A stretch of DNA of 64,000 nt from a virus: positions 68,027 to 132,026 of IMG/VR virus record IMGVR_UViG_3300027795_000039. One strand, 5' to 3'. Shown here one piece after another: positions 1 through 64,000 of the stretch. Below the pieces are notes generated by a model. The model did no database searches. It saw only the letters and a program-made list of their open reading frames with translations, and was not told where the DNA came from. Made by a program: the position numbers and the translations under genes. Each line of letters begins with the position of its first letter. The stretch's first letter is position 1.

Positions 1-102
1 ACCATACACCATCACGTCACCAGTGGCCGGATCCACCTCTGTTTTCTCTATTGGGAAACTCACAAAAGTAAGTTCACCGCGTTGAGTCAAAGTCGAGGCC
101 AC
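1..102 (-). CDS. 5' end of probable HK97-family prohead (capsid maturation) protease, running off the window edge
   Basis: Not in the ORF track. GTG at 102 with AGGAG 9 nt upstream; reads MASTLTQRGELTFVSFPIEKTEVDPATGDVMVYG, resembling the F-x-I-x-K...G-x-x-x-VYG start of actinophage prohead proteases; expected position after portal and MuF. Confidence 0.55.
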   Translation of the reverse strand, partial: MASTLTQRGELTFVSFPIEKTEVDPATGDVMVYG

Positions 103-131
103 GTGGCACGTCTCCTGTGATATAATTAACC

Positions 132-473
132 ATGAAACATAAGTCAAAGCGTCAACTTAAGAAGCACTACAAATATCGTACTAACACAAAAAAACTTCCG
201 AAATCTATTACCGTAACAGCCAGTACACCAACACAAACCGATAAAGTAGCAGACTGGCGCGTAGTTATCGCTGAACTTCACGCGCTGGCTGATTCTTTGA
301 ATCTTCTCGAGAAATTCGGTGTCACCGTGGAATTGGCTCACGGTGCTGTTGTCACTGACGCAGGTTACGTCCTCGCCATCGGTGGTGAAGCTGAGGATGC
401 AAAGTGGCAGGTTCGCACCAGGCGACTAACTGAATTCACACCTGAACCATTTACGTACGATGAGGATGATTAA
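132..473 (+). CDS. hypothetical protein with Lys-rich N-terminus, probably leaderless
   Basis: Extended -10 TGATATAAT at 118-126 just before ATG 132; divergent from the protease start. Confidence 0.6.
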   Translation: MKHKSKRQLKKHYKYRTNTKKLPKSITVTASTPTQTDKVADWRVVIAELHALADSLNLLEKFGVTVELAHGAVVTDAGYVLAIGGEAEDAKWQVRTRRLTEFTPEPFTYDEDD

Positions 474-775
474 ACAGAAACTGTCACTGATTCACGATTT
501 TCACCGAAGCTGATGATTGCCTGGTCCACATCATCAGTACTTTCGATTTTAACAACTGACCGCGTTACCGGGTTAGTTACTTCATCGACACCGAAACCAG
601 CAGCACCATATGGCATATCAGACAGTGTGGTAAACAGATCACCCTGTGATAGGATGTCTTGCACCAACTCAACTCGGCTACTCGATGTCAGCCGAAGACC
701 GACAACATCACCGTATGGATTTGGTGAACCTGTCCAGCTACGATGACATAGCGCGTTGAAGTCAGCTACCTTCAT
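470..775 (-). CDS. hypothetical protein
   Basis: ORF 470..889 restarted at MKVADF (775) to couple with the stop of the upstream small ORF. Confidence 0.5.
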   Translation of the reverse strand: MKVADFNALCHRSWTGSPNPYGDVVGLRLTSSSRVELVQDILSQGDLFTTLSDMPYGAAGFGVDEVTNPVTRSVVKIESTDDVDQAIISFGENRESVTVSV

Positions 776-929
776 CATCATCATCAGCTTTATCCGCATT
801 ATCCGCGGCGTTAGTATCATCATCAACGAACTGGATATCACCGGGTTGCCAGGTAAACCGTGATTTGTTATCTGGTTTACTGGTATCACTTACCGGTGTC
901 TTCTTGCTTAGTTTGTTTTCTTTGCTCAT
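762..929 (-). CDS. small protein with RFTWxxxD motif and acidic tail; possible immunity peptide
   Basis: MSKENK...SRFTWQPGDIQFVDDD; the same RFTW-x3-D motif (PRFTWTDDDVDI) is in the N-terminus of 14203..21135. Confidence 0.5.
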   Translation of the reverse strand: MSKENKLSKKTPVSDTSKPDNKSRFTWQPGDIQFVDDDTNAADNADKADDDDEGS

Positions 930-1047
930 CACGTTTTTGCTTTCCATCATCTTGAGCTGGTGACTGCTGCTCAAACGCAGTCAACAGCTCATCATCAACG
1001 TTAAAGTCTTCAGGGAACCAGCCAGGTAGTCCGGAGTCAGTGGGCAC
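886..1047 (-). CDS. 53-aa acidic protein coupled to the upstream ART gene
   Basis: Below the ORF-track cutoff; GTG 1047 overlaps the end of 1037..4231; MPTDSGLPGWFPEDFNVDDELLTAFEQ... Confidence 0.4.
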   Translation of the reverse strand: MPTDSGLPGWFPEDFNVDDELLTAFEQQSPAQDDGKQKRDEQRKQTKQEDTGK

Positions 1048-4000
1048 TGAAATCCTTTTGGGTTACATAAACGTTCATGATGCCATCTGCTGTCTGCACT
1101 TTGTCCACTGAGTACCGGCCACCAGTAACCACTTCACCTTCATTGAACAAAGACAATTTTGACAGACTCAAACCCTTCGCCCCGGGAGAGGTATGTATAA
1201 TTACTTTTGTCTTCCCCGGTTCACCAGTCTTATCTGCGAAACTGGCTGCCCACTCTGGTTTAGTCGTCCAGGACGCGACTGGCATATCCATGGTTTGACC
1301 AGGTTGGAACATCCGCTTCGCATCGGCATCACCCAACGTAATACCACGCGATATCTCACCATGCTGCACATCAGCATCTTTGTCAACCATACCGAGGAAC
1401 TTGTGCGCTTCCTGGCAGCCATTCCCACAATTTTTCGGTGGTGTGTTCGTGGACAACAGCCGGTGAAGCTCGTGAGTAAAGTCTTCACCTTCTTTGCCGT
1501 GCATGTATGAGTTGTTTGAGTACCGGAATGAGTTGGACCAGATACTAACGAGGTGTTGCTTTGTGGCCGTTGACAGCTCACCCGGCTTCGGTACTCGTGC
1601 CAATGCAGCCGGTGTGGTTGTTCCCGCAATAGCCTTAACAGCCTCAGCTGGCGTCTTATGGGTGGTGGTTGTACCATCACCATGCGTGGCTTCAAATGAT
1701 CCACCTGGCATATAACGAACCGCGCCAACTTCAGCGCCAGTTTTCTTGCTAACGACTGATCCATCATCATTAAGTTTGATGTCTGCCGATTTTACAGATG
1801 ATGCTGGTGTAGCTGTCTTCGGTTTACCAGCTGAATCACTAGATGCGATAACATCTGAACCAGCTACCTTCTTCGGCTTCGCCTCAGTTGCACCACTGTG
1901 ATCAGCTGACTTAGGCAGTTGCGTCAAATACACGTGACGCTGGCCTTTTTTATCAACCTCATCGCGGTCAACTCTAAAATTGCTATTGCGATTCAAAATC
2001 AACTCAGATTCCGTGGGTACAAATGATGCAGAACCTGGTTTGACAACCTTCGTGCCCTTTGGCACAGTGATATGCATAATAGCTGAATCAACACCTTCAC
2101 CGAAGTTTTTCTCGGCTATGTCCGGTTCAGCACTCGTACTAACGTACGCTTTATCGCTAAACGTTTTACCAACGCTCTTACCAGCTGGACCAAGTAGCTG
2201 ACTCGCCTGCGCCATGCCACGGTGAACGGTGATATCTCGATTAAGCGGTTTCGCACTGTCAAATGCACTATCGATGCTTTTAACATTTGGACTGTTGACA
2301 CTGTCAATGTTACCACCACGCAACTGACCATTAAGAGAATAGTAGTCATTAGCGGTGTAGTTGCTAACAGCTTTTACGGCTGCGGGTGACGCACCAGACG
2401 CAGCAACATCAGACATCTTCTTATAATCAGCAAGCGCATTCGCCGCAGCTGATTTTTTATCGTCAACCACGTTTGTTGGTTTAGCGGAAGTAACCGCTTC
2501 ACTCGGTTTAGCGACAGCCATCGTGGACTTTGCACCACCACGCCGCGCGATCTCATCTTTAACCGACTTATGCGCCCGCGATACCTTACCGTCTTTACCA
2601 AGCTTCGTCGCACGGTTCGCGAATGCCTGGTCAGCGGCCTTCAGATCGTCATCTGAAGCATCGTGGACGATGTTCTTCCGGCTAGCAGCCGTTGGTGTTT
2701 TAGTCAGCTGATCCGCGAATTTACTAGTCGTATTAGTGGTTTTTGATGTATCTGATGGTTTTACGGACTCAACGACTTTATCATTATCACCATGTGGTAG
2801 CACCGTAACATGAATCTGCCGGTTTCCATTTTTATCTAGCTCATCAGAATCAACATGAAACTTGGCGTTAGGCGCCATCGTATACTCATGAACCGCATTC
2901 CTCGACTTATTCAGTGCTTGACGTGATGATGAGTCACCAGTGATCAGATCTTTTGCTTTCAGCATCTGAGTACCTGAAGGAGCATGCACGGTAATATGTG
3001 CAGCATCCTTACCCTGGTACATATTTGCGATACCACCGATTGACGTCATGGACGTAAAGCCTTTATCCTGGAACGTCTTACCATTCATTGAGCCAACGGG
3101 ACCGAAGATATCATTGGCACCGTGTACCCCACGGTGTAGCAATGTAGGTTCTTCGGTTGGTTTTGCCTTGCCAATCAACTTTGTTAGCCCATCAACAGCT
3201 TTTTGTTTACTAGCTGGAACTTTATCGTTTCGCAATGCTTTATTCGTAGCACCGAATGCAGAACTGTAATAAACCGATTCTGCGTTCTTCTTATCCGCGT
3301 CTGAAATCCCACCTGGTACTTCACCATAATGCGTGGTATCCCAGAGTGGTATGCTGGTTAGTTCTTTGCCAGTATCAGGACTTGGTTTTTCAGTTGCTGG
3401 TTTCTTACCACTAACAGCTGGTTTAATACCACTTTGCTGGACAGCTGGCTTCTCAACACTCGTAACCGGTTTTTTCGCCTCATCTGCACCATCGAAATCA
3501 CGCTTCGTCTTACCGCTGTTGTAATGACCCATCAGTGCGCGGACAGCGGTTTCTTTATCTTTATGCGACGAGGTATGACCATCGGAGTGAGTCGCGGTAA
3601 ATTTACCTGCGGCGTTCTTATCAACGTGGCCCACACCGTAACCGGATGGCTTGTGCAGGATGGTGCCATCACGCTTAACCTGCAGATCATCACGTGATAT
3701 CTTACCTGGCTTCTCACCACAAGGAGGACGCACACAAATGAAGCCATGAATATAACCCTCAGGGCCACCGAGCTTAATGAGATCCGGCTGGCTCTGCCAG
3801 AAAAAATCCGGCACCACCGACTTGGTCTTCGAGTGTTCAGCCTTTAGCTTCTCCCACTCAGCCAGCGCCTTACTAGCCGCAGCGCGAACCTCCGGTGTCA
3901 CCTTACCACGACCAGATGCCCAGCGTTTCACCGCGCCAATGGCAATGGAAATAGCCTCGGACTCAGTGTGACCTGACTTAATCAGTGAGTGAGCGATGTT

Positions 4001-4231
4001 CTGGATGTACGCGGGGAGCTGTGCTTTTTTATCTCCCCAAAGACCGTGAGTACCGAGTAGGTGATGCATCGTAGATAGTGTTGCGGTTTCAGCAGATTTA
4101 ATAGTATTACCGGTGTTAGCACGCTTTTGATGCGCTATGTGAAGTTTATCCCGCTGTATCGACGTCATTCCAGCTGGGATAATGACACGGTTCCCAGCCT
4201 GGTCTTGCCCGGATACCTCTATGGTTTCCAT
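1037..4231 (-). CDS. polyvalent virion protein with one GYIHG tag and three ADP-ribosyltransferase-like domains
   Basis: KLGGPEGYIHGFICVRPPC; VIP2-like LLHRG..KGFTSMTS..HEY and VHRGM..AYVSTS..ESELIL; third ART ISRG..ASWT..EGEVV. Confidence 0.88.
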   Translation of the reverse strand: METIEVSGQDQAGNRVIIPAGMTSIQRDKLHIAHQKRANTGNTIKSAETATLSTMHHLLGTHGLWGDKKAQLPAYIQNIAHSLIKSGHTESEAISIAIGAVKRWASGRGKVTPEVRAAASKALAEWEKLKAEHSKTKSVVPDFFWQSQPDLIKLGGPEGYIHGFICVRPPCGEKPGKISRDDLQVKRDGTILHKPSGYGVGHVDKNAAGKFTATHSDGHTSSHKDKETAVRALMGHYNSGKTKRDFDGADEAKKPVTSVEKPAVQQSGIKPAVSGKKPATEKPSPDTGKELTSIPLWDTTHYGEVPGGISDADKKNAESVYYSSAFGATNKALRNDKVPASKQKAVDGLTKLIGKAKPTEEPTLLHRGVHGANDIFGPVGSMNGKTFQDKGFTSMTSIGGIANMYQGKDAAHITVHAPSGTQMLKAKDLITGDSSSRQALNKSRNAVHEYTMAPNAKFHVDSDELDKNGNRQIHVTVLPHGDNDKVVESVKPSDTSKTTNTTSKFADQLTKTPTAASRKNIVHDASDDDLKAADQAFANRATKLGKDGKVSRAHKSVKDEIARRGGAKSTMAVAKPSEAVTSAKPTNVVDDKKSAAANALADYKKMSDVAASGASPAAVKAVSNYTANDYYSLNGQLRGGNIDSVNSPNVKSIDSAFDSAKPLNRDITVHRGMAQASQLLGPAGKSVGKTFSDKAYVSTSAEPDIAEKNFGEGVDSAIMHITVPKGTKVVKPGSASFVPTESELILNRNSNFRVDRDEVDKKGQRHVYLTQLPKSADHSGATEAKPKKVAGSDVIASSDSAGKPKTATPASSVKSADIKLNDDGSVVSKKTGAEVGAVRYMPGGSFEATHGDGTTTTHKTPAEAVKAIAGTTTPAALARVPKPGELSTATKQHLVSIWSNSFRYSNNSYMHGKEGEDFTHELHRLLSTNTPPKNCGNGCQEAHKFLGMVDKDADVQHGEISRGITLGDADAKRMFQPGQTMDMPVASWTTKPEWAASFADKTGEPGKTKVIIHTSPGAKGLSLSKLSLFNEGEVVTGGRYSVDKVQTADGIMNVYVTQKDFSAH

Positions 4232-5922
4232 GGATCAAGACCATTCTCACTCATGTAAGCATGTACTTGACTTTGCAACTGCGGTAGCATTTGTAGGTCA
4301 CCAAGTGCAAGTTGACCAGCTGGATTTTCATGGTGCTGTGAAGCAAGTTCAGCGAATTGTTCACGTGCAGCTGTGTTTGCGCCAACTACATCAGCACGGA
4401 AATGTGGTTCAGTACTACCGGGATACATTATTTCATCAATACCCTGGTATTTACTTATTTCTCTACTAAGCTGACGCCACTTAGGTGTACCTGAGTATTC
4501 ACCGTTCTCATCGAGGAAATGCATCGCCTCATGGACTGGAGCGTATTTGTCGCTTCCAGCAGCGATAAGCATTTTTTTGTTCCTGTGATCAGACAAAGCG
4601 TTAACGTTCAGGTTATAGCCAGCTTCACCTGGCGTCATCTGGTAATCAAAACCGTATTTATTCATCTGTTCTCTAGTAAGGCTCTTACCAGGAACAGATA
4701 TAATTTTTACTTTCTTTTTCAGGAGTTTATCCTGGTTTTTATCAGAAATACGACCAAGTGAATTCAGCAGAAGGCCGTGCTCATAATTAGACTCATCTTC
4801 CATTGTTACTGCCTGTGATAGCTGACGGCCTAGAGCGTGAGTCCATTTACCGTGATCATCACGTGATTCAAGCGGGTTGAAGTGAAAGCTAACTTTCTCA
4901 ACAACCACGCTGTTGTTGATTTTACTTACTGTGTTTTCATCACCAGCCATGAAGTCGTTGTTCCATGGCTGCTTCCCAGCCTTCATCGCCAACGCGGCGT
5001 GACTCGCCATAGCGAGTGCCATCGAATTCGCATCATCGGGATCCATGCCACCGTGTACTAGCTCAGAAGCCACAGCAGCAGCCACGTGGGCAATTGCGCC
5101 GGGTGATATAGACGTATCTGCCTTGGCAACACCGAGTGCTGTCACAGGCGCTCGGTGGAACGACATTGGGATCTTGCCGAGAACGGTTCTGGCTCGTGCC
5201 GCTACACCTGCCACCATCTTCGGCGCCCCGTGAGTTTTGATGTGCACGGCAGACTTAGCGAAAACTTTACCGATTTCCGGCAAATGCTCGTGAAGCAATG
5301 GTGCCAGCGCTACCAGTGAAGCACCACCAGTAAAGAATGATAGAGCGATGGACGCGATAATTGTACCGATTTCAATACCGATATCAATTTTCGAGTCTTT
5401 TTTCTGCTCGTCTTTCAACTCTTTTTGCAGGTCAGCGATGCGTTCATCGACTTGCTTCGCGTGCTCAGCAAGGAGGTCATCAATCGGTGATTTAGTACCT
5501 TGTGCTTCTTTCGCAGCCTCAGCTGTGATTGCCTCAAGTGTGGGGTGATCACTTGGCTTAGCTTCACCAGCTACCTCAGCTGGTTTCTCCGCTGGTTTTT
5601 CTGGTGGTTTCCTGGTTTCCTCAGGCTTTACTGCTTTGTTATGACGGCGAGCGACAGCGGCAACAGCATCCGCACGCTTCTCGTGATTGCTGTTTTTATC
5701 CTCACCTGGCCGTGACGCAACATACTTACCACCGCGCTTGCCAACTTGTCCCACGGCGTAGCCGGTTGGACGGTGTACCACGGTTCCATTACGGGTAACA
5801 CCGAGGTCAGCCGCTTTTACCTTACCTGGACCATCGTGACCACACGGCGGACGCACGCATACCCAGCCGTGTTCATACCCCTCCGGTCCCACCTTCGTGA
5901 TCTCCGGTGCCATCACACTCAT
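4219..5922 (-). CDS. tagged cargo protein with hydrophobic helical segment and C-terminal zincin metallopeptidase
   Basis: Start moved to MSVMAPEITKVGPEGYEHGW (GAGG upstream, follows the 5930 stop); hydrophobic IGTIIASIALSFFTGGASLVAL; FNPLESRDDHGKWT motif; HEAMH...EQFAE. Confidence 0.8.
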   Translation of the reverse strand: MSVMAPEITKVGPEGYEHGWVCVRPPCGHDGPGKVKAADLGVTRNGTVVHRPTGYAVGQVGKRGGKYVASRPGEDKNSNHEKRADAVAAVARRHNKAVKPEETRKPPEKPAEKPAEVAGEAKPSDHPTLEAITAEAAKEAQGTKSPIDDLLAEHAKQVDERIADLQKELKDEQKKDSKIDIGIEIGTIIASIALSFFTGGASLVALAPLLHEHLPEIGKVFAKSAVHIKTHGAPKMVAGVAARARTVLGKIPMSFHRAPVTALGVAKADTSISPGAIAHVAAAVASELVHGGMDPDDANSMALAMASHAALAMKAGKQPWNNDFMAGDENTVSKINNSVVVEKVSFHFNPLESRDDHGKWTHALGRQLSQAVTMEDESNYEHGLLLNSLGRISDKNQDKLLKKKVKIISVPGKSLTREQMNKYGFDYQMTPGEAGYNLNVNALSDHRNKKMLIAAGSDKYAPVHEAMHFLDENGEYSGTPKWRQLSREISKYQGIDEIMYPGSTEPHFRADVVGANTAAREQFAELASQHHENPAGQLALGDLQMLPQLQSQVHAYMSENGLDPWKP

Positions 5923-5929
5923 CGGGGCC

Positions 5930-6274
5930 TCACGTTCTATTTTGACCAGGTGGTCCAGATATACCAGCGAAGGTCGTGGTACCATCCTGCTGCAATCGTT
6001 CTGCCCCAGGCCGGTCCCATTCCATAAGCCACTTCGCGGTCTGGATCTTAAGCTGCTGTGGCGCGGGAATCCAGGATGGCAACTGGGTAAATTTCTTAAC
6101 CCGCTGCACGTCTTCCTCAGTGGGCGGGTAATGGATTCCCTTAAACAGGTGCTCGAACTGGTCAATATCACTGCCATCATAGTGCTGGAAATCCCAGGAT
6201 AGCGTTTTCAGCCAGTCTTCATTCCAGTCATCATTACTAAACGAGTACGGCTGAGTCAAAGAGCTTTCGGTCAC
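5930..6274 (-). CDS. Trp-rich small protein (NEDW family), candidate immunity protein
   Basis: NEDW..SWD...DG...PP...D..RV..FTQLPSW..AP..L; paralogous to 22226..22498 and the MuF N-terminus. Confidence 0.75.
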   Translation of the reverse strand: MTESSLTQPYSFSNDDWNEDWLKTLSWDFQHYDGSDIDQFEHLFKGIHYPPTEEDVQRVKKFTQLPSWIPAPQQLKIQTAKWLMEWDRPGAERLQQDGTTTFAGISGPPGQNRT

Positions 6275-6276
6275 GA

Positions 6277-9200
6277 TCAGCCCTTCGACTTTTCGATCTT
6301 AACCTGCCCCGGTGCTGCCATGACCACCCACTCTCGTTCCTTCAAACAACCGTTACCAGTCCGAGGAGTCGACATGATCAGGTTAGCGGGAACACTCGCA
6401 GCAACCTGAACACCAGAACTACCGTAACCGTAGAACTTACCTGCTTCACCGCTGGCGTGCGACCACGATGACAACGGCCGCCAGTCTGATTCCGCTACAT
6501 CAGCTGTGCTACCGGCTGGCTTTAGCTTTGGGTTAAAATGACTACCACTAGGGTCAAGATTAGTCTTCAACCAATTTGGTATCTCATTGTTTGCGTCAAA
6601 CCCCATCGCTCGGTGAAGTGTAACACTCGTGATACCAGCTTTTTTCAGCTCTCGCTGAGTAACGTTATATTGCGCTCGGACAAATTCGCGAAGTGCAGCC
6701 TGGTTATCGTTGTAGTATTTGTCGACCTGAGTTTGCAGATCACCAGTTTCCGCAGCCCACTTCTTCGCGCTTGGAAGGCCAAACTCATCAGCAGCCGCAC
6801 GCTGCACACCAAGCGCACCGAGGTGACTGTCGTTTGAGGTTTGCTTCCATACCTCAATTGCAGAGCTAACCAGCTCTGCACGGAGGTGACGCTCATCTTC
6901 GGCGGTAAACGGCTCATTTTTATCTGGAGCAAGATCAGCCAGGTACGCTGACAGCAACTTACGTGCCACATCAGCTTCATCAGCTACCTTCAGCTTCTCC
7001 GATGGTGTATTTGAATAAGTACTAAACGGCTTGTAACCAACGCTTCCATAACTACTCGTTACGATTCCTTTACTGGAACCAATCGCAGCAAGCACTTGTC
7101 TTTGCGATAGTGGCAAGCCACTAGCAGCGAGCAATTCTTGTGTTTCCGGTTTCGCCAGGTCTTGCCTCACATCGGCCGGAACCGTGTTCTTATTTTGCAA
7201 CCGGTTTAGCAGGTCTTCAACTATCGGACGGCTTTTATTAGCATTCGCACTAAAATAGTTTCCTGGTTCGTTGAAAACATCAGCGCTGTGATGAACTGAA
7301 ACTGCACTAATACCTTCTTTGGCGATGCTGTTAACTAGTGAATTTGGCAAACGTGAATTGTCATTGTTACCACCGGCCATCTTCGCCATGTCCTGTGTGG
7401 AAACACTACTCATCTCATCAGCAATCAGGTGAGCCGCGTTGTTTTTGTACTTACCAGCATCGCTAGTGTCAACACTTTTACCGGTTACCTTGTTACCGGT
7501 AGCCATGTAACCCTCGGCGATGCTACTGCCGATGTCGCCAACACGGGCGGATGTAAACTGACCAGGTGCCTCTTCAGCTGTCAGCTTCTCGGCGGCTGCT
7601 GGCTTCACCTTAATGGAATCAGCCAGTTTCTTCACATCGGGTGAAAACGACTTTGAGTCATCACCAGCATACTTACCATTCATGACCTTAGCGAGGTTAC
7701 GCAAGCGAGATTCTGCTTCACTTACGTTACCTTCATCATGAAGCTTAGCAGCCTGACTAAGCATACCCTTATACTGCGCCTTGTAGTATGAAGCAATATG
7801 TGTGTTTTCCAGATCAGCACGCAGCTTTGCTGCTCGATCGCCGAATGACTCAAAGCTAAGATCTTTATCATGCTGCTTCTCGAGTGCTGCAAGCGACTTC
7901 TTAAGCCCCGCTCGTGCAGCAGTGATCTTATTTTTTGTATCACCATATGCGTACTTACTAGCGTCAGCGAGTGATATGTCAAGTTTCCGCGCAGACCTGA
8001 TAACATCAGCAGCTTTACCTGCCTTCAACTGGGCGGCTACTGCATCCGAGTCTCTCAGCGATGCTACCATACCACTGCTACCAGGTATAAGTGATTCAGC
8101 ATTCTTTGTCGCATCAGCGATCTGTGATGCCAGCCCGTGTGCCAGTTGCACCGTGTACGGTGTTTCTGGTTTTACTTCACTTGCTTTTTTCAGGCCAGCA
8201 GCCACGGAGATCTTGTCGTGGATGGCCTGGATCGCGTTAATCTGCTTATCAGTGGTATTTGTATTTACACCATCTGTAACATATTGATCGAGGATATCAT
8301 GCAAATCATCGAGTATGCCGTGCAAGCTATCGAGTGCGCCTTGCGTGTTACCGTCAGTTAGCTGACTGCTAACAGCGTCTAGTGTATCTTTTTCATCAGC
8401 AAGAAATGGCAAGCTAGCCTTAGCTGTGGCGATACTAGCCTGAGCGCTTTCCACATCAGCTGACTTCAGTTTTTTCGGGACTTTTTTCAAACCGGCTGCG
8501 ACAGAGAGCTTGTTGTGGATAGCCTGCATCGCAGCGATTTTTTTATCATCATCTGTAGCATCGATGATCTCTTGCAAGTGGCTAAGTGCACCTGGTGTGT
8601 CATTAGCCAGCACTTTGGCTTTAGCATTATTGAGTATAGTTTGGCCAACCAAACCAAATGCCAGGTCCGGATTATTCTGCGCAGCGGTAATACTATCATA
8701 AACTGCTTTAGCATCAGCTGATTTGAGGTTTTTCGGTTTCTTCGGTGCTTTAGTAAGACCGGCAGCTGTGGAAAGCTTGTCATGAGCGATTTGAAGTTTA
8801 CTAAGCGTACTTTCATCATATGTATCAGCATTATCAATTACTGATTGCAGATCACTCAACGCACCGTGAGAATCACCCGCTACCAGTTTACTTTTAGCGC
8901 TTTCCAGTAGTTTATCATTGCTAGTGTGCGCTGCAAAATCGTTTTGTGCTTTTACTATTGCAAGGTGAATTGCCTCAACATCAGCCTGCTTCAACTTCGG
9001 TACCTTTGATGCACTGCCAAGGCCGGCAGCTGCAGATATCTTAGCATGAATAGCTTTAACTGCTTCAGCTTCATCAGAACTGCCGTAATCATCTAGACTA
9101 TCACTCAGTTCATGGAGTGAATCAAGCGCACCTTGCGTGTCACCGTCTGACAATTTCGCGCTGATAACATCAAGCTTGTTGTAAGAACCACTACCAGGCA

Positions 9201-12200
9201 TAAAGCTATTCTGCGCAGCGCTGATATCATTCTTTACACTGCTAAGATCCGCTGCCTTTAGCTTCTTCAGCTTCGGTACATTTACCGGGTTAACCACAGC
9301 TGGTAGCTTACCAATTGGTGGATTCAGCTTCTCATATACACTATCATGGAGATCAGCAATTTCAGCTCCAGGATAACCATCAACATCAAATTCGTATTTG
9401 GCATCTGACAAAAGATCAAGCGCCTTTGCACCGTCACCAGCTTGAAGCGCGGTTTTTATCGCGCCCAATACTTGGTCCGCGTGAGGATCACCGCTAAAAA
9501 GCGTCAAACCATCGATATCATTGATTTCATTACCGAAGTCTGGTGATCCGGCACCAGTTACAGCTGACACATCAGGTACCGGTTTACCAGCAGTCAGTGC
9601 ATCTTGCAACAAGCTAACCTTATTGCTGTTAGCCAGGTCACCATCACCATTAAATGCATCAATGGCACCCTGAAGGTGTTCTTTGACATCATCGATATTG
9701 CCTGTATTCAACGCCAGGTATGCATCTGTTAGATGACCATTTGCTTGAATGTTTGAGGCGTTGTTATTTATATCTGCGATGGCATTTTGGTATGCATTAG
9801 TATCAATCGCAGGTGATTTCGCCGGTATAGCTGGTGAATTTTTCAGCTGGTTTTCAAAACTAATGGTGTGGTTAAGCAGATCGATGTCACCAGTCATCAC
9901 TGCGTCACTCTTCACTTTATCAAGTGAAGCTGCTGCGACGGCTTCTTTACCATCAACCAAGTGTGCTGACGCTTCATTGAGATGAGCCGCTGCCACCGGA
10001 TCTGTCGTCACCTGCGACAAACTTGCAAGGTTATCTGCAAGTGATTTACTCGGGTCCGGCTCCCAGTTCGCTACACTTTGGTCTACCAGGTGTGCTGCTG
10101 GTTTTACTTTTTTACCGAGAAGCGCATCATGAATCTGCTGGACTTTACTCGCATTCATGATATCATCTTTATTACTACTAGCGTACAACACACTAGTCGC
10201 ATCACTGAGGTGTTCTACCGCGTTAGTGGTATTCCCCGCACCAAGCGCATCGTATGCCAGCGTCAGGTGATCATCTGCATCACTGCTCGCAATATGATCC
10301 TGCGTCTGGGATATAGCATCCATGTACGCATTAGTATTGATATCTGGCTTTAGCTTTACTTTTGGTTTTACTGGGTGAGCCACATCAGATGAGTGAAACG
10401 CCTCATTAGAAAGCTGGTACATCGCATGAGCGAGAGCCATGTCGTGCGTTCCATTACCAGCTTGAGTAAGAAGTTCTCCCGCCACATTATGATCACCACT
10501 TACCAATGATGCAGCGGCTGATGTCAGGTAATCTTTTACAGCTTCATCTGATGAAAGATCATGAATCGCAGCTATCTTTTGTGGCAACGCGCTTTGAGCG
10601 AGAGCAGCGTCGATTGGTGAAACAGACGGTGCACTAGCTGGTTTTATCGCTTCACCAGCTGCTTCATCTGGTTCTCCCAGCAGGTCCTTCTCCCACTGTG
10701 CCATGTAAGCATCTGGTTTTACTTTACCAGCCTCAAGTGAAGTGCCGATTGTCATCGCTTGCGAGGCGACATCGTGCTCACCTTGCGCGTTCAATGCGAC
10801 AGCGGCTGCGGCAAGTTTAGTGCTCGCTTTATCATAGTCACCGGTGTTAACCGCCGCATACGCGTTTGTTAGATGCTCGTGAGCTGTCCAGTTTTCCAGT
10901 GGTGGAACCTGACCAGTCAACTGCTCAATCGCGTCTTTATACGCTTTATCGTTAACAGATGATTCACCGGGAATGTAACCGTAGGTATCTTTGAAGTCTT
11001 CTGGACTTACATCTGATGGCAGTTTACCAGTTTCCTGGTAGTATTCCTCACTGGTCATCAATCCTTTATCCCACAGGTAATCTGGGCTGTTTTTATCAAC
11101 TGCCACTGGTTCAACAGGCTTGGCAGCGAGTTTGTCCTTCAGCGCCTGCAGTGCCTCTTCAGAGGCGATCTGGTCTTTTGTTTTACCAGCTGGTGCACTT
11201 ACCGCAGGTGCGTTCAACGGCTTCGGTGCGTCTGATAGTGCCAGACCAGTATCATGAATATGCGTCTGAAGCAACTTATTTGGTTTAAAGAACAGATTTG
11301 CTGCTTCTTCAGCTTTCGTCAGCTCAACACCAGCGGTAACATGATCACCAGCAGCGAGTGCTGTTTTTGCCTTTTCAAGGTGATCAGCAGCTTCATCGCT
11401 GGCATCTGGCTCTTTAGCACGATCATTCAATACTGATACGTTGTGATATAGTACAGCTGATTTTGCTGCGTCAGCTCGATTTGCGAATGTACCACCAAGC
11501 TTTACTTTCTTACCATCCGCACCGTGGTGCGTCATCGAGTAGGTACCATCCGCGTTCTTCCGCAGCGCACCGATCTGGGTACCATCACCAGCGAGTACCT
11601 TGCCATTTTTCGTGTTAAAAACAGCCTCGCTGTATTGCGGTCCACACGGTGGTCTTACGCAGATGTAACCGTGTATGTACCCTTCTTTGCCAACCTTTAT
11701 CAGATGGGCAAGGCGGATGATGATCTTACCGGCCGCGTTTTTCCTAGCAAATGATACTGGTTCCCAGTTACCAGGAGCATCATCATCCCGGTTGTCTTCC
11801 TCTTCCGGTTCCTCGTCATTTTCTTGCTGTCCAACCAGATCATACGGCACCAAACCACTAACCGCACCAGAACCAGCAACCGCACCAGCGGTAATGTTCT
11901 TGGTAACGAATTCCCAGACCGTCGGCAGCTTCACAACATCATCTGGAGATAGCTCAGGTACTGGCTTCAGTATATCATACATCACGGCGGCACTGCCAGT
12001 CGAGTGACCAGAAATTTTTATAAATTTATTCGCGGAAGCCTGGCCATTGCTAATCTGATAATCATGTGTCTGGAACCACGGTGAATTCTCATTATCTGAT
12101 GGCACGAAACCGACATATGCTTTAACAGGGCGGTTTTCTTTCCGGTACGCTAGTGCACGATGATGACCGTCCACGATCTTCAGCCGATCATCACCTGGTA

Positions 12201-12558
12201 CCTGCACCCCCACCACGGGGTGAACATCATTGTCAGCGCTACGGATTCGCTTCCGGAATTCCTTAACCCGCTTACCCTGGTGACTCGCTGCCCACGAGTT
12301 CACATCATCCCAGTCAACTCGGTCCAGTGGAATCTCAACTGGACCAATCCACGGGATGGTGCGCACCCAGTTAATACTATTGGGTGGGTAATTTGCGAGT
12401 AGCTGCTGGTAAACGTGCTCGGCCTCGACCGGATTCGGGTCGTGGAGGTTGGCAGCGTTTTTATGCAGTTCATTACCGTTGAAGGAACCATAATCAAACG
12501 ATACCGCGGCATCGTGATGCCAGTTTCCAAGAACACGTGATACATCAAGAGTTGTCAC
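6277..12558 (-). CDS. 2093-aa polyvalent protein: ParB/Srx-like domain, GYIHG tag, helical repeats, C-terminal ART-like toxin
   Basis: GTG 12558 overlaps the upstream stop, GAGGA upstream; IVDGHHRALA; KVGKEGYIHGYICVRPPC; LHRAM..RPLSSWS..KEREWVV. Confidence 0.88.
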   Translation of the reverse strand: MTTLDVSRVLGNWHHDAAVSFDYGSFNGNELHKNAANLHDPNPVEAEHVYQQLLANYPPNSINWVRTIPWIGPVEIPLDRVDWDDVNSWAASHQGKRVKEFRKRIRSADNDVHPVVGVQVPGDDRLKIVDGHHRALAYRKENRPVKAYVGFVPSDNENSPWFQTHDYQISNGQASANKFIKISGHSTGSAAVMYDILKPVPELSPDDVVKLPTVWEFVTKNITAGAVAGSGAVSGLVPYDLVGQQENDEEPEEEDNRDDDAPGNWEPVSFARKNAAGKIIIRLAHLIKVGKEGYIHGYICVRPPCGPQYSEAVFNTKNGKVLAGDGTQIGALRKNADGTYSMTHHGADGKKVKLGGTFANRADAAKSAVLYHNVSVLNDRAKEPDASDEAADHLEKAKTALAAGDHVTAGVELTKAEEAANLFFKPNKLLQTHIHDTGLALSDAPKPLNAPAVSAPAGKTKDQIASEEALQALKDKLAAKPVEPVAVDKNSPDYLWDKGLMTSEEYYQETGKLPSDVSPEDFKDTYGYIPGESSVNDKAYKDAIEQLTGQVPPLENWTAHEHLTNAYAAVNTGDYDKASTKLAAAAVALNAQGEHDVASQAMTIGTSLEAGKVKPDAYMAQWEKDLLGEPDEAAGEAIKPASAPSVSPIDAALAQSALPQKIAAIHDLSSDEAVKDYLTSAAASLVSGDHNVAGELLTQAGNGTHDMALAHAMYQLSNEAFHSSDVAHPVKPKVKLKPDINTNAYMDAISQTQDHIASSDADDHLTLAYDALGAGNTTNAVEHLSDATSVLYASSNKDDIMNASKVQQIHDALLGKKVKPAAHLVDQSVANWEPDPSKSLADNLASLSQVTTDPVAAAHLNEASAHLVDGKEAVAAASLDKVKSDAVMTGDIDLLNHTISFENQLKNSPAIPAKSPAIDTNAYQNAIADINNNASNIQANGHLTDAYLALNTGNIDDVKEHLQGAIDAFNGDGDLANSNKVSLLQDALTAGKPVPDVSAVTGAGSPDFGNEINDIDGLTLFSGDPHADQVLGAIKTALQAGDGAKALDLLSDAKYEFDVDGYPGAEIADLHDSVYEKLNPPIGKLPAVVNPVNVPKLKKLKAADLSSVKNDISAAQNSFMPGSGSYNKLDVISAKLSDGDTQGALDSLHELSDSLDDYGSSDEAEAVKAIHAKISAAAGLGSASKVPKLKQADVEAIHLAIVKAQNDFAAHTSNDKLLESAKSKLVAGDSHGALSDLQSVIDNADTYDESTLSKLQIAHDKLSTAAGLTKAPKKPKNLKSADAKAVYDSITAAQNNPDLAFGLVGQTILNNAKAKVLANDTPGALSHLQEIIDATDDDKKIAAMQAIHNKLSVAAGLKKVPKKLKSADVESAQASIATAKASLPFLADEKDTLDAVSSQLTDGNTQGALDSLHGILDDLHDILDQYVTDGVNTNTTDKQINAIQAIHDKISVAAGLKKASEVKPETPYTVQLAHGLASQIADATKNAESLIPGSSGMVASLRDSDAVAAQLKAGKAADVIRSARKLDISLADASKYAYGDTKNKITAARAGLKKSLAALEKQHDKDLSFESFGDRAAKLRADLENTHIASYYKAQYKGMLSQAAKLHDEGNVSEAESRLRNLAKVMNGKYAGDDSKSFSPDVKKLADSIKVKPAAAEKLTAEEAPGQFTSARVGDIGSSIAEGYMATGNKVTGKSVDTSDAGKYKNNAAHLIADEMSSVSTQDMAKMAGGNNDNSRLPNSLVNSIAKEGISAVSVHHSADVFNEPGNYFSANANKSRPIVEDLLNRLQNKNTVPADVRQDLAKPETQELLAASGLPLSQRQVLAAIGSSKGIVTSSYGSVGYKPFSTYSNTPSEKLKVADEADVARKLLSAYLADLAPDKNEPFTAEDERHLRAELVSSAIEVWKQTSNDSHLGALGVQRAAADEFGLPSAKKWAAETGDLQTQVDKYYNDNQAALREFVRAQYNVTQRELKKAGITSVTLHRAMGFDANNEIPNWLKTNLDPSGSHFNPKLKPAGSTADVAESDWRPLSSWSHASGEAGKFYGYGSSGVQVAASVPANLIMSTPRTGNGCLKEREWVVMAAPGQVKIEKSKG
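8190..9270 (-). repeat. four ~85-aa helical repeats inside the 2093-aa protein
   Basis: KLK.ADV...I..AQ....KL..GDTQGAL..L......AIH.K.S.AAGL occurs four times; boundaries approximate. Confidence 0.7.
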
Positions 12559-13303
12559 GTGGCACTTCCTCAACCGTGATAACACGCAGATTAGGATAAT
12601 CGTGGTGGTTTTCATTGGAGACCACGGTAAACTTACCGGATGGTGCCACGTACTCCGACTGGTATGCGTACTTCGGGTCACCATACCAGCTAACCGGGAG
12701 TGCGTGAATTCCAGTGATATTCCTGAGCATGACGTTACTGAGATCGCTTGAACCGGTTGGATCACTTAGCTCACTTGACTGAGAAAACAGGTGAGCGACG
12801 CGCTCATCACTCGACCATGAAGCACTGTTATCAGTCGTAATTGTATCACCTGGTCTCAAGTTTTTCACCTGGTCAATCACGGCTTTTCGTTCGTCATAAT
12901 CAGAATCACCGTTGCTCGTGTGAATACCGCGGTACAACGGTTTTTTCGTCACGTATGGCGAGCGCTTAACCACGTGCTCAACATTCAACAAATCCTGGTC
13001 ACCAACAGCACTACCAGCGTATTGAGTGCGTTTCATGATTCCACGTTTAACACTGGTTTCATCTGGATCATCATCGCGCAGTTTATCGAGATGTGAGATA
13101 CGACTTGCGATGTCAGTCGCTTTTTTATCATCAAAACCATGACGTGTGACTGGAACAGCATCACCCGGACCAACATTGATCCATCCGTGGATATACCCTT
13201 CAGGACCTACCTTTACCAGCTCACCGACTGAAACAGACACGCGAAAACCGGCCACGGCTCGCGGGATTCTGATATCTCGTACCGCAACAGCCATGGCCGG
13301 CAC
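12545..13303 (-). CDS. single tagged ADP-ribosyltransferase
   Basis: KVGPEGYIHGWINVG then PLYRG..ASWSS..YQSEY; the start could be 13294. Confidence 0.82.
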   Translation of the reverse strand: MPAMAVAVRDIRIPRAVAGFRVSVSVGELVKVGPEGYIHGWINVGPGDAVPVTRHGFDDKKATDIASRISHLDKLRDDDPDETSVKRGIMKRTQYAGSAVGDQDLLNVEHVVKRSPYVTKKPLYRGIHTSNGDSDYDERKAVIDQVKNLRPGDTITTDNSASWSSDERVAHLFSQSSELSDPTGSSDLSNVMLRNITGIHALPVSWYGDPKYAYQSEYVAPSGKFTVVSNENHHDYPNLRVITVEEVPRDNS

Positions 13304-13364
13304 CCTACCTTTTATCCAGTTTTCGGGTTACTCGCGCGTTAAAGTGCTAAGCGGTAAAACGATA

Positions 13365-13889
13365 TCACGTAGTTGGTGGCTGGTCCTCAGCCGTTCCCTC
13401 GGTGATAACGAGACCAGTTGCAGCCGATGATACGACGGTAAGCGCGTCCGTGGCCGTTAGCGCGGGGGTCGTCGTCGCATCCGTGACGGTGATCGTCGCG
13501 ATGCCATCAGTTCCTGCCACACACAGGCAGGAGAGCCCATCAGCTGATGGGGTAATCGTGATTACCGCTGTGTTATCCACGGACCAGGTGAGAGTGTCAC
13601 CAGTAACGGGCTGGCCCTTTGAGTCCTGCTCGGCGACGGTAAGAGTTACCTGCTGAAGGTCGGTGAGCTGCACGGTATTCCCCTTCGTGATGGTTGGCAT
13701 GCCCGGACCATCCGGTGCAGCCTGGGTGTAAGTGGTTGAATCATGAGCGAGAGTGAGGATAGCGGGGCCTTCTAGCCACCGGTAAAACACAGTCGCAGCG
13801 TTGGTGATGTCACTCGCGTTAAGCAAGTTTTGTGGAACCGTGGCTTGCACGGCGAGTTCCAGCGCCAGCGCGCGGTTTTCGGCGGTCAC
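13365..13889 (-). CDS. Ig-like (Big_2-type) domain protein, possible capsid decoration
   Basis: VTLTVAEQDSKGQPV..TLTWSVDNTAVITIT...GIATITVTD. Confidence 0.7.
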   Translation of the reverse strand: MTAENRALALELAVQATVPQNLLNASDITNAATVFYRWLEGPAILTLAHDSTTYTQAAPDGPGMPTITKGNTVQLTDLQQVTLTVAEQDSKGQPVTGDTLTWSVDNTAVITITPSADGLSCLCVAGTDGIATITVTDATTTPALTATDALTVVSSAATGLVITEGTAEDQPPTT

Positions 13890-13968
13890 TGACTTATCGT
13901 CACCTTTCCTACCTTGCCACCTTGCCCTGGCATGTTATTATTTTATCGTATTCACAGCGATAAAAACA

Positions 13969-14199
13969 CTACTGAGAACGTGCATCATATTCAGCTGATG
14001 CCTCTCGAATAGCTGCTTCATTATCAGGCCGTATTATCGCGTTACTAAATATTCCACTCGGCTCATCCCAGTAACCACGTGCCAGGATAGACGTGACTGG
14101 CAGGATTGTTGAGCCATCTGGTCCTCGCAGCATTCCACAGCTGAGATCATTATCACCGATGAGCTGGGCACCATCATCTCTTACCGCGAGAATTTTCAT
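13969..14199 (-). CDS. small protein following the DUF3626-like domain; possible immunity protein
   Basis: 76 aa with SILARGYW motif, starting 3 nt after the upstream stop. Confidence 0.6.
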   Translation of the reverse strand: MKILAVRDDGAQLIGDNDLSCGMLRGPDGSTILPVTSILARGYWDEPSGIFSNAIIRPDNEAAIREASAEYDARSQ

Positions 14200-14202
14200 T
14201 AT

Positions 14203-17200
14203 TTATGTACCACTCGCTTTGAATCCACCGAGTTGATCGTAATTAGGCATATTTGGCTTTACTACTTCGGAACCAGCTACTTGTACCGGTGTCTCACGTG
14301 ATTTTACACCAGCTTTTTGCAATGCTGCCAAACCTTTTTCTAGCCGCAATTGCACCGTTGTCATTTTTTGAAGATCTTTTTTATCTTGATCCTCCACGTA
14401 CGCACCTCCACCACCTGTGTACGTGGCAACACTGATGTGAAATTCTGCGATTTTATCATTTGTGTGCGCCAGATCTTCCTGCGTTACTTCCAGCGCGCGT
14501 GATTTCTCTTCTGATGTCGCGGCCGGATCTTTAGCGATGGTTATGGCATTCCAGACCTTCCATGGAATACCGCGTTTAGTTAGCTTATCGGTAAGAGATT
14601 GTGGCGGTTTTTTATCAAACAACACGTGGTCAATGTCATCAGGCGTAAGTGGTCGTGCCTTACCATCTGATGAGTGAACCTGCACTTCATTGTACGCATG
14701 CTGACGGAAGTTGGGACTAGTGTAATCACGATTCATACCACGTAGTCCACGTGCTTGCATGATGCCATGTTTGTAGGTAGATTTTCCTGGCTCAATGATA
14801 CTCGGTGTACCTTTATCATATGCAGCGAATGACCGCGTATCCGGATCCAGCATCCGCGATGGCATGCTGGCTTCACTGTTGTTCAGCGAGTCACCAACGT
14901 TGAATGTCGCATGTTGCTTAACCGCGTCCTTCAGCACCACCTGCGTGGTACCAAATGAAGAAAGCTGGTCGGTGTTAAAGCCAAACCAATCGTTTACACC
15001 AACGCCAGCTGGCCGATCCACCCCATCAGTCACGTAGCCATACACCGGACGAAGAGATGGGTCCATGTTTTCCGGGTAACCAAACCACGTCCTCTCAAAC
15101 ACCGCACGGGTGTGATTGGACTTAAGTGCCTGTGATTTATTTGTCTCAAACTGCGTTTTGAACGCGTTGTCATCGAGGATGTGCTCAAGGCCAGGGTTGG
15201 TAACGCGAGTGGCAATATGATGAGATGCGATACCGCGTAGCTCTTCACGCATCTTCTCATCCGCGGCTTCAGGCGTAAGGCCGGCCTCAGCTGCAACGGT
15301 CGCGCGCTGCTCCTCATTTGATGCAAGCAACGCGGCCTTTTGTCGTACACTCATGTTGGCATCAAAGTCATTTTCATCGATACCGCTCTCGCGTAGCACA
15401 TCAGGGATGGTTCGCGGTGCGTAACCAAGGTCACCTGGGTTCATCGAGAGGTTGCCATCGCGGATCGCGCCAGCTTGGTACTTCAGATAATACGCGCGTT
15501 CCCTATCCGCTGGATCCGCGCTCTTATCGAGCGTGTTTGCTTCATGATCCAGCCGATTGGCCTCGTTTACCAACTCGACAGCCTCGTGTGGCGGATCAGC
15601 GCTGATGGGGGCAACAGATTTTACTGCTGGTTCAACTGGTTTTATTATCTCAGAGCCAGGAACCTGCACTGGCTTAATCTCATTCGTTTCTTCTGGCGTA
15701 AGAGCCCGAAGTGTTATATGACGAGTTGGCACACGACCAACGAGCGGCACGTGCTGGTCACGCAATTCATCTTTCTCGATGACGTATTGCTGTCCACGTG
15801 GAATCGTGTATTCGCCTTCATCTTCATCTTCAGGAAGATTACCTGTTACACTTCTTGCATCGAGAGCCTTCGTGCCGGCTGGCATAAGAATATGAAGCAT
15901 TGCATGATCAGAACTTACTTCACCACTACGCCCGAAACCTGCTGCAACCTCATCAAAAGCAGAAGCTGAATTATAACCTGAATCAGAATACACCTTACCG
16001 GTGTGACTGTCAACATCCCCGAAGAAGCTGTTAGCGTTAGCGATGCCGCGACTTAGTTGAACATCCTTTGGAAATGCAGGAGTTTTACTAAACGCAGAAT
16101 CTATCAAACTAATTTTCGTTCGCGCATCTTGAGCGGTAGGACCTTGTGTTATTGCTGAATTACGTAGGTAACTATTTACTTGCTTGTATCCATTTAGGTA
16201 AAAATCATCGAGATTATTTTTTTCAGCTGGTGTCAAGTTTTTTGCGCGGCCATATGTTGCATCTTGAAGAGCATCACCGGTTATCGCATCTTGTAGTCGT
16301 TTATCGACTGAAACTGATGCATCTGGTTTTGATGCCTTTGAATCAGGAACCTGCACTGAATTACCAGCACGTGATATGACTCGCGCTTGAACGTGCAGTT
16401 GCCCATCATCATCTTTGTGAACACCGGTAACCGTGTATTTAGTTCCACGATCCAAGACCAGTTCACCCGCACCACCGTGACCAGGCAATGCATGAGTACC
16501 AGCCGGTACGTTCATGCTCAAAACAGCATTGTTTTTACCAGCTTGACCTGGCACCAAACCTTGCTGTTTCGCCCAGTCCTCAGCCCACTGTTTACTAGCT
16601 GAGGTTGACATGTACCCTGGATCAATTACCTCATCACCGACACGTGGTTCTTTACCCGGCTCAACAGTAATAGCACGGTGTACCATCGCATCGTATGATG
16701 TTGTACTCTTCGCCATGGCACCATCGAGGTTATCCATGATGTCTTGGGCGGCATCACTTCTCGGTGCACCATTACGCAGACTCGCATTCAACCTGCGTGC
16801 GGTGTTCGGCAGCGTATACTGACTGCGTGCCCATTCCTCATCAGAAGTAAGCGGTGAGCTCAGCGTGGTTTTTACTGGTTCAACGAGTGACGGTTCAATT
16901 TCACCAGTTAGCGCGGTATCGCTTGGCTTCGGCTCAACCGCGTTTTCACCACTCAGCCCCGTTCGGATGTGGTCTGCATGAGATGCCAGCCCATCATCAC
17001 CACCTGCTCGCGCGACATTCGCCGCATCTCGGAGTGATGACGTCGCACCATCCACATCGCCAGCTGCCAACGCGTCGCGGGCACTCGCTACCGCATCTCT
17101 CGCCTCACCAGGCTGCATCTCACCGTGCATCGCGCTCAGGTCATGGTACGGTACCACGGTCATCGCAGCTTCGCCACGGTTCGCGTACGTGCCACCGAGC

Positions 17201-20200
17201 CTGGTCTTGGTACCGTCTGCCGCGAGGTGTGTGACTGAGAACGTGCCGTCCTTGTTCTTGTAGAGCTTACCGATGCGGGTGTCACCGTGGATGACCGCGC
17301 CGGCCTTGCTGTCGAACTTGGCTTCCGTGTACTGTGGACCGCATGGCGGACGAACGCAGATGTAACCGTGTATGTAGCCTTCTTTACCAACCTTCAACAA
17401 AGTGGCTTTGGTATCAAACTCTTTAACTGTCTTATCACTCAAACGAACTGAAGTCTCACCGGGTTTCAACGGCAGGACGACAGCTTCTGATTCCTGGTAT
17501 GTACCGAAGCCAGTTGGTGGCAGTGAGAAGATTCGCTCGGCTGGGATGCTCTCATGCCGGTTTCCGCCGGTATTGCTCTCACGCGTCCAGCCGGACATGG
17601 TTGACCATGATGTCCACGGGCGTGTTTTATCCCATTCTTCACCACGTGAGGCACGGTATGCTTCTACGTTTTTAATACCGTTATTTTTCAACCACTCCTG
17701 CGTTGTGGCGTACATCGCATCGCCGATGGCGTGAGCGGCACGCTGAACTGCAGGACGAGCGGCAATGTAATCATTAGTTCGAGTTTCGTCATCAGTGAGC
17801 TGGTACGATCTTCCTAGCCGACTTGCGACATGTGAGATCATCGCTACCTGCGCTGGTCCACCACTTGAACCACGCCAGCTGTTAAGGTACCCATCAACAA
17901 CAGCTCGTTTTAGCTCATCACCAGACAGGTTATCAACATCATGCCGGCCGTCCTCAGCTGCCAACGCGTGAAGATCCTCATCTGAGGCGTTCAAATGAGC
18001 GGCTACATCCGCAGCAGTTTGCTGGTACGACTTAGCAAATTCTCTGGTGTCATTTGACACGGAGAAGTCATTTTTATCAAGGCGTGTAAGTGATTCCGGT
18101 TGACCGCTGTTGTAACGAGCAATTCGAGATGTATTTACAATCATCCGGTTAATACGATCCGCATCACTATCCAACCTGTCACGCGTCAAACTGTCACGCG
18201 CTGCAGCAAGCTGTGTCATCATGTCATCATAATGACCAGCTTCACCGTGTTTGATGGCGTCATCGATGAGTGGTACGGCTTCATAGCCTTGTGCTGGGCC
18301 GTAGTCATCCGCGGGAATGGAGGTAACGGGGTTAGTCTTAAGCCGTGAGATAACGTCACGCGCTGGACCAGCTATGTCTTTACCAGAAATTTTACCGGCA
18401 TCAAATTTATCGTCGATGTTACCAGGTCCGACTTTAATCCACCCGTGGATGTAACCCTCAGGGCCTACTTTGGTTACACTTGGTTCCACTGCAGTGTCGT
18501 GAGAGCCTGTGGGTGTGGCTTTGTCCTCGGATATGACCGAGGCTATTCGCTTCTGGTTCCTGCCATCAGCTTGCTTTTCAGCGAGTGGTGTATCTGATAG
18601 CCGCTGGATAGACACGATACCAGTACCGGGTGCTGGCGCGATAACCACCATCTCACTTTCACGCACCATGCCAAAACCTGATCTCGGATATGACAAGATC
18701 TGGCTTACTGGTACAGTAGCGCTCATGATGACGGCGACAGAAGAGTCAGTGTGATCACTTCCGGCGAACTGGTTCGCATAAGCAACACTAGTTGACCACG
18801 ATGACAAAGGTGCGAATTGCGGAGACTTAACGGTTCTTTGTTCTTTAACACTGCTATCACTTGCCCAAGCTGGTGGCACCATCCAATGAAAACCACGATG
18901 AAGCACTACATGAGTGATCCCTTTTTTAGCGAAATCAGCTTGAGTTAGCTCATGCTGCGCCCGCAGAAATGACTGCCATGTACCAAGTGAGCCCTGGTCT
19001 TCGACGGTAATTGGCTTTGACGACAGCGCGGAATTGCCGAGGCTGAATTCACGGCGCGCAGCTTCCTGTACCACATCACGTTTAGATGCCAATGACCAGC
19101 TAAAAAGCATCTGGAACAGGCTTTCTTGCCTGATCGCGCTGTCCATGCCACCATCAGCAGCTGAGTGCCATTCTTTAACTACTGTGTACTTTCCCCGTGG
19201 TGAATGACTTTCTGTTTTACGCTGGTCAGCTGGCTTTCCACGTGCGATTGTTACATGGCCATACTTTTTATCTACCCAGTAACTGTATTCATCTGGGTTA
19301 GCAATCGCTTCATTATAGCGGTCTGCCGGCAAATTTGCGGCGCTAAGCAAATTCTCGGTAGAACTTGGCACCTTGTTAACGAGACGCTTAGCCGCGCGTC
19401 GTGTCATCGGATCAGAGTCGTAAACGTCGCTGTCCTTTAGGCTGATCATGCCTCCAGCCGTGACATCTGTTTTATGCGGGTCATTGTAAGCGCCACTTAG
19501 CCTACCACTTAGTATTCGCGTTACACCACTAAAAGACGCGGACATCGTACCATCATCTGATGAGCTGGTAATAATGCCACTACCAAGTATCGGATGGCTA
19601 ACCTCATCACCGACTTTTCCACATGGAGGCCTTACACACACCCAGCCGTGGATGTAGCCTTCCTTGCCTACCTTTGCCAGGTCCGGCCGGACAGTGCTGT
19701 CGAGAGAGTCATCCCGCGGAGCTTCGTCCTCGGGTACCTGTTTCCGTACCTGCTTCTGGCTCTTTCCACCGGCTGGTTTCGCACCAACGGTGCTCGGTGG
19801 CACACCTCGCTTGCCACCTGGGCTGCTTTCCGGTGACTGCGGTTGTGGCTGGCTCGCTGGCCAGTAACCGTCCATCGCCTGCGGCCCGGTGGGGAATGCC
19901 GCGTGAGGACGTTCCGACCTGACACGTCCCGCGTCTGGGTACATGCCGTCGTCGCCATCATCAGGCGCGGTCATGATACGTGGCTGTGGTGACGAGCCAT
20001 CCCAGCGTGGTGGTTCTGCACCAGCGGTGAAACCGGGAACACCGCCAGGTACCGGTGGCATTTGCATGGCACCGCCGCCTGCAGCTGGTGGCGCCTGGTC
20101 CTGGATGTCTTGCCAGGTTTCCTGACCATTCAGGTCTACCTGACGGCGAAGTTGCTTCGAGACAGCCGAGGTATCCGGCACAATTGATGCGTCGAAAAAC

Positions 20201-21135
20201 TGGCCTGATGGGTCAACCGAGTCAATCCGGAACGCGGTACCACGTGGCAGGACGTATTCACCCATGCCCTCACTTACTTGGAGAGCGTGAGTGCCAGCTG
20301 GTGCGTGAATCCGCATGATTCCCGGTATGCCACCGTTACCACTGGTGTTAACTGGTAGTGCTGGACTGTGACCGGTGCTACGAAACTCACTGAATGCCTT
20401 CGCCCAATGGGCTGATGATGACGTGGAAACAAATGACTTATCTGAGAATGTAGCACCGGGACGGAAGTCTGCCGCCCGGTGTGGTGAGATTGATACACCG
20501 CGGTACAAATGCGTGTCTTCGGTTAGCGTGGCATGATGAATGAGGTTGTCGAGTATCTTCATATCATCACGGAATCCAGTAAGGCGCCTGTCATCAGGGT
20601 CGTAATGGTTTCTGATGCCGCTGAGGTCATCTTTACGAAGCGCTTTGGACATGGCATCGTTGAACTTCGGTGACACGTACCGGTCAACCGTATATTGTTC
20701 ATACTTAGAACGTGACGGTTCCGAGTATGGTAGTTGTGGTGCCTTCCGGCTTTCCTGCAGCTTGGCACGCTCAGCTGGATCTTTCGGAAATTCTTTCGTC
20801 CACCGACCATCACGATCACGAAGTTCAGCATCCCACCAGTCACCTTTACCGCCACCCCACCACTTCTTCTCCGCAGTGAATGGTTGTGCGATATCAACAT
20901 CATCATCGGTCCACGTAAATCGCGGTGCATAACCAGCAAGCTGGTTAACGTCTGGTTCTGGAGCGGTTACCAAATCGTCATCATCGAGATCACTTGGCAC
21001 GTTGATAAGCATGCCTGATGGCATCATAGCCAATTCAGCTGTTAGCTTAACCCACACCTCATGCTTCGAGTTATCGACAACTGGTGACATACTACCCATT
21101 ATAACACCGCTCAACACCCGTGTCGCGATGCTCAT
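14203..21135 (-). CDS. 2310-aa polyvalent protein: three GYIHG tags, five ART-like domains, C-terminal DUF3626-like domain
   Basis: ATGA overlap at 21135; three VIP2-like domains (LYRG..FVSTS..GEY; VHRA..YMSTS..GEL; LSRG..YNSAS..EGEY); two SSWS/TSWS-type ARTs; FKTQFET..RPVYG..GDS..YNEVQVH. Confidence 0.88.
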   Translation of the reverse strand: MSIATRVLSGVIMGSMSPVVDNSKHEVWVKLTAELAMMPSGMLINVPSDLDDDDLVTAPEPDVNQLAGYAPRFTWTDDDVDIAQPFTAEKKWWGGGKGDWWDAELRDRDGRWTKEFPKDPAERAKLQESRKAPQLPYSEPSRSKYEQYTVDRYVSPKFNDAMSKALRKDDLSGIRNHYDPDDRRLTGFRDDMKILDNLIHHATLTEDTHLYRGVSISPHRAADFRPGATFSDKSFVSTSSSAHWAKAFSEFRSTGHSPALPVNTSGNGGIPGIMRIHAPAGTHALQVSEGMGEYVLPRGTAFRIDSVDPSGQFFDASIVPDTSAVSKQLRRQVDLNGQETWQDIQDQAPPAAGGGAMQMPPVPGGVPGFTAGAEPPRWDGSSPQPRIMTAPDDGDDGMYPDAGRVRSERPHAAFPTGPQAMDGYWPASQPQPQSPESSPGGKRGVPPSTVGAKPAGGKSQKQVRKQVPEDEAPRDDSLDSTVRPDLAKVGKEGYIHGWVCVRPPCGKVGDEVSHPILGSGIITSSSDDGTMSASFSGVTRILSGRLSGAYNDPHKTDVTAGGMISLKDSDVYDSDPMTRRAAKRLVNKVPSSTENLLSAANLPADRYNEAIANPDEYSYWVDKKYGHVTIARGKPADQRKTESHSPRGKYTVVKEWHSAADGGMDSAIRQESLFQMLFSWSLASKRDVVQEAARREFSLGNSALSSKPITVEDQGSLGTWQSFLRAQHELTQADFAKKGITHVVLHRGFHWMVPPAWASDSSVKEQRTVKSPQFAPLSSWSTSVAYANQFAGSDHTDSSVAVIMSATVPVSQILSYPRSGFGMVRESEMVVIAPAPGTGIVSIQRLSDTPLAEKQADGRNQKRIASVISEDKATPTGSHDTAVEPSVTKVGPEGYIHGWIKVGPGNIDDKFDAGKISGKDIAGPARDVISRLKTNPVTSIPADDYGPAQGYEAVPLIDDAIKHGEAGHYDDMMTQLAAARDSLTRDRLDSDADRINRMIVNTSRIARYNSGQPESLTRLDKNDFSVSNDTREFAKSYQQTAADVAAHLNASDEDLHALAAEDGRHDVDNLSGDELKRAVVDGYLNSWRGSSGGPAQVAMISHVASRLGRSYQLTDDETRTNDYIAARPAVQRAAHAIGDAMYATTQEWLKNNGIKNVEAYRASRGEEWDKTRPWTSWSTMSGWTRESNTGGNRHESIPAERIFSLPPTGFGTYQESEAVVLPLKPGETSVRLSDKTVKEFDTKATLLKVGKEGYIHGYICVRPPCGPQYTEAKFDSKAGAVIHGDTRIGKLYKNKDGTFSVTHLAADGTKTRLGGTYANRGEAAMTVVPYHDLSAMHGEMQPGEARDAVASARDALAAGDVDGATSSLRDAANVARAGGDDGLASHADHIRTGLSGENAVEPKPSDTALTGEIEPSLVEPVKTTLSSPLTSDEEWARSQYTLPNTARRLNASLRNGAPRSDAAQDIMDNLDGAMAKSTTSYDAMVHRAITVEPGKEPRVGDEVIDPGYMSTSASKQWAEDWAKQQGLVPGQAGKNNAVLSMNVPAGTHALPGHGGAGELVLDRGTKYTVTGVHKDDDGQLHVQARVISRAGNSVQVPDSKASKPDASVSVDKRLQDAITGDALQDATYGRAKNLTPAEKNNLDDFYLNGYKQVNSYLRNSAITQGPTAQDARTKISLIDSAFSKTPAFPKDVQLSRGIANANSFFGDVDSHTGKVYSDSGYNSASAFDEVAAGFGRSGEVSSDHAMLHILMPAGTKALDARSVTGNLPEDEDEGEYTIPRGQQYVIEKDELRDQHVPLVGRVPTRHITLRALTPEETNEIKPVQVPGSEIIKPVEPAVKSVAPISADPPHEAVELVNEANRLDHEANTLDKSADPADRERAYYLKYQAGAIRDGNLSMNPGDLGYAPRTIPDVLRESGIDENDFDANMSVRQKAALLASNEEQRATVAAEAGLTPEAADEKMREELRGIASHHIATRVTNPGLEHILDDNAFKTQFETNKSQALKSNHTRAVFERTWFGYPENMDPSLRPVYGYVTDGVDRPAGVGVNDWFGFNTDQLSSFGTTQVVLKDAVKQHATFNVGDSLNNSEASMPSRMLDPDTRSFAAYDKGTPSIIEPGKSTYKHGIMQARGLRGMNRDYTSPNFRQHAYNEVQVHSSDGKARPLTPDDIDHVLFDKKPPQSLTDKLTKRGIPWKVWNAITIAKDPAATSEEKSRALEVTQEDLAHTNDKIAEFHISVATYTGGGGAYVEDQDKKDLQKMTTVQLRLEKGLAALQKAGVKSRETPVQVAGSEVVKPNMPNYDQLGGFKASGT

Positions 21136-22229
21136 GATTGCCACCATTGGCTCTTGTTAGAAAATGACTGCCAGGCTGCCTGGTCGTGAACCTGCCATGT
21201 GGTGTTTAGTTTTTTACTACCAATGAGTGATGGTCTACTTCCATTATTATCCCACAGTTCGGCTGAATCAAAGAGGTTATCATCAAGCGCACTGCGGAAG
21301 GTATTCGTTACTGCGCTATGAGTGTCTCGTACCACGCTTTCCGGTACCACGCGACCAGTTACCGCAGCTCGCGCGTTCTCTCGGCGGACCGCTTCATCGG
21401 TATCAACGGTAATGTACTTAGCAGCCACCTGGTACCCAGCATCTCGCGCCTTCGCCAGCCGGTCCTGAATCGCGTTATACCTACCTGTACCAGTACTATC
21501 AAAGGTAACGTTCATGCCGTGTTGCAATGCATCGTGGTAAACTCGGCTGGCAATCAATTTTGACTCATCGTGAGTAAACAATGCTGCTCGCGGGTCACCA
21601 TCCGCAATCATCTGCTGATACTCGGGAAGCTGCGTTTTGATTTCATCAGGATCAACGTGCACGTCAGTACTCGGAATCTTTATCACCGTACTTTTCCCAC
21701 TCGCGGTACCACCACCGAGGAACGTGGCAACTGGGTGATCTGATGTAGGATGGTTGGTAAGAATCTTGGTGATGATCTGACGGTGAAGCTTCTCACGTTC
21801 TGGATCTAGCTGGCCATTCCTGGTATGACGTGTTAGTGAGCAATCGTAATCAGGTGCTTGAATGCGACCTTGGATCGGTGACACGTCACCGGGGCCGACT
21901 TTGATCCACCCGTGGATATAGCCATGCGGTCCTACCTTGTTAATTGTACCAACGGCTTTCACCACCGACCCATTCCGGATCGTGGTATCAGTTGCACTGT
22001 TAAGCAGTGTTGGTAGCACAAGTTTGAATGCGGGATGAAGTGGCAGTGACTTCATCTCCTCAGGCGTGAACCAGCCCCAGTCACCGTTTTCCTCAGGTGT
22101 TTCACCATCAAATGACGGCCAGAACGTCTCACCCGCGTCAGTCATGAAGGTGGTGTACGCCCAGCCGTTGCCATGGTCATCAGTCACCGCGTGGCTAACC
22201 TGAACCGATGGTATATCGTTACCACTCAT
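21132..22229 (-). CDS. C-terminal NUDIX half, GYIHG tag and zeta-toxin-like P-loop kinase
   Basis: ATGA overlap at 22229; WAYTTF..WFTPEEMKSLPLHPAF; GGTASGKST, VDPDEIK, HDES, FDSTG. Confidence 0.85.
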   Translation of the reverse strand: MSGNDIPSVQVSHAVTDDHGNGWAYTTFMTDAGETFWPSFDGETPEENGDWGWFTPEEMKSLPLHPAFKLVLPTLLNSATDTTIRNGSVVKAVGTINKVGPHGYIHGWIKVGPGDVSPIQGRIQAPDYDCSLTRHTRNGQLDPEREKLHRQIITKILTNHPTSDHPVATFLGGGTASGKSTVIKIPSTDVHVDPDEIKTQLPEYQQMIADGDPRAALFTHDESKLIASRVYHDALQHGMNVTFDSTGTGRYNAIQDRLAKARDAGYQVAAKYITVDTDEAVRRENARAAVTGRVVPESVVRDTHSAVTNTFRSALDDNLFDSAELWDNNGSRPSLIGSKKLNTTWQVHDQAAWQSFSNKSQWWQS

Positions 22230-22498
22230 GTTACTGGTCCACTCAGGTGGTTGTATGCTGCCAGGAACTGCCCTGCCTCGACCTTCAGCTGCCGTGGCGC
22301 GGCTTGCCAGCATGCCAGCTGGGTAAAATCACGAACACGATTCACATCGGCTGAGCTCGGCGGCTGTGTCACCTCCGGCCACATCTGCGCGAACGTGGTA
22401 ACGGGTGTACCATCGTGATTCCACAGGTCCCAGCTGCCAAGCTTCGTCCAGTCCTCATTCGCATCAGCTCGTGAGAACGGATATGACCAGGTGCTCAC
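22226..22498 (-). CDS. Trp-rich small protein (NEDW family), candidate immunity protein
   Basis: NEDWTKLGSWDLWNHDG..PP...RVRDFTQLACWQAAP. Confidence 0.75.
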   Translation of the reverse strand: MSTWSYPFSRADANEDWTKLGSWDLWNHDGTPVTTFAQMWPEVTQPPSSADVNRVRDFTQLACWQAAPRQLKVEAGQFLAAYNHLSGPVT

Positions 22499-22506
22499 GT
22501 GTCATC

Positions 22507-24351
22507 CTAAGAGTATCCATCATCACCAGTGGATGATTCCTGTATAATTACATCACCAGGTGTGCTCAGCACAACCCATTCACGTTCACTCAAGCTGCCG
22601 TTACCACTTCGTGGTGTGGAGAACACTCGCTCCGCGGGAACACTGGCTTTAATCAACACGCCGGGACCATTAGAACCGTAATCTTGGTAAAACGCTGCCG
22701 CTTGAGCATCACTTGATGACCACGATGATAGTGGGCGAGCATCACTGGTATTAAGCGTGGTAAGTGCGCCTGGTACCTTAATTGGTCGATCATTATCATC
22801 ATAGCCACTGCCAGTTGATTTCGGCATCGGACCCATCGCCCATTCCGGTGCTTCATTAACGCTATCCCAGTTCATACCACGATACAAACTGACGTTCTTG
22901 ATACCAGCTTTCTTCAGGTCTTGTTGCGTCAGATCGTATTGCGCTCGGACGAATTTATGAAGTGCTGGCTGGTTTTGCGTGTAGAATTCGTCTGTTTTCC
23001 GGCGGAGAGTGGCGTCTGAGTCTGTCCATGGCATTGCGTTTTTAATACCGAGTTCATTCTCAGCTGCGTGTTGCACAGCCAGCCCAGCAACGTTGTGGTC
23101 ATTCGATGACGCGGCCCACAAGTTCACCAGGCTACTCGTTAGCTCAGCGCGAAGTTCATGTTCATCTTCATCAGTCATCATGCCATTACCGGCGAGTTGT
23201 GAGTAAAGGTTTTTCCGGTGACGAGAAATGATATCAGTTGCTTCTTGCTGAATCAACTCAGCTTTTTGGTAACGCTCAGCTTTTTCACCAGGCGAGAGAC
23301 CTGGTACCAAGTCACCGCTGAACAGACTCTTGAGTCGTTCAACATCTTCATTTGACATACCTTGCTCACGGAATGTATCAGCAGTATTAATAATGTCCTG
23401 TGCCGTAAATGAGTCTCCCGGCGTCCAGTTATCTACTGCATCAAGTGTGCCATGCGCCAGCCCAACCGCGTCCAAAACGTGTCCAGCATCATCAGCTACC
23501 TGAAACTTATCTCGTGGATTTTCATCCACACCAGCATCAATTGCACTCGGTCCCACAGCTGCTACAGCCGAGACAACTGCATGCCTCAACCGTGAATACT
23601 GCTCGTTACCAAGCGCAATTTTCGCCAGATCTTGGGTAGAAACATCACTCATTTGTTTCTCAAGACGCTGACTAACTTCTTTTTTGTAATCAGGAGCTTC
23701 CTCGTTATACACGGTTCCATTAGAATCTGGATCACCATTGGCAAGGAAACTTTCAGTCTTATCAAATGATAGGTCATCATCACGTGACGCGCCGAGTTTC
23801 CCCGCTTCGGCGGTTGCGGTATCACCAAGGATACCAGTAGTACCATCACTGAACCGAGCGTAGAAACCATCAGAACTGCCGCTGATAATGTGACCGGGGC
23901 CGTGAATCGCGTGGGTAACCGCATCACCGGATCCGCATGGTGGGTTAACACAAATCCAGTCATGGATGTAGCCTTCCTTGCCCACCTTCTGGATTATACC
24001 AGGTGAGGCACTGCTATCCACTACACTAATCTTACCAAGTTCTTCATTCGCTTCACGAGTGGCACCTTCGAGTGGTGTCTCACCCGGCAACAGCGCCCCA
24101 CCGAACGTGCCCCACTTCCCAGCATTATCAGCTGCGGTGCTGGCACGCTGCTGCAGCAGGTATACCACATCACCATTCGGTCGCCGGCCGCGGATCATCA
24201 GCCCAGCCGCACCTTCAGCACCACAATGCTTATGACCAAGGCCACAGGTGATAGATTTCTCACCTTGATGACGTTTTTCAACATCAGAATCTGCACTTGA
24301 TTGCAGTTCAGCAAAGCACGTGGAAAACCACGGGTCAAATGTAACGGTCAC
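22507..24351 (-). CDS. N-terminal NUDIX half, tag, Tudor-like domain and C-terminal ART-like toxin
   Basis: Nudix box GGALLPGETPLEGATREANEELG; KVGKEGYIHDWICVNPPC; LYRGM..RPLSSWS..SEREWVV. Confidence 0.85.
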   Translation of the reverse strand: MTVTFDPWFSTCFAELQSSADSDVEKRHQGEKSITCGLGHKHCGAEGAAGLMIRGRRPNGDVVYLLQQRASTAADNAGKWGTFGGALLPGETPLEGATREANEELGKISVVDSSASPGIIQKVGKEGYIHDWICVNPPCGSGDAVTHAIHGPGHIISGSSDGFYARFSDGTTGILGDTATAEAGKLGASRDDDLSFDKTESFLANGDPDSNGTVYNEEAPDYKKEVSQRLEKQMSDVSTQDLAKIALGNEQYSRLRHAVVSAVAAVGPSAIDAGVDENPRDKFQVADDAGHVLDAVGLAHGTLDAVDNWTPGDSFTAQDIINTADTFREQGMSNEDVERLKSLFSGDLVPGLSPGEKAERYQKAELIQQEATDIISRHRKNLYSQLAGNGMMTDEDEHELRAELTSSLVNLWAASSNDHNVAGLAVQHAAENELGIKNAMPWTDSDATLRRKTDEFYTQNQPALHKFVRAQYDLTQQDLKKAGIKNVSLYRGMNWDSVNEAPEWAMGPMPKSTGSGYDDNDRPIKVPGALTTLNTSDARPLSSWSSSDAQAAAFYQDYGSNGPGVLIKASVPAERVFSTPRSGNGSLSEREWVVLSTPGDVIIQESSTGDDGYS

Positions 24352-27300
24352 AGTGGTTTCACCTGCCGGACGTTGACCACGAGAGTGCCATCACCTGCGA
24401 TACGAGTACCAGTCACCTCGAAGTTACCAGTGGCAAGGTACTCACGTTCATTAAAATAGGCCGGGTTACCGGCGAGTCGTTCCAACGGCAACGCTTTCTT
24501 CGGACCATCCACCCAGTCCAGCAGCACTGGTGTCGTGTTTTTAGCCGTGACGTGCTGGCCACCTGATACGTGGCTGAAGCTTCGTCCTACATCTGCGTTT
24601 GAAGAAAATGAACCGAGTGAGATATCAATTGGTGAACCAGTCTTATACCGTTCAGCAGCATCACCTGGAATCATCATACCGCGATACAGGTGCTGTTCAC
24701 TAACATCAGAGTCACGGATCGCGCTGAGAAGCAAGTTTACAGTTTTCTTCCGTCCCGGCGTGATATCACCACCGTTTACTGACTTCTCTACATCGGTACG
24801 GATTCGCGCGACCTGCTTACCACCTGTGTTTTGGAACGTGTCCAGAATCTTAACGAGTGCCTTGCCATCCGGCGTTTTCTCTAGCTCATCCAGCGCCTGA
24901 TACCGCTGGTTCATGTTGAACTTACCACTGCGGGCTGGTTTCAGTACCGCTAGGTCTGACCGGAGCTTAATATCCGGTGCTGGCACAACTTTCGGCGTCT
25001 TCTTATCAAGTGCCGCCTGGATATCAGCTCGGTCCTGGTCGCTGATGTTCCGTTTCAAGTACTCACGCAGCTGCGGTACCTTAGCCATCGACCAGTGTTT
25101 AACACCTGCAGGCTGCGGTGTTACTCGGTTAAAGGTGTGGGTGCTACCATCATCGAACTGGGCGGTGACGTGTTTTTCATCATGGCTGGTAATAATACCG
25201 TGGCCGAGTGAGTCATGCTTAATTTCATCGCCCTCGCCTGGTATGCCGACGAAGATCCAGCCGTGGATGTACCCCTTGGCGCCAACCTTCACCAAGTTCG
25301 GCTGCCCGAGTGGTACCAGATTGAAACCGGGTAGTGGCTCCACGGTCATATCAGAGAGGTCGAAGTCACCAACTGACATCGGCGATGCGGCACAGCGACA
25401 GTTTGGATGACCAGGTGGTGCGTCAACGCCATTCAGGAATGCCTGGGAAAGTGGGATTGATCCTTCTGCTTCCGCAGCACGGCAAATTTTACACACGCGC
25501 TCATCTGGAGCAACTAGCCAAGATTTCATAGAAACACCAGCAGCAAGATACTGGTCCAGTGAGGCGGCCGATGACGCTCGTGAGATCTCAGTCTGTGCGA
25601 TCATCTGTGCTCGTGATGGTACGTTCAACAAACTCGAGATATCACTCGCCAGGCTATTCGCATCTTGCCCTGTCGCCAATGCAATACCAATGTACTTAGC
25701 CAGGTCATCGAGTTTGGTAGAAGACACGGACTGGATGGTATTAACGCCCCACTGGTGGAGAAGCTGTTGCAATCGTGGGCCGGTACCAATCTTCAGCGCG
25801 GATTCAACATCACCTGGTTCCCATTCGCCCCAGTCTGGGCCAGTAGCATACTCGGGATACGGATTGGTGCCGGTGTTAAGTTTGATAACAGGTTTTATTA
25901 CCGACTTCCCCAGCGCCACATTCATGGCTGATCGAGAACCGGTAATCGTTACCTGTTGCGGTGAAAACGCAACCATCTCATTGATTTTGCCATCTTTACC
26001 GCGTTGGATGATGCTATCGTGACCACGTTTTTCAGCTTCATCACGGATTGCGGTAGACAACTCATCTTGGGAGGTACTCGGATGCGCCGCACGATACTGG
26101 TTCTGAAAACTCCACACGTCATCATCAGCGCGGTTTGCCATACTTGAGTCCCACGGGTTTTTCACGTTAACCCGAGTGGATAGTACCTTTCCATCATCAG
26201 CAGCTATACCATACGTTGCAGCATAATCAGGTCGCTCAGTTAGGTAGATGCCCTCGCCGGCCCAGCCACGATTACCTGAATTTTCACCGATATATGATTC
26301 ATCAAATCCGTGATCGGTAATTGATGTCGCTTTATCACTGCTGGCGGTGCCGTGGTACATTTCTTGCGGTACAGCTGAATTTTTAGCCCAGTTAATGGCA
26401 TCATTATCATCTTTAGCCGGTGACCAGCCAGCAACTCTTTTCCAGCCGTGAATATAACCTTTTGGTCCTACCTTGGTAATCATCGCTGATTTTGTCGTAC
26501 CAACTGAACTCAAATCGTTTAGCTGAGTCGCCTGGACAACGAGCCGGCCACCTCGCCCCGTGGTAACGCCATTAACACGGTACTTACCACCAGCAATCCA
26601 TTCTTGCTCATTGGTAACCTGGACACCATCACGGGTGAATGGCGTCTTCGACATGTCAATGCCTTTACTACCGGGATCAACTTCGAGTAGCACGGAGCTA
26701 TCAGCGGAAGCAAATTCTTTCGCTGACTCACGGTCCTCAGAAAACGATGATGCTGGAATGGTAAACGTATTACCTGGCGTCATCTGAGACATGAATGCTT
26801 TGGCTTTATCCTGGTTATCCCAGGTCCATGCCATTCCACGGTAAACTGGTTTACCTGAGGTTTCGGGATGCCGGAGGCTTTCAGCGATTGACCGAGCGTG
26901 ATCCGGTATTTTAGCATCATGATCACTGATACCATGAGCGATATCATCGTAACTAACTTCACCGTGCTGCCAGGCTGCTATCGCATCTGGGTCAACTTTT
27001 ATCCACCCGTGGATGTAGCCTTTTGGCCCCACTTTGGTAAGAATGGCAGATGCTGATGCGGTGGATGCTGGTGCTGCTGGTAGGTTAGCCAGCACGTGTC
27101 GCGCTGAAATCGCACCAAGCGTGTACCCATCGGTCCACAGTGGTGTGAGCACCGGTCGCAACGCTGCTGCGATACGATTCCGTACCTCTTGTGCAGCGTA
27201 GGTGGGAGTGACGCGAACTTCGCCAGTGATGAGCTGGGCGAGGAATGAGCGAGCGGAAGCCATGCCATCGGAGAACGCGGCTGCGATCTGCGGCGCGTAG

Positions 27301-27608
27301 ATGCTGGCGAGTTGCTGATCGCGTTCCCAGCCGGGCCACTGCGCATCGGTTACCGATTTGCTGGCGCTACCAATTGACACTGGGTCAAGTAGCTCAGCAA
27401 CTTCATGCTGAAGTGTCGCCGGGGCAGCCTGCCACGACGGCAATGACATAAGCGAGCGCAGGTACTGGAGGTCAGCCAGCATCGGCGGATAACCATAGCC
27501 GGGGATCAGCTGGCTGAGATCGGTAACTGGTGAACCGTCATCGTTCCACCGATCCCATGACCGGGTACGAATCCAATCTTCGTTCAGATCAGTCAAAGAT
27601 GCCGTCAC
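24348..27608 (-). CDS. MuF / SPP1 gp7-like head morphogenesis protein carrying three tagged ART modules and an N-terminal NEDW domain
   Basis: GTGA overlap with the portal stop; RAQMIAQTE..KSW..DERVCKIC..PPGHPNCRC; ART motifs VYRG..SSFS..EQE, MYHGT..GIYLT..Y..E, LYRG..GSFS..ERE. Confidence 0.9.
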   Translation of the reverse strand: MTASLTDLNEDWIRTRSWDRWNDDGSPVTDLSQLIPGYGYPPMLADLQYLRSLMSLPSWQAAPATLQHEVAELLDPVSIGSASKSVTDAQWPGWERDQQLASIYAPQIAAAFSDGMASARSFLAQLITGEVRVTPTYAAQEVRNRIAAALRPVLTPLWTDGYTLGAISARHVLANLPAAPASTASASAILTKVGPKGYIHGWIKVDPDAIAAWQHGEVSYDDIAHGISDHDAKIPDHARSIAESLRHPETSGKPVYRGMAWTWDNQDKAKAFMSQMTPGNTFTIPASSFSEDRESAKEFASADSSVLLEVDPGSKGIDMSKTPFTRDGVQVTNEQEWIAGGKYRVNGVTTGRGGRLVVQATQLNDLSSVGTTKSAMITKVGPKGYIHGWKRVAGWSPAKDDNDAINWAKNSAVPQEMYHGTASSDKATSITDHGFDESYIGENSGNRGWAGEGIYLTERPDYAATYGIAADDGKVLSTRVNVKNPWDSSMANRADDDVWSFQNQYRAAHPSTSQDELSTAIRDEAEKRGHDSIIQRGKDGKINEMVAFSPQQVTITGSRSAMNVALGKSVIKPVIKLNTGTNPYPEYATGPDWGEWEPGDVESALKIGTGPRLQQLLHQWGVNTIQSVSSTKLDDLAKYIGIALATGQDANSLASDISSLLNVPSRAQMIAQTEISRASSAASLDQYLAAGVSMKSWLVAPDERVCKICRAAEAEGSIPLSQAFLNGVDAPPGHPNCRCAASPMSVGDFDLSDMTVEPLPGFNLVPLGQPNLVKVGAKGYIHGWIFVGIPGEGDEIKHDSLGHGIITSHDEKHVTAQFDDGSTHTFNRVTPQPAGVKHWSMAKVPQLREYLKRNISDQDRADIQAALDKKTPKVVPAPDIKLRSDLAVLKPARSGKFNMNQRYQALDELEKTPDGKALVKILDTFQNTGGKQVARIRTDVEKSVNGGDITPGRKKTVNLLLSAIRDSDVSEQHLYRGMMIPGDAAERYKTGSPIDISLGSFSSNADVGRSFSHVSGGQHVTAKNTTPVLLDWVDGPKKALPLERLAGNPAYFNEREYLATGNFEVTGTRIAGDGTLVVNVRQVKPL

Positions 27609-30600
27609 GTTACCGCCGTCACCTTCCGCGACGAGTCGACGCCGACGCTGCCAGGCGCGGCCATGATCACCCATTCTTCTTCCAGCAAGCAACCGAACCC
27701 GGTGCGCGGGGTGCTGAATACCAGCTCGGCCGGGACCGTTGTCTTTAGTACCAGCCCGGTCTCACCTGAGGTACGCATCTCATCGGTGTAAGCGAACTCA
27801 TTGGCTACTGTAGCCGCGCCGGACCACGATGAGATTGGGCGCCACTTCGGCGCGCTAACCTCATCTCCAGCCTTCATCGCCTTACCGTCATCACCAAATG
27901 CCCACGGCGCGGTATCGCCGGTGACGTGCATCCCGCGGTAAACCGTGACGTGGGTAATCCCAGCGGCCTTCAGGTCAGCTTGGGTCCGGTTGTATTGTGA
28001 CCGGACCATGGCCCGTAGCGCCTTTTCATTCTTAACGTAAACGTCGTTTACCTGGTCAGCCACGTCACCTGACTCCTTGGCCCAATCGGCCACGTTGCTT
28101 AGCCTCAGCTCATCGGTTACGGCGCGCTGCGTGGCCAAGGATAGGATGTCGTTGTCGTTCGATGACATGGCCCAGCGGGCGATGATGCTTCTGAAAGCGT
28201 TATCTCTGATTTTCTTCAGATCATTTTCGGTAACCGGTGGTAGGTCAGCTCCATGACCAATCTGGTCAGCCTTCTTCATTAGCGCGGCTTTAGCCGCTTC
28301 CACGCCGCCGTCATCCTTGAACTCCGGTAGGTTCTTCTCGGTAAACCCACGGTAACCGGGAAAACCAGGCGTTAGCTTAGTCATGGCTTCCAGTGACTGG
28401 CGATCGGTGATTTTAGCAGCCACGGCTCGGATGGCGTTCGCCTGCGCTTTGATCTTTTTCACTGACACTGGCCCAGCGTACGCCATTACGTAATCATCCG
28501 GATGCTCGGCTACGTCGGGGTTCACGCCTGGATCGATGGTAGTGCGATTGCTGCTGATCTTCAGCAGATCAGCGGTGCTGAAGTCCTTCATGTCCTTAGC
28601 CAGCGCCGCGGCTACCGACGCCTTCAGGGTAGGCGCATCGGCTTTCTTTACCTTACCAGCTCGACCAGACAGCGGCTGGTTCAAGAACGCTCGTAGTTCA
28701 CCGGTTACCTTCGCTCCAGGAACAGCAGTAGCAGATGTTCGCGGGGTACCATTAGGAATTGCAGCGTGAACTTGAGCGTAAGGTGATTGCTCACTGAAAT
28801 CATGCCGGGTTTTACCGCTATTGTAATGACCTGCCAGGGTGCCTAGCGCGTTATCACGGCCAGCATGACTGGAAACGTGGCCATCTGAATGAGTAATTAC
28901 GTACTTACCGTTGTCATGCACGATGCTACCGACCTGGTAACCGGAAGGTTTGTGCATTATCGTGCCATTACGTTTGACCTGTAGGTCTGAGGCTTTAATC
29001 TTGTCCGGTTTTTCGCCACATGGCGGCCTTACGCAGATGAAACCGTGAATGTAACCATCTGGTCCGACCTTCAGTACGTCAGCAGTTTCCACTCCACGAA
29101 AGGGGGCGGCGCCAGTTTTAGCCACATCTTCTACTATATCAACTGGTTGACTGTCTTGCCACTGGTAGTCACTCTTCGCCAGCACCACGTCACTCGCACG
29201 TGCCTTCGCCAGATTCACCGCGTTACGTGGGTCCAGCCCCTCGGCCATGGCCTTCGCGACGTTAGCGAGCAATGACTCCGAAATGTAGCGTGCTTCCCAC
29301 GTGGTAACGTGGCGGCCCTTGGTAAGGTGGCGAGTAAGTGCCTCGAGTTCGGCATCCGCTCGTTTTTGAGCGAGGTTACCAGCGTAAAGTGGGTGTGAGA
29401 TTTCCTGATTAAGACGTGGATCATCATCATCCCACGGGTTGATCGCGGCACTGGCGATCTGCTGATGACTGTATGGCATCCGCCGGATAACTTTGACTGG
29501 TGCAGCGCTCCGGTAATTCGGTTCCACATCGTAACCATTACTTGCGGTGGCGTGCTGGGAATCGCGTTCGAATTGCCCGGTGGGCTCCACCTGGTACACG
29601 CTGTACCGGTCATCTTTCGGTGATTCCGGTTCCGGGTCATCACGCATACCCGCGTACTCGGCGGCGCGTCCAGGATCACGAGTTAGGTAAACATGATTCG
29701 GTGAGGACTCATCATGTGAACCAGTGCGCTCACTACCCGGCACCTGGCTCGCTGGGCTGATCAGATCACCAGGGCTGAAGTGTTTCGTGGTACCGTGGTA
29801 GAACACCGGTTTAGCATCCACGGCTGGCCCCTCGTGAACCCAGCCGTGGATGTACCCCTTCGGACCCACCTTGTTGATCACAACTGAGGCAGCAGACTTC
29901 TTGGTACTCGCTGCTTCACTGTTTGCGGCCTGCGCCGCGTTGTGAGCTGGTGTCGGTTTACCACTCTGCGCCGCATTTTGATTCTGAGCTGCTTCGGCCT
30001 TACCTTCCGCACCAGCTGCACCAGTTGGTTGTGGCTTAGCGCCACCAGGCATACCAGGCGGCACCGTCGGCTCATTCATCCGGACCTCATGTGACTCTTG
30101 CGAAATTTGAGTCCGGGCTTGCGTCGCTGCGGTATTCGCCTGAGTAGCACCGGTCTGTGCTTGAGTCTGACCAGCTTGCGCCTGGGTCTGCTGAGCCTGG
30201 GCGGCGGACTGGGCAGCGGCGTTCTGCGCATTCGCCACGGCGGTGGAAAGCGGGGTGGGACCGGTGGGTGTAACGATAAGCGGCTCAGACGACTCTTCGA
30301 GGCCGTACGGCTGCAGGTTCAGTTCCTGCCGGCACTCATCGAGAGTACGCATGCCATTCTGGAACTGCTGGACGAGGACACCGGTGAGGGCATCCATGTC
30401 TTCTTCTTGCTGCAACCCCTCGAAAGTGAACATCATGTCGGTCTGGCCGCACACGTGCTCGAGGATGCCATTGAAGATGTCCTGCAGGAACTGCAGCATA
30501 GGCGTGATATTCACGTCTTGCGAGTTATTCTGCGTCATCTTCGACATCTGGTTCGCCGCACCAGATGAGGTTGATGATGACCGGCCTGGACTAAGGCCGA

Positions 30601-31882
30601 GCTCGAGTGGTGTAACACCGAATGCCATCGTCACCTGCGACATGACCAGCTGGTCAAGTTCATCAGCAGTAACAACTGGCCGTTGTGGCTCGACGTGGCT
30701 ACCTGGTGGTAGTACAATGAGTTTTTGCTTCCACGCGGGATCACCGGCAATGGCGTTGAGAGCGTCTTGCAATTCCCTGAGCTGGTTGGGTGTCATTGCG
30801 GTGTCGCCTGGGATGATGTACGCTGCTGGAACGGTGCCCTCTTCGAAGAAATCATATTGGTATGATTGCTTCTGAAGGCCAGTCATGATCGGGATAATGG
30901 CACGTTCAATGGCGCTGAACCCGTAGGGCGTCCAAGCGCGAGGAACCATCGGCAGATACAGCAGCTGGTCACCGCGGAATTGTGCCACATCTTGGCCAGA
31001 CATGTTGGCTTCTTCAATGTCCCGGTTCATGATCATCGTCATGTAGTCGGAACGTGGAACACCGTAGAGGTATTGTTGGTAACCGACGGCAGGAGGCCTA
31101 GGTATTCCACCATGCAAGTCAACGAGTGGTCTGATCGTGGACCCAGTTAGCAGCATGAGGCTGTCGAGGTCACTGCCGAGTACGCCCTTACCTTGCCTCT
31201 TACCCCAAACAGGCCGGATAAGAATGCTAAGCGCATCGTAAACGTAGATGTCTTCAAGCACCGCACTTAGCCACAGGCTGTAGCTGAAGTAATTCGGATC
31301 TGGCCGGTTGAAGAACTTGGTGGCTTTTGCTTGGCGCTTACCAAAGTCTGCCATTTGTGCTGGTGACCCTTGGTATGCCTTAGCGGCAGCGGGTGTGGGG
31401 ACGATGTCCCACTGTACACCACGTATTTGGTTTTTCCGGTATTCAATACACGCGCGGGCTACTGAGTAAATGTCTGCCAGCCGGCGCATGGTCTCGAAGT
31501 TAGTTAGCCTGAGGCCCTCATTACCAGGCTGCCCCGTCGGCAGGTTCCAGCCGACGGTGTATTCCCACCGTCGTGGTTCTGGTCGCTCGAATTCCGGTGG
31601 CGGGGAGTCAACTGGTACTGGCAAGATCGGGCTGAATGGGCCAAACGCACCGGCGGTAAACGACTCAGTGGGCCGAGGAAGGAATGGCCCGTAACTTCTG
31701 GCGTAGCCACCCTCATTCGCCAGTTGTGCAGCCAATGGGCTGAACTGGCCGATGGATGGTGCATTCTGGCCACGGCCGCCATTATATGGAATGCTACCTT
31801 GTGGTGCTGGTGTTGGCCGCGCACCACCTGGCGCGCTCGGAATACTCGCCGCACCACGGAGCACCGCACCTCTTTTAGCCAC
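27605..31882 (-). CDS. portal protein extended with an Arr-like ART and a second ART-like toxin domain
   Basis: VARACIEYRK..RP..LEDIYVYDAL..YGFSAIE..FFEEGTVP..AFGVTPLELG..TLDECRQELNL; two GYIHG tags; AAGGAGG RBS. Confidence 0.9.
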   Translation of the reverse strand: MAKRGAVLRGAASIPSAPGGARPTPAPQGSIPYNGGRGQNAPSIGQFSPLAAQLANEGGYARSYGPFLPRPTESFTAGAFGPFSPILPVPVDSPPPEFERPEPRRWEYTVGWNLPTGQPGNEGLRLTNFETMRRLADIYSVARACIEYRKNQIRGVQWDIVPTPAAAKAYQGSPAQMADFGKRQAKATKFFNRPDPNYFSYSLWLSAVLEDIYVYDALSILIRPVWGKRQGKGVLGSDLDSLMLLTGSTIRPLVDLHGGIPRPPAVGYQQYLYGVPRSDYMTMIMNRDIEEANMSGQDVAQFRGDQLLYLPMVPRAWTPYGFSAIERAIIPIMTGLQKQSYQYDFFEEGTVPAAYIIPGDTAMTPNQLRELQDALNAIAGDPAWKQKLIVLPPGSHVEPQRPVVTADELDQLVMSQVTMAFGVTPLELGLSPGRSSSTSSGAANQMSKMTQNNSQDVNITPMLQFLQDIFNGILEHVCGQTDMMFTFEGLQQEEDMDALTGVLVQQFQNGMRTLDECRQELNLQPYGLEESSEPLIVTPTGPTPLSTAVANAQNAAAQSAAQAQQTQAQAGQTQAQTGATQANTAATQARTQISQESHEVRMNEPTVPPGMPGGAKPQPTGAAGAEGKAEAAQNQNAAQSGKPTPAHNAAQAANSEAASTKKSAASVVINKVGPKGYIHGWVHEGPAVDAKPVFYHGTTKHFSPGDLISPASQVPGSERTGSHDESSPNHVYLTRDPGRAAEYAGMRDDPEPESPKDDRYSVYQVEPTGQFERDSQHATASNGYDVEPNYRSAAPVKVIRRMPYSHQQIASAAINPWDDDDPRLNQEISHPLYAGNLAQKRADAELEALTRHLTKGRHVTTWEARYISESLLANVAKAMAEGLDPRNAVNLAKARASDVVLAKSDYQWQDSQPVDIVEDVAKTGAAPFRGVETADVLKVGPDGYIHGFICVRPPCGEKPDKIKASDLQVKRNGTIMHKPSGYQVGSIVHDNGKYVITHSDGHVSSHAGRDNALGTLAGHYNSGKTRHDFSEQSPYAQVHAAIPNGTPRTSATAVPGAKVTGELRAFLNQPLSGRAGKVKKADAPTLKASVAAALAKDMKDFSTADLLKISSNRTTIDPGVNPDVAEHPDDYVMAYAGPVSVKKIKAQANAIRAVAAKITDRQSLEAMTKLTPGFPGYRGFTEKNLPEFKDDGGVEAAKAALMKKADQIGHGADLPPVTENDLKKIRDNAFRSIIARWAMSSNDNDILSLATQRAVTDELRLSNVADWAKESGDVADQVNDVYVKNEKALRAMVRSQYNRTQADLKAAGITHVTVYRGMHVTGDTAPWAFGDDGKAMKAGDEVSAPKWRPISSWSGAATVANEFAYTDEMRTSGETGLVLKTTVPAELVFSTPRTGFGCLLEEEWVIMAAPGSVGVDSSRKVTAVT

Positions 31883-31912
31883 GTGCGGCCCTCCTTGTAG
31901 TATAATTCAGCT

Positions 31913-32392
31913 ATGGACCAGGAATGGGGTAAGGAAAATATGGTATGGCTATAGCAACGTGGCGAGTACTGGATCGCTCGACTTGCTGATGGGTATGACA
32001 TCCATGTTAAGCCGTGGAGATGGCAGTTCAAGGTGATGACACGTCAGCAGCTTCAACGTTACGGTGCCACTTACGGCCTAACGGAATTCCGGCCGCCAGT
32101 CATCTTCATCCAGAACGCGTTGTTGTACCTGCGGGTAACTGATGGTGATAAGAAAGCCATTCCACTCATCGATGAGATGCTCGTTCACGAACTCATTCAT
32201 GCCACAGGTATCAGCGGACACGGACCGGATTTCAAACGCGCTTACGGTAAGATCTACCCGTGGTCCAAGCCTGGACCGGTAACTGAGTTTGACCCAGGCA
32301 CATCCCGCCGTGTGCTTTGGTCGCAGATCATACGGCGGCTGCCATTATCCTCACTTACACTGTCATGCGTGCTACGGTGCCAGTTCAAGTGA
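31913..32392 (+). pseudogene. SprT-like zinc metalloprotease with in-frame TAG at 31952 (or a short form starting at 32033)
   Basis: TATAAT 31901-31906, ATG 31913 in frame with ORF 32033; LVHELIHATGISGHGPDF. Confidence 0.5.
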
Positions 32393-33517
32393 GATGACCG
32401 ATGATGACGTACCAGTAACCTTAAACTTACTATTACGCGGTAGAACCAGCTCTTTACTTTCTGGATCACCCTTCATCACGTTTGTACCTGACGGCACCGT
32501 AATTTTCATAACCATGGGTGCGCCATCCACCATGTCGCTAAACGCTGCGGGACCCATAGTACCGGCGGCATACTGCAACGCGATACCTGGATTTGACGTT
32601 GTTGAGATAAAGCCGGCATCAGTAAATGATACCTTACTCTGTGACAAAGCTTGCTTCATCTCAGGTGTCATTATAACACCGCGGTACATGGTGGCTGGTT
32701 CACTTAGCGCACCGTGTTGTATAGCCAAGTCCATGTTACCGGCAATACCGCGCAGCTGGTCATCATCATAATCACCAGTATTACGGCCAGTACGAAGAAA
32801 TTCGTTGACAACATCACCATCACTCATGTAATACTGTGTTGCCTCGGCCATGGTTGCTGGTACCTTTCCAGGCCGCAACGCGTTTAGCGGCTTGGTACCG
32901 AATACCGGCTTCGCTGGCTTACTGCCACGTAGCGCCGCTTTAACCTGGTCGATGGCTTCCTCAGGTATTGGTGTACTGGCGTAGTCTGCCGTTTCATTGA
33001 CGCGTTTGGCCAGCTCTTTATCCTTAGCCGCACCGCCAGCTCTCTGGATGGCCTTCGCATACGCGGTGTACTTAGCGCCGTTGGCAATCTGCGACTGCGC
33101 GCGTTCTAGTGCTGTTGCCGTTTTATCATCACCGTTATCACGCGCGTACCGCGCCAGCGCACCGGTATTATGATATGATATCACTCGTCTGATGGTTTGG
33201 CTTCCATACGTGTTTACCACATCACCGTTACTAAGCACGGTGTCATCGGCGTGACGTGTTTCAACCATATCGCCAACGCGTTCCTGAAGATCAGCAATTT
33301 TCTTACCATCTGCCGTTATGGTCTGAGCGTCCCAGTCAGTGACAGCCTGTGCATACTTGCCGCATGGCGGACGCACGCAGATGTACCCGTGGATGTATCC
33401 TTCCTTACCAACCTTTTCCAATTCCGGTTCCACCGAACCAGCATACCACGCATCCAATGCGTTGTTTCTAATTCGTTGTCGTTCTATATTAAAATCACCG
33501 AATAGATCGGCGATCAT
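32372..33517 (-). CDS. tagged VIP2-like ADP-ribosyltransferase
   Basis: KVGKEGYIHGYICVRPPC; VNEFLR..MYRGV..GFISTT..SKELVLPRNSKF. Confidence 0.87.
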   Translation of the reverse strand: MIADLFGDFNIERQRIRNNALDAWYAGSVEPELEKVGKEGYIHGYICVRPPCGKYAQAVTDWDAQTITADGKKIADLQERVGDMVETRHADDTVLSNGDVVNTYGSQTIRRVISYHNTGALARYARDNGDDKTATALERAQSQIANGAKYTAYAKAIQRAGGAAKDKELAKRVNETADYASTPIPEEAIDQVKAALRGSKPAKPVFGTKPLNALRPGKVPATMAEATQYYMSDGDVVNEFLRTGRNTGDYDDDQLRGIAGNMDLAIQHGALSEPATMYRGVIMTPEMKQALSQSKVSFTDAGFISTTSNPGIALQYAAGTMGPAAFSDMVDGAPMVMKITVPSGTNVMKGDPESKELVLPRNSKFKVTGTSSSVISLELAP

Positions 33518-33744
33518 GATGCTTCCTCATCATCATACGCGTCTTCTGGCCATACGATGTTCGCATCACTCCACTCCCGGTCTGGCCAGTACTCCGCGCT
33601 AGTGCAGGTTCCATCGATGTGCCAGGTGATCTTGCGGACGCGAGGGCAGGCGCGGAGATGTACTCCACCACAGTGCTGACAGTTTTTACCGCCCTCAAAA
33701 AGTTGACGCGCCTGTTGTCGCTCTTCTGGTGTAAGTTCTGGCAT
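33514..33744 (-). CDS. small Cys/His (putative zinc-binding) protein
   Basis: CQHCGGVHLRACPR; coupled to the downstream gene. Confidence 0.7.
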   Translation of the reverse strand: MPELTPEERQQARQLFEGGKNCQHCGGVHLRACPRVRKITWHIDGTCTSAEYWPDREWSDANIVWPEDAYDDEEAS

Positions 33745-33795
33745 CTTACTTTCTTTCTTAATTCACGGCAACAACGCGTGTGGTATAATTACAAC

Positions 33796-34632
33796 ATGAG
33801 AACTGGACACATCTACGCGCTTGCTGACCCAAAAACTGGTGAAGTACGGTATATCGGGAAAACTCTACTGCAACCAGCGGAAAAACGACTAAAAGGTCAT
33901 GTTAAAACAATGGAAATTGGCAGTAGACGTCACGTATATAACTGGATGCGAAAACTTAATGCACTACCACAGTTCATTATTATTGAAGCGGTCTCAGAAA
34001 GTAAGATAAATGAACTAGAACGATACTGGATTAGGTGGATGCGATTGACAGGAGTTAGGTTGACAAATCTAACTGATGGTGGTGATGGTGGCGCACACTC
34101 TACTTCAGCTGAAACTCGTGCAAAGATGTCAGTTGCGCGACGTGGTAGGCCGATTCCAATCGAGCAACGTGCGAAAATGTCTGATACTGCGCGTAATAGA
34201 TCACCTGAATATCGCGCAAAAATAGCGGCCGCTAATCGTCGTAGGATAATATCTGATAGAGAAAGAGCAAATCGCTCAGCTGCTAGTCGCGGAAGAGTAA
34301 CGTCAAGCCAAGCTCGTGCAAACATGTCTAAAGCGCAAAGTGGAAAAATACTTTCCAAAGATCATCGTCAAAAAATTTCAGAATCACTGTGCGGTAAAAC
34401 ATTTTCGGTAGAACACCGCGCAAACATTTCTGCGGTTAATAAAGGAAAGATAATACCAGAAAAACAACGCACAAAAATATCAGCATCATTGAAAGGAAGA
34501 GTATTTTCTGAAGAACACCGTAAAAAACTGTCAGAAGCTAGACAACGTCAAATAGCACGAGATAAACTAGACAAAGAATTATTTGCTTCAATGTATCGTG
34601 TTGCCTTTACCCTCGAAGATCAATCGAGCTGA
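33796..34632 (+). mobile_element. free-standing GIY-YIG homing endonuclease with NUMOD3 repeats
   Basis: HIYAL..RYIGKT..R..E..LTN; SAETRAKMS/SEEHRKKLS repeats; AT-rich; TGTGGTATAAT at 33779-33789, leaderless ATG 33796. Confidence 0.88.
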
Positions 34633-34665
34633 CTCACGTTCCTCGGGTGTCAGATCATCTGCCAC
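34588..34665 (-). pseudogene. displaced 5' end of the 33514..33744 gene
   Basis: GGAGG RBS, GTG 34665; MADDLTPEERESARLIFEGKGNTIH* versus MPELTPEERQQARQLFEGGKN. Confidence 0.75.
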
Positions 34666-34680
34666 GTTTCTGGCACCTCC

Positions 34681-34724
34681 TGTTTACATCACGGCACGAG
34701 TGTGGTATAGTGGTACCAGGAACA
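34681..34724 (+). promoter_or_regulatory. sigma-A-type promoter, repeat copy 1
   Basis: TTTACA(34683)-N17-TATAGT with extended TG; 42/44 identical to 35009-35052. Confidence 0.85.
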
Positions 34725-34734
34725 GAAACGATAG

Positions 34735-34950
34735 ATGAAAGAGAATGGAACAACAATGAACAGTGTGACAGATGGACAGACCAGCGGAACGATCTTCACC
34801 CGTAACGGAATGACCACGGTCACTTCCATTCAGGGAACGCTCAAATACAAACGTACAATAGGTGGAAAGCTCAAAGTCATTGCAATAGATGATGCGCGCG
34901 GATATGTCACTGTTGGTGGGAGTAGCTCACACTACACCTACCCAGTCTAA
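34735..34950 (+). CDS. hypothetical protein
   Basis: Lies between a promoter and a hairpin. Confidence 0.6.
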   Translation: MKENGTTMNSVTDGQTSGTIFTRNGMTTVTSIQGTLKYKRTIGGKLKVIAIDDARGYVTVGGSSSHYTYPV

Positions 34951-34978
34951 AACAAAAGAATGAGACACTGACGTGACG

Positions 34979-35005
34979 ATGCCAGCGGCAGATTGTCGCT
35001 GGCAT
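34979..35005 (+). terminator. stem-loop immediately before a promoter
   Basis: ATGCCAGCGGCA-GAT-TGTCGCTGGCAT. Confidence 0.6.
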
Positions 35006-35008
35006 TGC

Positions 35009-35052
35009 TGTTTACATCACGGCACGAATGTGGTATGGTGGTACCAGGAACA
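35009..35052 (+). promoter_or_regulatory. promoter, repeat copy 2
   Basis: TTTACA(35011)-N17-TATGGT. Confidence 0.8.
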
Positions 35053-35068
35053 CGAGAGAGGAAACAAA

Positions 35069-35260
35069 ATGGCCATTCGCTGCACATCGACCGCAGCTAA
35101 TGATGTTGAGCTTTTCGCTGACATCAATGAGCTAGAAACCGACTTGCTGAGAAGCGCGAGTGGAGAATACATGCAGTCTGTACTCGAGGCGATGCGCACC
35201 GGAGTAACGCCGTTCCAGATCGCGAACGGCCCAGCCACGGACACCTACGAGCTCATCTGA
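35069..35260 (+). CDS. hypothetical protein
   Basis: GAGG RBS, start MAIRC. Confidence 0.65.
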   Translation: MAIRCTSTAANDVELFADINELETDLLRSASGEYMQSVLEAMRTGVTPFQIANGPATDTYELI

Positions 35261-35286
35261 ACCCACAGCAACCGATCAGCGTGATC

Positions 35287-35313
35287 ATGCCGGCGACAAC
35301 CTGTCGCCGGCAT
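35287..35313 (+). terminator. stem-loop immediately before a promoter
   Basis: ATGCCGGCGACA-ACC-TGTCGCCGGCAT, perfect 12-bp stem. Confidence 0.65.
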
Positions 35314-35316
35314 TGC

Positions 35317-35347
35317 TGTTTACATCACGGCTTGGTTGTGGTATAAT
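35317..35347 (+). promoter_or_regulatory. promoter
   Basis: TTTACA(35319)-N17-TATAAT. Confidence 0.85.
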
Positions 35348-35375
35348 TGACTTAGGAACAAGGAAAAGGAGCAAC

Positions 35376-35864
35376 ATGAATACCGCAAGTGAAACTCAAG
35401 CCTGGGCCAGGCGATGCGCTGATGTCACCCGTGGCCGTTTGGCAGAAACCGAAGCCTGGGAGCAGATCGCCAAGCGAGGTGAAGAGTGGGAAGTTGCTCG
35501 TCACAAAAACGGTAAGCCATTCCGCGGTGGACCGATGATGACACCCAATATGTGCTTTACCAACAGCGCCAGGATCGTGGGTGGGCTCACCTCGTTTGAC
35601 CCACACGGCTGCCGGTACGCGGAAGGTTTCGCCTTGGGTTACCTGGGGTTGTGGTATCACCACGGCTGGGTGGTAAACGCCTTCGGACTCGTCATCGAGC
35701 GAACGTGGAAGGAACCAGGCGAACGGTATGTTGGGGTAACTTTCACCGACTTTCCACGTGACATCGGCTGCTGCCAGCTCGGTGACTGGCCGTTTGGCCA
35801 TGCTTGGGGGCCTAAGCTGGCTGACGAGCCAGAAGCAGCTGACGCTATGTGGAACAGAACATAG
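35376..35864 (+). CDS. conserved phage protein, possible papain/transglutaminase-like fold
   Basis: CFTNS..YAEGFA..HHGWVV..VIERTW..YVG; AGGAG RBS. Confidence 0.65.
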   Translation: MNTASETQAWARRCADVTRGRLAETEAWEQIAKRGEEWEVARHKNGKPFRGGPMMTPNMCFTNSARIVGGLTSFDPHGCRYAEGFALGYLGLWYHHGWVVNAFGLVIERTWKEPGERYVGVTFTDFPRDIGCCQLGDWPFGHAWGPKLADEPEAADAMWNRT

Positions 35865-35866
35865 CC

Positions 35867-36892
35867 ATGAAAACCAACGCAGCAACTGTCATCCAGCAGC
35901 ACGCAGATTTGACGAAGCGGTGGCGTGAGCCGAACTCGAAGTTGGCTGGTTACATCGGCTCATTCGCCGATGACGTGGCACGGAATCGTGGCCTTAAAGG
36001 TGCAGCGAGCATGTTCTACCCGATGCACTCAACACGTGATGCTGAGCCGTGGGTTAAGCTCATCGGACGCGGCCTGTTCACCGCCACCACGTACCAGGTT
36101 ACCACGGAAATGTGCCGCGTGGTTACGCAAGCGTATCGTAAGACCGAGCGTACCTCGACACGCATCAGCCTCGATGAGGTTCCCGCGGAATCTGGTTTCG
36201 TATGGCTCGATGAAGCCGTCATACTGTATGACCGGCAAGAAAAGCGAACTGGCCCGCGTGCAGTAAGCTGGGAAGTAACCTCAGCCGAGTACCAGAATGG
36301 TGGTATTCTCCCGGTCATCCGGCTCATCACCTGGGCTGACACCCGTGTTGAGGATGACTTCAGCGCGGACTGGGAACCTGGCATCCTCGAGCTAAGCGAA
36401 AAGATGCTCGGCCGGCTGCAATTGCAACATGTTACATTGATCCCGCTGGATTATGACGTCAAAACGTCACCAAAAGACAGCATGACATTGACGGATGATC
36501 ACGTGGCCTGGTTCCACGCGCTCATCATCATCATGAGTACTGAGATGGCCGACTCACGTCGTACCGGCCTACCACGTGTTATCCGTGACAACGTGAAGAA
36601 GTACATTAAGGACACACGTGTCACCGTGGTAACGCTCCGCCAAGCGCCGCAAGAACGTCCCAGCAACAGCAGCCCGCGGACCATTGAGTGGACACACCGC
36701 TGGCTCGTCCAAGGTCACCACCGGCATCTCGAGTCATACGAGGTAACGCCGCATCACGCTATCCCCGGACGACTTGATCGTGGCCACTGTGCCATCTGCG
36801 AGTCGCGGATCACCTGGGTGCGGCCGTTCGTGAAGGGACCGGATGGTGCACCAGTGAAGAGTGCAGACGTGGTGTACCGGTTGTCACGGTGA
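35867..36892 (+). CDS. conserved hypothetical phage protein
   Basis: C-terminal HRWLVQGHHRH..WVRPFVKGPDGAP motif. Confidence 0.75.
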   Translation: MKTNAATVIQQHADLTKRWREPNSKLAGYIGSFADDVARNRGLKGAASMFYPMHSTRDAEPWVKLIGRGLFTATTYQVTTEMCRVVTQAYRKTERTSTRISLDEVPAESGFVWLDEAVILYDRQEKRTGPRAVSWEVTSAEYQNGGILPVIRLITWADTRVEDDFSADWEPGILELSEKMLGRLQLQHVTLIPLDYDVKTSPKDSMTLTDDHVAWFHALIIIMSTEMADSRRTGLPRVIRDNVKKYIKDTRVTVVTLRQAPQERPSNSSPRTIEWTHRWLVQGHHRHLESYEVTPHHAIPGRLDRGHCAICESRITWVRPFVKGPDGAPVKSADVVYRLSR

Positions 36893-36897
36893 GATTG

Positions 36898-36926
36898 TTT
36901 ACACTTACCGGCTAAGGTGATATAAT
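36898..36926 (+). promoter_or_regulatory. promoter
   Basis: TTTACA-N17-TATAAT with TG. Confidence 0.8.
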
Positions 36927-36991
36927 CAGTACATGAACACGGTTAGTAGGCAATTTTTCATTAAGCGAGCGGTAAGAACGAGGGCAAGATA

Positions 36992-37372
36992 ATGACGTGG
37001 TTTAAACGTAAAGTTAATGCTGGTTCTCATCCGGATCCAGCGACAGCATTGAAACTTCACCACATCAAAGCGTTGCTAAGACTACATACTCAATCTGAAC
37101 AACAAATTCAACTTTACCTGGACGAGATCGAAGACGTTCACCGTGAAATGAGTAGCGTTAGTGTCGCTAGGCGCTCATCTATAAATCGAATCACCCAACC
37201 TGAATTCGATAACATCATAACAGCATGTAAAAACCGGATCAGTGTAGCTGAAACCAGTATTGCCACCTGTCGCCAAAGCATTACTGACACTCAACATCAA
37301 ATTGATGAGTACACTGTGACAAGTGGTTTGACCACCTTCGATCTCGCATATTTGAATTTGCGTGACAGATAG
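36992..37372 (+). CDS. coiled-coil hypothetical protein
   Basis: 126-aa ORF with GAGGG upstream. Confidence 0.65.
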   Translation: MTWFKRKVNAGSHPDPATALKLHHIKALLRLHTQSEQQIQLYLDEIEDVHREMSSVSVARRSSINRITQPEFDNIITACKNRISVAETSIATCRQSITDTQHQIDEYTVTSGLTTFDLAYLNLRDR

Positions 37373-37718
37373 GAGGCGTGTTATCGATATGAGTGAATCA
37401 TACCATATCATCGACTTCGATGAACTTGGTCACGGTGACTACCGAGTTGCGACTGGTAAGTGGCCGCTTCGTGTGGTACTCAACCAGGTACTATGTGGCG
37501 GTTGGGTTCTCGGTGAAGGTGGTTCTCTTCAGTCGTGTCGTACATCACTATCGGCTGTTACGACGAGTGGTATCAATGACAACATAATCTGTCATGTCAG
37601 GCAAACTGAGCACTTCGAAGCACCGTACCGCGTAACAACCAAGAGAACGTCAGTGATACCTCCACCACCAAGTTATTGCTCATTAACCGAGTCACAGGAA
37701 CAGGAACACCGTGCGTAA
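37362..37718 (+). CDS. hypothetical protein (start may be 37389)
   Basis: Coupled operon; AGGAGG at 37371. Confidence 0.6.
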   Translation: MTDRRRVIDMSESYHIIDFDELGHGDYRVATGKWPLRVVLNQVLCGGWVLGEGGSLQSCRTSLSAVTTSGINDNIICHVRQTEHFEAPYRVTTKRTSVIPPPPSYCSLTESQEQEHRA

Positions 37719-38289
37719 ACCTGAGCAGCTCAGCGCAGATGAGGTGGCGTTTCGTATTTCACGAGAATGTCATAACGCTGGTGTAGCTGCCATTACTCAA
37801 TGGCCGTGGGCAGTTTCTGACGGGCGTTATGGTAATCTATCATCACTCACCTGTGATGCATACGTTGACCGCGACTATGGTAGCGGTGAGCTGTTCCCGG
37901 TTAAGTGCGGTCACGAGTTTAGTGGCAGGACGATCGTTGAAATCGGCGAAGAAATTATCCATCACCTATGTAACACAGAACACCGTAGTCCACCATACCA
38001 GCCGTACCAGCAGCCGTCAAAGAAATTCTCTATCACCGGCCAGAAAACACCAGCACCTATTCCATCACCACCAGCCGAACCGCAGCCGGCTGGTAAAAAC
38101 AAGCACATCTGCCTTTATTGCGGTGTGGAAATTCTGGAAGGTGAAATGGAACAGCTGGTAACGTACCGCCGCATGCCGGCAACTGGTGGTATGCGGCGGT
38201 ATCGTCATACCGATCAAGCAGAATGCCAAGCTGCAACGCGGCGACCGAAGCGACCATTTGCACGGGTACCTGGGGGCCCAACACAATGA
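37711..38289 (+). CDS. Cys/His-rich hypothetical protein
   Basis: Overlaps both neighbours; CLYC..H..C. Confidence 0.6.
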   Translation: MRKPEQLSADEVAFRISRECHNAGVAAITQWPWAVSDGRYGNLSSLTCDAYVDRDYGSGELFPVKCGHEFSGRTIVEIGEEIIHHLCNTEHRSPPYQPYQQPSKKFSITGQKTPAPIPSPPAEPQPAGKNKHICLYCGVEILEGEMEQLVTYRRMPATGGMRRYRHTDQAECQAATRRPKRPFARVPGGPTQ

Positions 38290-38738
38290 AAGTCGGGGTT
38301 ACCGGCACACGCCGACGTATCACGCTTGAGCAAGATAACACGATCTGGAAACTTTTCAGGTGGATGGCTGCCACTGAGTTTCATCACGGTGATTGCACTG
38401 GCGCGGACGCAGCTGCACACGCGGTTATTCTCGGTACCAAGAACCGGCGTCAAGATGAAGGCCTGCCATACACTTCTATCATCATCCACCCACCAGTTAT
38501 CGGTACCTGGCGAGTGTTTTGTCAGGACTATGATGAAATCCGTGAACCACTACCGTACCTGGAACGAAACCACGTGATCGTGGATGAGATTGATCTGCTC
38601 ATCGCGATACCACAGACGACAAGTGAAGAAATCCAGTCTGGCACCTGGGCGACAGTCCGGTACGCTCGCGGTCTAGGTAAACCGGTGATCATCATCGATC
38701 CAGATGGTGGCTGGCGACTGGATACCACCCGTATCTAA
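38286..38738 (+). CDS. SLOG-superfamily (YspA/DprA-like) nucleotide-binding protein
   Basis: VGVTGTR..HHGDCTGAD..YLERNHVIVD..SGTWATVRYA..GKP. Confidence 0.75.
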   Translation: MKVGVTGTRRRITLEQDNTIWKLFRWMAATEFHHGDCTGADAAAHAVILGTKNRRQDEGLPYTSIIIHPPVIGTWRVFCQDYDEIREPLPYLERNHVIVDEIDLLIAIPQTTSEEIQSGTWATVRYARGLGKPVIIIDPDGGWRLDTTRI

Positions 38739-38791
38739 CACTTGTATGATATAATGAATCACTACGAGGATAGGTAACCAACCTGAGTGAC

Positions 38792-39304
38792 GTGGTGAAG
38801 CTCACAACATTGACGTTTCGCGAGAAACTGCGACTCGTCGACAGTGAGATGATGTGCTGGGAAGCAACACTAGCAGCTTTTGACGTTAAAGTGCAGCACG
38901 ATGAATGTAGCCGGTCCATTAAGTGGGTCCTGGAACAGCTAACTGACCGTGGCTGGCGATATGAACGAGTTAAAACTAACACACTTACCGGTGGTAAAGT
39001 AACACCAACGCTATCAGTTGTTATACCACGGTTGATTGGTGATTGGTTGTTGATTTTGGACCGGCATATTATCGCAGTACGTGATGGTGTTATTACTGAT
39101 ACCGCCGGCAAGGAACGCACGGTGAAACGGCGAGTGATGATGGCATACCAGCTAACAAGGCCTGGCTACCCACCAGTACGACTGGTTGATTGTCAGTGTG
39201 CTGACCCACTCGTTTTCGGTCACAACTACCGAGTGAACGAAATTACTGGTAGACCTAGATTGTATTGCTCAACCATAAAAGCTTTGATGCGAGTCAACAA
39301 ATGA
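38792..39304 (+). CDS. hypothetical protein
   Basis: Follows TGATATAAT at 38747-38755. Confidence 0.6.
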   Translation: MVKLTTLTFREKLRLVDSEMMCWEATLAAFDVKVQHDECSRSIKWVLEQLTDRGWRYERVKTNTLTGGKVTPTLSVVIPRLIGDWLLILDRHIIAVRDGVITDTAGKERTVKRRVMMAYQLTRPGYPPVRLVDCQCADPLVFGHNYRVNEITGRPRLYCSTIKALMRVNK

Positions 39305-39558
39305 GCATTGATATCATCACATGGCTGGGATCACCGGCTGGTGATGAGTGGCGACGAGCTAATTTTAGCGGTATCGGCTTCATTGCTTCAATAAAATGGG
39401 ATGTGGAATGCGATCCATCACCTGGTTCATATTACTGGCGTGGTGCCTGGCGTCCCGGGCACTTCAAATCAGAAGTAGCATACTTCGATGCAAAAGAAGA
39501 TCGTAGCCTCGGCCCCGAGTATTGCGCTCATCCCATAGCGAAAGGCAAAAATGAGTAA
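39301..39558 (+). CDS. hypothetical protein
   Basis: ATGA coupling with the upstream gene. Confidence 0.6.
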   Translation: MSIDIITWLGSPAGDEWRRANFSGIGFIASIKWDVECDPSPGSYYWRGAWRPGHFKSEVAYFDAKEDRSLGPEYCAHPIAKGKNE

Positions 39559-39817
39559 CATCGACATGAAGCTAGAACGTGGCCTGCTAACTGCGGCAAT
39601 TGACCAGATCGCAGCGTATGACAAGCGAGAAAACGAGCTGCTACACGAGCTTAAGGAAGTTCGCAATCAGCGAGCAGAAGTCGATGGCTTCGTGCAACGG
39701 ATCATGGTCGACTGTGAAGAATCTCGGTTGAGTAGCGACAACTTCCGAGAACTACTCGATGGTATCCTGCATCAGGTATCAGTATCGCTGACGCGGCATT
39801 CATTCCGAGGGGTGTAG
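39551..39817 (+). CDS. hypothetical coiled-coil protein
   Basis: Coupled ORF. Confidence 0.65.
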   Translation: MSNIDMKLERGLLTAAIDQIAAYDKRENELLHELKEVRNQRAEVDGFVQRIMVDCEESRLSSDNFRELLDGILHQVSVSLTRHSFRGV

Positions 39818-39818
39818 C

Positions 39819-40214
39819 ATGATTCAACCTCGCTCGAATATTATCATCACACGTGCTGTGCAAACATCAATAGCGTGTCCCAGTCAGTGGGACTTGTATG
39901 ATGCGGATGATAATTACTACTACGCTCGTTTCCGACACGGATGCGGTTCACTACGCCAGTACACGACATCAGACTGGGTAGACGCACCAGAATCAGCACT
40001 CGTTGGCCACGTTGCGTCATTCCAACGTGAAATTCCAGATGATCCAGACTGGGTATACGATGGTGATATATCACTGGAGGAGTTCGCTCAGCGCGCTGGG
40101 TTCACGCTGGCTCTCGAATCGTACACCAGTTTCGGTGATCACGTTCGGGACGAACTCGTAACTAATGGCCTGCTATTTCTGTTGAGCGACGAAGAAAAAG
40201 GAAACAGGGAATGA
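39819..40214 (+). CDS. hypothetical protein
   Basis: ACPSQWD..YYARFRHG motif; GAGGGG RBS. Confidence 0.7.
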   Translation: MIQPRSNIIITRAVQTSIACPSQWDLYDADDNYYYARFRHGCGSLRQYTTSDWVDAPESALVGHVASFQREIPDDPDWVYDGDISLEEFAQRAGFTLALESYTSFGDHVRDELVTNGLLFLLSDEEKGNRE

Positions 40215-40618
40215 GAACCACACCGGAGAACATCACCGAGCTCGCTGACAATGAAATTTTTGTCTTCGGCTCGAACCTACTTGGTATCCACGGCAGTGGA
40301 GCGGCTAAGACAGCACGTGAATTGTTCGGCGCTAAGCTAGGCGTGGAAGAAGGACTCACCGGTAACTGCTACGCATTCCCAACTGTCACCAGGCCGGCAA
40401 CCAGATCCAGCCTGAACAGCGCACTAACCACGTACCAGCTTACCCGTGAGCATCTACAGCAAGTACGTGACCGGTTGTATACCGTTGCCCGTGATCTACC
40501 TAAAATGACGTTCCTGCTCACCAAGGTGGGCTGTGGCCTGGCTGGTTACCCCGAAGAGTACATGTCGAGCCTGTTCACAGATAGCCCAGCAAACATTATC
40601 AAACCACTCGGCTGGTAA
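40211..40618 (+). CDS. macrodomain-like protein (putative ADP-ribose binding or hydrolase)
   Basis: IFVFGSN..GIHGSGAA..YAFPT..TKVGCGLAG. Confidence 0.7.
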   Translation: MRTTPENITELADNEIFVFGSNLLGIHGSGAAKTARELFGAKLGVEEGLTGNCYAFPTVTRPATRSSLNSALTTYQLTREHLQQVRDRLYTVARDLPKMTFLLTKVGCGLAGYPEEYMSSLFTDSPANIIKPLGW

Positions 40619-40630
40619 AACGTACGTGCA

Positions 40631-40641
40631 TGTGGTATAGT
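40631..40641 (+). promoter_or_regulatory. extended -10 promoter for the ncRNA
   Basis: TGTGGTATAGT, same as the other cassette promoters. Confidence 0.7.
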
Positions 40642-40647
40642 AGTTCT

Positions 40648-40811
40648 AGAGCGCAAGCCGAAGATGAAGCCAAGACTCAAAAAACTCGCATCATTAACCG
40701 GAGAACGTGGTTCGATACCACGGTGGGGTACCGTGCCCCACTAGCTCAAGGAGAGCGCCGGGAGCGAGAATGAAGATCCTCTTGTTTCGCTCTGAAGCTG
40801 AAACCGCTTGA
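40648..40811 (+). ncRNA. Y-RNA (YrlA)-like RNA, permuted tRNA module 1 (core 40698-40761)
   Basis: CCGG-AGAA-[CGTGG TTCGATA CCACG]-[GTGGGGT ACCGT GCCCCAC]-TA-[GCTC AAGGA GAGC]-G-CCGG, i.e. T arm, loop-closed acceptor stem, D arm. Confidence 0.75.
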
Positions 40812-40813
40812 CA

Positions 40814-40953
40814 CCAGCCAGATCAACTAGTTACGTGCTAGACTTCGGGAGATCGCGGGTTCGATCCCTGCCGGGAGCACTTCATGCTCCTGTGGAGTAG
40901 TGGCAACTCACCCGGTCACAGATGGACACGTAACTTTAAACGCCGCTGGCTGG
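40814..40953 (+). ncRNA. Y-RNA (YrlA)-like RNA, permuted tRNA module 2 (core 40846-40914)
   Basis: CGGG-AGATC-[GCGGG TTCGATC CCTGC]-[CGGGAGCA CTTCA TGCTCCTG]-TG-[GAGT AGTGGCA ACTC]-A-CCCG; closing helices AGTTACGTG/CACGTAACT and CCAGCCAG/CTGGCTGG. Confidence 0.8.
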
Positions 40954-40989
40954 AAATGATGGCGATAATCTTACAGATTATCTCTTTTA

Positions 40990-41019
40990 GCCCGGCACGG
41001 AAGGTTATCCGTGCCGGGC
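40990..41019 (+). terminator. perfect 12-bp GC hairpin between ncRNA and downstream gene
   Basis: GCCCGGCACGGA-AGGTTA-TCCGTGCCGGGC; no U-tract on the + strand. Confidence 0.55.
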
Positions 41020-41043
41020 ACCAAACTGTATGGAGGTATTACT

Positions 41044-41781
41044 GTGTCACGTTCACTCGGTGAAGTCGTCGCAATCGAGAAGGTTGCCCGGCAGCGCGCG
41101 AACAAGCAAACTGGTGAAGTTCACAAGCTCGGGCAGAAAGAGGTCGTCTTTACTGGCTTGTCTCGGACCTACACGCCATTTGATGATGATGATATCGTGC
41201 GGCTACCGCCTGAGGGTAACCAGGTTCAAGAATACGCTGAGAACCTGCTTAGCAGGTTCGCAAACGCGTTGTCACCAGCGCTCGACCTTGCGGCAACCAA
41301 GGACGAGGCTAATACTCAGGCTCGCGGTGATGTGATCGTAGATAACCAGACCATCCTGCCGCAGGTACCAGTATCACATCTGTTGTTTCTCGAGCATCAG
41401 CTCGTGGAGGTTCGCGCGTTCATCACTGCACTTGTCACTCGCAACCCAGCGCAGACCTGGCATCCGAATACGGAAACTGGAGTCTGGGAAGCAGATTCGG
41501 TTAGTACCGCACGTAAGGTACGGCAAGAAACACCAATCGTCCTGTACCCAGCGACAACAGAGCACCCAGCGCAGGTTAAGACCACAATCGTGGACCAGGC
41601 AGTTGGTACCTGGACGAACGTGGACTTGTCCGGTGCGATCTCAGAGAGCCACAAGCGTGAGTTGTTGGCACGAGTGGATAAGCTGACGGACGCGGTGAAG
41701 ACTGCTCGGGAGCGTGCGAACCAGACACCAGCACCTGAAGTTCGCGTGGGTGAGGCGATCTTCGGTTACCTGTTCGTTTAA
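41044..41781 (+). CDS. conserved unknown protein (DUF7873-like from recollection), linked to the ncRNA
   Basis: GGAGG RBS then GTG 41044; GLSRTYTP..LPPE..ATKDEAN..VPVSHLLFLE..ATTEHPAQV..SGA..AVKTARERAN..GYLF. Confidence 0.8.
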   Translation: MSRSLGEVVAIEKVARQRANKQTGEVHKLGQKEVVFTGLSRTYTPFDDDDIVRLPPEGNQVQEYAENLLSRFANALSPALDLAATKDEANTQARGDVIVDNQTILPQVPVSHLLFLEHQLVEVRAFITALVTRNPAQTWHPNTETGVWEADSVSTARKVRQETPIVLYPATTEHPAQVKTTIVDQAVGTWTNVDLSGAISESHKRELLARVDKLTDAVKTARERANQTPAPEVRVGEAIFGYLFV

Positions 41782-43286
41782 TCACTCGTAGAGTCAAGAG
41801 CGACCCCGCACTTCGGGCAGGAGGTGCGGGGTTTCTTGGTTCCAGGATCGGTAATGGTAAACGGATGCTGGCATGACGCGCACTTGGTAACGCCGTAGGC
41901 GGCGAGGTATGAACCGCCGATGAGGTCCTTCAATGCGGTGATCGCGTAGGTCAATGCATCAACTCGGTCAGGTGATTCGCCCTCACCTGGTGTCCATCCG
42001 CACATCTGGTCTTCAAGGTATGGGAATGAACCGCAATGTGAAATTCTTCGCTGCTCATACAGGCTGCTAACTGGTTCAGCTCGCAGTGCCTTGCCACGCG
42101 TCGCTCGTACCGTCTGGTATGGTATGTTCGGGTCAATGGTTTTAAGCAACGTACCAATGAAGTCGCCACCCTGGTTCGTCTCAGCGATGACACGATCTGC
42201 CTCAAATTCATGATACACCGCGACAGCTTTTTTCATCGCCTCCATTGGCGTGGAACGAAGCGTGAAGTCACCGAGCACGTAGCCGCGGCCATTACGTGCT
42301 GCACCTGCCACGACGATGCCAGTCTGTGCGCTTGTCTCACCATCACTTACTGCGGGGTCAACGGCCACAACAACACGAATAAGATCCGGTACCAGTGATG
42401 GATCGGTAACACGTGTTTCATCAATCCAGTCGCGCTTCCACAGCGCACCAGGCACATCATCCAGGATTTCTGCTTCAAGTTCCTGGCGACCGAGGCGAGT
42501 ACCGAGAAGCGGGTCAATGACGTTTTCTTTGTATTCTTTGGACAAGTTTTCGATATTGTCCATGGTTCGACCACGCGTAATGATCGTAATCGGCCGTTGT
42601 AGAATCCCCATACGTGATGGATCAGGATCACTGGTACGAAGAAGCGCCACCGGACGTGGTGTCGTTGCGATAACCACCTGCGGCCGGTAATCTTCATCCC
42701 ACTCACGTTTTTTCGGAAGCCGAAGTGTGATCATCAAGTTTGACCACGTGGTATCAGCGGTTACACCCTTATGCGCGTCTTGCCAGAATGCCGCCTCATC
42801 TGCCCACGCGAAATTCCCTTGTGGTCCACGGAGTCGCCACGGTTTTTCGGCGGAAAAACTTTGGAAGATGGAGCCATTCTTCAGCTGGACGCGCAACCGT
42901 GACCGGTTGTAGCCGTTATCCTCACTGTCGTTTGGAAACTCATTCCGACTGAAACACGCCAGCAGTCCTGACTCTCCCTCAAGCATCGTGTCACGCACAT
43001 CGGCAAACGTTTTACCAATAAGCTCGATGCGAGCGCCAGGATAACGACGAGCTCTATCCGCGACAAACTCTGCGGCAGTCCTGGACTTACCCCAACCTCG
43101 GCCGGCAAGTATACACCAAACAGTCCAGCTCCCAGGCGGTGCCAGCTGTCCTGGCCGAGCTATCTCCGCCCACGGTCGCTTAACCGCCCCATCATCCACG
43201 TCCTTCAGCCGCTTCAGCTCAGCCTGAAGTTCACGGAGCTTTCGTAGCCGATCGAGCTTCGCTTCAGCGAGAGTGGCTACAGACAT
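41778..43286 (-). CDS. terL: terminase large subunit (Terminase_6-like)
   Basis: AGRGWGKS Walker A, LRGPQ..WADE Walker B, ATTP, VAVDPA..SPDRVDA nuclease motifs; C-terminal CxxC..CxxC. Confidence 0.95.
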   Translation of the reverse strand: MSVATLAEAKLDRLRKLRELQAELKRLKDVDDGAVKRPWAEIARPGQLAPPGSWTVWCILAGRGWGKSRTAAEFVADRARRYPGARIELIGKTFADVRDTMLEGESGLLACFSRNEFPNDSEDNGYNRSRLRVQLKNGSIFQSFSAEKPWRLRGPQGNFAWADEAAFWQDAHKGVTADTTWSNLMITLRLPKKREWDEDYRPQVVIATTPRPVALLRTSDPDPSRMGILQRPITIITRGRTMDNIENLSKEYKENVIDPLLGTRLGRQELEAEILDDVPGALWKRDWIDETRVTDPSLVPDLIRVVVAVDPAVSDGETSAQTGIVVAGAARNGRGYVLGDFTLRSTPMEAMKKAVAVYHEFEADRVIAETNQGGDFIGTLLKTIDPNIPYQTVRATRGKALRAEPVSSLYEQRRISHCGSFPYLEDQMCGWTPGEGESPDRVDALTYAITALKDLIGGSYLAAYGVTKCASCQHPFTITDPGTKKPRTSCPKCGVALDSTSD

Positions 43287-43290
43287 GGTA

Positions 43291-43319
43291 TGTACACCAA
43301 GGTGATAGTATGGTATAAT
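43291..43319 (+). promoter_or_regulatory. promoter back-to-back with the terL start
   Basis: TGTACA-N17-TATAAT. Confidence 0.75.
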
Positions 43320-43351
43320 AGAAATTAGGAACAGGAAGCAGGAGGAAACGG

Positions 43352-43615
43352 ATGTCAGTCCAGAACATCGACCCGAATATTCGGAAGTACGCCACCGAGT
43401 ACAACCGTGGCTGGCGAGCTAATGACAACGCGGACATCGACGCAGCTGGCAGTACCTCAGACGCCTGGTACGATGGCTACCATGACGCAGCTGCTGGCCG
43501 GCTGAAATGGACCTGGCGAAAGGCTCGGCTAGCTGGTTTTACTGACATGAACGAATACACAGACACGTTGACCGAGGCTCAGCGAGCGAAGATCCTGGGT
43601 ATCCGGCTGAGTTAG
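43352..43615 (+). CDS. hypothetical protein
   Basis: AGGAGG RBS. Confidence 0.7.
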   Translation: MSVQNIDPNIRKYATEYNRGWRANDNADIDAAGSTSDAWYDGYHDAAAGRLKWTWRKARLAGFTDMNEYTDTLTEAQRAKILGIRLS

Positions 43616-43644
43616 TTTACACCTGAGTGACTTATTGGTATACT
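43616..43644 (+). promoter_or_regulatory. promoter
   Basis: TTTACA-N17-TATACT. Confidence 0.75.
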
Positions 43645-43679
43645 GTTGTCAGGGACAGGAAAAACGAGGAGACATTCAC

Positions 43680-43829
43680 ATGAAGAAAATAATTCTCGAA
43701 GTTTCAAATTCAGACGCACAGGAAATCGCTAAGTGGATCGAGAATCATTCGATGATGCTGTTGTGTTCGACAGTTCCAGCGCTGCATCACTGGACCATTA
43801 ACACTGATCAAATCCAAATCGAGGAGTAA
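43680..43829 (+). CDS. hypothetical protein
   Basis: GAGGAG RBS, start MKKIIL. Confidence 0.6.
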   Translation: MKKIILEVSNSDAQEIAKWIENHSMMLLCSTVPALHHWTINTDQIQIEE

Positions 43830-43830
43830 A

Positions 43831-44049
43831 GTGCCTATCGTAACAACTAACAGCTGGACACTCGATCCAGGTACCAATCCTGGCATCGGGCCATACCGGC
43901 GAACTGCCCATGATGGTGTGAAGTGGGCGGTAATCTACCACTTGCGATTTGGCTGGCTGCTGTCAGCTGATAACAAGCCAGCCGGAAAGTTTCCCGATCT
44001 GCCGCGTGCGTTCAAAGGCGCAGCTGAAGCAGATGACTCTCGTCGGTAA
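43831..44049 (+). CDS. hypothetical protein
   Basis: GAGGAG RBS. Confidence 0.6.
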   Translation: MPIVTTNSWTLDPGTNPGIGPYRRTAHDGVKWAVIYHLRFGWLLSADNKPAGKFPDLPRAFKGAAEADDSRR

Positions 44050-44111
44050 CTGTTTACATCACGATGATGGTGTGATGTAAACATACCAACGGCAAAACAA
44101 AATGGAGGCTC

Positions 44112-44381
44112 ATGATGACATCACCAGACCGGTACTCGACATGTAAGTACTGCAAGGAAATCATCAAGCAGACTGGTGATGGACCCTGGACGAGAAGCAA
44201 GCTCGGCGGTCTCGGTGACGACCCGGAGTGCGTTAGCGCGCCGAATCCGGACTATGGACCGATGCCAGGTCATGAGCCCGGTGTCATCGCGGAGCGGCCC
44301 ATGGAATGGTCAGCAGACCCGAACCTGCCGAAGATGAAGATGCCACAAATTCCGTGGATCCCACGTGGAGTAAACGGTTGA
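44112..44381 (+). CDS. hypothetical protein
   Basis: GGAGG RBS; CKYC. Confidence 0.6.
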   Translation: MMTSPDRYSTCKYCKEIIKQTGDGPWTRSKLGGLGDDPECVSAPNPDYGPMPGHEPGVIAERPMEWSADPNLPKMKMPQIPWIPRGVNG

Positions 44382-44384
44382 TGC

Positions 44385-44663
44385 GTGAATGAATCAGATG
44401 ATCTGATCATCAGATGCAAGCAGATCACCACCGAAATTAACGGGCATCGTGATGCAATACTTACACTCAGCCAGGAGCGCGCTAGACTAATCATCGTGTT
44501 GAATCAGCGACATGGCATGACCACCCGTATCATCGCTAAGTATCTCGGAATTAGTAGTGCGCGTGTTGCCCAGATCATGAATCTGGTACGGTGGAAAACC
44601 GAAGTCGTGGTCCTATTTCCGGAATGTGATGATAAGCAGGTTGGTAACAGTCACGGAGATTGA
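44385..44663 (+). CDS. helix-turn-helix DNA-binding protein
   Basis: MTTRIIAKYLGISSARVAQIM. Confidence 0.7.
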   Translation: MNESDDLIIRCKQITTEINGHRDAILTLSQERARLIIVLNQRHGMTTRIIAKYLGISSARVAQIMNLVRWKTEVVVLFPECDDKQVGNSHGD

Positions 44664-44667
44664 AAAC

Positions 44668-44829
44668 TCAATCATGCCAGAAGTAACCACGTGGAATAAT
44701 CCCACCCAGCAGCACCAGCACGCCGATGGCACCAGTCAGGATGGCAATCGCATGATCTGGTGTTAGTTTACCTACCCACGTGATGACAGCAACGATGACA
44801 AGGACGATGCCAATGATCACTGATACCAT
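44668..44829 (-). CDS. 53-aa two-TM membrane protein (holin-like)
   Basis: Not in the ORF track; GGAAGGTG RBS; MVSVIIGIVLVIVAVITWVGKLTPDHAIAILTGAIGVLVLLGGIIPRGYFWHD. Confidence 0.65.
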   Translation of the reverse strand: MVSVIIGIVLVIVAVITWVGKLTPDHAIAILTGAIGVLVLLGGIIPRGYFWHD

Positions 44830-44848
44830 GACTAGTCACCTTCCGTTA

Positions 44849-44877
44849 TTTACAACGTGATGCTATTGTGGTATAGT
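44849..44877 (+). promoter_or_regulatory. promoter
   Basis: TTTACA-N17-TATAGT. Confidence 0.8.
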
Positions 44878-44919
44878 AGGTATGTAGGCAGGAACAGGAA
44901 CGAAAGAAAGAAGGCAGCG

Positions 44920-45249
44920 ATGCTCATCAAGCAAACTGGACCGGGTACCTTCGCCGCTGGTACCTCACTTGAACACGGTGGCAGCCTCGTGGATTACGCG
45001 CTGGATGCAGAGCGGTCCGCTCGCCCGAAGCGTGGTGATAGGTTTATCCACGCTCACTTCCTGAAGCTGGATGTCACCAGGCCGCAATCGGATGATGACT
45101 ACGAGGTTCGCGTTATTACCCACGTCACAGATACTGAAGTGTACCACATCGACGCGATCAGCTGGGATGATGGACACCAGCCACTCAAATCATACACGAT
45201 GTGCATTAGCCATGACCGGTTCTCGAGCATCGTGCGGCGGTGGATCTGA
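44920..45249 (+). CDS. hypothetical protein
   Basis: Start MLIKQT after an A/G-rich leader. Confidence 0.6.
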   Translation: MLIKQTGPGTFAAGTSLEHGGSLVDYALDAERSARPKRGDRFIHAHFLKLDVTRPQSDDDYEVRVITHVTDTEVYHIDAISWDDGHQPLKSYTMCISHDRFSSIVRRWI

Positions 45250-45569
45250 TGAGTATCGCAAATCGTCAGTTCGCTCGGATCATCGACCACATCTACGTGA
45301 GCACCAAGCCTGGTTACAACTACGAGATCAACGAGGTAATCCGAGGACGCGTATCACGTTATAAGTCACGTGAGGCAACAAAAGTCGCAACACTGGCGGC
45401 TGCCAGGGAAGCATCTCCACGCGGTGACATCTCACCTAGTCATTTCGAGTGGTACCAGTTCCATCGCGTGTACCGCGTGTCGATTCGAGTTCGTGGTAAC
45501 CGTGATGACCTGCTTCGGTTCGCACGAGTTGGATACAAGCTGTGGACTGGAAAAGAAGCGCCACTATGA
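45249..45569 (+). CDS. hypothetical basic protein
   Basis: TGATG coupling. Confidence 0.6.
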   Translation: MSIANRQFARIIDHIYVSTKPGYNYEINEVIRGRVSRYKSREATKVATLAAAREASPRGDISPSHFEWYQFHRVYRVSIRVRGNRDDLLRFARVGYKLWTGKEAPL

Positions 45570-45826
45570 ACACGTGTGGTGACTGCGGTCAAAAAATCTG
45601 GTATGACGACACGCAGGAACGCTGGCAGAACCAGGACTGGCAAACATGGTGCAAGGGACCAGATGGTACTCGTCTTATCTGGATCCAGCAACACGCGCCA
45701 TCAGGTAACTTCCCAGTAAGATCACAGAGTCCACTCGGAGAAGTATGCCGGTGTATCGCTATGAATCGAGAGCACATCCACCGACTTGAAATTATACCAG
45801 ATGGCGAAGAACTGCAGCCGAATTAG
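45566..45826 (+). CDS. hypothetical Cys-containing protein
   Basis: ATGA coupling; MNTCGDCG. Confidence 0.55.
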   Translation: MNTCGDCGQKIWYDDTQERWQNQDWQTWCKGPDGTRLIWIQQHAPSGNFPVRSQSPLGEVCRCIAMNREHIHRLEIIPDGEELQPN

Positions 45827-46341
45827 TTATTGCTATCACTTTTCCGATACGTGCTAATTTCATTCTCGAGATCGCGAATCGCAGAATCGACGCTATCGAT
45901 GGTAAGGATCTCGGCACGGGCAGGCGCGTCCAAACCGAGAAGCTTCCGTCGCGATTCCTTTACTTTCAAGATGCGATCCATGCACTCTAGCAAGAATCGT
46001 GAATCTTCGAGTGGAATCTCATATTCATCTCTGATGATTCGGCCGTTGGAAACGAGAATATGCCGCGTTCGAATCTCTATCCATAGTGCACGCTCACACT
46101 CATCCAGTGATTGCAACTCTAGCAGACGCTGCTCATCTTTAGCGATACGAACGGTGTTGGCGAGTGCTCGCCTGATGGCGGCTGCAGCGTGGGCAGGGCC
46201 GTGAAAATCGAGTCGGTCTGCTACTTCCTGGAGTGACCAGCCAAGCGCACGCAGTCGTGTTGCTTCAACATCGCGTGTGGCGCCACGTAGCTTTCCAGAA
46301 CGACCTGACCGAGGCAGGGGGAGCAGGATTTCTTCAGACAT
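45823..46341 (-). CDS. terS: terminase small subunit
   Basis: N-terminal HTH (LRALGWSLQEVADRL), coiled coil, RRKLLGLDAP; upstream of terL on the same strand. Confidence 0.75.
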   Translation of the reverse strand: MSEEILLPLPRSGRSGKLRGATRDVEATRLRALGWSLQEVADRLDFHGPAHAAAAIRRALANTVRIAKDEQRLLELQSLDECERALWIEIRTRHILVSNGRIIRDEYEIPLEDSRFLLECMDRILKVKESRRKLLGLDAPARAEILTIDSVDSAIRDLENEISTYRKSDSNN

Positions 46342-46345
46342 GTTA

Positions 46346-46374
46346 TTTACACCAGGCCATCACTATGGTATAAT
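46346..46374 (+). promoter_or_regulatory. promoter back-to-back with the terS start
   Basis: TTTACA-N17-TATAAT. Confidence 0.8.
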
Positions 46375-46380
46375 AGGAAT

Positions 46381-46608
46381 ATGGAACAGGAAAAGAACAG
46401 CGAAACCTCAGTCACTGAATTACACTACCAAGTCTGGCGAAAGCAAGATGGCCAGCTGAAGCGGTTGGGCGGCTACTTTGATACACCTGAAAAAGCCGCT
46501 GGACGCCTCAACTTTGAGCGGACGATGAGTGTGTCACCAGCCGAGTTCGGTATCGAGGTCGTTGAGGTAACTAGAACCTCCAAGGGTGTCACCTGGGCAA
46601 CTAAGTAG
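46381..46608 (+). CDS. hypothetical protein
   Basis: ATG at the predicted transcription start. Confidence 0.55.
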   Translation: MEQEKNSETSVTELHYQVWRKQDGQLKRLGGYFDTPEKAAGRLNFERTMSVSPAEFGIEVVEVTRTSKGVTWATK

Positions 46609-46622
46609 GATTCAGCCATCTG

Positions 46623-46651
46623 TTTACACCAGGCCATCGGTTTGGTATAAT
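46623..46651 (+). promoter_or_regulatory. promoter
   Basis: TTTACA-N17-TATAAT; shares TTTACACCAGGCCATC with 46346. Confidence 0.8.
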
Positions 46652-46687
46652 GAAATCACAGGAACAGGAAAAGGAAGAGAGACTCAG

Positions 46688-46924
46688 ATGAGCATCACAC
46701 CAGTTAACACACCGTTCGTTCCCAATTGGCAAACCTGGCGCAACGCCCGTACCATGTTGATGAACGACTTCAGCTACAACTTGATCACAGCTGGTAACCT
46801 GCTATGCGCCTCGCGTACTGTCGGCGAGAAGATGAGTTTCACCGTTGACAACGATGTTATCGTGTTGTTCCAGGTCCAGCAAGGTTCACTTATGTACGCC
46901 ATCGCAACTAGCGAGGTGATGTAA
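46688..46924 (+). CDS. hypothetical protein
   Basis: Start MSITPV after an A/G-rich leader. Confidence 0.6.
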   Translation: MSITPVNTPFVPNWQTWRNARTMLMNDFSYNLITAGNLLCASRTVGEKMSFTVDNDVIVLFQVQQGSLMYAIATSEVM

Positions 46925-46925
46925 A

Positions 46926-47228
46926 ATGCTCTACAACCGGAACCAAACCATAACCGAGGTAAAACGGAATGGTGCTGGTACCGAAACCTGGGGGCCTAAC
47001 TTCTGGATGAAGACCGGTCACTGTCGCCGGTGCGATAACGGCCTCGGTCACACTAATCGCCGCCGTGGTGCGGGTGGTGAGAAACCAACTGGCACACTTC
47101 TGGCTCGCCCAGGTGCTCACATCTACCAAGACGAGATAGCTCCTGGCGAGAAGGTGACACTGCGTCGCCGGGTTCGGTACCGTGAAAAAGCTAATGTTCG
47201 CCAGCTGATTCGAGAGGAACTCACGTGA
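46926..47228 (+). CDS. hypothetical Arg-rich protein
   Basis: GAGGTG RBS. Confidence 0.6.
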   Translation: MLYNRNQTITEVKRNGAGTETWGPNFWMKTGHCRRCDNGLGHTNRRRGAGGEKPTGTLLARPGAHIYQDEIAPGEKVTLRRRVRYREKANVRQLIREELT

Positions 47229-47800
47229 CTGAAACTGATGAAACGCGCTTGTGTGATGTCAAAACTGATGATACGCGGTGTGATAGTGTCGCTGAGTTCA
47301 ACGTAACAATAACATGCTCAGGGTGTCCGAAATCTCATCGTAAAGGTTTCACGTATGTCTGTAGCAAAGACCTAAACTGTGCCATTAAAAGCAATATTGT
47401 TTGCGACAGATGTGGTACACCACAAAATGTAATTGATTGGATAAAGCTACCAGTTACATCAAATGGAAATGCTGATGTGCGTGTTGTTCCACCAAAAACT
47501 AACTACCGTATCGGTGATAAACAACGCAACGCAGTACTCGATCAGCTCGCTGAGGCGTTCGGTGGTGGCTTTTTGACTCGCGAAGAATTTGATGAGCGAG
47601 CAAATGCGGTTCAAACCGCCAGAAACAATGCTGACCTGATAAAGATAACTAATGACTTGCTATCATCAGATAATGGTAAATCACCAGAACACGAACGTAC
47701 CATTGCAGACTGGAAACCACAATCATTTTTCTTGGCTGGCGTATTTATTGGTATCGTGTTTATGATAATACTTTTTATTATGCTGACAACAACCACCTAA
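47225..47800 (+). CDS. Cys-rich N-terminus, DUF1707/SHOCT-like domain and TM anchor
   Basis: RIGDKQRNAVLDQLAEAFGGGFLTREEFDER; C-terminal hydrophobic helix. Confidence 0.75.
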   Translation: MTETDETRLCDVKTDDTRCDSVAEFNVTITCSGCPKSHRKGFTYVCSKDLNCAIKSNIVCDRCGTPQNVIDWIKLPVTSNGNADVRVVPPKTNYRIGDKQRNAVLDQLAEAFGGGFLTREEFDERANAVQTARNNADLIKITNDLLSSDNGKSPEHERTIADWKPQSFFLAGVFIGIVFMIILFIMLTTTT

Positions 47801-47817
47801 CCCAATGGAGAACGCAA

Positions 47818-48096
47818 GTGGGATCACAGCGGTACCTAGCAGAATCACTCATGAGACACTTCAATATCACTGAAGATAACGCCTACCAGCTTACCACATT
47901 CGTTGAATCAGTGCAGGTTGGTAATGAGCTAGTTGATGCTGTTTACCCACTAACTTACGCTGGCGATATTCAGGGATCGATACGCGAGCTCACCAGGATA
48001 CACGCACTTCTCGGCGATAACATCCGGTCACTGAACCAGGAATTCAGTGCACTGGAACCACGGATTGACAACGCGATTGAACTAGGTGAAACATGA
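47818..48096 (+). CDS. hypothetical protein
   Basis: GGAG RBS. Confidence 0.6.
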   Translation: MGSQRYLAESLMRHFNITEDNAYQLTTFVESVQVGNELVDAVYPLTYAGDIQGSIRELTRIHALLGDNIRSLNQEFSALEPRIDNAIELGET

Positions 48097-48239
48097 CAAC
48101 GACCAAACAAGATCACATCGTTGAAGCAACGCGACTTGCGGATGAAGCCTCTCGATGGTTGGTCCGCGATCCACAACGAGCGGCGATAATCGCGCAGCTC
48201 GCCCAGGTTCACGCGACGATAGCGCAAGTGGTTGGTGAA

Positions 48240-49565
48240 TCACGCAGTGTAGAGCCAGTTTGCTCCACCGGCCTGGACGACTTCGGTCCCGAGTGCGTAG
48301 CTGGTAGCGGTACCACTAACGGTGACAGCTGTACCGTATCCCCATAGCATGCCGTTGTTAACCCGAAGTGGTGCGTTACCGAGCGCGTTGACCCGGAGCC
48401 CATAGCGTGGTGATACGTTTCCACCACCACCGTCGTTGTTACCAGTCATCTGGCCGATACCGGACACGATGACAGGGAGGCCGACGGACGGGCTAACTGC
48501 ACCACTGTAGTCAACATCGAGGCCCGCGTAAGTCCCAGCTGTACCCGTGTTTGACGCACCATCACGTCGGTTTACCAGGTTGCTAATGAGGACACCACAC
48601 GGGCCGGTGACGTTTCCACCACCTGTTTGCCAGGTACCATCAATCCGAAAACCAGAAAAGTTATTTCGGTCCGTGGAGCAGCCGATGAATTGCACCCACC
48701 CAGTCGCGTAGGTCCAGTCGACACCGCTTGCGTTGGTAACCCAGAAACCGTAGGTAGAGTTGTACTCAGCTCGGCAGCCGATGAACTTCGTGTTATCACA
48801 GCCGCACAATTGCCAGCCAGGACCGGTGTTTCCGATGATGTAGCAATTGAGGAACGTGGAGTCTTCAGCGTAGTTGAGATTGACGCCACCACCACTCGAG
48901 GTACCACACGAGTCGACACGAACGTCAGTCCAGATCTGGCCGAACGCGCCGATCTCACCGGCAGACAAATCGAGGATAGTGTTGACACCCCAGCCTGACA
49001 TGAAGCTAATGGCAACGTGGTTCAACTGGCACATGGCGGGGCCGGTAATGCGGATGGCATCAACTGGTTCCGTGGTGTAATTTGAACCATTGATCATGAT
49101 GTTCGACAGCGGTGCACCATTGGTCGGATTGTTGTCCGATTGTGACAAACTAAACAAATATGAACCGCTGAAGCCACTGGTTGGCTGGATTACGGTGCCG
49201 TTGAAGATACCAGTAACACTGCTTCCCATGGCACCAGCACCACGGAAGATGACGTTGCTGGGTACCACCCAGCCACCCGAGGTATTGTAGATGCCAGCAG
49301 GTGCGAGGATTAGCACGGTGGCAGGTGCGAGCGCCCCAGCAGCCGCGAACATGGCAGTCATGGCTGAGTAGCAATTAGTTGCACCAGTGATGTCAACGCC
49401 ATACTCGAGTGGTGACATAATGACAAGTCCACCAGCAGCTGCCTGTGCCAGCGTGGTTTTCTTATCAGTGCCAGTGGGTGCCATCGAGGTATCGTTTACA
49501 TCAACCACGATTGCCAGATCATCTGGTTGCGGGTTGGTCATCGCCTCATACTGCGTGATTTTCAT
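48240..49565 (-). CDS. tailspike / pectate-lyase-like beta-helix protein
   Basis: YGVDITGAT..APAGIY..FRGAG followed by beta-helix rungs. Confidence 0.85.
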   Translation of the reverse strand: MKITQYEAMTNPQPDDLAIVVDVNDTSMAPTGTDKKTTLAQAAAGGLVIMSPLEYGVDITGATNCYSAMTAMFAAAGALAPATVLILAPAGIYNTSGGWVVPSNVIFRGAGAMGSSVTGIFNGTVIQPTSGFSGSYLFSLSQSDNNPTNGAPLSNIMINGSNYTTEPVDAIRITGPAMCQLNHVAISFMSGWGVNTILDLSAGEIGAFGQIWTDVRVDSCGTSSGGGVNLNYAEDSTFLNCYIIGNTGPGWQLCGCDNTKFIGCRAEYNSTYGFWVTNASGVDWTYATGWVQFIGCSTDRNNFSGFRIDGTWQTGGGNVTGPCGVLISNLVNRRDGASNTGTAGTYAGLDVDYSGAVSPSVGLPVIVSGIGQMTGNNDGGGGNVSPRYGLRVNALGNAPLRVNNGMLWGYGTAVTVSGTATSYALGTEVVQAGGANWLYTA

Positions 49566-49579
49566 GTTACTTCCTCACG

Positions 49580-51547
49580 CTAAGAGACGCGTTCAAATGA
49601 TGATGAGGCAATCGTGATGATGTTAGACGCAGAGCTAGCACTCCACTGCCAGTCAACGCTCAATGATTCCGTTCCACTTACCGGCACCGTAATCGTTGAG
49701 ATAGTGGAGGAAAGTGAATACGTTGCCGCCGTGGCTGGAGTGCTACTGTTTGTCCAGAACATCTGGAGTGAGCACGTGCACGTGGTTCCAGTTCTGAAGT
49801 CAACATCACCGAGAATTTTAATCGGAACGCTAGTCAACGTACCAACCAGCGCAGGTGAATTAGCTGGTGCCGTTGAACGCAGTGATGTCAACAAAGTGCC
49901 AGCGGTCCCACCCCAGCGCACATCGCAGATGTATGTTGGTGGGCTTGTTGCCGTACTGATTCCACCACTGAGCGCGAACCGATACGCGGCTCCACCAACC
50001 GGGTCATTAGCTGGTACCGACAGTGAACCCAGGGAAGTCTGCTGGGTGGTGTTCGCTACTGTAACTGCTGATGTGGCAGCTGGTTGAGACAGCTGCAGAT
50101 TCAGCACCAACCCGGCAGGTGTGTCCACCGTGGGCATGTTATTGGTATCGGCACTAATTTGTGATGGACCATCAACAGAATCACCGAACAGGTTGATAAA
50201 GCTGGCGTCGATAGTTGTCATCACGTACGATGATGACAGGTTACCGGCACCGTTCAGATCACCAGCGAAGTCAAAGTTGCCGCCGCCATTGGAGGCCTGA
50301 AACGCGGTGGTCGCCGCATAAAAGTTGAGCTGACCACTGCATTGTTGTATAAAGTTGTTGACCGTGTCACCGAAGTAAATGCAATACGGTCCATTCGTGT
50401 CGAGGCTATCGCACTCCACGCCGATGTAAATCTGGCTATACAGCAATGAAGAATAAGTACCCACGTCACCGCTGCCAGCTGGTGATTGCCCGGTGATTCG
50501 CAGCACCGCCGCTGTTACCGTGGAATTTGAGCCACCGAAGTTGCCGCGGATGGTAAGGTTACCATCCTGCATGTTGGCGCCGTTATTCCAGGTAACGCCA
50601 TCAAATGAAACATTATTTGACTGGTCAAGGTAAACTTCCATGTTCAACCGGTCATATGAACCAGTAGATGAAGACCCGGCACCGCTCGCATGGTCAAACA
50701 TCACGCCAGTGTTACAATACGTTACAAACAAACGGCCGTAGAGCTGCTCGGTCCACGAGTATTGATTATCAAAGTGAACGCCAATAGAGCCAGTGAAGTT
50801 AGCGAAGTTCTGGACAGCGATGTCCACACGATACTGGAACATGTCACCCATGTGAAGCGCGGACGACGCCGCGCTGCCTGAGCTGTTTGTACCGTCGATG
50901 GTCATCCCAACGACACCGCCACCGTTGACAGTCCTGTCAGACGTGGTATCGTAAATGCGCAGGCAATCGCCACTGCCGTAGAAGTAAATGGTGGTAGCCC
51001 AGTTGCCATCACCGATAATGTACACGGCGACACCAGTGACATTCCCGGTGATGGTAGACTCGACCTTGTAACTGCCAGATGGCAAGTACACCACGCCACC
51101 GCCTGCGTCAATTGCGGCGGTAACCGCTGCTTGGATCGCGGCCGTGGCGTCGGTGGAACCAGTTGAGTCAGCACCATATCTCGTAACAACGTTCAGCCAG
51201 TCGGTTTGATGGCTAAGTGCGGTGCTGGTGCCAGTTAGGTAACCTGCTGTTACCACCTGCTGGATGGTAAATCCTGCAGTATGAGCAACAGGCGTGGTTC
51301 CCTCGACACCCCTGGTGACTGTCCAGGTAGTACCGGATATGTTGGTAACAGCAATGACCTCGCTGCTTTTACCAGATGCTATGTCAACAACGTGGAACTG
51401 GCTGGGTGGCACGGCAGAACTGGACGCGGCTGGGAACGTGGTAGATGAAGCAACAGTCCAGGACTGTGACGTGCCTTGTGCTGGTGCTGTCGTACCACCG
51501 GAGGAGACAGTGGTCGTAGGCTGGTTAGCGAAAATCTCAACGGTCAT
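49580..51547 (-). CDS. tailspike / depolymerase-like beta-helix protein
   Basis: LNVVTRYGADSTGSTDATAAIQAA..VVYLPSGSY. Confidence 0.87.
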   Translation of the reverse strand: MTVEIFANQPTTTVSSGGTTAPAQGTSQSWTVASSTTFPAASSSAVPPSQFHVVDIASGKSSEVIAVTNISGTTWTVTRGVEGTTPVAHTAGFTIQQVVTAGYLTGTSTALSHQTDWLNVVTRYGADSTGSTDATAAIQAAVTAAIDAGGGVVYLPSGSYKVESTITGNVTGVAVYIIGDGNWATTIYFYGSGDCLRIYDTTSDRTVNGGGVVGMTIDGTNSSGSAASSALHMGDMFQYRVDIAVQNFANFTGSIGVHFDNQYSWTEQLYGRLFVTYCNTGVMFDHASGAGSSSTGSYDRLNMEVYLDQSNNVSFDGVTWNNGANMQDGNLTIRGNFGGSNSTVTAAVLRITGQSPAGSGDVGTYSSLLYSQIYIGVECDSLDTNGPYCIYFGDTVNNFIQQCSGQLNFYAATTAFQASNGGGNFDFAGDLNGAGNLSSSYVMTTIDASFINLFGDSVDGPSQISADTNNMPTVDTPAGLVLNLQLSQPAATSAVTVANTTQQTSLGSLSVPANDPVGGAAYRFALSGGISTATSPPTYICDVRWGGTAGTLLTSLRSTAPANSPALVGTLTSVPIKILGDVDFRTGTTCTCSLQMFWTNSSTPATAATYSLSSTISTITVPVSGTESLSVDWQWSASSASNIITIASSSFERVS

Positions 51548-51571
51548 AACCGTCTCCTTCCGTGTTTAACA

Positions 51572-53611
51572 CTATGAAACGCGTTCAAATGATGAGAAAA
51601 CTGAGATCGTGTTTGCTGTGTTAGCTGTAGCCCATTTCCAGTCGAGTGAAAATGACTCAGTTGATGCCACGGTGACGGTAACCGGCGTGGTAATTGATGA
51701 TGTCGCAACCGTGGTTGGTATGGTACCAGTATTGCTATTCCGCCAGCTCATCTCCAGCCAGCCAACAGCACTTGTGGCTGTTGGAAACTCAATTTCACCC
51801 TCAATCCTTACCGGTGTGGTAGTCAACGACGCGGTAAGCCCGAGAGCAGATGTGCCAGTTATCAGTGAAGTAAGAAGTGTGCCTGCGGTACCACCCCACC
51901 GCATGTCAACGGTGGTAGCACCTGGTGTGGCTTCGGTACTGAGAGTGCCGTGAGCGATGACGCGGTAACGTGCACCTGGAACCGGATCATTAGCTGGTAC
52001 CGACAATGAACCCAGGGAAGTCTGCTGGGTGGTGTTCGCTACTGTAACTGCTGAGGTGCCGGTATACTGAGACATCTGCAGCAGCGCGGGGTTGGTAGTA
52101 CCAAGACCAGCACCAGTCAAAGCAGCTGGCTGAGCGTATCCATTACCATCTGATCCATCCCAGCCGTACAACAATGCGAAATACTGAGCGGTACCTGGTG
52201 TTGCCACCAGCCCGAGCAAACCCATCGGTGTCAGGAAAAATGGGTAGTTAAGTTGAACGGCTGCAGGATCAATGATCGTGTTAGAACCACCATCAACATC
52301 TGTTCTGTTTAGTGAACTGATGGTGCCGTATAGACTATTGCCGACGATACTCGTACTGGTAACCGTTCCATCTGTCTGGATACCGTAGCCTTGAGCACCT
52401 GGGGGGTCAAACGTGTTGGTTGAACCGGTACAGCCAACAACCGAACACTGAGTAGTACCATTGATATTGATACCAACACCAGTTGTTACACCAGCACCAG
52501 CCGAGTTAGTATCAGCCTCACAGCCGGTAATGGTAACGTTCTGGCACCCGTTAAGGTCAAAACCATGAAGTGCAGCTTGTTGTGCAGAACACCCGGTGAA
52601 AGTAAGAAACGCCCCGAGGATTTCAAAACCACACTCAGTAGTTCCCCATTCACCAATTGACTCACTGAACCCGGCGTAAAACGCTTTACAACTGGTAAAC
52701 ATGTTGTTGCTGGCGGTATCAGCAATGTACCAGCCGTGATTTACGCTGGCACCAGACGTGCAATCGGTAAAGTGTGAGTCAGTGCAGCCTGCACCATCAG
52801 CAGCTGCTCCTGGACCGAGGTAGAAACCGTAACCACCAGCGAAGTACTGGACGCAGTTCCTGACGCGAAGCTCACGGGCGTTATTGTCAAAGTGGAATGC
52901 ATCACCGCCAGCACCGAGGATAAAGATGTGCTCAAGTGAATGCAGTGGATCATATGGCACGTAAGGGGTAATCGGCGTAAAACCAGTATTGTCAAGGTTA
53001 ATGCCACCGAGAGATCCGGTGTTCGGGATAAGCGTAAAGTTTTCGAGTGTAACCTGCTTAGTGGTAGCAGGTGTTTTCAGCGCGATCATGTACCCGGTGG
53101 TACCGCTCGGTGCTTGCAAGATGGTACCGTAACCACTGCCGATGATGGCACCGTATGAATCTGGCAGCAGATTAGTGGTGTAGTAAGTACCGGTGCGCAA
53201 CAGCGTCACACCACCGTTTTGGGTAACAGCATTGATTGCTGCTGTGTCTGTGGCACCACTCGTATCACCAGATGGCTGGACAGCAACTTGGTAAAAACCG
53301 TTAAATCCACCAGTTGTCACCACCTGGTAAACAGTAAATCCGGCGGTGTGAGCCACCGGCGTGGTACCTTCCGCGCCACGAGTTACCGTCCACGTGGTAC
53401 CAGACACGTTGGTAACTGCCATCATCTCAGTGGGTTGAGATGGGTCAGCAACGTGGAACTGAGTGGGTGGAGAAACTGATGATGACGCTGTGGGAAAACC
53501 AGTAGAAGACGCTACTGTCCACGACTGACTTGTACCAGGAGATGGCGCGGTTGTACCACCGGAGGAGACGGTGGTGGTCGCGAGGTTCTTGTTAAAGACC
53601 TCAACGGTCAT
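51572..53611 (-). CDS. tailspike / depolymerase-like beta-helix protein, paralog of 49580..51547
   Basis: Shared N- and C-terminal modules; PSGDTSGATDTAAINA..LRTGTY. Confidence 0.87.
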   Translation of the reverse strand: MTVEVFNKNLATTTVSSGGTTAPSPGTSQSWTVASSTGFPTASSSVSPPTQFHVADPSQPTEMMAVTNVSGTTWTVTRGAEGTTPVAHTAGFTVYQVVTTGGFNGFYQVAVQPSGDTSGATDTAAINAVTQNGGVTLLRTGTYYTTNLLPDSYGAIIGSGYGTILQAPSGTTGYMIALKTPATTKQVTLENFTLIPNTGSLGGINLDNTGFTPITPYVPYDPLHSLEHIFILGAGGDAFHFDNNARELRVRNCVQYFAGGYGFYLGPGAAADGAGCTDSHFTDCTSGASVNHGWYIADTASNNMFTSCKAFYAGFSESIGEWGTTECGFEILGAFLTFTGCSAQQAALHGFDLNGCQNVTITGCEADTNSAGAGVTTGVGININGTTQCSVVGCTGSTNTFDPPGAQGYGIQTDGTVTSTSIVGNSLYGTISSLNRTDVDGGSNTIIDPAAVQLNYPFFLTPMGLLGLVATPGTAQYFALLYGWDGSDGNGYAQPAALTGAGLGTTNPALLQMSQYTGTSAVTVANTTQQTSLGSLSVPANDPVPGARYRVIAHGTLSTEATPGATTVDMRWGGTAGTLLTSLITGTSALGLTASLTTTPVRIEGEIEFPTATSAVGWLEMSWRNSNTGTIPTTVATSSITTPVTVTVASTESFSLDWKWATANTANTISVFSSFERVS

Positions 53612-53627
53612 CGCTGCGTATCCTCTC

Positions 53628-53951
53628 TCACGGTGTAATTTGCAGGTAAACTTGCTGTAGGACCGGAACTGGTGGGCTGCTGAGGATCTTCACCCAGACC
53701 TGGTACAATCCGATGGCGAGCACGGTTCCACCATTTTCTGGTCCCACGAGACACTGTGCCCAGTACTGCGGTCCTGGTGATACTGCCCACGACCCGGTGA
53801 TCCAGTCATCAGTGGTAGGCCGTGTTTCCGGGTACGTCTCGAGTGTGAAAGCAAACTGGATGTTATCGAAAGTTGGATCGGTACTACCAGGTGAGGCTAT
53901 CAGCACCTGAACGTAATCAGTCGACAATGACGACTGCGTTACCGTAATCAC
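53628..53951 (-). CDS. small virion adaptor (BppU-like) protein
   Basis: DPT...QFAF..W..GSW..CLVGP..GLYQVWVKI. Confidence 0.65.
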   Translation of the reverse strand: MITVTQSSLSTDYVQVLIASPGSTDPTFDNIQFAFTLETYPETRPTTDDWITGSWAVSPGPQYWAQCLVGPENGGTVLAIGLYQVWVKILSSPPVPVLQQVYLQITP

Positions 53952-53965
53952 GCAGCCTCCTGCGG

Positions 53966-56900
53966 TTAGACAATGCGAGCGCTGTCAGCTCGCCAGGTAA
54001 AGCGTGCAGCAACAATGGTATAATTCGGTCCAGGCGCTGGTACGATGCGTTCACCAGTTGCCGCCACTTTTACTTCTACCTCGAAGTTAACAACACGGTA
54101 GAAGCTGACATAGTAGCCAGCAAATGCTTCCGTTACTACCGTGAGATGTGCTGTTGGATGTGCGCTGTAAAAACGAGTGACGTGTGTTTCTGGGAGTAGC
54201 AAAAGCGCGGCATCGCGGAACTTGCCAACGGTACCACTCGAGTAAGTAAATGACTCGATGGGTAGCGTGGTAAACCGGTAGTGACCGTGAACACGAGTGG
54301 TAACGAGAAGTGGTGCTACCAGTTTTGCTGCGGTACGGTACCGGCCTGCAGTCCGGTGCGCCGTGAATGCTGTGATGGTAAGCGATGAACTGGTACGGTA
54401 CCGCCCAGCAACACGTGTCGTTGTGGTTGATGGTGTAATGAGTGATGACGCGTGCCGGTACTTGCTGACCGTGGCTGATGCTGTTAGCTTCAGTGTTATC
54501 GTGGTTGAAGCGGTGCGGTAACGCGTTACCATCGCCGTGGCAGTGAACACCGGTTTGATGATAGATGACGCAGTCGTGTACCGGTTCACCAGCCTGGTAT
54601 CGGTGAACCGTGGTACCAGCAACTCAGCTGTGGTACGGTACCGGCTGGCCACTCGTTGCACGAGAGTGGCTGGTATAACACGTGATGAAGTAGTACGGTA
54701 CCGCCCCGCGATACGCGTGGTAAACGATGATGGTGCTACTCGCAGTGAACCAGTGCGATAACGCGCTGCTACCCTGCTCGCGAGCTGGTTTACTCCAACA
54801 ATAAATGAAGTAGCTCGGTAATGACCACGACGTGTAGTAGCGCTCTTGGTAGAAACAACGGTAAGAGATGCGGTACGGAATACCGATACTCTCGCTTGTA
54901 CCACCGTGACTGGTGTGATAACAAGTGAAGCAGTCTTAGTGAAGTTATTACTGTTTGAGGCTGTAGCTGCTGTCAGTGGCTTCACGCTCAAAGCCGCCTG
55001 GCGCACTGCAGATGCAGTACCCGATGCACGCAGTGACGGTGTCACCCGTAGTGATGCGGATACAACACGCATCGCGGTGGCTACCGCGGTACTACTCGAG
55101 AGAACACGTGCTGAAGCACTGCGATGACGAGTTACCATCGCAATGGCGTTGAAAGCCGGTGTTACTCGGAGAACACCACTTCGAGAGTGGGCTAGCGACC
55201 GGATCGCGAGGAATCTTGGTGTTACCCGAAGCGATGCGGCATGGTACCGGCCTGCGTGGGTTACTACCAGGAATGATGGTACTACCGGTAGTGAAGCACC
55301 ACGATGATGATTTACTGTCGCTGCAGCGGTGAGTGCCGGTGTAATGTGAAGTGATGAAGTGCGGTAATGCCCGTGTACCGTTGAGACGTGTGTTGCTGGT
55401 GTAACAGTGAGCGACGCGGTATGGTGATGTGATACCGCTGTTGCCACGTGGAATGCTGGTGTAGCCGTGTAATGCGCTGTGGCGGTAAACTCACCGTTAA
55501 AAGCACCAGTAGCAACGAACGATGGTACCACGAGCAGTGACGCGTGAGCGGTAAGCGATGATGTCGCTGACGTGTGAGTGATTGGTGTAACTCGAAGCGC
55601 GCTGGTGCGGTATTTACCGTCAACAGCTGTCGCTGAAGATTGTGACGTTACGGTGAGCGAAGCGTGAGCAACATACCCTGCCACAGCCGCAGCGTGATAC
55701 ACCGGCAAGATACGCAGCACCGCTGTCCGGTAATGCGCGCGTGTTGCTACCGCGTGGAATACTGGTATAGCGGTAAACGAGCTTGACCGGAAATGAGCAT
55801 GCCTGGTGGTAACCGAACGAATTGGTGTGACAGTAAGCGATGTGGTACGGAAATGCGCATGTGTTGTGGTTACATGTCGTACTGGTGTTACGGTTAGTGA
55901 GGCGGTGGTAGTAAGCTGTGCAGCTGGTGCAGCACCAGGCTGGACAGCACCAGGCTGGACAGCACCCGGTACAGCACGGTTACTCGAGTAATACGTTGCT
56001 GGTGGTGGACCAGTTGCGATAGCTGACCGAACAGGGTGAACTAGCAGTGACGCGGTTCGGAAGTGCGCGTGAACACGCGAAACTGATCGTACTGGTGTAA
56101 CGGTAAGTGATGCGGTGCGGATGTGAGCGCGCCGAACGGTAACAAAGCGAACTGGTGTTACCGTAAGTGAAGTAGTGCGGAAGTGCGCACGCGTCGTCGT
56201 GGTATGGTAAACCGGGGTAGCAACCAGCGACGCTGTAGCAGTATGACTGGTTCCTGTTACCACGTATGGCGTGGCTGGGGTGGCAAGACCCGGGTTCATC
56301 AAACCAGGGACAGCATCAATACTTTGCTGTGATCCTGGTACGGTAACCGACGCAATAGCATGAAGTATAACACTTACCGCACGAGTTGCAGTTCGCTTAC
56401 CAGCGTGAACACGTGTTACTGAACGAGTTGGGGTAACGGTGAGTGATGCAACTCGTTTACTAGCATGAACACGTGTTACTGAGCGAACTGGAATAACAGT
56501 AAGCGATTGAATTCGTTTACTGGCATGAACACGTGTTACTGAACGAGTTGGAGTAACCTTCAATGAAGCAGTAGCGGTAAGAGTGGTAAGAGCTGGTGCC
56601 AGTCCAACTGTAAAACCGGTCAACAACGCTGTCGAAGCCGCACCACAGGTAAACGTACCGCCACCGATGGCTGCGCCAGAGTTACCTACATTAGCATTCG
56701 AGTCATAACTGGCAGCACCAACTTGACTATCAGATACCTCTGATTCACGAGAAGTGGCACCTGATGGTCCGTTGAGCACTGATGTTGAACCGAGCGCACC
56801 GCCACCGAGGTATATCGCCCAGCAGTTATTCGTGGTGGTATCGAGTACTGGACACGTTACCGTTTCACTGTTAGCGCCACCAAAGGCACCACTCGCCACG

Positions 56901-57964
56901 TTAATGGGTGAGGAAACATTGGCACCCGTGTACGCATACAACACGGCTGCCCAGTAGCAGCTAGTGACACCAGCGCTGATGGTGATGACTTTACCAACAT
57001 CACTACTGGCTGAACCAAGTGTTCCCGCAGCGACGAAGTACCAGCAGACACCGGTGATTCCGGCTGCGGTGGGGGTCGACTCGGTACCGGTGACTGGAGT
57101 AGCGGCTTGCGTTGGACTGGTGCCAGTTGAGGACACCGTTATTGTCGGTGCAGTTGCAACTAGCTCAATCGCATTGGCGTGAATAAGGACCACATCTTGG
57201 CCCTTAACACCAGCTGGAACTGTCAGCGTAACGCTTGTTGCCAGATCCGCGAAACCAGTAGTACCGACATTGGGAGTGATGGGTGAAACGTAACCACCAC
57301 TCGTGGTAACCGAGCGAACTGGAACAACGGTAAGCGACGCGGTGACGGTATGAGCGGAAGTCGCCTCATACACCAAGACAGCAACACCAGATTTTGAGTT
57401 AGGATCACCAGCTACTGGCGCTTGAGTACTGCTGGTACAACTCGGATTCCACGTCGCGATGTTGCCGTGACCATCATTTGCCCAGCTGTAACCGCTAGTG
57501 GTACCAACACTACCAGTGCCTGAGTTCCAGGTATAACCAAAGTAAAGTTCGCCAGCACCGTGACCAGGTACCAGTGATGGGTAAGTACCTGTGGCTGCAT
57601 TAACGGTACCAGAGGTATCCAGTGTAACGGTTGAGAAACCAGCACTGGTAGTAAACTCAGCACCGAGGATACGGATGGTTGTTGGCGCGGTACCAAACGT
57701 TACCGTTACCGTCGTGGATGAGGTACTGGTAACGTGACCGATAAAAACAGTGGAACTGACGGTATTTGCAGATAGCGAGGTGTGTGGAACGAGAACGGAC
57801 CAGGTGGCGTTACCATTGGACAATGCCGAGGCAAAATGGTCCTCGTAATCGCTACTGCTTTCCGCGAGTACTTCAACAATCGCGAAGTTACCAATGGTAT
57901 GAGGGGCGTAGGTGAACGTTGACGCGCTGCCGACGAAGAACGTGCCAGTGGTACCGAAGCTCAT
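53966..57964 (-). CDS. minor tail/fibre protein with many ~20-aa RTASLxVTP repeats
   Basis: Two beta-rich N-terminal domains, then about 35 repeats; 60-bp DNA periodicity at 56400-56560. Confidence 0.85.
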   Translation of the reverse strand: MSFGTTGTFFVGSASTFTYAPHTIGNFAIVEVLAESSSDYEDHFASALSNGNATWSVLVPHTSLSANTVSSTVFIGHVTSTSSTTVTVTFGTAPTTIRILGAEFTTSAGFSTVTLDTSGTVNAATGTYPSLVPGHGAGELYFGYTWNSGTGSVGTTSGYSWANDGHGNIATWNPSCTSSTQAPVAGDPNSKSGVAVLVYEATSAHTVTASLTVVPVRSVTTSGGYVSPITPNVGTTGFADLATSVTLTVPAGVKGQDVVLIHANAIELVATAPTITVSSTGTSPTQAATPVTGTESTPTAAGITGVCWYFVAAGTLGSASSDVGKVITISAGVTSCYWAAVLYAYTGANVSSPINVASGAFGGANSETVTCPVLDTTTNNCWAIYLGGGALGSTSVLNGPSGATSRESEVSDSQVGAASYDSNANVGNSGAAIGGGTFTCGAASTALLTGFTVGLAPALTTLTATASLKVTPTRSVTRVHASKRIQSLTVIPVRSVTRVHASKRVASLTVTPTRSVTRVHAGKRTATRAVSVILHAIASVTVPGSQQSIDAVPGLMNPGLATPATPYVVTGTSHTATASLVATPVYHTTTTRAHFRTTSLTVTPVRFVTVRRAHIRTASLTVTPVRSVSRVHAHFRTASLLVHPVRSAIATGPPPATYYSSNRAVPGAVQPGAVQPGAAPAAQLTTTASLTVTPVRHVTTTHAHFRTTSLTVTPIRSVTTRHAHFRSSSFTAIPVFHAVATRAHYRTAVLRILPVYHAAAVAGYVAHASLTVTSQSSATAVDGKYRTSALRVTPITHTSATSSLTAHASLLVVPSFVATGAFNGEFTATAHYTATPAFHVATAVSHHHTASLTVTPATHVSTVHGHYRTSSLHITPALTAAATVNHHRGASLPVVPSFLVVTHAGRYHAASLRVTPRFLAIRSLAHSRSGVLRVTPAFNAIAMVTRHRSASARVLSSSTAVATAMRVVSASLRVTPSLRASGTASAVRQAALSVKPLTAATASNSNNFTKTASLVITPVTVVQARVSVFRTASLTVVSTKSATTRRGHYRATSFIVGVNQLASRVAARYRTGSLRVAPSSFTTRIAGRYRTTSSRVIPATLVQRVASRYRTTAELLVPRFTDTRLVNRYTTASSIIKPVFTATAMVTRYRTASTTITLKLTASATVSKYRHASSLITPSTTTTRVAGRYRTSSSLTITAFTAHRTAGRYRTAAKLVAPLLVTTRVHGHYRFTTLPIESFTYSSGTVGKFRDAALLLLPETHVTRFYSAHPTAHLTVVTEAFAGYYVSFYRVVNFEVEVKVAATGERIVPAPGPNYTIVAARFTWRADSARIV

Positions 57965-58034
57965 CTCTCACCTGCCGCAGTCATCAGCGATCGAGCGACA
58001 CCACCTCCCACATCTTAACCAGGAGCGAGTGCGA

Positions 58035-58427
58035 TTAAGACGCAGTTGGAATGGAAACTGAGATAGCGGTCAGCGTGAGGCTGTCACCGGTGTTCATCGT
58101 TACCGGTGAGCTGAGCGTCATCGACGTGTTAAACGTGCCTGACGTTGGTGCGGTCCAGAATGAGATATCAGTATCAATCTCAGGTGATGTACCAGCCCAG
58201 TTTGTCCACACCGGCTGATTACTCGAAGAAACGCTTGCGATGGTACCACCCACGATAAGTGGTGAAGCCCAAGTCACAACTTCTCGTGCTGTTACCGAGG
58301 AAATGCTACCGGTTCCTGCGGTACCAGGATCGCCAACGTGAAGCTGAACGTAACTTGATGCGCTGCCGGTAACGGTCAATACCGTCAACATCGCTTGTGC
58401 AGTAATCTGTGAGATGCCATCAGCCAT
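58035..58427 (-). CDS. small tail fibre-associated structural protein
   Basis: YVQLHVGDPGTAGT..FWTAPTSGTF..GDSLTL. Confidence 0.75.
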   Translation of the reverse strand: MADGISQITAQAMLTVLTVTGSASSYVQLHVGDPGTAGTGSISSVTAREVVTWASPLIVGGTIASVSSSNQPVWTNWAGTSPEIDTDISFWTAPTSGTFNTSMTLSSPVTMNTGDSLTLTAISVSIPTAS

Positions 58428-58626
58428 TTAGGGTTACCCTTTCTTGTCTGGACATCACGCGCTCACACGGTTGTCCGCAACTTTGGCATCGCCACAGCGG
58501 CTCGCCAGCTGTTTTCTTTAGTATGTCAAGTTTCGCGCTGCAACACTTCGATGAAGCTCGATCTACCACGCCTTCAGCGTGGACGATTGTCTTGACGTCA
58601 ATTCCATCACTCACGCGGATCCCCAT
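58420..58626 (-). CDS. small zinc-ribbon protein
   Basis: SKCCSA..CQSCGQPC. Confidence 0.6.
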   Translation of the reverse strand: MGIRVSDGIDVKTIVHAEGVVDRASSKCCSAKLDILKKTAGEPLWRCQSCGQPCERVMSRQERVTLNG

Positions 58627-58653
58627 CCTCTTGCGTGAAATTAATTGTTCTTA

Positions 58654-59091
58654 CTAACACATATCACTAATGTACTTACCCCAATAATTTACATACATAT
58701 CAACGGTATAAGCGCCAAGAGTCCCAGGTGTCATCGTGATATCTATCGGTACGTTTGTTGGTGTCTGACCAGTTTCCTGACTTATACTGGTTACCACTAG
58801 TGGTGTTTCCACACAGCCTTCTGGAAACTCATACGAAATATACTGTATTTCTGTGGTAGACATCATGATTGGAATATTAAAAATTCCACCATTAAAAGAT
58901 GCACCAATCATACCATTTACCGCTAGAGTAAGAAGGTACGGCGACGTTTCACTAGCTTGCTGGCAACATATTTGCAGACCTTGAAGCGATATCTTATAAT
59001 CAAGTATGCCGTTAACAATTATTACAGGTACACCACTACCACCTTCTGAGTAAGAAATTTCCGCATTACCGCTAAGAGGGATCATTTTCAT
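58654..59091 (-). CDS. hypothetical protein (AT-rich)
   Basis: AAGGTG RBS, 145 aa. Confidence 0.6.
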   Translation of the reverse strand: MKMIPLSGNAEISYSEGGSGVPVIIVNGILDYKISLQGLQICCQQASETSPYLLTLAVNGMIGASFNGGIFNIPIMMSTTEIQYISYEFPEGCVETPLVVTSISQETGQTPTNVPIDITMTPGTLGAYTVDMYVNYWGKYISDMC

Positions 59092-59104
59092 TATGTTTAC
59101 ACCT

Positions 59105-60652
59105 TTACAGTGTATAAGCTGTACCCATTAGTGTAGCAGCCATAGCGTTAATGCTAGTACCAAGCCATTGCATATGAACCCAGGCAAACTTATTAGCTCC
59201 ACCATTCAATGATGGTGCAGCACCGGTATTTGGCCATTTAACGTAAGACGGCCAGGTCACCGAACCTACACCAGATGCCGGCTGCCCGATAAACAGATCC
59301 ATATTACGGCCATACGCCAACAGTGAGTCAAAGGTGGCCGCGTTTGCACCACCAGCAATCGTGAATACCCACGTGTTACCGAACTCAGGGTAAATAGTGC
59401 CACCGAGGTCAGCAAGCGTGAGAGCGGTACCACCCTGCACTGGTGACACACTGCCGCCGTACACCGCCAGCCCATCACCCGCTGCCATCGAATTGCCTGT
59501 GCCATCGTTCAATATACCGGAGAAACCAAATGGCACGTTGTTGTTATTGAGAATACCCTGGCCAGCCACGGTAATCGGTGCCAAGCTGAGCACACCTTGA
59601 CAAAGGAACTGACTGGCAGCACTCTCACTACCCATGATTACAAGCCAGTGACCGACACCACTACCAGCTGTTTCCATCGAAACCTGGAGAAGGCTGCCGA
59701 TGAGGTATGAAGTACCTGCAGTGTTACTCGGCTCGATAGCGATAAGCGCACCGTTGTTGCTACCTGAATTAGCGTAAGCGTTACCACGGAGACCAACATA
59801 ACAACCATTCATGTCAACATCATTTTGCAAAAGAATACAGGTAGCACCGGTATTTGTTACCATCACGAAGTCGTAGTAACCGTAATCAAAGCTGGTGCCA
59901 TTGAAAACCGCACCTGCACCAGTGCCAGAAACACCGCATTGAATGCACCCGATTTTGGTAAACATACCTTCTTCGGCCCAGCCATCTGCGAGCACGGTGA
60001 AGTAGATACCAGCGGTGCTGCAGCCGTAGAAGCTAATATCATCAGCGCGGATGCCTTGCAAATCAGATATCTGCCAGCCAACCGCACCTGAGCCACCATC
60101 ATAGGCAGTAACCTGCCACCCACGGTAGTAACCACCTTCATCATTACCGGTGAAGGTACCTGTCAATGCTGTCTTAATACATACACTGCTGCCAGTGTAT
60201 GCCAAGATACTAACGCTGTGACCGTCGCCAACCATACCCTGGTTTTGCTTGAACGTAACTGTGCCAGTAATCTTGTACGTACCAGCTGGCACGTATACGA
60301 TACCACCGGCGGTGGGCAACGCGGCCACGGTATTATTGAATGCAGTAGTGCTATCAGCTACCCCAGTAGGGTCAGCACCGTGAGTGATAACAGATACCCA
60401 GTCCAGTACCGAGGATCCACCGCCGCCACCGGCTGGAACTGACCAGGTCTGGTCTGCACGAAGGAATGTGGTGGTACCACCGGGGTACGTGCCACCAGTT
60501 GGCAGCGGCAGTGACTGGCTGCGAATTGCCGCAATGGTGGTTGTTTTAGTAGAGCCCTCTGGTGATTCCGTGGTATCCGTCGGGTCAGTACCGAGCATTT
60601 CCATGGAAGTAGGTGGGGTGGTAGTCGTCGGGTACTGCGATATTTTACTCAT
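59105..60652 (-). CDS. tailspike / pectate-lyase-like beta-helix protein
   Basis: Start MSKISQY with GAGGAG RBS; HGADPTGVADSTTAF..VYVPAGTY. Confidence 0.87.
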   Translation of the reverse strand: MSKISQYPTTTTPPTSMEMLGTDPTDTTESPEGSTKTTTIAAIRSQSLPLPTGGTYPGGTTTFLRADQTWSVPAGGGGGSSVLDWVSVITHGADPTGVADSTTAFNNTVAALPTAGGIVYVPAGTYKITGTVTFKQNQGMVGDGHSVSILAYTGSSVCIKTALTGTFTGNDEGGYYRGWQVTAYDGGSGAVGWQISDLQGIRADDISFYGCSTAGIYFTVLADGWAEEGMFTKIGCIQCGVSGTGAGAVFNGTSFDYGYYDFVMVTNTGATCILLQNDVDMNGCYVGLRGNAYANSGSNNGALIAIEPSNTAGTSYLIGSLLQVSMETAGSGVGHWLVIMGSESAASQFLCQGVLSLAPITVAGQGILNNNNVPFGFSGILNDGTGNSMAAGDGLAVYGGSVSPVQGGTALTLADLGGTIYPEFGNTWVFTIAGGANAATFDSLLAYGRNMDLFIGQPASGVGSVTWPSYVKWPNTGAAPSLNGGANKFAWVHMQWLGTSINAMAATLMGTAYTL

Positions 60653-60812
60653 GATGTGACTCCTCTCTTCCATGACAGCACAGCACAACAGCCAGCAACA
60701 TTTTGTCGCTGGCTGTAAACCGAATTTGATGGTAAGCTTTCTGGTAAACAGAATAATCAAAAGCTTTGAATTAAAACTACTACCACAGCTAACTTGCATA
60801 CCGCATGACAAA

Positions 60813-60841
60813 GGGCCAGCTACGGTGAATGTAGCTGGCCC
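60813..60841 (-). terminator. intrinsic terminator of the LysM gene
   Basis: GGGCCAGCTAC/GTAGCTGGCCC stem followed by TTT on the minus strand. Confidence 0.65.
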
Positions 60842-60908
60842 TACGATGTCAAGCTGTGCCTATTTACATAGGTGTACTTCAGATGCTAACGATGTCGTGG
60901 TATAGATT

Positions 60909-61658
60909 TCAACAGCCGTCGTACGGTCCCCATGGTGATGTTCCCGCCTCGGCGTACAACCTCTCGAATGCCTCATTCTGCATGGCCACGCTGTAAGCTC
61001 TGGCAGGACCGGGGATTCCCATCACCGCGGTCCACGTGGTATTCAGGAAACCATACAGGCCGCTGGCCGTGCTGACCGGGTTTTGCGCGACTGGGTTTCC
61101 ACCGGATTCAGCTCGTATCACGCAGGCCTGGAATGAGCTGCTGGCTGATGCGGTAACGGATGCATCGAGTACCACTCGGGATGGTGTGATGTTAGCTGAG
61201 ACGTGAACTTCTGGTAGATTCGGTAGTTGCATGGTGCAGCTTGCTGGTATCAGCAGCACCTCACCAGGCTTGATAGCCCCTGGATCATTACCGATGACCT
61301 TCTCGTTCTGGTCGTATATACCAGGCCAGCAGGCAGACTTGCCATAGAGGTGCTGGCTGATGCTATTGAGCGTGTTCCCTGGTATCACTCGGTACTGAGT
61401 CACACGAGGAATTGACTCCTGTTGCGTGGCTGCAGTGGTGTTGATCTCGATTTGCTTTGGCAAACCGGTCTGGAGAACCGCCGCCGAGCTGGCGACAGCT
61501 GCAATCCAGAGGCTGCCTGCGATGATGACCGCTACTGCGATGGCGGCGATGGTGAGAGTGATAGCACGAGAACGTACCAGGTGGAAACCACCTGGTGCCA
61601 GGCGAGATGACATGCTTTCGGTTGCCTTACCCCGGCGCCACAGCTCAGCTGGGCGCAT
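60909..61658 (-). CDS. membrane-anchored LysM plus Rpf/SceD-like lytic transglycosylase (start uncertain)
   Basis: TM helix; YRVIPGNTLNSIS..IYDQN..IKPGEVL; CVIRAESGGN..ASGLYGFLNTTW..SPW. Confidence 0.85.
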   Translation of the reverse strand: MRPAELWRRGKATESMSSRLAPGGFHLVRSRAITLTIAAIAVAVIIAGSLWIAAVASSAAVLQTGLPKQIEINTTAATQQESIPRVTQYRVIPGNTLNSISQHLYGKSACWPGIYDQNEKVIGNDPGAIKPGEVLLIPASCTMQLPNLPEVHVSANITPSRVVLDASVTASASSSFQACVIRAESGGNPVAQNPVSTASGLYGFLNTTWTAVMGIPGPARAYSVAMQNEAFERLYAEAGTSPWGPYDGC

Positions 61659-61792
61659 CCTCCACCAGCCGGCGCACCCGTTAACTCAAGGCTGCGGTAA
61701 GCGTCTGGCGGGTTAAAGCCAGAACCGCGAGCGCCGTTGGCGGCTGCCGCTGGTTCCAGACTGGGTTTAAAGACAACTCTCGTACTGGTAGT

Positions 61793-61821
61793 AGTATATC
61801 TCAGTTTGATGAAGTTGTCCA
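61793..61821 (-). promoter_or_regulatory. promoter for the LysM gene leader
   Basis: TGGACA-N17-TATACT on the minus strand. Confidence 0.65.
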
Positions 61822-61953
61822 GTCCGGGAACCAGTTTACTCGTTTGTTATGGGGTAAACCTACCAACGGCAGATAATGCCTGCCACCCGTTTGACTCAAT
61901 ATAGTTACTATTGACCATCTTTACCATCGCTGCTACTGGTTACATTTAACCAG

Positions 61954-62121
61954 TCACTGATCACTAGCAGCCTCATCTGGCGACTCATCTAGCAACGTGT
62001 TGAGTTTCTCTTCCTTTTCACGTTCCATCTCTTCTTTTACTGCTCGCAACGCGATGACGTATTTCTCACCAGTTCGCTTCTGGCGTTCACGAGCAGCACG
62101 TTGTAGTTTAGTCTGACCCAC
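61954..62121 (-). CDS. 55-aa hypothetical protein
   Basis: Not in the ORF track; GAGG RBS; MGQTKLQRAARERQKRTGEKYVIALR. Confidence 0.55.
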   Translation of the reverse strand: MGQTKLQRAARERQKRTGEKYVIALRAVKEEMEREKEEKLNTLLDESPDEAASDQ

Positions 62122-62135
62122 GGTTTACCTCGATT

Positions 62136-62522
62136 TTAATCGGCGTTATCAAACCACTTCCACGTCGTCTCATACGGTTTTAGCTTTGTCAGTCGCTCAT
62201 ACTTCTCTTCGGTAGTATGACCATCCCAGCCGTGACAAATTGTTACGTTCATTCCATCAAGATGAGTAAAAAGACAGCGCTCTGAGTCGTGGATATGCCA
62301 CATTGCCTGACCCGTCGGCAAGTGAACGCAGATGATGGTTCGCCACTCAACATCCCAGGTTTCATCATTAAGTGGGTGAATTAGCAAGTGCGATGGAAAC
62401 AATTTACTAAGTGCGGCCACGAGCAAGTCACGCTCGTGGTAAGCAATATTTTTCTGCGTCCTCAGCTGATCATTCTCAGTAACCAGACCGGCTAGCTTCG
62501 CAACCAGGTCATTATCACTCAT
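62136..62522 (-). CDS. WDGH-motif phage protein
   Basis: LPTGQAMWH..WDGHTTEEKYERL. Confidence 0.7.
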   Translation of the reverse strand: MSDNDLVAKLAGLVTENDQLRTQKNIAYHERDLLVAALSKLFPSHLLIHPLNDETWDVEWRTIICVHLPTGQAMWHIHDSERCLFTHLDGMNVTICHGWDGHTTEEKYERLTKLKPYETTWKWFDNAD

Positions 62523-62586
62523 ATACTTTTCTCATTTTTAGGATAGTATACTAGTTTAATCCGACCCACAGTTCTACCACCAGTCT

Positions 62587-62829
62587 TTAATAGTCACTGG
62601 TATCAAACCACTTCCACGTCGTCTCATACTCAGGATGACCGTGAACTCGTTCCAGGTCAGCCAAAGAAGCCCATCTCGAGTGTGATGAAAACTCGGTGAG
62701 CCAGCGAACGCACACCGTACCATCAGTAAAAACTACACCCTCAAACTGCACCTCATCCGGTGCGTTGGCCACCCCCTGCTCACGATACTCAGTTGGTGGT
62801 GTTCTCCGGTAAACCTCAAAACATTTCAC
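62587..62829 (-). CDS. conserved hypothetical protein
   Basis: FEGVVFTDGTVCVRW..VHGH. Confidence 0.7.
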   Translation of the reverse strand: MKCFEVYRRTPPTEYREQGVANAPDEVQFEGVVFTDGTVCVRWLTEFSSHSRWASLADLERVHGHPEYETTWKWFDTSDY

Positions 62830-62866
62830 GTGTTCTTTTATCCTCAGCGTATTCCATACCAGGCAA

Positions 62867-63094
62867 CTATTGCTTTAGTTCAGACGCAGCGAAATCAATG
62901 GCTTCTTCCGCTGTGAATCCGCCCCAGCCAGTGCACCCATCACTTCGTATGACTAGCGGATCCAACTCAAGCGTCCACGGCGCATCATCTGGTCTTACGT
63001 AGTTTTTACTAGCATCAAAAATAAGTGTAAATGAACCGTGCTTAAGCGCAAACTCGGCGGCTTTATTATCAATGGCATTCAAGTAAGTTCTCAT
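62867..63094 (-). CDS. hypothetical protein
   Basis: Operon ORF. Confidence 0.55.
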   Translation of the reverse strand: MRTYLNAIDNKAAEFALKHGSFTLIFDASKNYVRPDDAPWTLELDPLVIRSDGCTGWGGFTAEEAIDFAASELKQ

Positions 63095-63320
63095 CCAAAT
63101 CAGTCATCAAACCTCGTTCAAGTTTCAGCTCAGCATACCGGACCATGCCCAGGCATTCCACTGACTTCAGCCCACTCGTTGCCGCAGTTAGGTAGCAAAC
63201 TTCACCGTCTTCATTCAACGCTTTAATCACGATAAAACCACACAACGGCTGAACAAGCGTAATTTGATCATTTTCAGCGTCAACATCGAGTGGCATACCA
63301 AGAATGGTATACTCACTCAT
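63069..63320 (-). CDS. hypothetical protein
   Basis: Operon ORF. Confidence 0.6.
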   Translation of the reverse strand: MSEYTILGMPLDVDAENDQITLVQPLCGFIVIKALNEDGEVCYLTAATSGLKSVECLGMVRYAELKLERGLMTDLDENLLECH

Positions 63321-63543
63321 CAGTACTTATCACTTCACCCATGAGCCGGAACTCTTTCGGGTAAGCCCGTGCTGCTGCTTGTGCCATGATCAGATGCTGG
63401 ATATGATGAATATTAACGCGAAGCTCAGCGAGGTCATCATCACGAGTGGGACCATTACCACAGACTTTATCTTTGATGGAAGTGTAGAGGCACCCAGCCA
63501 TCCGGATGGCTTCACGCTCATCATCCGTCAGACCATCATCCAC
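63313..63543 (-). CDS. small helical hypothetical protein
   Basis: IHHIQHLIMAQAAARAYP. Confidence 0.65.
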   Translation of the reverse strand: MDDGLTDDEREAIRMAGCLYTSIKDKVCGNGPTRDDDLAELRVNIHHIQHLIMAQAAARAYPKEFRLMGEVISTDE

Positions 63544-63545
63544 AG

Positions 63546-63806
63546 TTACTCACGCCTCGCAATCGCCGCGTTGGCTTGCATGATCGCTTCTTCGAGGTGG
63601 GTGAACGCGAGTGACTGTTCACGACTCGGTGGTGTCGAGGTAGCGATAAGCTGTGCCAGTGTGTAACCAGCCTGGCGAAGTTGCTCATAGCGAGCCGTCT
63701 GGTCATTTTTCGGCGGATGGTAGGTAAACCGTGCTACCAGTTCACGGGCAACATCAGCTGATATATGATAAGAATCAGCTGGCATCTGGTATTCACTATC
63801 TTTCAC
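63546..63806 (-). CDS. Acb2/Tad1-like helical hairpin protein (putative immune-signal sponge)
   Basis: RFTYHPP..Y..LR..PPSREQSLAFTHLEEAIMQANAAIA. Confidence 0.65.
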   Translation of the reverse strand: MKDSEYQMPADSYHISADVARELVARFTYHPPKNDQTARYEQLRQAGYTLAQLIATSTPPSREQSLAFTHLEEAIMQANAAIARRE

Positions 63807-63985
63807 GTTTCACCACTTCCAGACTTATCACCCGACTTTGACCGGATAATGCCAATAAGAATCGTCAGTGCTTCCTGGCGGGTAAACCCAGCACCAACAT
63901 ACGCGAGAAACAACTCGTGGGTTGCCGCGGCACCAGCAGCAAGTCCGCTAATCGGGTCAAGTGGCCCAGTATCATCATTACTCAC
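63803..63985 (-). CDS. hypothetical protein
   Basis: HELFLAYVGAGFTRQEAL; coupled to the next gene. Confidence 0.6.
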   Translation of the reverse strand: MSNDDTGPLDPISGLAAGAAATHELFLAYVGAGFTRQEALTILIGIIRSKSGDKSGSGET

Positions 63986-64000
63986 GGTACCGCCGGGTGC

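Follow-up and report, generated by a model that had tools for sequence, protein, structure and literature searches.

Genes and tag copies at the locus

The analysed window comprises 64,000 nucleotides (positions 68027-132026) of a 132 kb contig of an uncultured phage (IMGVR_UViG_3300027795_000039), which also encodes TerL, portal, MuF, protease-scaffold, capsid and tail genes. Ten large minus-strand ORFs in the window share a peptide of ~23 residues, hereafter the tag, with the consensus [PA]-[DE]-[LVI]-x-K-V-G-[PKA]-[EKH]-G-Y-[IV]-H-G-[WYF]-[IV]-x-V-x-P-P-x-G (Table 1). Regex scans of these ORFs and of all six reading frames recovered exactly fifteen copies, all on the minus strand and at the positions and in the ten genes where a sequence-only reading of this DNA had placed them, with one, two, three, one, one and three copies, respectively, in the first six tagged genes of Table 1 and a single copy in each of the last four. 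The six-frame scan of the window likewise bore out the absence of the tag to the right of 33.6 kb, while the continuation CV[RN]PPCG is present in the claimed number of copies (8/15). The tag block does not, however, end at the protease as had been proposed: five further copies are located 840, 4105, 5390, 12295 and 21865 nt to the left of the window start, one of them within the protease-scaffold gene, so that the whole contig contains twenty.

Table 1. Coordinates of the genes and tag copies of the head-gene block (window numbering unless stated otherwise)
Feature	Coordinates	Strand	G of core GY	Description
381-aa cargo gene	32372..33517	-		N-terminal 'LFG' leader (recurrent leader family), tag (GY aa 40), C-terminal ADP-ribosyltransferase (ART)
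1425-aa portal fusion	27605..31882	-		Portal core, tag (aa 676), Arr-like ART, conserved segment, tag (aa 943), type A header, C-terminal domain
1114-aa MuF fusion	24348..27692	-		Tag (aa 225), tag (aa 412), ART-PolyVal, MuF, tag (aa 807) with Tudor-like header
614-aa gene	22507..24351	-		NUDIX (Pfam, aa 58-109), tag (aa 127), Tudor-like header, unannotated C-terminus
393-aa gene	21132..22313	-		Unannotated N-domain, tag (aa 131), Zeta-toxin-like kinase
2314-aa polyprotein	14203..21147	-		Three tags (aa 497, 898, 1257), ARTs
174-aa Ig-like (Big_1) protein	13365..13889	-		No tag; bare P-T-I-T-K-G half-site (aa 65)
252-aa single-module cargo gene	12545..13303	-		Leader, then tag (aa 36)
2162-aa protein	6277..12765	-		One tag (aa 362)
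653-aa protein	4219..6180	-		One tag (aa 101), type A header
1064-aa protein	1037..4231	-		N-domain, tag (aa 159), type A header, Alt-like ART
1373-aa protease-scaffold gene	genome 64052-68173	-		Window 1..147 covers its first 49 codons
Tag copy 1	33359..33427	-	33400	CVRPPCG type; 55.2 bits
Tag copy 2	29816..29884	-	29857	35.7 bits
Tag copy 3	29015..29083	-	29056	CVRPPCG, then type A header; 51.7 bits
Tag copy 4	26979..27047	-	27020	45.7 bits
Tag copy 5	26418..26486	-	26459	37.2 bits
Tag copy 6	25233..25301	-	25274	Then UvrD/PcrA-CTD-like Tudor header; 43.9 bits
Tag copy 7	23932..24000	-	23973	CVNPPCG, HD replacing HG; 46.5 bits
Tag copy 8	21882..21950	-	21923	44.3 bits
Tag copy 9	19618..19686	-	19659	CVRPPCG, Tudor-like header; 55.5 bits
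Tag copy 10	18415..18483	-	18456	47.8 bits
Tag copy 11	17338..17406	-	17379	CVRPPCG, type B header; 51.0 bits
Tag copy 12	13157..13225	-	13198	45.3 bits
Tag copy 13	11641..11709	-	11682	CVRPPCG, type B header; 52.1 bits
Tag copy 14	5839..5907	-	5880	GYEHG, CVRPPCG; 56.5 bits
Tag copy 15	3716..3787	-	3757	K-L-G-G variant, one additional residue; 45.2 bits

The Pfam family ADPrib_exo_Tox is matched by the 381-aa protein (aa 226-371, E 1.5e-9), by two stretches of the 2314-aa polyprotein (best at aa 1635-1794), which also matches phrog_8314 (aa 1973-2198), and by the 1064-aa protein (aa 607-770), where phrog_802 corresponds to an Alt-like ART. The portal fusion incorporates Phage_portal (aa 181-522; phrog_2662, aa 100-676) and Arr-ms (aa 694-800) domains, and the MuF fusion ART-PolyVal (aa 442-581) and Phage_Mu_F (aa 670-769; NCBIfam phageSPP1_gp7). 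A Zeta_toxin domain (aa 186-342, E 4.4e-24) is found in the 393-aa protein, and the Big_1 match of the untagged 174-aa protein (E 1.7e-4) falls under the cut-off. No Pfam or NCBIfam family was matched by the 252-aa cargo protein, and no Pfam or PHROG family by the 2162-aa protein. A search of eleven window and ten outside proteins for an embedded zincin-like metallopeptidase yielded no peptidase family at E <= 0.01. Large parts of the scanned proteins carry no family annotation.

In the window the tags fall between Pfam domains, at module boundaries. The module-opening role that had been proposed for the tag holds across 213 copies in 150 representative proteins, where a module follows every copy and the tag is never C-terminal; the last tag is at least 59 aa from the C-terminus, and tag-to-tag gaps range from 55 to 1127 aa. 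Up to three to four copies are present in one polypeptide, and tags occur in fusions to the portal, MuF and protease-scaffold proteins. Many single-module proteins have recurrent N-terminal leaders ahead of the tag, while in some proteins the tag follows just 8-13 residues after the predicted gene start. On related contigs, modules have been shuffled among polyproteins and genes that stand alone. The common module ending of the type x-K|S/A/Q/R that had also been claimed was not seen, with no residue exceeding 22 % at positions upstream of -9 (213 instances).

In the protease-scaffold protein, a putative S78-like prohead protease is accompanied by a pseudo-tag lacking the Lys (~aa 215) and a complete tag (aa 329), as well as by an acidic and zinc-ribbon region and, at the C-terminus, a coiled-coil-like part. 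The match of the protease domain to Pfam PF04586 (Peptidase_S78) is sub-threshold (E 0.068, 13.8 bits; cut-off 21), and it matches phrog_21715 (1.1e-15) and phrog_617 (1.1e-4). The His and Ser columns are invariant in an alignment of eleven homologues, with E-I-S-L-V-D-R-P-A-N conserved, and 526 relatives are present in IMG/VR. In tag-bearing phages, a tag or pseudo-tag ~65 aa past the protease domain is found in 4/83 protease-scaffold proteins, and in none of the others. One scaffold (locus L010) contains a tag copy without the Lys; K-less pseudo-tags are present in locus L007 as well as in the genome analysed here.

Conservation and distribution of the tag

With a profile constructed from 199 instances from outside this genome, the twenty copies among the 111 ORFs of the genome scored 35.7-56.9 bits and the next best match 2.7 bits; the recurrence of the tag is not due to chance. 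The residues K, G, G, Y and H are invariant, with the Lys, Tyr and His all within nine residues, and the front half, Lys included, is preserved in 94 % of the 213 copies. Cysteines are present at both +7 and +12 in 55 % of these, while among the Cys-lacking copies the commonest residue at +7 is Lys (20 %) and at +12 Gly (12 %) or Asp (8 %). The best stretches reported in Pfam, NCBIfam and PHROG searches cover no tag position, and no description of the tag was found in the literature.

The profile matched 416 protein clusters (50 % identity) among 1.84 billion, with no match in 50,697 GenBank phages or 185,579 prokaryote genomes, and all carriers are metagenomic contigs of uncultured phages. 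The predicted confinement to head-gene blocks was largely confirmed in 17 + 7 related loci. The tag is restricted to the head-gene blocks of one protease clade: within a 29-row clade of the protease tree (SH-aLRT 95), fifteen rows are tag-positive and eleven tag-negative, and within the 49-row clade of the other branch 0/16 adequately flanked rows are tag-positive. The sole remaining tag-positive row (L019) is placed on a long branch beside the 49-row clade.

Peptide identity between copies of the tag core is 78 %, while third codon positions agree at 0.26, where composition alone would give 0.277 (535 codon pairs). The tag DNA is 60-91 % identical to one reference copy over 55-56 nt, with a few pairs of tags 86-91 % identical over 56 nt, and no exact repeats of at least 24 nt occur at the tags in window 1-34000. 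Selection acts on the protein, as the peptide is conserved across all 416 clusters. In AlphaFold2 models the tag has a pLDDT of 50-65 beside a header domain of >94 and, in a second context, of 42-51 beside a Tudor-like domain of 73-90, and appears to have no autonomous fold. On the basis of its scrambled codons and unstructured models, the tag thus looks like a selected linear motif that is recognised by a common partner. The regions downstream of the tag belong to at least four unrelated classes. In more distant phages the same Tudor-like domain always follows the tag.

Half-sites in capsid and scaffold proteins

The front half of the tag, P-x-[LVI]-x-K, is found elsewhere in the bare form P-x-[LV]-[VT]-K-[GS]. 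In the 38,910 residues of the genome's ORFs, the pattern P.[LIV][VIT]KG occurs four times: the capsid N-terminus contains two occurrences, and the scaffold part and the Big_1 head-block protein one each. The half-site pattern was chosen post hoc, after inspection of the data. With the wider form P.[LIVA][VIT]K[GS], 9/9 matches in the tag-found loci (86,087 residues) and 23/25 in an independent protease-found set were located in capsid or protease-scaffold proteins. The latter set includes fourteen half-sites in protease-scaffold proteins (53,128 aa) and nine in capsid proteins (26,372 aa; every one at aa 36-61, representing one conserved position counted over many homologues), with none in portal proteins (50,148 aa) and two elsewhere (208,036 aa). 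Comparison of a leader plus tag profile with the capsid gave a weak alignment over 17 columns (E 0.043, probability 1.2 %), in which p-d-l-v-K-V-G-x-E-G-Y-I is aligned against R-M-P-x-l-V-K-G-a-G-Y-a, while the tag-alone profile showed no match to the capsid N-terminus in profile-profile comparison (probability 0.15). The capsid N-terminus and protease-scaffold proteins are classic prohead-protease substrates. L022-L031, the protease relatives nearest in sequence (61-68 % identity), lack tags, and the portal extensions they have contain no half-sites; the protease family thus functions without the tag.

A putative processing signal

As its front half recurs alone almost only in capsid and scaffold proteins, the tag is, on balance, probably a processing signal for the head protease, with the cut probably placed after the Lys. 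A cut at this residue had been proposed before, and the half-sites, together with the location of the tags at module boundaries, lend it indirect support. The carriers of the tag, namely portal, MuF and protease-scaffold proteins, are furthermore of kinds known inside proheads. In a single lineage of uncultured phages, the tag would mark where each cargo module begins in multi-enzyme ('polyvalent') proteins that are packaged into the head. Such cargo may enter the prohead either through fusion to portal, MuF or the protease-scaffold or by means of a short leader at its N-terminus. The putative HK97-type (S78-like) prohead protease, itself fused to the scaffold, would then recognise the tag and cut it, most probably after the invariant Lys. 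The freed modules, including ARTs, NUDIX, a zeta-like kinase and unannotated domains, would then be ejected with the DNA. Against this processing reading, most of the conserved part follows the proposed cut, and its length greatly exceeds that of the prohead-protease sites known so far, so that something besides cleavage is under selection. The conserved stretch past the Lys may strengthen binding to the protease or serve in docking, and the K-less tag copy and pseudo-tags suit binding better than cutting.

A combined loading and release cassette can be envisaged more tentatively, and is somewhat doubtful. The back half (G-x-x-G-Y-I-H-G-W...) would attach a protein of any kind to a core component, such as the scaffold-fused protease, and thereby have it incorporated into the prohead, while the front half would mimic the capsid maturation site and be cut after the Lys; the N-terminal peptide kept on the freed effectors could then provide a shared handle during ejection via the tail. 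Such a cassette would represent a natural, portable and sequence-defined means of filling a capsid with arbitrary enzymes, and would explain how the phage can afford twenty cargo modules.

The injection of phage enzymes with the DNA is known, while the rules for their loading and release are known only for T4 and a few giant phages. In uncultured phages, at least 416 protein clusters have cargo modules flagged by one recognisable peptide. If the tag is a processing or loading signal, the injected arsenal of this lineage, including domains without a family, could be inventoried from sequence only, the specificity of S78-type head proteases would be predicted, and a compact handle would be available to pack foreign proteins into capsids. 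The tag also makes a long-standing proposal testable, namely the division of polyvalent proteins into individual effectors by cleavage.

Alternative explanations

It is unlikely that the tag serves solely for addressing or docking, loading cargo by binding a prohead component (the scaffold, the protease as a non-cleaving receptor, the capsid inner surface or the portal) and containing no cleavage site. The ~18 conserved residues past the Lys are more than a protease site needs, the tag is modelled as unstructured alone, like docking motifs, K-less copies are retained in scaffold proteins, and tags situated 8-13 residues from predicted starts leave no space for another address. However, one label per protein would suffice, making up to three to four copies at module boundaries needless, and the portal, MuF and protease-scaffold fusions are already prohead-internal. 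Furthermore, the address could instead reside in the recurrent leaders that many single-module proteins have upstream of the tag, and the widely retained Lys-containing front half matches the bare sites of capsid and scaffold proteins.

It is improbable that the tag caps the downstream domain or forms a small metal or disulfide knuckle of it (His and Cys-x4-Cys), or that it docks each effector to one host hub after injection. The frequent Cys pair would suit a knuckle, its replacement by Lys (+7) and Gly or Asp (+12) may suggest two contacting positions, and in the more distant phages the invariable Tudor-like neighbour is compatible with a cap. Nevertheless, the downstream regions are of at least four unrelated classes, AlphaFold2 packs the tag on neither header domain, and the tag is also found within protease-scaffold proteins, which have no host role.

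A recombination cassette junction, as in polymorphic toxins, at which modules are swapped and which has no biochemical partner, is very improbable. While the modules do move between polyproteins and stand-alone genes and a few pairs of tags are highly similar as DNA, third-codon identity in the core does not exceed the compositional expectation, exact repeats of at least 24 nt are absent at the tags in window 1-34000, and conservation of the peptide over the 416 clusters requires selection at the protein level. Equally far-fetched is a self-cleaving junction requiring no protease, which could draw on the closely spaced invariant Lys, Tyr and His, as autoprocessing requires a fold where this segment is predicted to be unstructured, no known autoprocessing module was matched in Pfam, NCBIfam and PDB sequence searches with tag-bearing pieces, and the distribution of the tag follows one protease clade.

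Comparison with known systems

In T4, the capsid targeting sequence (CTS) is a short N-terminal leader, which is lost by cleavage at a three-residue L/I-x-E site, the gp21 prohead protease removing it from the internal proteins and Alt. The CTS cargo is described as diverse anti-host proteins, an ART among them, that have just a short conserved stretch in common; loading into the prohead core is followed by injection together with the DNA (PMC3012670, PMC9503650). The tag similarly is one short conserved sequence common to diverse cargo, ARTs included. Unlike the CTS, it spans ~23 residues, mostly past the proposed cut, is internal as well as near N-termini, and is repeated in polyproteins, with up to three copies per gene in the window. 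No L/I-x-E site is common to the tag copies, and the putative protease resembles S78 enzymes instead of gp21. There is no sequence similarity to the T4 system. The prohead proteases of the giant phages SPN3US (gp245) and phiKZ cut head and ejection proteins, the portal and themselves at A-X-E to remove propeptides, with 13/14 mapped cuts removing N-terminal propeptides (PMC10052503). This motif comprises three residues, against ~23 in the tag, and the available part of that source describes neither a portable tag nor a multi-module polyprotein (PMC10052503).

Phage-type polyvalent proteins (Iyer, Burroughs, Anand, de Souza, Aravind 2017) are large, contain many conflict domains (ART, Nudix, MuF and others) and have head-gene neighbours. 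For these, and for ART and Nudix effectors fused to MuF or portal, packaging and injection are predicted, and processing is considered possible (PMC5512222, PMC9503650). Processing is attributed mainly to embedded zincin-like peptidases (PMC5512222), and the text of this source, as far as available, describes no inter-module tag and does not contain the word 'linker'. Packaged polyvalent effectors are already known, while the tag itself was not found described. The polyvalent character is evident here in multiple unrelated effector domains per polypeptide (portal with Arr-like ART; ART-PolyVal with MuF), in the two ADPrib_exo_Tox stretches and phrog_8314 of the 2314-aa protein, and in the location of the genes among those for phage virion morphogenesis. 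Unlike in many polyvalent proteins, a zincin-like domain, which is common though not obligatory in the family, was not found.

HK97 has an S78-fold maturation protease, which cleaves the delta domain and has the scaffold and capsid protein as substrates, and which is said in the sequence-only reading to cut after Lys. A short peptide suffices for loading into the HK97 prohead, this targeting peptide being the C-terminal capsid-targeting tail of the protease itself, and to our knowledge HK97 has no repeated cargo tag. The junction motifs of polymorphic toxins, such as VENN of CdiA, are short conserved peptides that border a variable toxin module and serve secretion systems and cassette exchange. 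The tag differs from such motifs in that the underlying DNA is not conserved and its setting is the phage head.

Tag copies in the phage genome

The window, bases 68027-132026, forms the right half of a contig of 132,026 bp. The phage is tailed, with a large terminase and tail genes (see the table below). According to Pfam and PHROGs, aside from the portal and MuF fusions (see the table below), named cargo in the minus-strand gene block includes NUDIX, a zeta-toxin-like kinase and several Alt/exoenzyme-type ADP-ribosyltransferases (ARTs), while the 2162-aa and 653-aa proteins of the block produced zero matches in Pfam and PHROGs. Five tag carriers returned a single source name in a cluster look-up, with a MutT/NUDIX label. 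Homing-endonuclease-like genes (GIY-YIG/HNH/DUF559 types) adjoin the head genes at three places. Furthermore, a 215,099-bp contig on record encodes proteins identical to two cargo proteins of the present phage, and the 132-kb contig may thus be only part of the genome.

Regular-expression searches of the ORFs and all six frames yielded exactly fifteen copies of the tag, in ten genes and all on the minus strand, at the places where the sequence-only reading had put them. Its further claims, that no copy occurs right of 33.6 kb in the window and that eight of the fifteen continue as CV[RN]PPCG, were borne out. Five additional copies are found on the contig to the left of the window, with the capsid gene position taken from blast maps, bringing the whole contig to twenty. 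When a profile built from 199 outside instances was run against the 111 ORFs of the genome, these twenty copies scored between 35.7 and 56.9 bits, with the next match at 2.7 bits. In the tagless relatives L022, L024 and L031, the counterpart of residues ~835-908 of the present portal protein adjoins the portal core directly (compared with window 29780-31882). In the present phage the first tag and the Arr-like ART look like an insertion between the portal core and these residues.

Features of the phage genome, the tag leaders and the tag-associated headers (window positions unless marked)
Feature	Position	Strand	Remark
Large terminase	41778-43286		
Tail genes	48-61 kb		
Homing endonuclease	33619-34632	+	adjoins head genes
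Homing-endonuclease-like genes	genome 55843-56640, 59253-60068		adjoin head genes
Eleven large ORFs	33517 down to 1037	minus	
Portal, running on into Arr-like ART	27605-31882	minus	Pfam, PHROGs
MuF protein, ART-PolyVal domain in same chain	24348-27692	minus	Pfam, PHROGs
Ig-like 174-aa protein	13365-13889		Big_1, below cut-off; tagless
Tag copy inside 1373-aa protease-scaffold gene	left of window		n=1
Tag copies in small genes ahead of capsid gene	left of window		n=2
Tag copies in 442-aa and 452-aa genes past capsid gene	left of window		n=2
Header, ~65 residues, five strands and helix ending H-Y-N	28742-29161, 3443-3862, 5566-5985, 17065-17484, 11368-11787	minus	
Tudor-like header, ~35 residues behind three tags	25089-25310, 19474-19695, 23788-24009	minus	
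Leader 'x-x-L-F-G-d-L...K-r-x-I'			modelled as helix
Leader 'R-L-T-W-x-P-G-D-v-x-F'			
Leader 'W-E-P-V-S-F...K-I-K-L-R-L-A-D-L'			
Leader 'Y-D-P-Y-Q-L-R-S-V-H-D'			

Distribution and consensus of the tag

Using a 20-copy profile against 1.84 billion representative proteins, 416 tag matches could be distinguished at E <= 0.001, of which 116 remained at <= 1e-10 and nine at <= 1e-30. The best 150 of the 416 proteins incorporate 213 copies, with one copy in 100 proteins, two in 38, three in eleven and four in one. These copies give the logo [PA]-[DE]-[LVI]-x-K-V-G-[PKA]-[EKH]-G-Y-[IV]-H-G-[WYF]-[IV]-[CK]-V-[RG]-P-P-[CG]-G. Its flanks are rich in Ala, Gly and Ser and are not conserved. Seventeen tag loci, with at most thirteen copies each, were found in IMG/VR, and every copy is on the head-gene strand. 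Nothing real was retrieved from 50,697 GenBank phage records with 110-aa and 40-aa queries, and among 185,579 prokaryote species, represented by one genome each, 0/6 pattern matches were confirmed as the tag. The tag falls outside every Pfam, NCBIfam and PHROG model. Tag strings such as GYIHG, YIHGW, VRPPCG and KVGPEG occur in no relevant paper in a literal-string search of main texts.

The protease-scaffold protein and the history of the tag

The 1373-aa protein, with its first 49 codons at window 1-147, is predicted to combine a prohead protease and a scaffold-like protein in one chain. The N-terminal part matches phrog_21715 (1.1e-15) and, weakly and below the cut-off, Peptidase_S78 (E 0.068), while the His and Ser columns and the E-I-S-L-V-D-R-P-A-N motif are invariant in eleven homologues. 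A filamin match of the protease N-terminus in a sequence search of solved structures was rejected as chance (E 0.43). By eye, the tag comes after the protease domain and is succeeded by an acidic stretch, then zinc ribbons, with the C-terminus long and helical, and in the relatives the capsid gene comes next after the protease-scaffold gene. The protease is in frame with a tail of ~1150 residues (genome 64052-68173 and L003:6052-10173 in a related locus), incorporating an Asp/Ser/Asn run of extreme acidity, several zinc-ribbon pairs of the C-x2-C type and the helical C-terminus, and the same build is seen in 83 relatives.

Among the best 80 of 526 loci found by their protease, seven contain tags (L032, L033, L035, L037, L058, L059 and L087). 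The closest protease relatives in this set (61-68% identity) contain none; in these, portal, protease-scaffold and capsid form a compact module, and half-sites, i.e. the front half of the tag (P-x-[LV]-x-K) occurring without the rest, are absent from the long extensions of the portals. A quick IQ-TREE phylogeny of the protease domain, from which the duplicate contigs L011, L021 and L059 and proteins with fewer than 125 residues ahead of the E-I-S-L-V-D motif were left out, confined the tags to a 29-row clade (SH-aLRT 95), with tags in fifteen rows and none in eleven, bearing in mind that the upstream flank of 37/80 rows is too short for scoring as tagless. The sole exception is L019, a tagged row on a long branch beside the 49-row clade, in which 0/16 adequately flanked rows are tagged. 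Within the 29-row clade at least six tag gains or losses are needed, two of them forced by well-supported branches. The tag is thus an add-on, which arrived as the cargo expanded within a single clade of the protease.

A probable role in processing of packaged polyproteins

The half-site pattern P.[LIV][VIT]KG, chosen after the data were seen, occurs four times in the genome's 38,910 ORF residues, namely at aa 40 and 85 of the capsid N-terminal exon, at aa 775 of the scaffold part and in the block's Ig-like protein. In the latter, a bare P-T-I-T-K-G at aa 65 directly precedes the Ig-like part, and this protein, which is encoded inside the cargo block, may undergo processing and serve as a decoration or head protein. 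Across the tag-found loci (86,087 residues), nine matches to the slightly wider P.[LIVA][VIT]K[GS] are found, six in capsid N-termini and three in protease-scaffold proteins. In an independent set, comprising 337,684 ORF residues from the best 80 of 526 IMG/VR protease relatives, this pattern occurs fourteen times in protease-scaffold proteins, nine times in capsid proteins, never in portals and twice elsewhere. All nine capsid half-sites (aa 36-61; R-M-P-x-L-V-K-G-A-G-Y) represent a single conserved position counted across many homologues. The scaffold half-sites, at aa 196-949 in differing sequence contexts, are therefore more independent. HK97-type proteases classically act on the capsid protein and the scaffold. 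Most simply, P-x-[LV]-x-K would be the cleavage site of the present protease family, and the tag would contain it. A leader-plus-tag profile aligned with the capsid N-terminus exactly at the half-site, albeit weakly (E 0.043), while profile-profile comparison of the tag-only profile with the capsid N-terminus yielded nothing beyond three aligned columns (probability 0.15). Co-folding of the protease domain with the tag scored 0.00 in two control-free runs, a result which bears on binding in neither direction.

On balance, the tag appears to be a processing signal, at which the scaffold-fused head protease would cut, probably after the invariant Lys, thereby separating the packaged polyproteins into single effectors. 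A tag, or a pseudo-tag lacking the Lys, is located ~65 residues past the protease domain in 4/83 protease-scaffold proteins, all from tag-bearing phages, and the scaffold of locus L010 contains a Lys-less copy further in. These Lys-less copies hint that the back half of the tag may have some role besides being cut. The tag may also load cargo, as proposed in the sequence-only reading; a combined model, the boldest considered, in which the tag both loads and releases the cargo, is conceivable if rather doubtful. Three tag carriers, the portal, MuF and protease-scaffold proteins, are inside proheads by construction, and tags also occur in stand-alone genes. A purely docking role for the tag is considered unlikely. 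Of the 150 representatives (best 150 of 416), 72 have their first tag among the leading 80 residues, behind a few recurrent leaders. The leader families occur in stand-alone cargo (P0036-P0039, P0049, P0058, P0063-P0065, P0085 and other representative proteins; window 33400-33517), and could be the real capsid-targeting peptides.

Processing at the tag would work like the T4 CTS/gp21 system, in which head-loaded cargo carries a short shared sequence, as outlined in PMC3012670, although the tag is not a member of that system. It would similarly resemble what happens in giant phages, where head and ejection proteins are processed at A-X-E, as outlined in PMC10052503. The tag carriers belong to the polyvalent proteins as defined by Iyer et al. 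2017 (PMC5512222), and fusions of ART and Nudix domains to MuF, portal and capsid-processing peptidase feature in the accounts of PMC5512222 and PMC9503650. What is new here is a long, portable and repeated junction tag, conserved mostly beyond the presumed cut.

The tag as a linear motif and its followers

Copies share 78% identity over the nine-residue core, while third-base agreement at shared four-fold codons is 0.26, against 0.277 expected from composition (535 pairs). With alike peptides and third bases at the composition level, selection thus acts on the peptide; the DNA beneath the tags holds no exact block, and a function as recombination handle is less likely. AlphaFold2 modelling of a 37-row alignment gave an N-terminal helix (residues 3-28), a tag at pLDDT 50-65 and a five-strand-plus-helix header, the domain right behind the tag, at >94, while in a 21-row alignment of the tag and next domain these reached 42-51 and 73-90, respectively. 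The tag is thus predicted to have no fold of its own. In the best 150 of 416 proteins at least 59 residues separate the last tag from the C-terminus, and the distance between tags is 55-1127 residues. The followers include two related beta-rich header classes, one Tudor-like class and many unrelated sequences. Peptide selection, the lack of a fold, the position always heading something and the varied followers are four results that indicate a linear motif recognised by a shared partner; the tag is less likely to be a structural cap, a host-docking peptide or a self-cleavage junction.

A Foldseek search of the type A header against PDB produced no match at E <= 0.001. The ~65-residue header, modelled at pLDDT >94, has no PDB match (Foldseek) and belongs to no Pfam family; it is also present at L002:14387-14836, in a related locus. 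In UvrD/PcrA helicases, the C-terminal Tudor-like domain is the counterpart of the Tudor-like header (profile match to 7egt_B, E 1.5e-4). In more distant phages the Tudor-like header is located behind every tag. The UvrD/PcrA domain binds RNA polymerase, and Alt of T4 is an ART aimed at the host polymerase. By analogy, RNA polymerase binding by the Tudor-like header would fit ARTs directed against the host polymerase, as with T4 Alt.

Follow-up and report, generated by a model that had tools for sequence, protein, structure and literature searches.

A putative ADP-ribosyltransferase family of phage head-module proteins and the NEDW partner encoded directly after it

Results

The window encodes five copies of an ART-like domain

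We describe a domain of phage head-module proteins that is supported, by its sequence motif and by a structural model, as a previously unnamed family of R-S-E ADP-ribosyltransferases (ARTs) of the cholera-toxin/C3/VIP2 type, together with a second module, NEDW, for which a role as dedicated partner of the ART-like domain is well supported. The window, by which we mean the whole 64-kb stretch of DNA analysed, corresponds to the region for head morphogenesis and cargo in a ~132-kb phage or provirus, and its minus strand carries all of its ART-like and NEDW genes. The portal, MuF and several giant 'polyvalent' proteins of the window bear many effector domains, and Pfam domains in the window proteins include Phage_portal with Arr-ms, Phage_Mu_F with ART-PolyVal, NUDIX, Zeta_toxin and ADPrib_exo_Tox. 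Unrelated effector domains thus share one polypeptide in a head and packaging neighbourhood, the arrangement by which polyvalent proteins are recognized. The terminase is encoded at 41778-43286; its relatives share 45% identity or less and come from mixed hosts, with many actinophages among them.

A profile search of the whole 132-kb record recovered five ART-like copies, all within the window. Three form the C-terminal ends of proteins. The portal gene (27605..31882, minus strand) encodes a Phage_portal domain, an Arr-ms-like domain and then the ART-like copy at 27623..28195; a 614-aa protein (22507..24351, minus strand) carries NUDIX in its N-half, then a tag and the ART-like copy at 22531..23139; and a giant protein (6277..12765, minus strand), with an N-terminal region that is ParB-like by eye and has no Pfam match, ends in the copy at 6283..6876. 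The preliminary description had given the end of this last frame as 12558, which we correct since the frame can open as far as 12765. The remaining two copies (18610..19125 and 17437..17901) are internal to a 2314-aa protein (14203..21147, minus strand) and are followed by the tags KVGPEGYIHGW and KVGKEGYIHGY, respectively, and not by NEDW. The arrangement first noticed in the sequence, of a domain ending three proteins and occurring twice internally, was thus recovered by the profile search. Pairwise identity among the five copies is 24-46%, with the R of [YH]R[GA], S-W-S and E-x-E unchanged in all of them.

Across 39 ART-like homologues (20-46% identity), R91, E189 and E191 are invariant, S143 is kept in at least 90% and G92 is nearly invariant. 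Three N-terminal helices precede the conserved R, S-x-S and E-x-E, and all three motif elements of the R-S-E clade (the Arg of [YH]-R-G, S-x-S and E-x-E) are present. In an AF2 model of the copy at 22531..23139 (pLDDT 85.1, pTM 0.82), R91 lies in strand 86-94, the S-x-S strand (141-145) is followed by helix 148-156, and E189/E191 lead into strand 191-195. The best VIA matches of the model were HopU1, Vis and SpvB at Z 5.5, weak values that are not decisive alone at Z under 8, followed by further weak matches to Tre1 (6drh_B, Z 5.3), 8s2m_B (Z 4.9) and iota-like toxins; the top rows were nearly all R-S-E ARTs, with none above Z 5.5. Foldseek returned no match to the model at E <= 1e-3, and its weak rows were mostly ARTs. 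The iterated ART-like profile also touches other ARTs of the window. None of the five copies matches any Pfam ART family, even at E <= 10, whereas other domains in the same proteins do match named Pfam ART families. For both the ART-like domain and NEDW, no match was found in Pfam (E <= 10), PHROGs or PDB sequence profiles; rows for GDSL lipase, DUF5736, phrog_6475, Piwi and MRE11 were at chance level only. These results agree with the proposals in the preliminary description that the domain belongs to the R-S-E ARTs, as motif, model topology and weak fold matches indicate, and that both families are unnamed. Because R, S-x-S and E-x-E are conserved, the domain is probably active as an enzyme and, by the E-x-E rule, probably arginine-directed.

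NEDW directly follows the C-terminal copies

The record contains three NEDW modules (E 1e-42 to 1e-53) and no others by profile search. The module consists of an acidic peptide with N-x-D-W-[IV]-K at its end (the DW peptide), usually followed by a four-helix domain of ~55 aa (W-D ... L-P-x-W-x-A-A-P); D, W, D and P are invariant, and there is no conserved arginine. One module (27306..27602) forms the N-terminus of MuF (24348..27608, minus strand), a protein with a C-terminal ART of another kind. The most likely start of MuF is GTG 27608, which shares the sequence GTGA with the portal stop, and P0014 begins at the same residue. The other two are free genes on the minus strand. P0004 (22226..22498, 90 aa, module 22235-22495) starts 8 nt past the upstream stop and ends in a stop codon that overlaps the zeta-toxin gene's ATG (ATGA); P0005 (5930..6274, 114 aa, module 5948-6256) starts 2 nt past the upstream stop. 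The genes after these two have their real starts at ATG 22229 and ATG 5922, respectively, which corrects the first reading.

Across the three junctions the distance from ART-like stop to NEDW start is -4 to +8 nt, and all three NEDW-side frames are -1 relative to the upstream ART-like gene. At 22507/22498 a frameshift fusion is excluded, since the downstream frame contains a TGA after the one gene's stop and before the other's start. Each C-terminal ART-like copy is therefore directly followed by NEDW (3/3, two free genes and one MuF N-terminus), as had been read from the sequence, and with five ART-like and three NEDW copies in the record the suggestion of a pair amplified within one genome also holds. 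The C-terminal ARTs of other families in the window (MuF and P0010) are not followed by NEDW (0/2), nor are the Alt/VIP2-type domains (Pfam ADPrib_exo_Tox).

A profile built from the three NEDW sequences retrieved only four small proteins, two fused ones besides, and no viral locus; one built from 15 sequences showed the family to be far larger, with 482 clusters at 50% identity (E <= 1e-3). Among the 148 best cluster representatives, 79 are 130 aa or shorter and 37 carry NEDW as the N-terminus of a longer next protein. In the ESM Atlas, P0004 gave no usable match by features, and by structure TM 0.43 or less.

The pairing recurs in other genomes

We examined 40 ART-seeded viral contigs together with the window, scoring as partner any ORF that starts within 60 nt of the ART-like stop and has DW[IVLTA][KRQDAE] in its first 45 aa. 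In this sample, whose loci were picked by similarity to the ART-like domain and also supplied the profiles, 29 of 31 C-terminal ART-like copies are followed by a DW-motif ORF (20/22 distinct, in clusters at ~90% identity). The motif occurs in 39 of all 3254 ORFs of these sequences, true cases included, and away from positions after ART-like domains in only ~10, about chance level. Chance pairing is rejected on these counts (29/31 against 39/3254). Co-occurrence in other genomes, on which the preliminary description had staked the pairing, is thus found, both in numerous viral contigs that are unrelated to one another and in metagenomic proteins. Across the loci the start frequently lies at an offset of -1 to -14 nt, in keeping with translational coupling. 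The ART-like domain sits on varied carriers, including portal, NUDIX, ParB-like, HNH, DUF7178 and VG15 proteins; as in polymorphic toxins, one C-terminal domain is borne by different carriers and a small gene directly downstream travels along.

The reverse test, seeded with NEDW, gave a looser picture: in nine evaluable distinct loci, an ART-like domain lies directly upstream in three, 158-350 aa intervene in four, and none is found upstream in two. Two actinobacterial prophages have one free NEDW gene 1.3 kb upstream of two ART-like genes, and in L060 and L072 the free NEDW gene adjoins no ART-like C-terminus. Among cultured phages NEDW had no match at all, and the ART-like domain was found only in Bacillus phage SP-15 (30% identity), where it is followed by a terminator and no DW motif.

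Partners are also fused, shortened or missing

When NEDW lies inside a protein, starting beyond residue 200, an ART-like domain nearly always ends within 100 aa upstream in the same chain (20/21). The linkers of such cis fusions are 23-73 aa long, and one 7059-aa protein contains the ART-like and NEDW pair ten times. Proteins with an N-terminal NEDW include MuF (in the window and P0136), a prohead protease (L016), DUF7178 proteins, zeta toxins and other ARTs; four (L042, L019, P0029 and P0034) have NEDW at the N-terminus and an ART-like domain at the C-terminus. Hence, whereas the immunity proteins of polymorphic toxins are separate polypeptides, NEDW is often joined to the enzyme or to the next protein. 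Many loci keep only a DW peptide of ~15 aa.

Internal ART-like copies often lack the partner, as do 12 of 18 distinct copies, including both in the window, all with intact catalytic residues. The partner is present at 6/18 distinct internal copies compared with 20/22 distinct C-terminal copies (Fisher p = 2e-4), so that the partner goes with the end of a chain and not with the enzyme itself.

P0121, in which the fusion in cis is natural, was modelled with AF2. Confidence is high for the ART and for the helices of NEDW; the NEDW/DW peptide (residues 398-419) and the linker have pLDDT below 50, and no interface is readable. A complex prediction from the ART-like and NEDW alignments scored 0.00 in a run without controls and is evidence neither way.

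Discussion

The reading that we place first, while holding it tentatively, is that NEDW acts as an immunity protein or auto-inhibitor of the ART-like enzyme. Encoded directly after the ART, whether as a small gene coupled to it, at the N-terminus of the protein that follows or as the domain that comes next in the chain, the partner would bind the ART made just before it and mask the enzyme in the producing cell until packaging, cleavage of the cargo and its injection along with the DNA. Binding of the two, inhibition, toxicity and delivery by the virion are all predicted here. A free, trans-acting partner is supported by the many short representatives (79/148 of 130 aa or less) and by the detached NEDW gene of the two actinobacterial prophages. 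Several observations count against a classical toxin/immunity pair. In many cases the ART and the partner directly behind it share one chain, and such cis fusion, like fusion to co-packaged cargo, is atypical of an immunity protein, which ought to stay behind; the partner is reduced to the ~15-aa DW peptide in many loci; and intact internal ART-like copies are often without it. The looser outcome of the reverse test, with an ART-like domain directly upstream at 3/9 NEDW-seeded loci, also weighs against immunity, as does the low confidence of the DW peptide in the P0121 model.

Immunity has a serious rival in a docking or junction role, even if we think this role rather unlikely. The C-terminal ART-like domain would bind the N-terminal DW peptide or NEDW module of the next protein, stringing virion proteins together non-covalently for co-packaging, and the cis-fused forms would be the same chain left unsplit. 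Such a role would suit a partner tied to chain ends (20/22 C-terminal against 6/18 internal distinct copies) and a stop/start always placed inside the 20-60-aa linker before the DW peptide, so that cis and split forms interconvert. It would also suit the occurrence of NEDW at the head of MuF, prohead protease, DUF7178, zeta-toxin and ART proteins, and the existence of chains with NEDW at one end and the ART-like domain at the other. The portal is the upstream carrier in the window, L037 and L038, and the sections of PMC5576092 drawn on here report the SPP1 MuF protein gp7 in complex with the portal. Yet most NEDW proteins, including two of the three in the window, are small and free and would tether nothing, and the free NEDW gene of L060 and L072 lies away from any ART-like C-terminus. 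Moreover, the invariant R, S and ExE would go unexplained unless the cleft itself were the docking site. More specifically, and with a somewhat lower likelihood, the ART-like domain and DW/NEDW might be a matched docking pair, like the docking domains of polyketide synthases, with a giant cargo polyprotein split into genes and its pieces still assembled head-to-tail on the portal. In its boldest form, the DW peptide may occupy the NAD+ cleft, so that the chain holds in the NAD+-free capsid and the NAD+ of the next host may break it, switching the enzymes on.

We regard as improbable a third role, in which the DW peptide opens each cargo unit as a signal for capsid targeting or for recognition by the prohead protease. 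There would be no specific ART-NEDW contact, and the peptide would come after the ART-like domain simply because units usually end with that domain. Conservation of the short peptide alone in many loci would fit, as would its disorder in the cis model (P0121) and its resemblance to the KVG..GYIHGW tag (DWIKVG vs GWIKVG), which stands in for it after internal ART-like copies (window and L043); peptidase processing is proposed for polyvalent proteins in the part of PMC5512222 consulted. However, other window cargo (P0003, P0006, P0007, P0008, P0009 and P0010) does not begin with the DW peptide, the motif is elsewhere at about chance level (~10/3254 ORFs), and free NEDW proteins of 70-114 aa would be signals without any cargo attached. 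Some R-S-E ARTs depend on protein cofactors, ARF in the case of cholera toxin and 14-3-3 in that of ExoS, and complexes of both kinds appear among the Foldseek and VIA rows. NEDW might accordingly serve the ART as cofactor, activator or substrate, being itself ADP-ribosylated or setting target choice, and not an inhibitor. The coupling data (29/31 C-terminal copies; 20/21 internal NEDW domains) fit this equally, and cis fusions with 23-73-aa linkers suit a working two-domain unit, but NEDW, lacking a conserved arginine, is not an obvious substrate of an E-x-E enzyme, and intact ART-like copies occur without it; we consider this role highly improbable.

Tri1 occludes the active site via an N-terminal extension. 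Tre1-Tri1 (6drh) and TreX-TriX/TreTu-TriTu (8s2m, 8s2n) resemble the present pair in combining an R-S-E-type ART fold with an adjacent small inhibitor, with weak fold matches to our model (Z 5.3 for 6drh_B and 4.9 for 8s2m_B, at 9-18% identity). They differ in being secreted interbacterial toxins (T6SS or Rhs) rather than virion cargo, with immunity proteins that are always separate polypeptides. We know of no partner or inhibitor gene of T4 Alt. Alt itself, as described in the part of PMC5512222 consulted, is a head-packaged R-S-E ART that is injected together with DNA, a likeness that extends to the virion delivery predicted here. That part of the same report (Iyer et al., 2017, PMC5512222) describes ARTs as the commonest enzymatic domain in polyvalent proteins of phages and conjugative elements, and such giant multi-domain proteins likewise adjoin portal, MuF and terminase genes. 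It gives a precedent for many copies of one ART, 12 in a Pseudomonas prophage protein, and its passages on ARTs do not describe a partner domain.

MuF polymorphic toxins of temperate phages have small immunity genes, according to the sections drawn on from Jamet et al. (2017, PMC5576092), and likewise place a toxin-type enzyme at the C-terminus of a head-module protein with a small ORF directly after. Here, in contrast, it is a portal or effector polyprotein that carries the ART-like domain, and MuF instead begins with the partner. NEDW is frequently joined in cis or to the protein that follows, and can be reduced to a short peptide; a single phage, and even a single protein, contains the pair several times; and neither Pfam ART nor Imm families match by sequence. 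Two tested cases from comparable head modules lend precedent to the immunity reading. Binding immunities are also described for Apk2 MuF toxins in the portion consulted of PMC12226406. The prophage ART Bxa, in a system including BAH, is blocked by the small binding protein Bsi as far as the consulted portion of PMC11699363 describes it, a likeness for which Bsi was compared by description only. No description of the ART-like/NEDW pair was found in the literature searched, whose supplements, outside the scope of the search, may list such domains.

Enzymes that phages inject along with their DNA are known, as are small immunity genes for some toxins of head modules. What is new is an unnamed, apparently widespread R-S-E ART family of putative virion cargo, with a partner unlike classical immunity in that it may be free, fused after the enzyme, or placed ahead of the cargo or head protein encoded next. 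Should the partner prove to be an inhibitor, the pair would represent a general way to silence injected enzymes inside the cell that makes them; should it prove to be a docking piece, it would account for the entry of unanchored cargo into capsids. Either answer would let many 'hypothetical' genes in phage head modules be annotated.

A predicted R-S-E ADP-ribosyltransferase domain in five copies

A profile built from the five copies of the ADP-ribosyltransferase (ART)-like domain noted in the preliminary description recovered exactly five sites in the whole record (E 6e-51 to 7e-86), establishing that the repeat is real. Three of the copies stand at protein ends and two are internal to the protein encoded at window positions 14203-21147. 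Pairwise identity among them is 24-46%, and the arginine of [YH]R[GA], the S-W-S motif and the E-x-E motif are invariant in all five. We gathered 40 viral contigs encoding relatives of the domain; in an alignment of 39 sequences (20-46% identity), W12, Q76, R91, P172, G185, E189 and E191 do not vary, and S143 hardly does. An AF2 model computed from this alignment (pLDDT 85.1, pTM 0.82) puts both the arginine and S-x-S on strands, the latter with a helix after it; E-x-E runs into a strand, and three helices stand ahead of the core.

Neither the ART-like domain nor NEDW, the partner module that follows it and is named for its motif, matched in Pfam, PHROG or PDB sequences. A Foldseek search with the ART-like model gave no match at E <= 1e-3, the weak rows being mostly ARTs. 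Nearly all top rows of an exhaustive VIA search were R-S-E ARTs: HopU1, Vis and SpvB each scored Z 5.5 and the Tre1 toxin Z 5.3, values below 8 not being decisive alone. Taken together, the motif, the predicted topology and the prevalence of ARTs in the fold searches point clearly to an R-S-E ART, putatively active and toxic.

The cargo region

The window comes from an IMG/VR provirus record of 132 kb. It contains a phage head and cargo region encoding proteins that are 'polyvalent' as Iyer et al. (2017; PMC5512222) use the term. A tightly packed run of genes occupies positions 1037-31882 on the minus strand. It begins with the portal (27605-31882), whose 850-aa extension gives the order Phage_portal, Arr-ms-like domain and ART-like domain; the Arr-ms (rifampin-ADP-ribosyltransferase-like) domain lies at 29480-29815, portal residues 694-800 (E 2e-8). 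There follow the 1086-aa MuF protein (24348-27608) with ART-PolyVal, Phage_Mu_F and further R-S-E ARTs; a 614-aa protein (22507-24351) that starts with the N-terminal half of NUDIX (Pfam profile positions 13-59 of 134) and ends in an ART-like copy; a 90-aa NEDW gene (22226-22498); a zeta-toxin protein (21132-22229); the 2314-aa protein that holds the internal copies and also ADPrib_exo_Tox domains; a giant protein (6277-12765) that can reach 2162 aa and likewise ends in an ART-like copy; and a 114-aa NEDW gene (5930-6274). Two more cargo proteins belong to the same run. An additional ADPrib_exo_Tox protein (32372-33517) is encoded immediately upstream of the portal, a GIY-YIG/NUMOD3 homing-endonuclease-like gene (33619-34632) lies on the opposite strand, and the large terminase is at 41778-43286.

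The peptide tag K-V-G-x-x-G-Y-I-H-G-W occurs thirteen times where modules meet in nine cargo proteins, all on the window's minus strand (3766, 5889, 11691, 17388, 18465, 19668, 21932, 23982, 25283, 26468, 27029, 29065 and 29866). It is often extended by I-C-V-R-P-P-C-G, and its end, G-W-I-K-V-G, is similar to the NEDW start D-W-I-K-V-G. The tag is found too in the viral locus L043 and in the protein P0015.

NEDW partners follow C-terminal ART-like copies

The record holds exactly three NEDW modules, each directly after a C-terminal ART-like copy as originally reported. At the portal/MuF junction the portal stop overlaps the MuF start in GTGA, and the gaps before the 90-aa and 114-aa genes are 8 nt and 2 nt. 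In the window, no NEDW follows the proteins with other ART types at their C-terminus (MuF and the protein P0010). A frameshift fusion of the ART-like gene to the NEDW gene was ruled out at one junction.

Pairing was then counted in the window and the 40 ART-like loci; the profiles had been iterated on these very sequences. They hold 50 full-length ART-like domains, 31 within 40 aa of the reading-frame end and 19 internal. A copy was scored as paired when the next ORF began no more than 60 nt from the stop and had DW[IVLTA][KRQDAE] among its first 45 residues. Co-occurrence does extend beyond this genome: 29 of the 31 C-terminal copies are paired, or 20 of 22 after near-duplicates were collapsed (the exceptions being in L024 and L036), against a background of 39 motif-bearing ORFs in 3254, true cases counted in. 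The downstream ORF usually starts at -1, -4, -8 or -14 nt. It encodes a free protein of 55-114 aa, the N-terminus of a long protein (for example DUF7178 proteins in L015, L023 and L029), or the acidic DW peptide alone followed by unrelated sequence. At L016:6532-7971 a prohead serine protease (Peptidase_S78) with a NEDW-bearing N-terminus directly follows a protein with two ART-like domains. On the upstream side the domain is carried by portals in L037 and L038, and by other proteins as well. Among cultured phages the ART-like domain occurs only in Bacillus phage SP-15, where no DW motif follows it.

Searching in the reverse direction, with NEDW only, is a looser test. All ten distinct new loci contain an ART-like domain, and among nine judged it lies directly upstream of NEDW in three, is separated from it by 158-350 aa in four, and is absent upstream in two. 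In L065-L069 the intervening sequence includes pentapeptide repeats (A-N-L-x-G-A-N-F ...) at residues ~1140-1323 of the upstream ORF, after the ART-like domain and ahead of the stop codon before NEDW. In L060 and in L072, from Kitasatospora, a free NEDW gene lies 3' of a MuF-type protein; 1.3 kb further downstream come two ART-like genes with no DW ORF after them. The motif H-P-R-x-x-x-G-R-F, which may be another module-start signal, precedes ART-like modules in ORFs of L072:5472-7614 (an actinobacterial prophage) and in the N-terminal parts of the proteins P0121 and P0141.

Architectures of the NEDW family

A 15-sequence NEDW profile matched 482 cluster representatives at E <= 1e-3. Among the best 148 of these, 79 are proteins of at most 130 aa, 37 are longer proteins with an N-terminal NEDW, and in 20, mostly of 135-200 aa, it forms the C-terminus, preceded by a second small domain; NEDW is internal in eight, present in several copies in three and under threshold in one. 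Most of the 37 N-terminal fusions have no Pfam match; the others include ADPrib_exo_Tox (four), Zeta_toxin (two), and Peptidase_S78, Phage_Mu_F and GNAT (one each). NEDW domains beginning past residue 200 have an ART-like domain ending at most 100 aa upstream in 20 of 21 cases, the exception being P0062. In the 7059-aa metagenomic representative P0016, 11 ART-like domains alternate strictly with 10 NEDW domains, and the linkers are 28-41 aa long. In an AF2 model of a natural ART-like/NEDW fusion the DW peptide was unplaced.

Several further features of these proteins were seen. The junction peptides of P0016 are near-identical (F-N-I-D-A-S-P-M-D-A-D-W-I-K-T-L-S-W-D-L-P). The second small domain (W-x-D-x-x-G ... 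E-Y-D ... R-T-Y) is conserved ahead of NEDW in the free proteins P0045, P0068, P0073, P0075, P0089, P0098 and P0101 (139-176 aa), and in free proteins of this type D-L-[IL]-K often replaces the DW motif. P0015 (452 aa) joins a relative of the 90-aa NEDW gene product (76% identity) to the tag and a C-terminal domain that by eye looks like a degenerate ART-like domain (L-S-S-W-A, without E-x-E). P0034 (452 aa) has the same layout, with an ART-like profile match at 292-443.

Possible roles of the partner

The genetics show that a dedicated partner is made directly after the ART-like family or within the same chain. In the best-supported mechanism, to which we give slightly less than even chances, NEDW would bind the ART-like enzyme and mask its activity, as an immunity protein or an auto-inhibitor. 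This reading is favoured because most partners are small and free, because the coupling is specific to the ART-like family, and because there are tested precedents in a like genomic setting: small ORFs follow MuF toxins (PMC5576092), and both the Bxa-Bsi toxin/partner system (PMC11699363) and the Apk2 immunities (PMC12226406) come from such a setting.

The internal copies fit a simple reading less well. A partner is present for only 6 of 18 distinct internal copies, whereas at C-termini the figure is 20 of 22 (Fisher p = 2e-4), and internal copies often lack one despite intact catalytic residues; the KVG..GYIHGW tag takes the place of NEDW after both internal copies of the window and that of L043. 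The main rival is a docking pair, by which cargo and head proteins that are translated separately would be linked to one another. It accounts for this chain-end bias, for the fusions of NEDW to MuF, the protease and other cargo, and for proteins with NEDW in front and an ART-like domain behind. It leaves both the free small NEDW forms and the invariant catalytic residues unexplained. We consider it a serious but clearly less likely explanation than masking. Lesser alternatives are that NEDW or its DW start is a packaging or processing signal, free of specific ART-like contact, or that NEDW is a cofactor or substrate of the enzyme. The original proposal of an unnamed toxin-immunity pair amplified in one genome holds in part: the R-S-E ART reading, the unnamed status of both domains and a coupling that recurs elsewhere support it, but the frequent lack of partners for internal copies does not.

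Head-module toxins with a small partner are already known as a theme, as are polyvalent cargo proteins. By contrast with the polyvalent proteins described by Iyer et al. (2017; PMC5512222), an R-S-E family is a common constituent here. Within the article texts searched, the R-S-E ART-like family and the NEDW partner family both appear to be new, as do the partner's behaviour in cis, in trans and as an N-terminal fusion, and the recurrence of the ART-like/NEDW pair inside a single phage and even inside a single protein.
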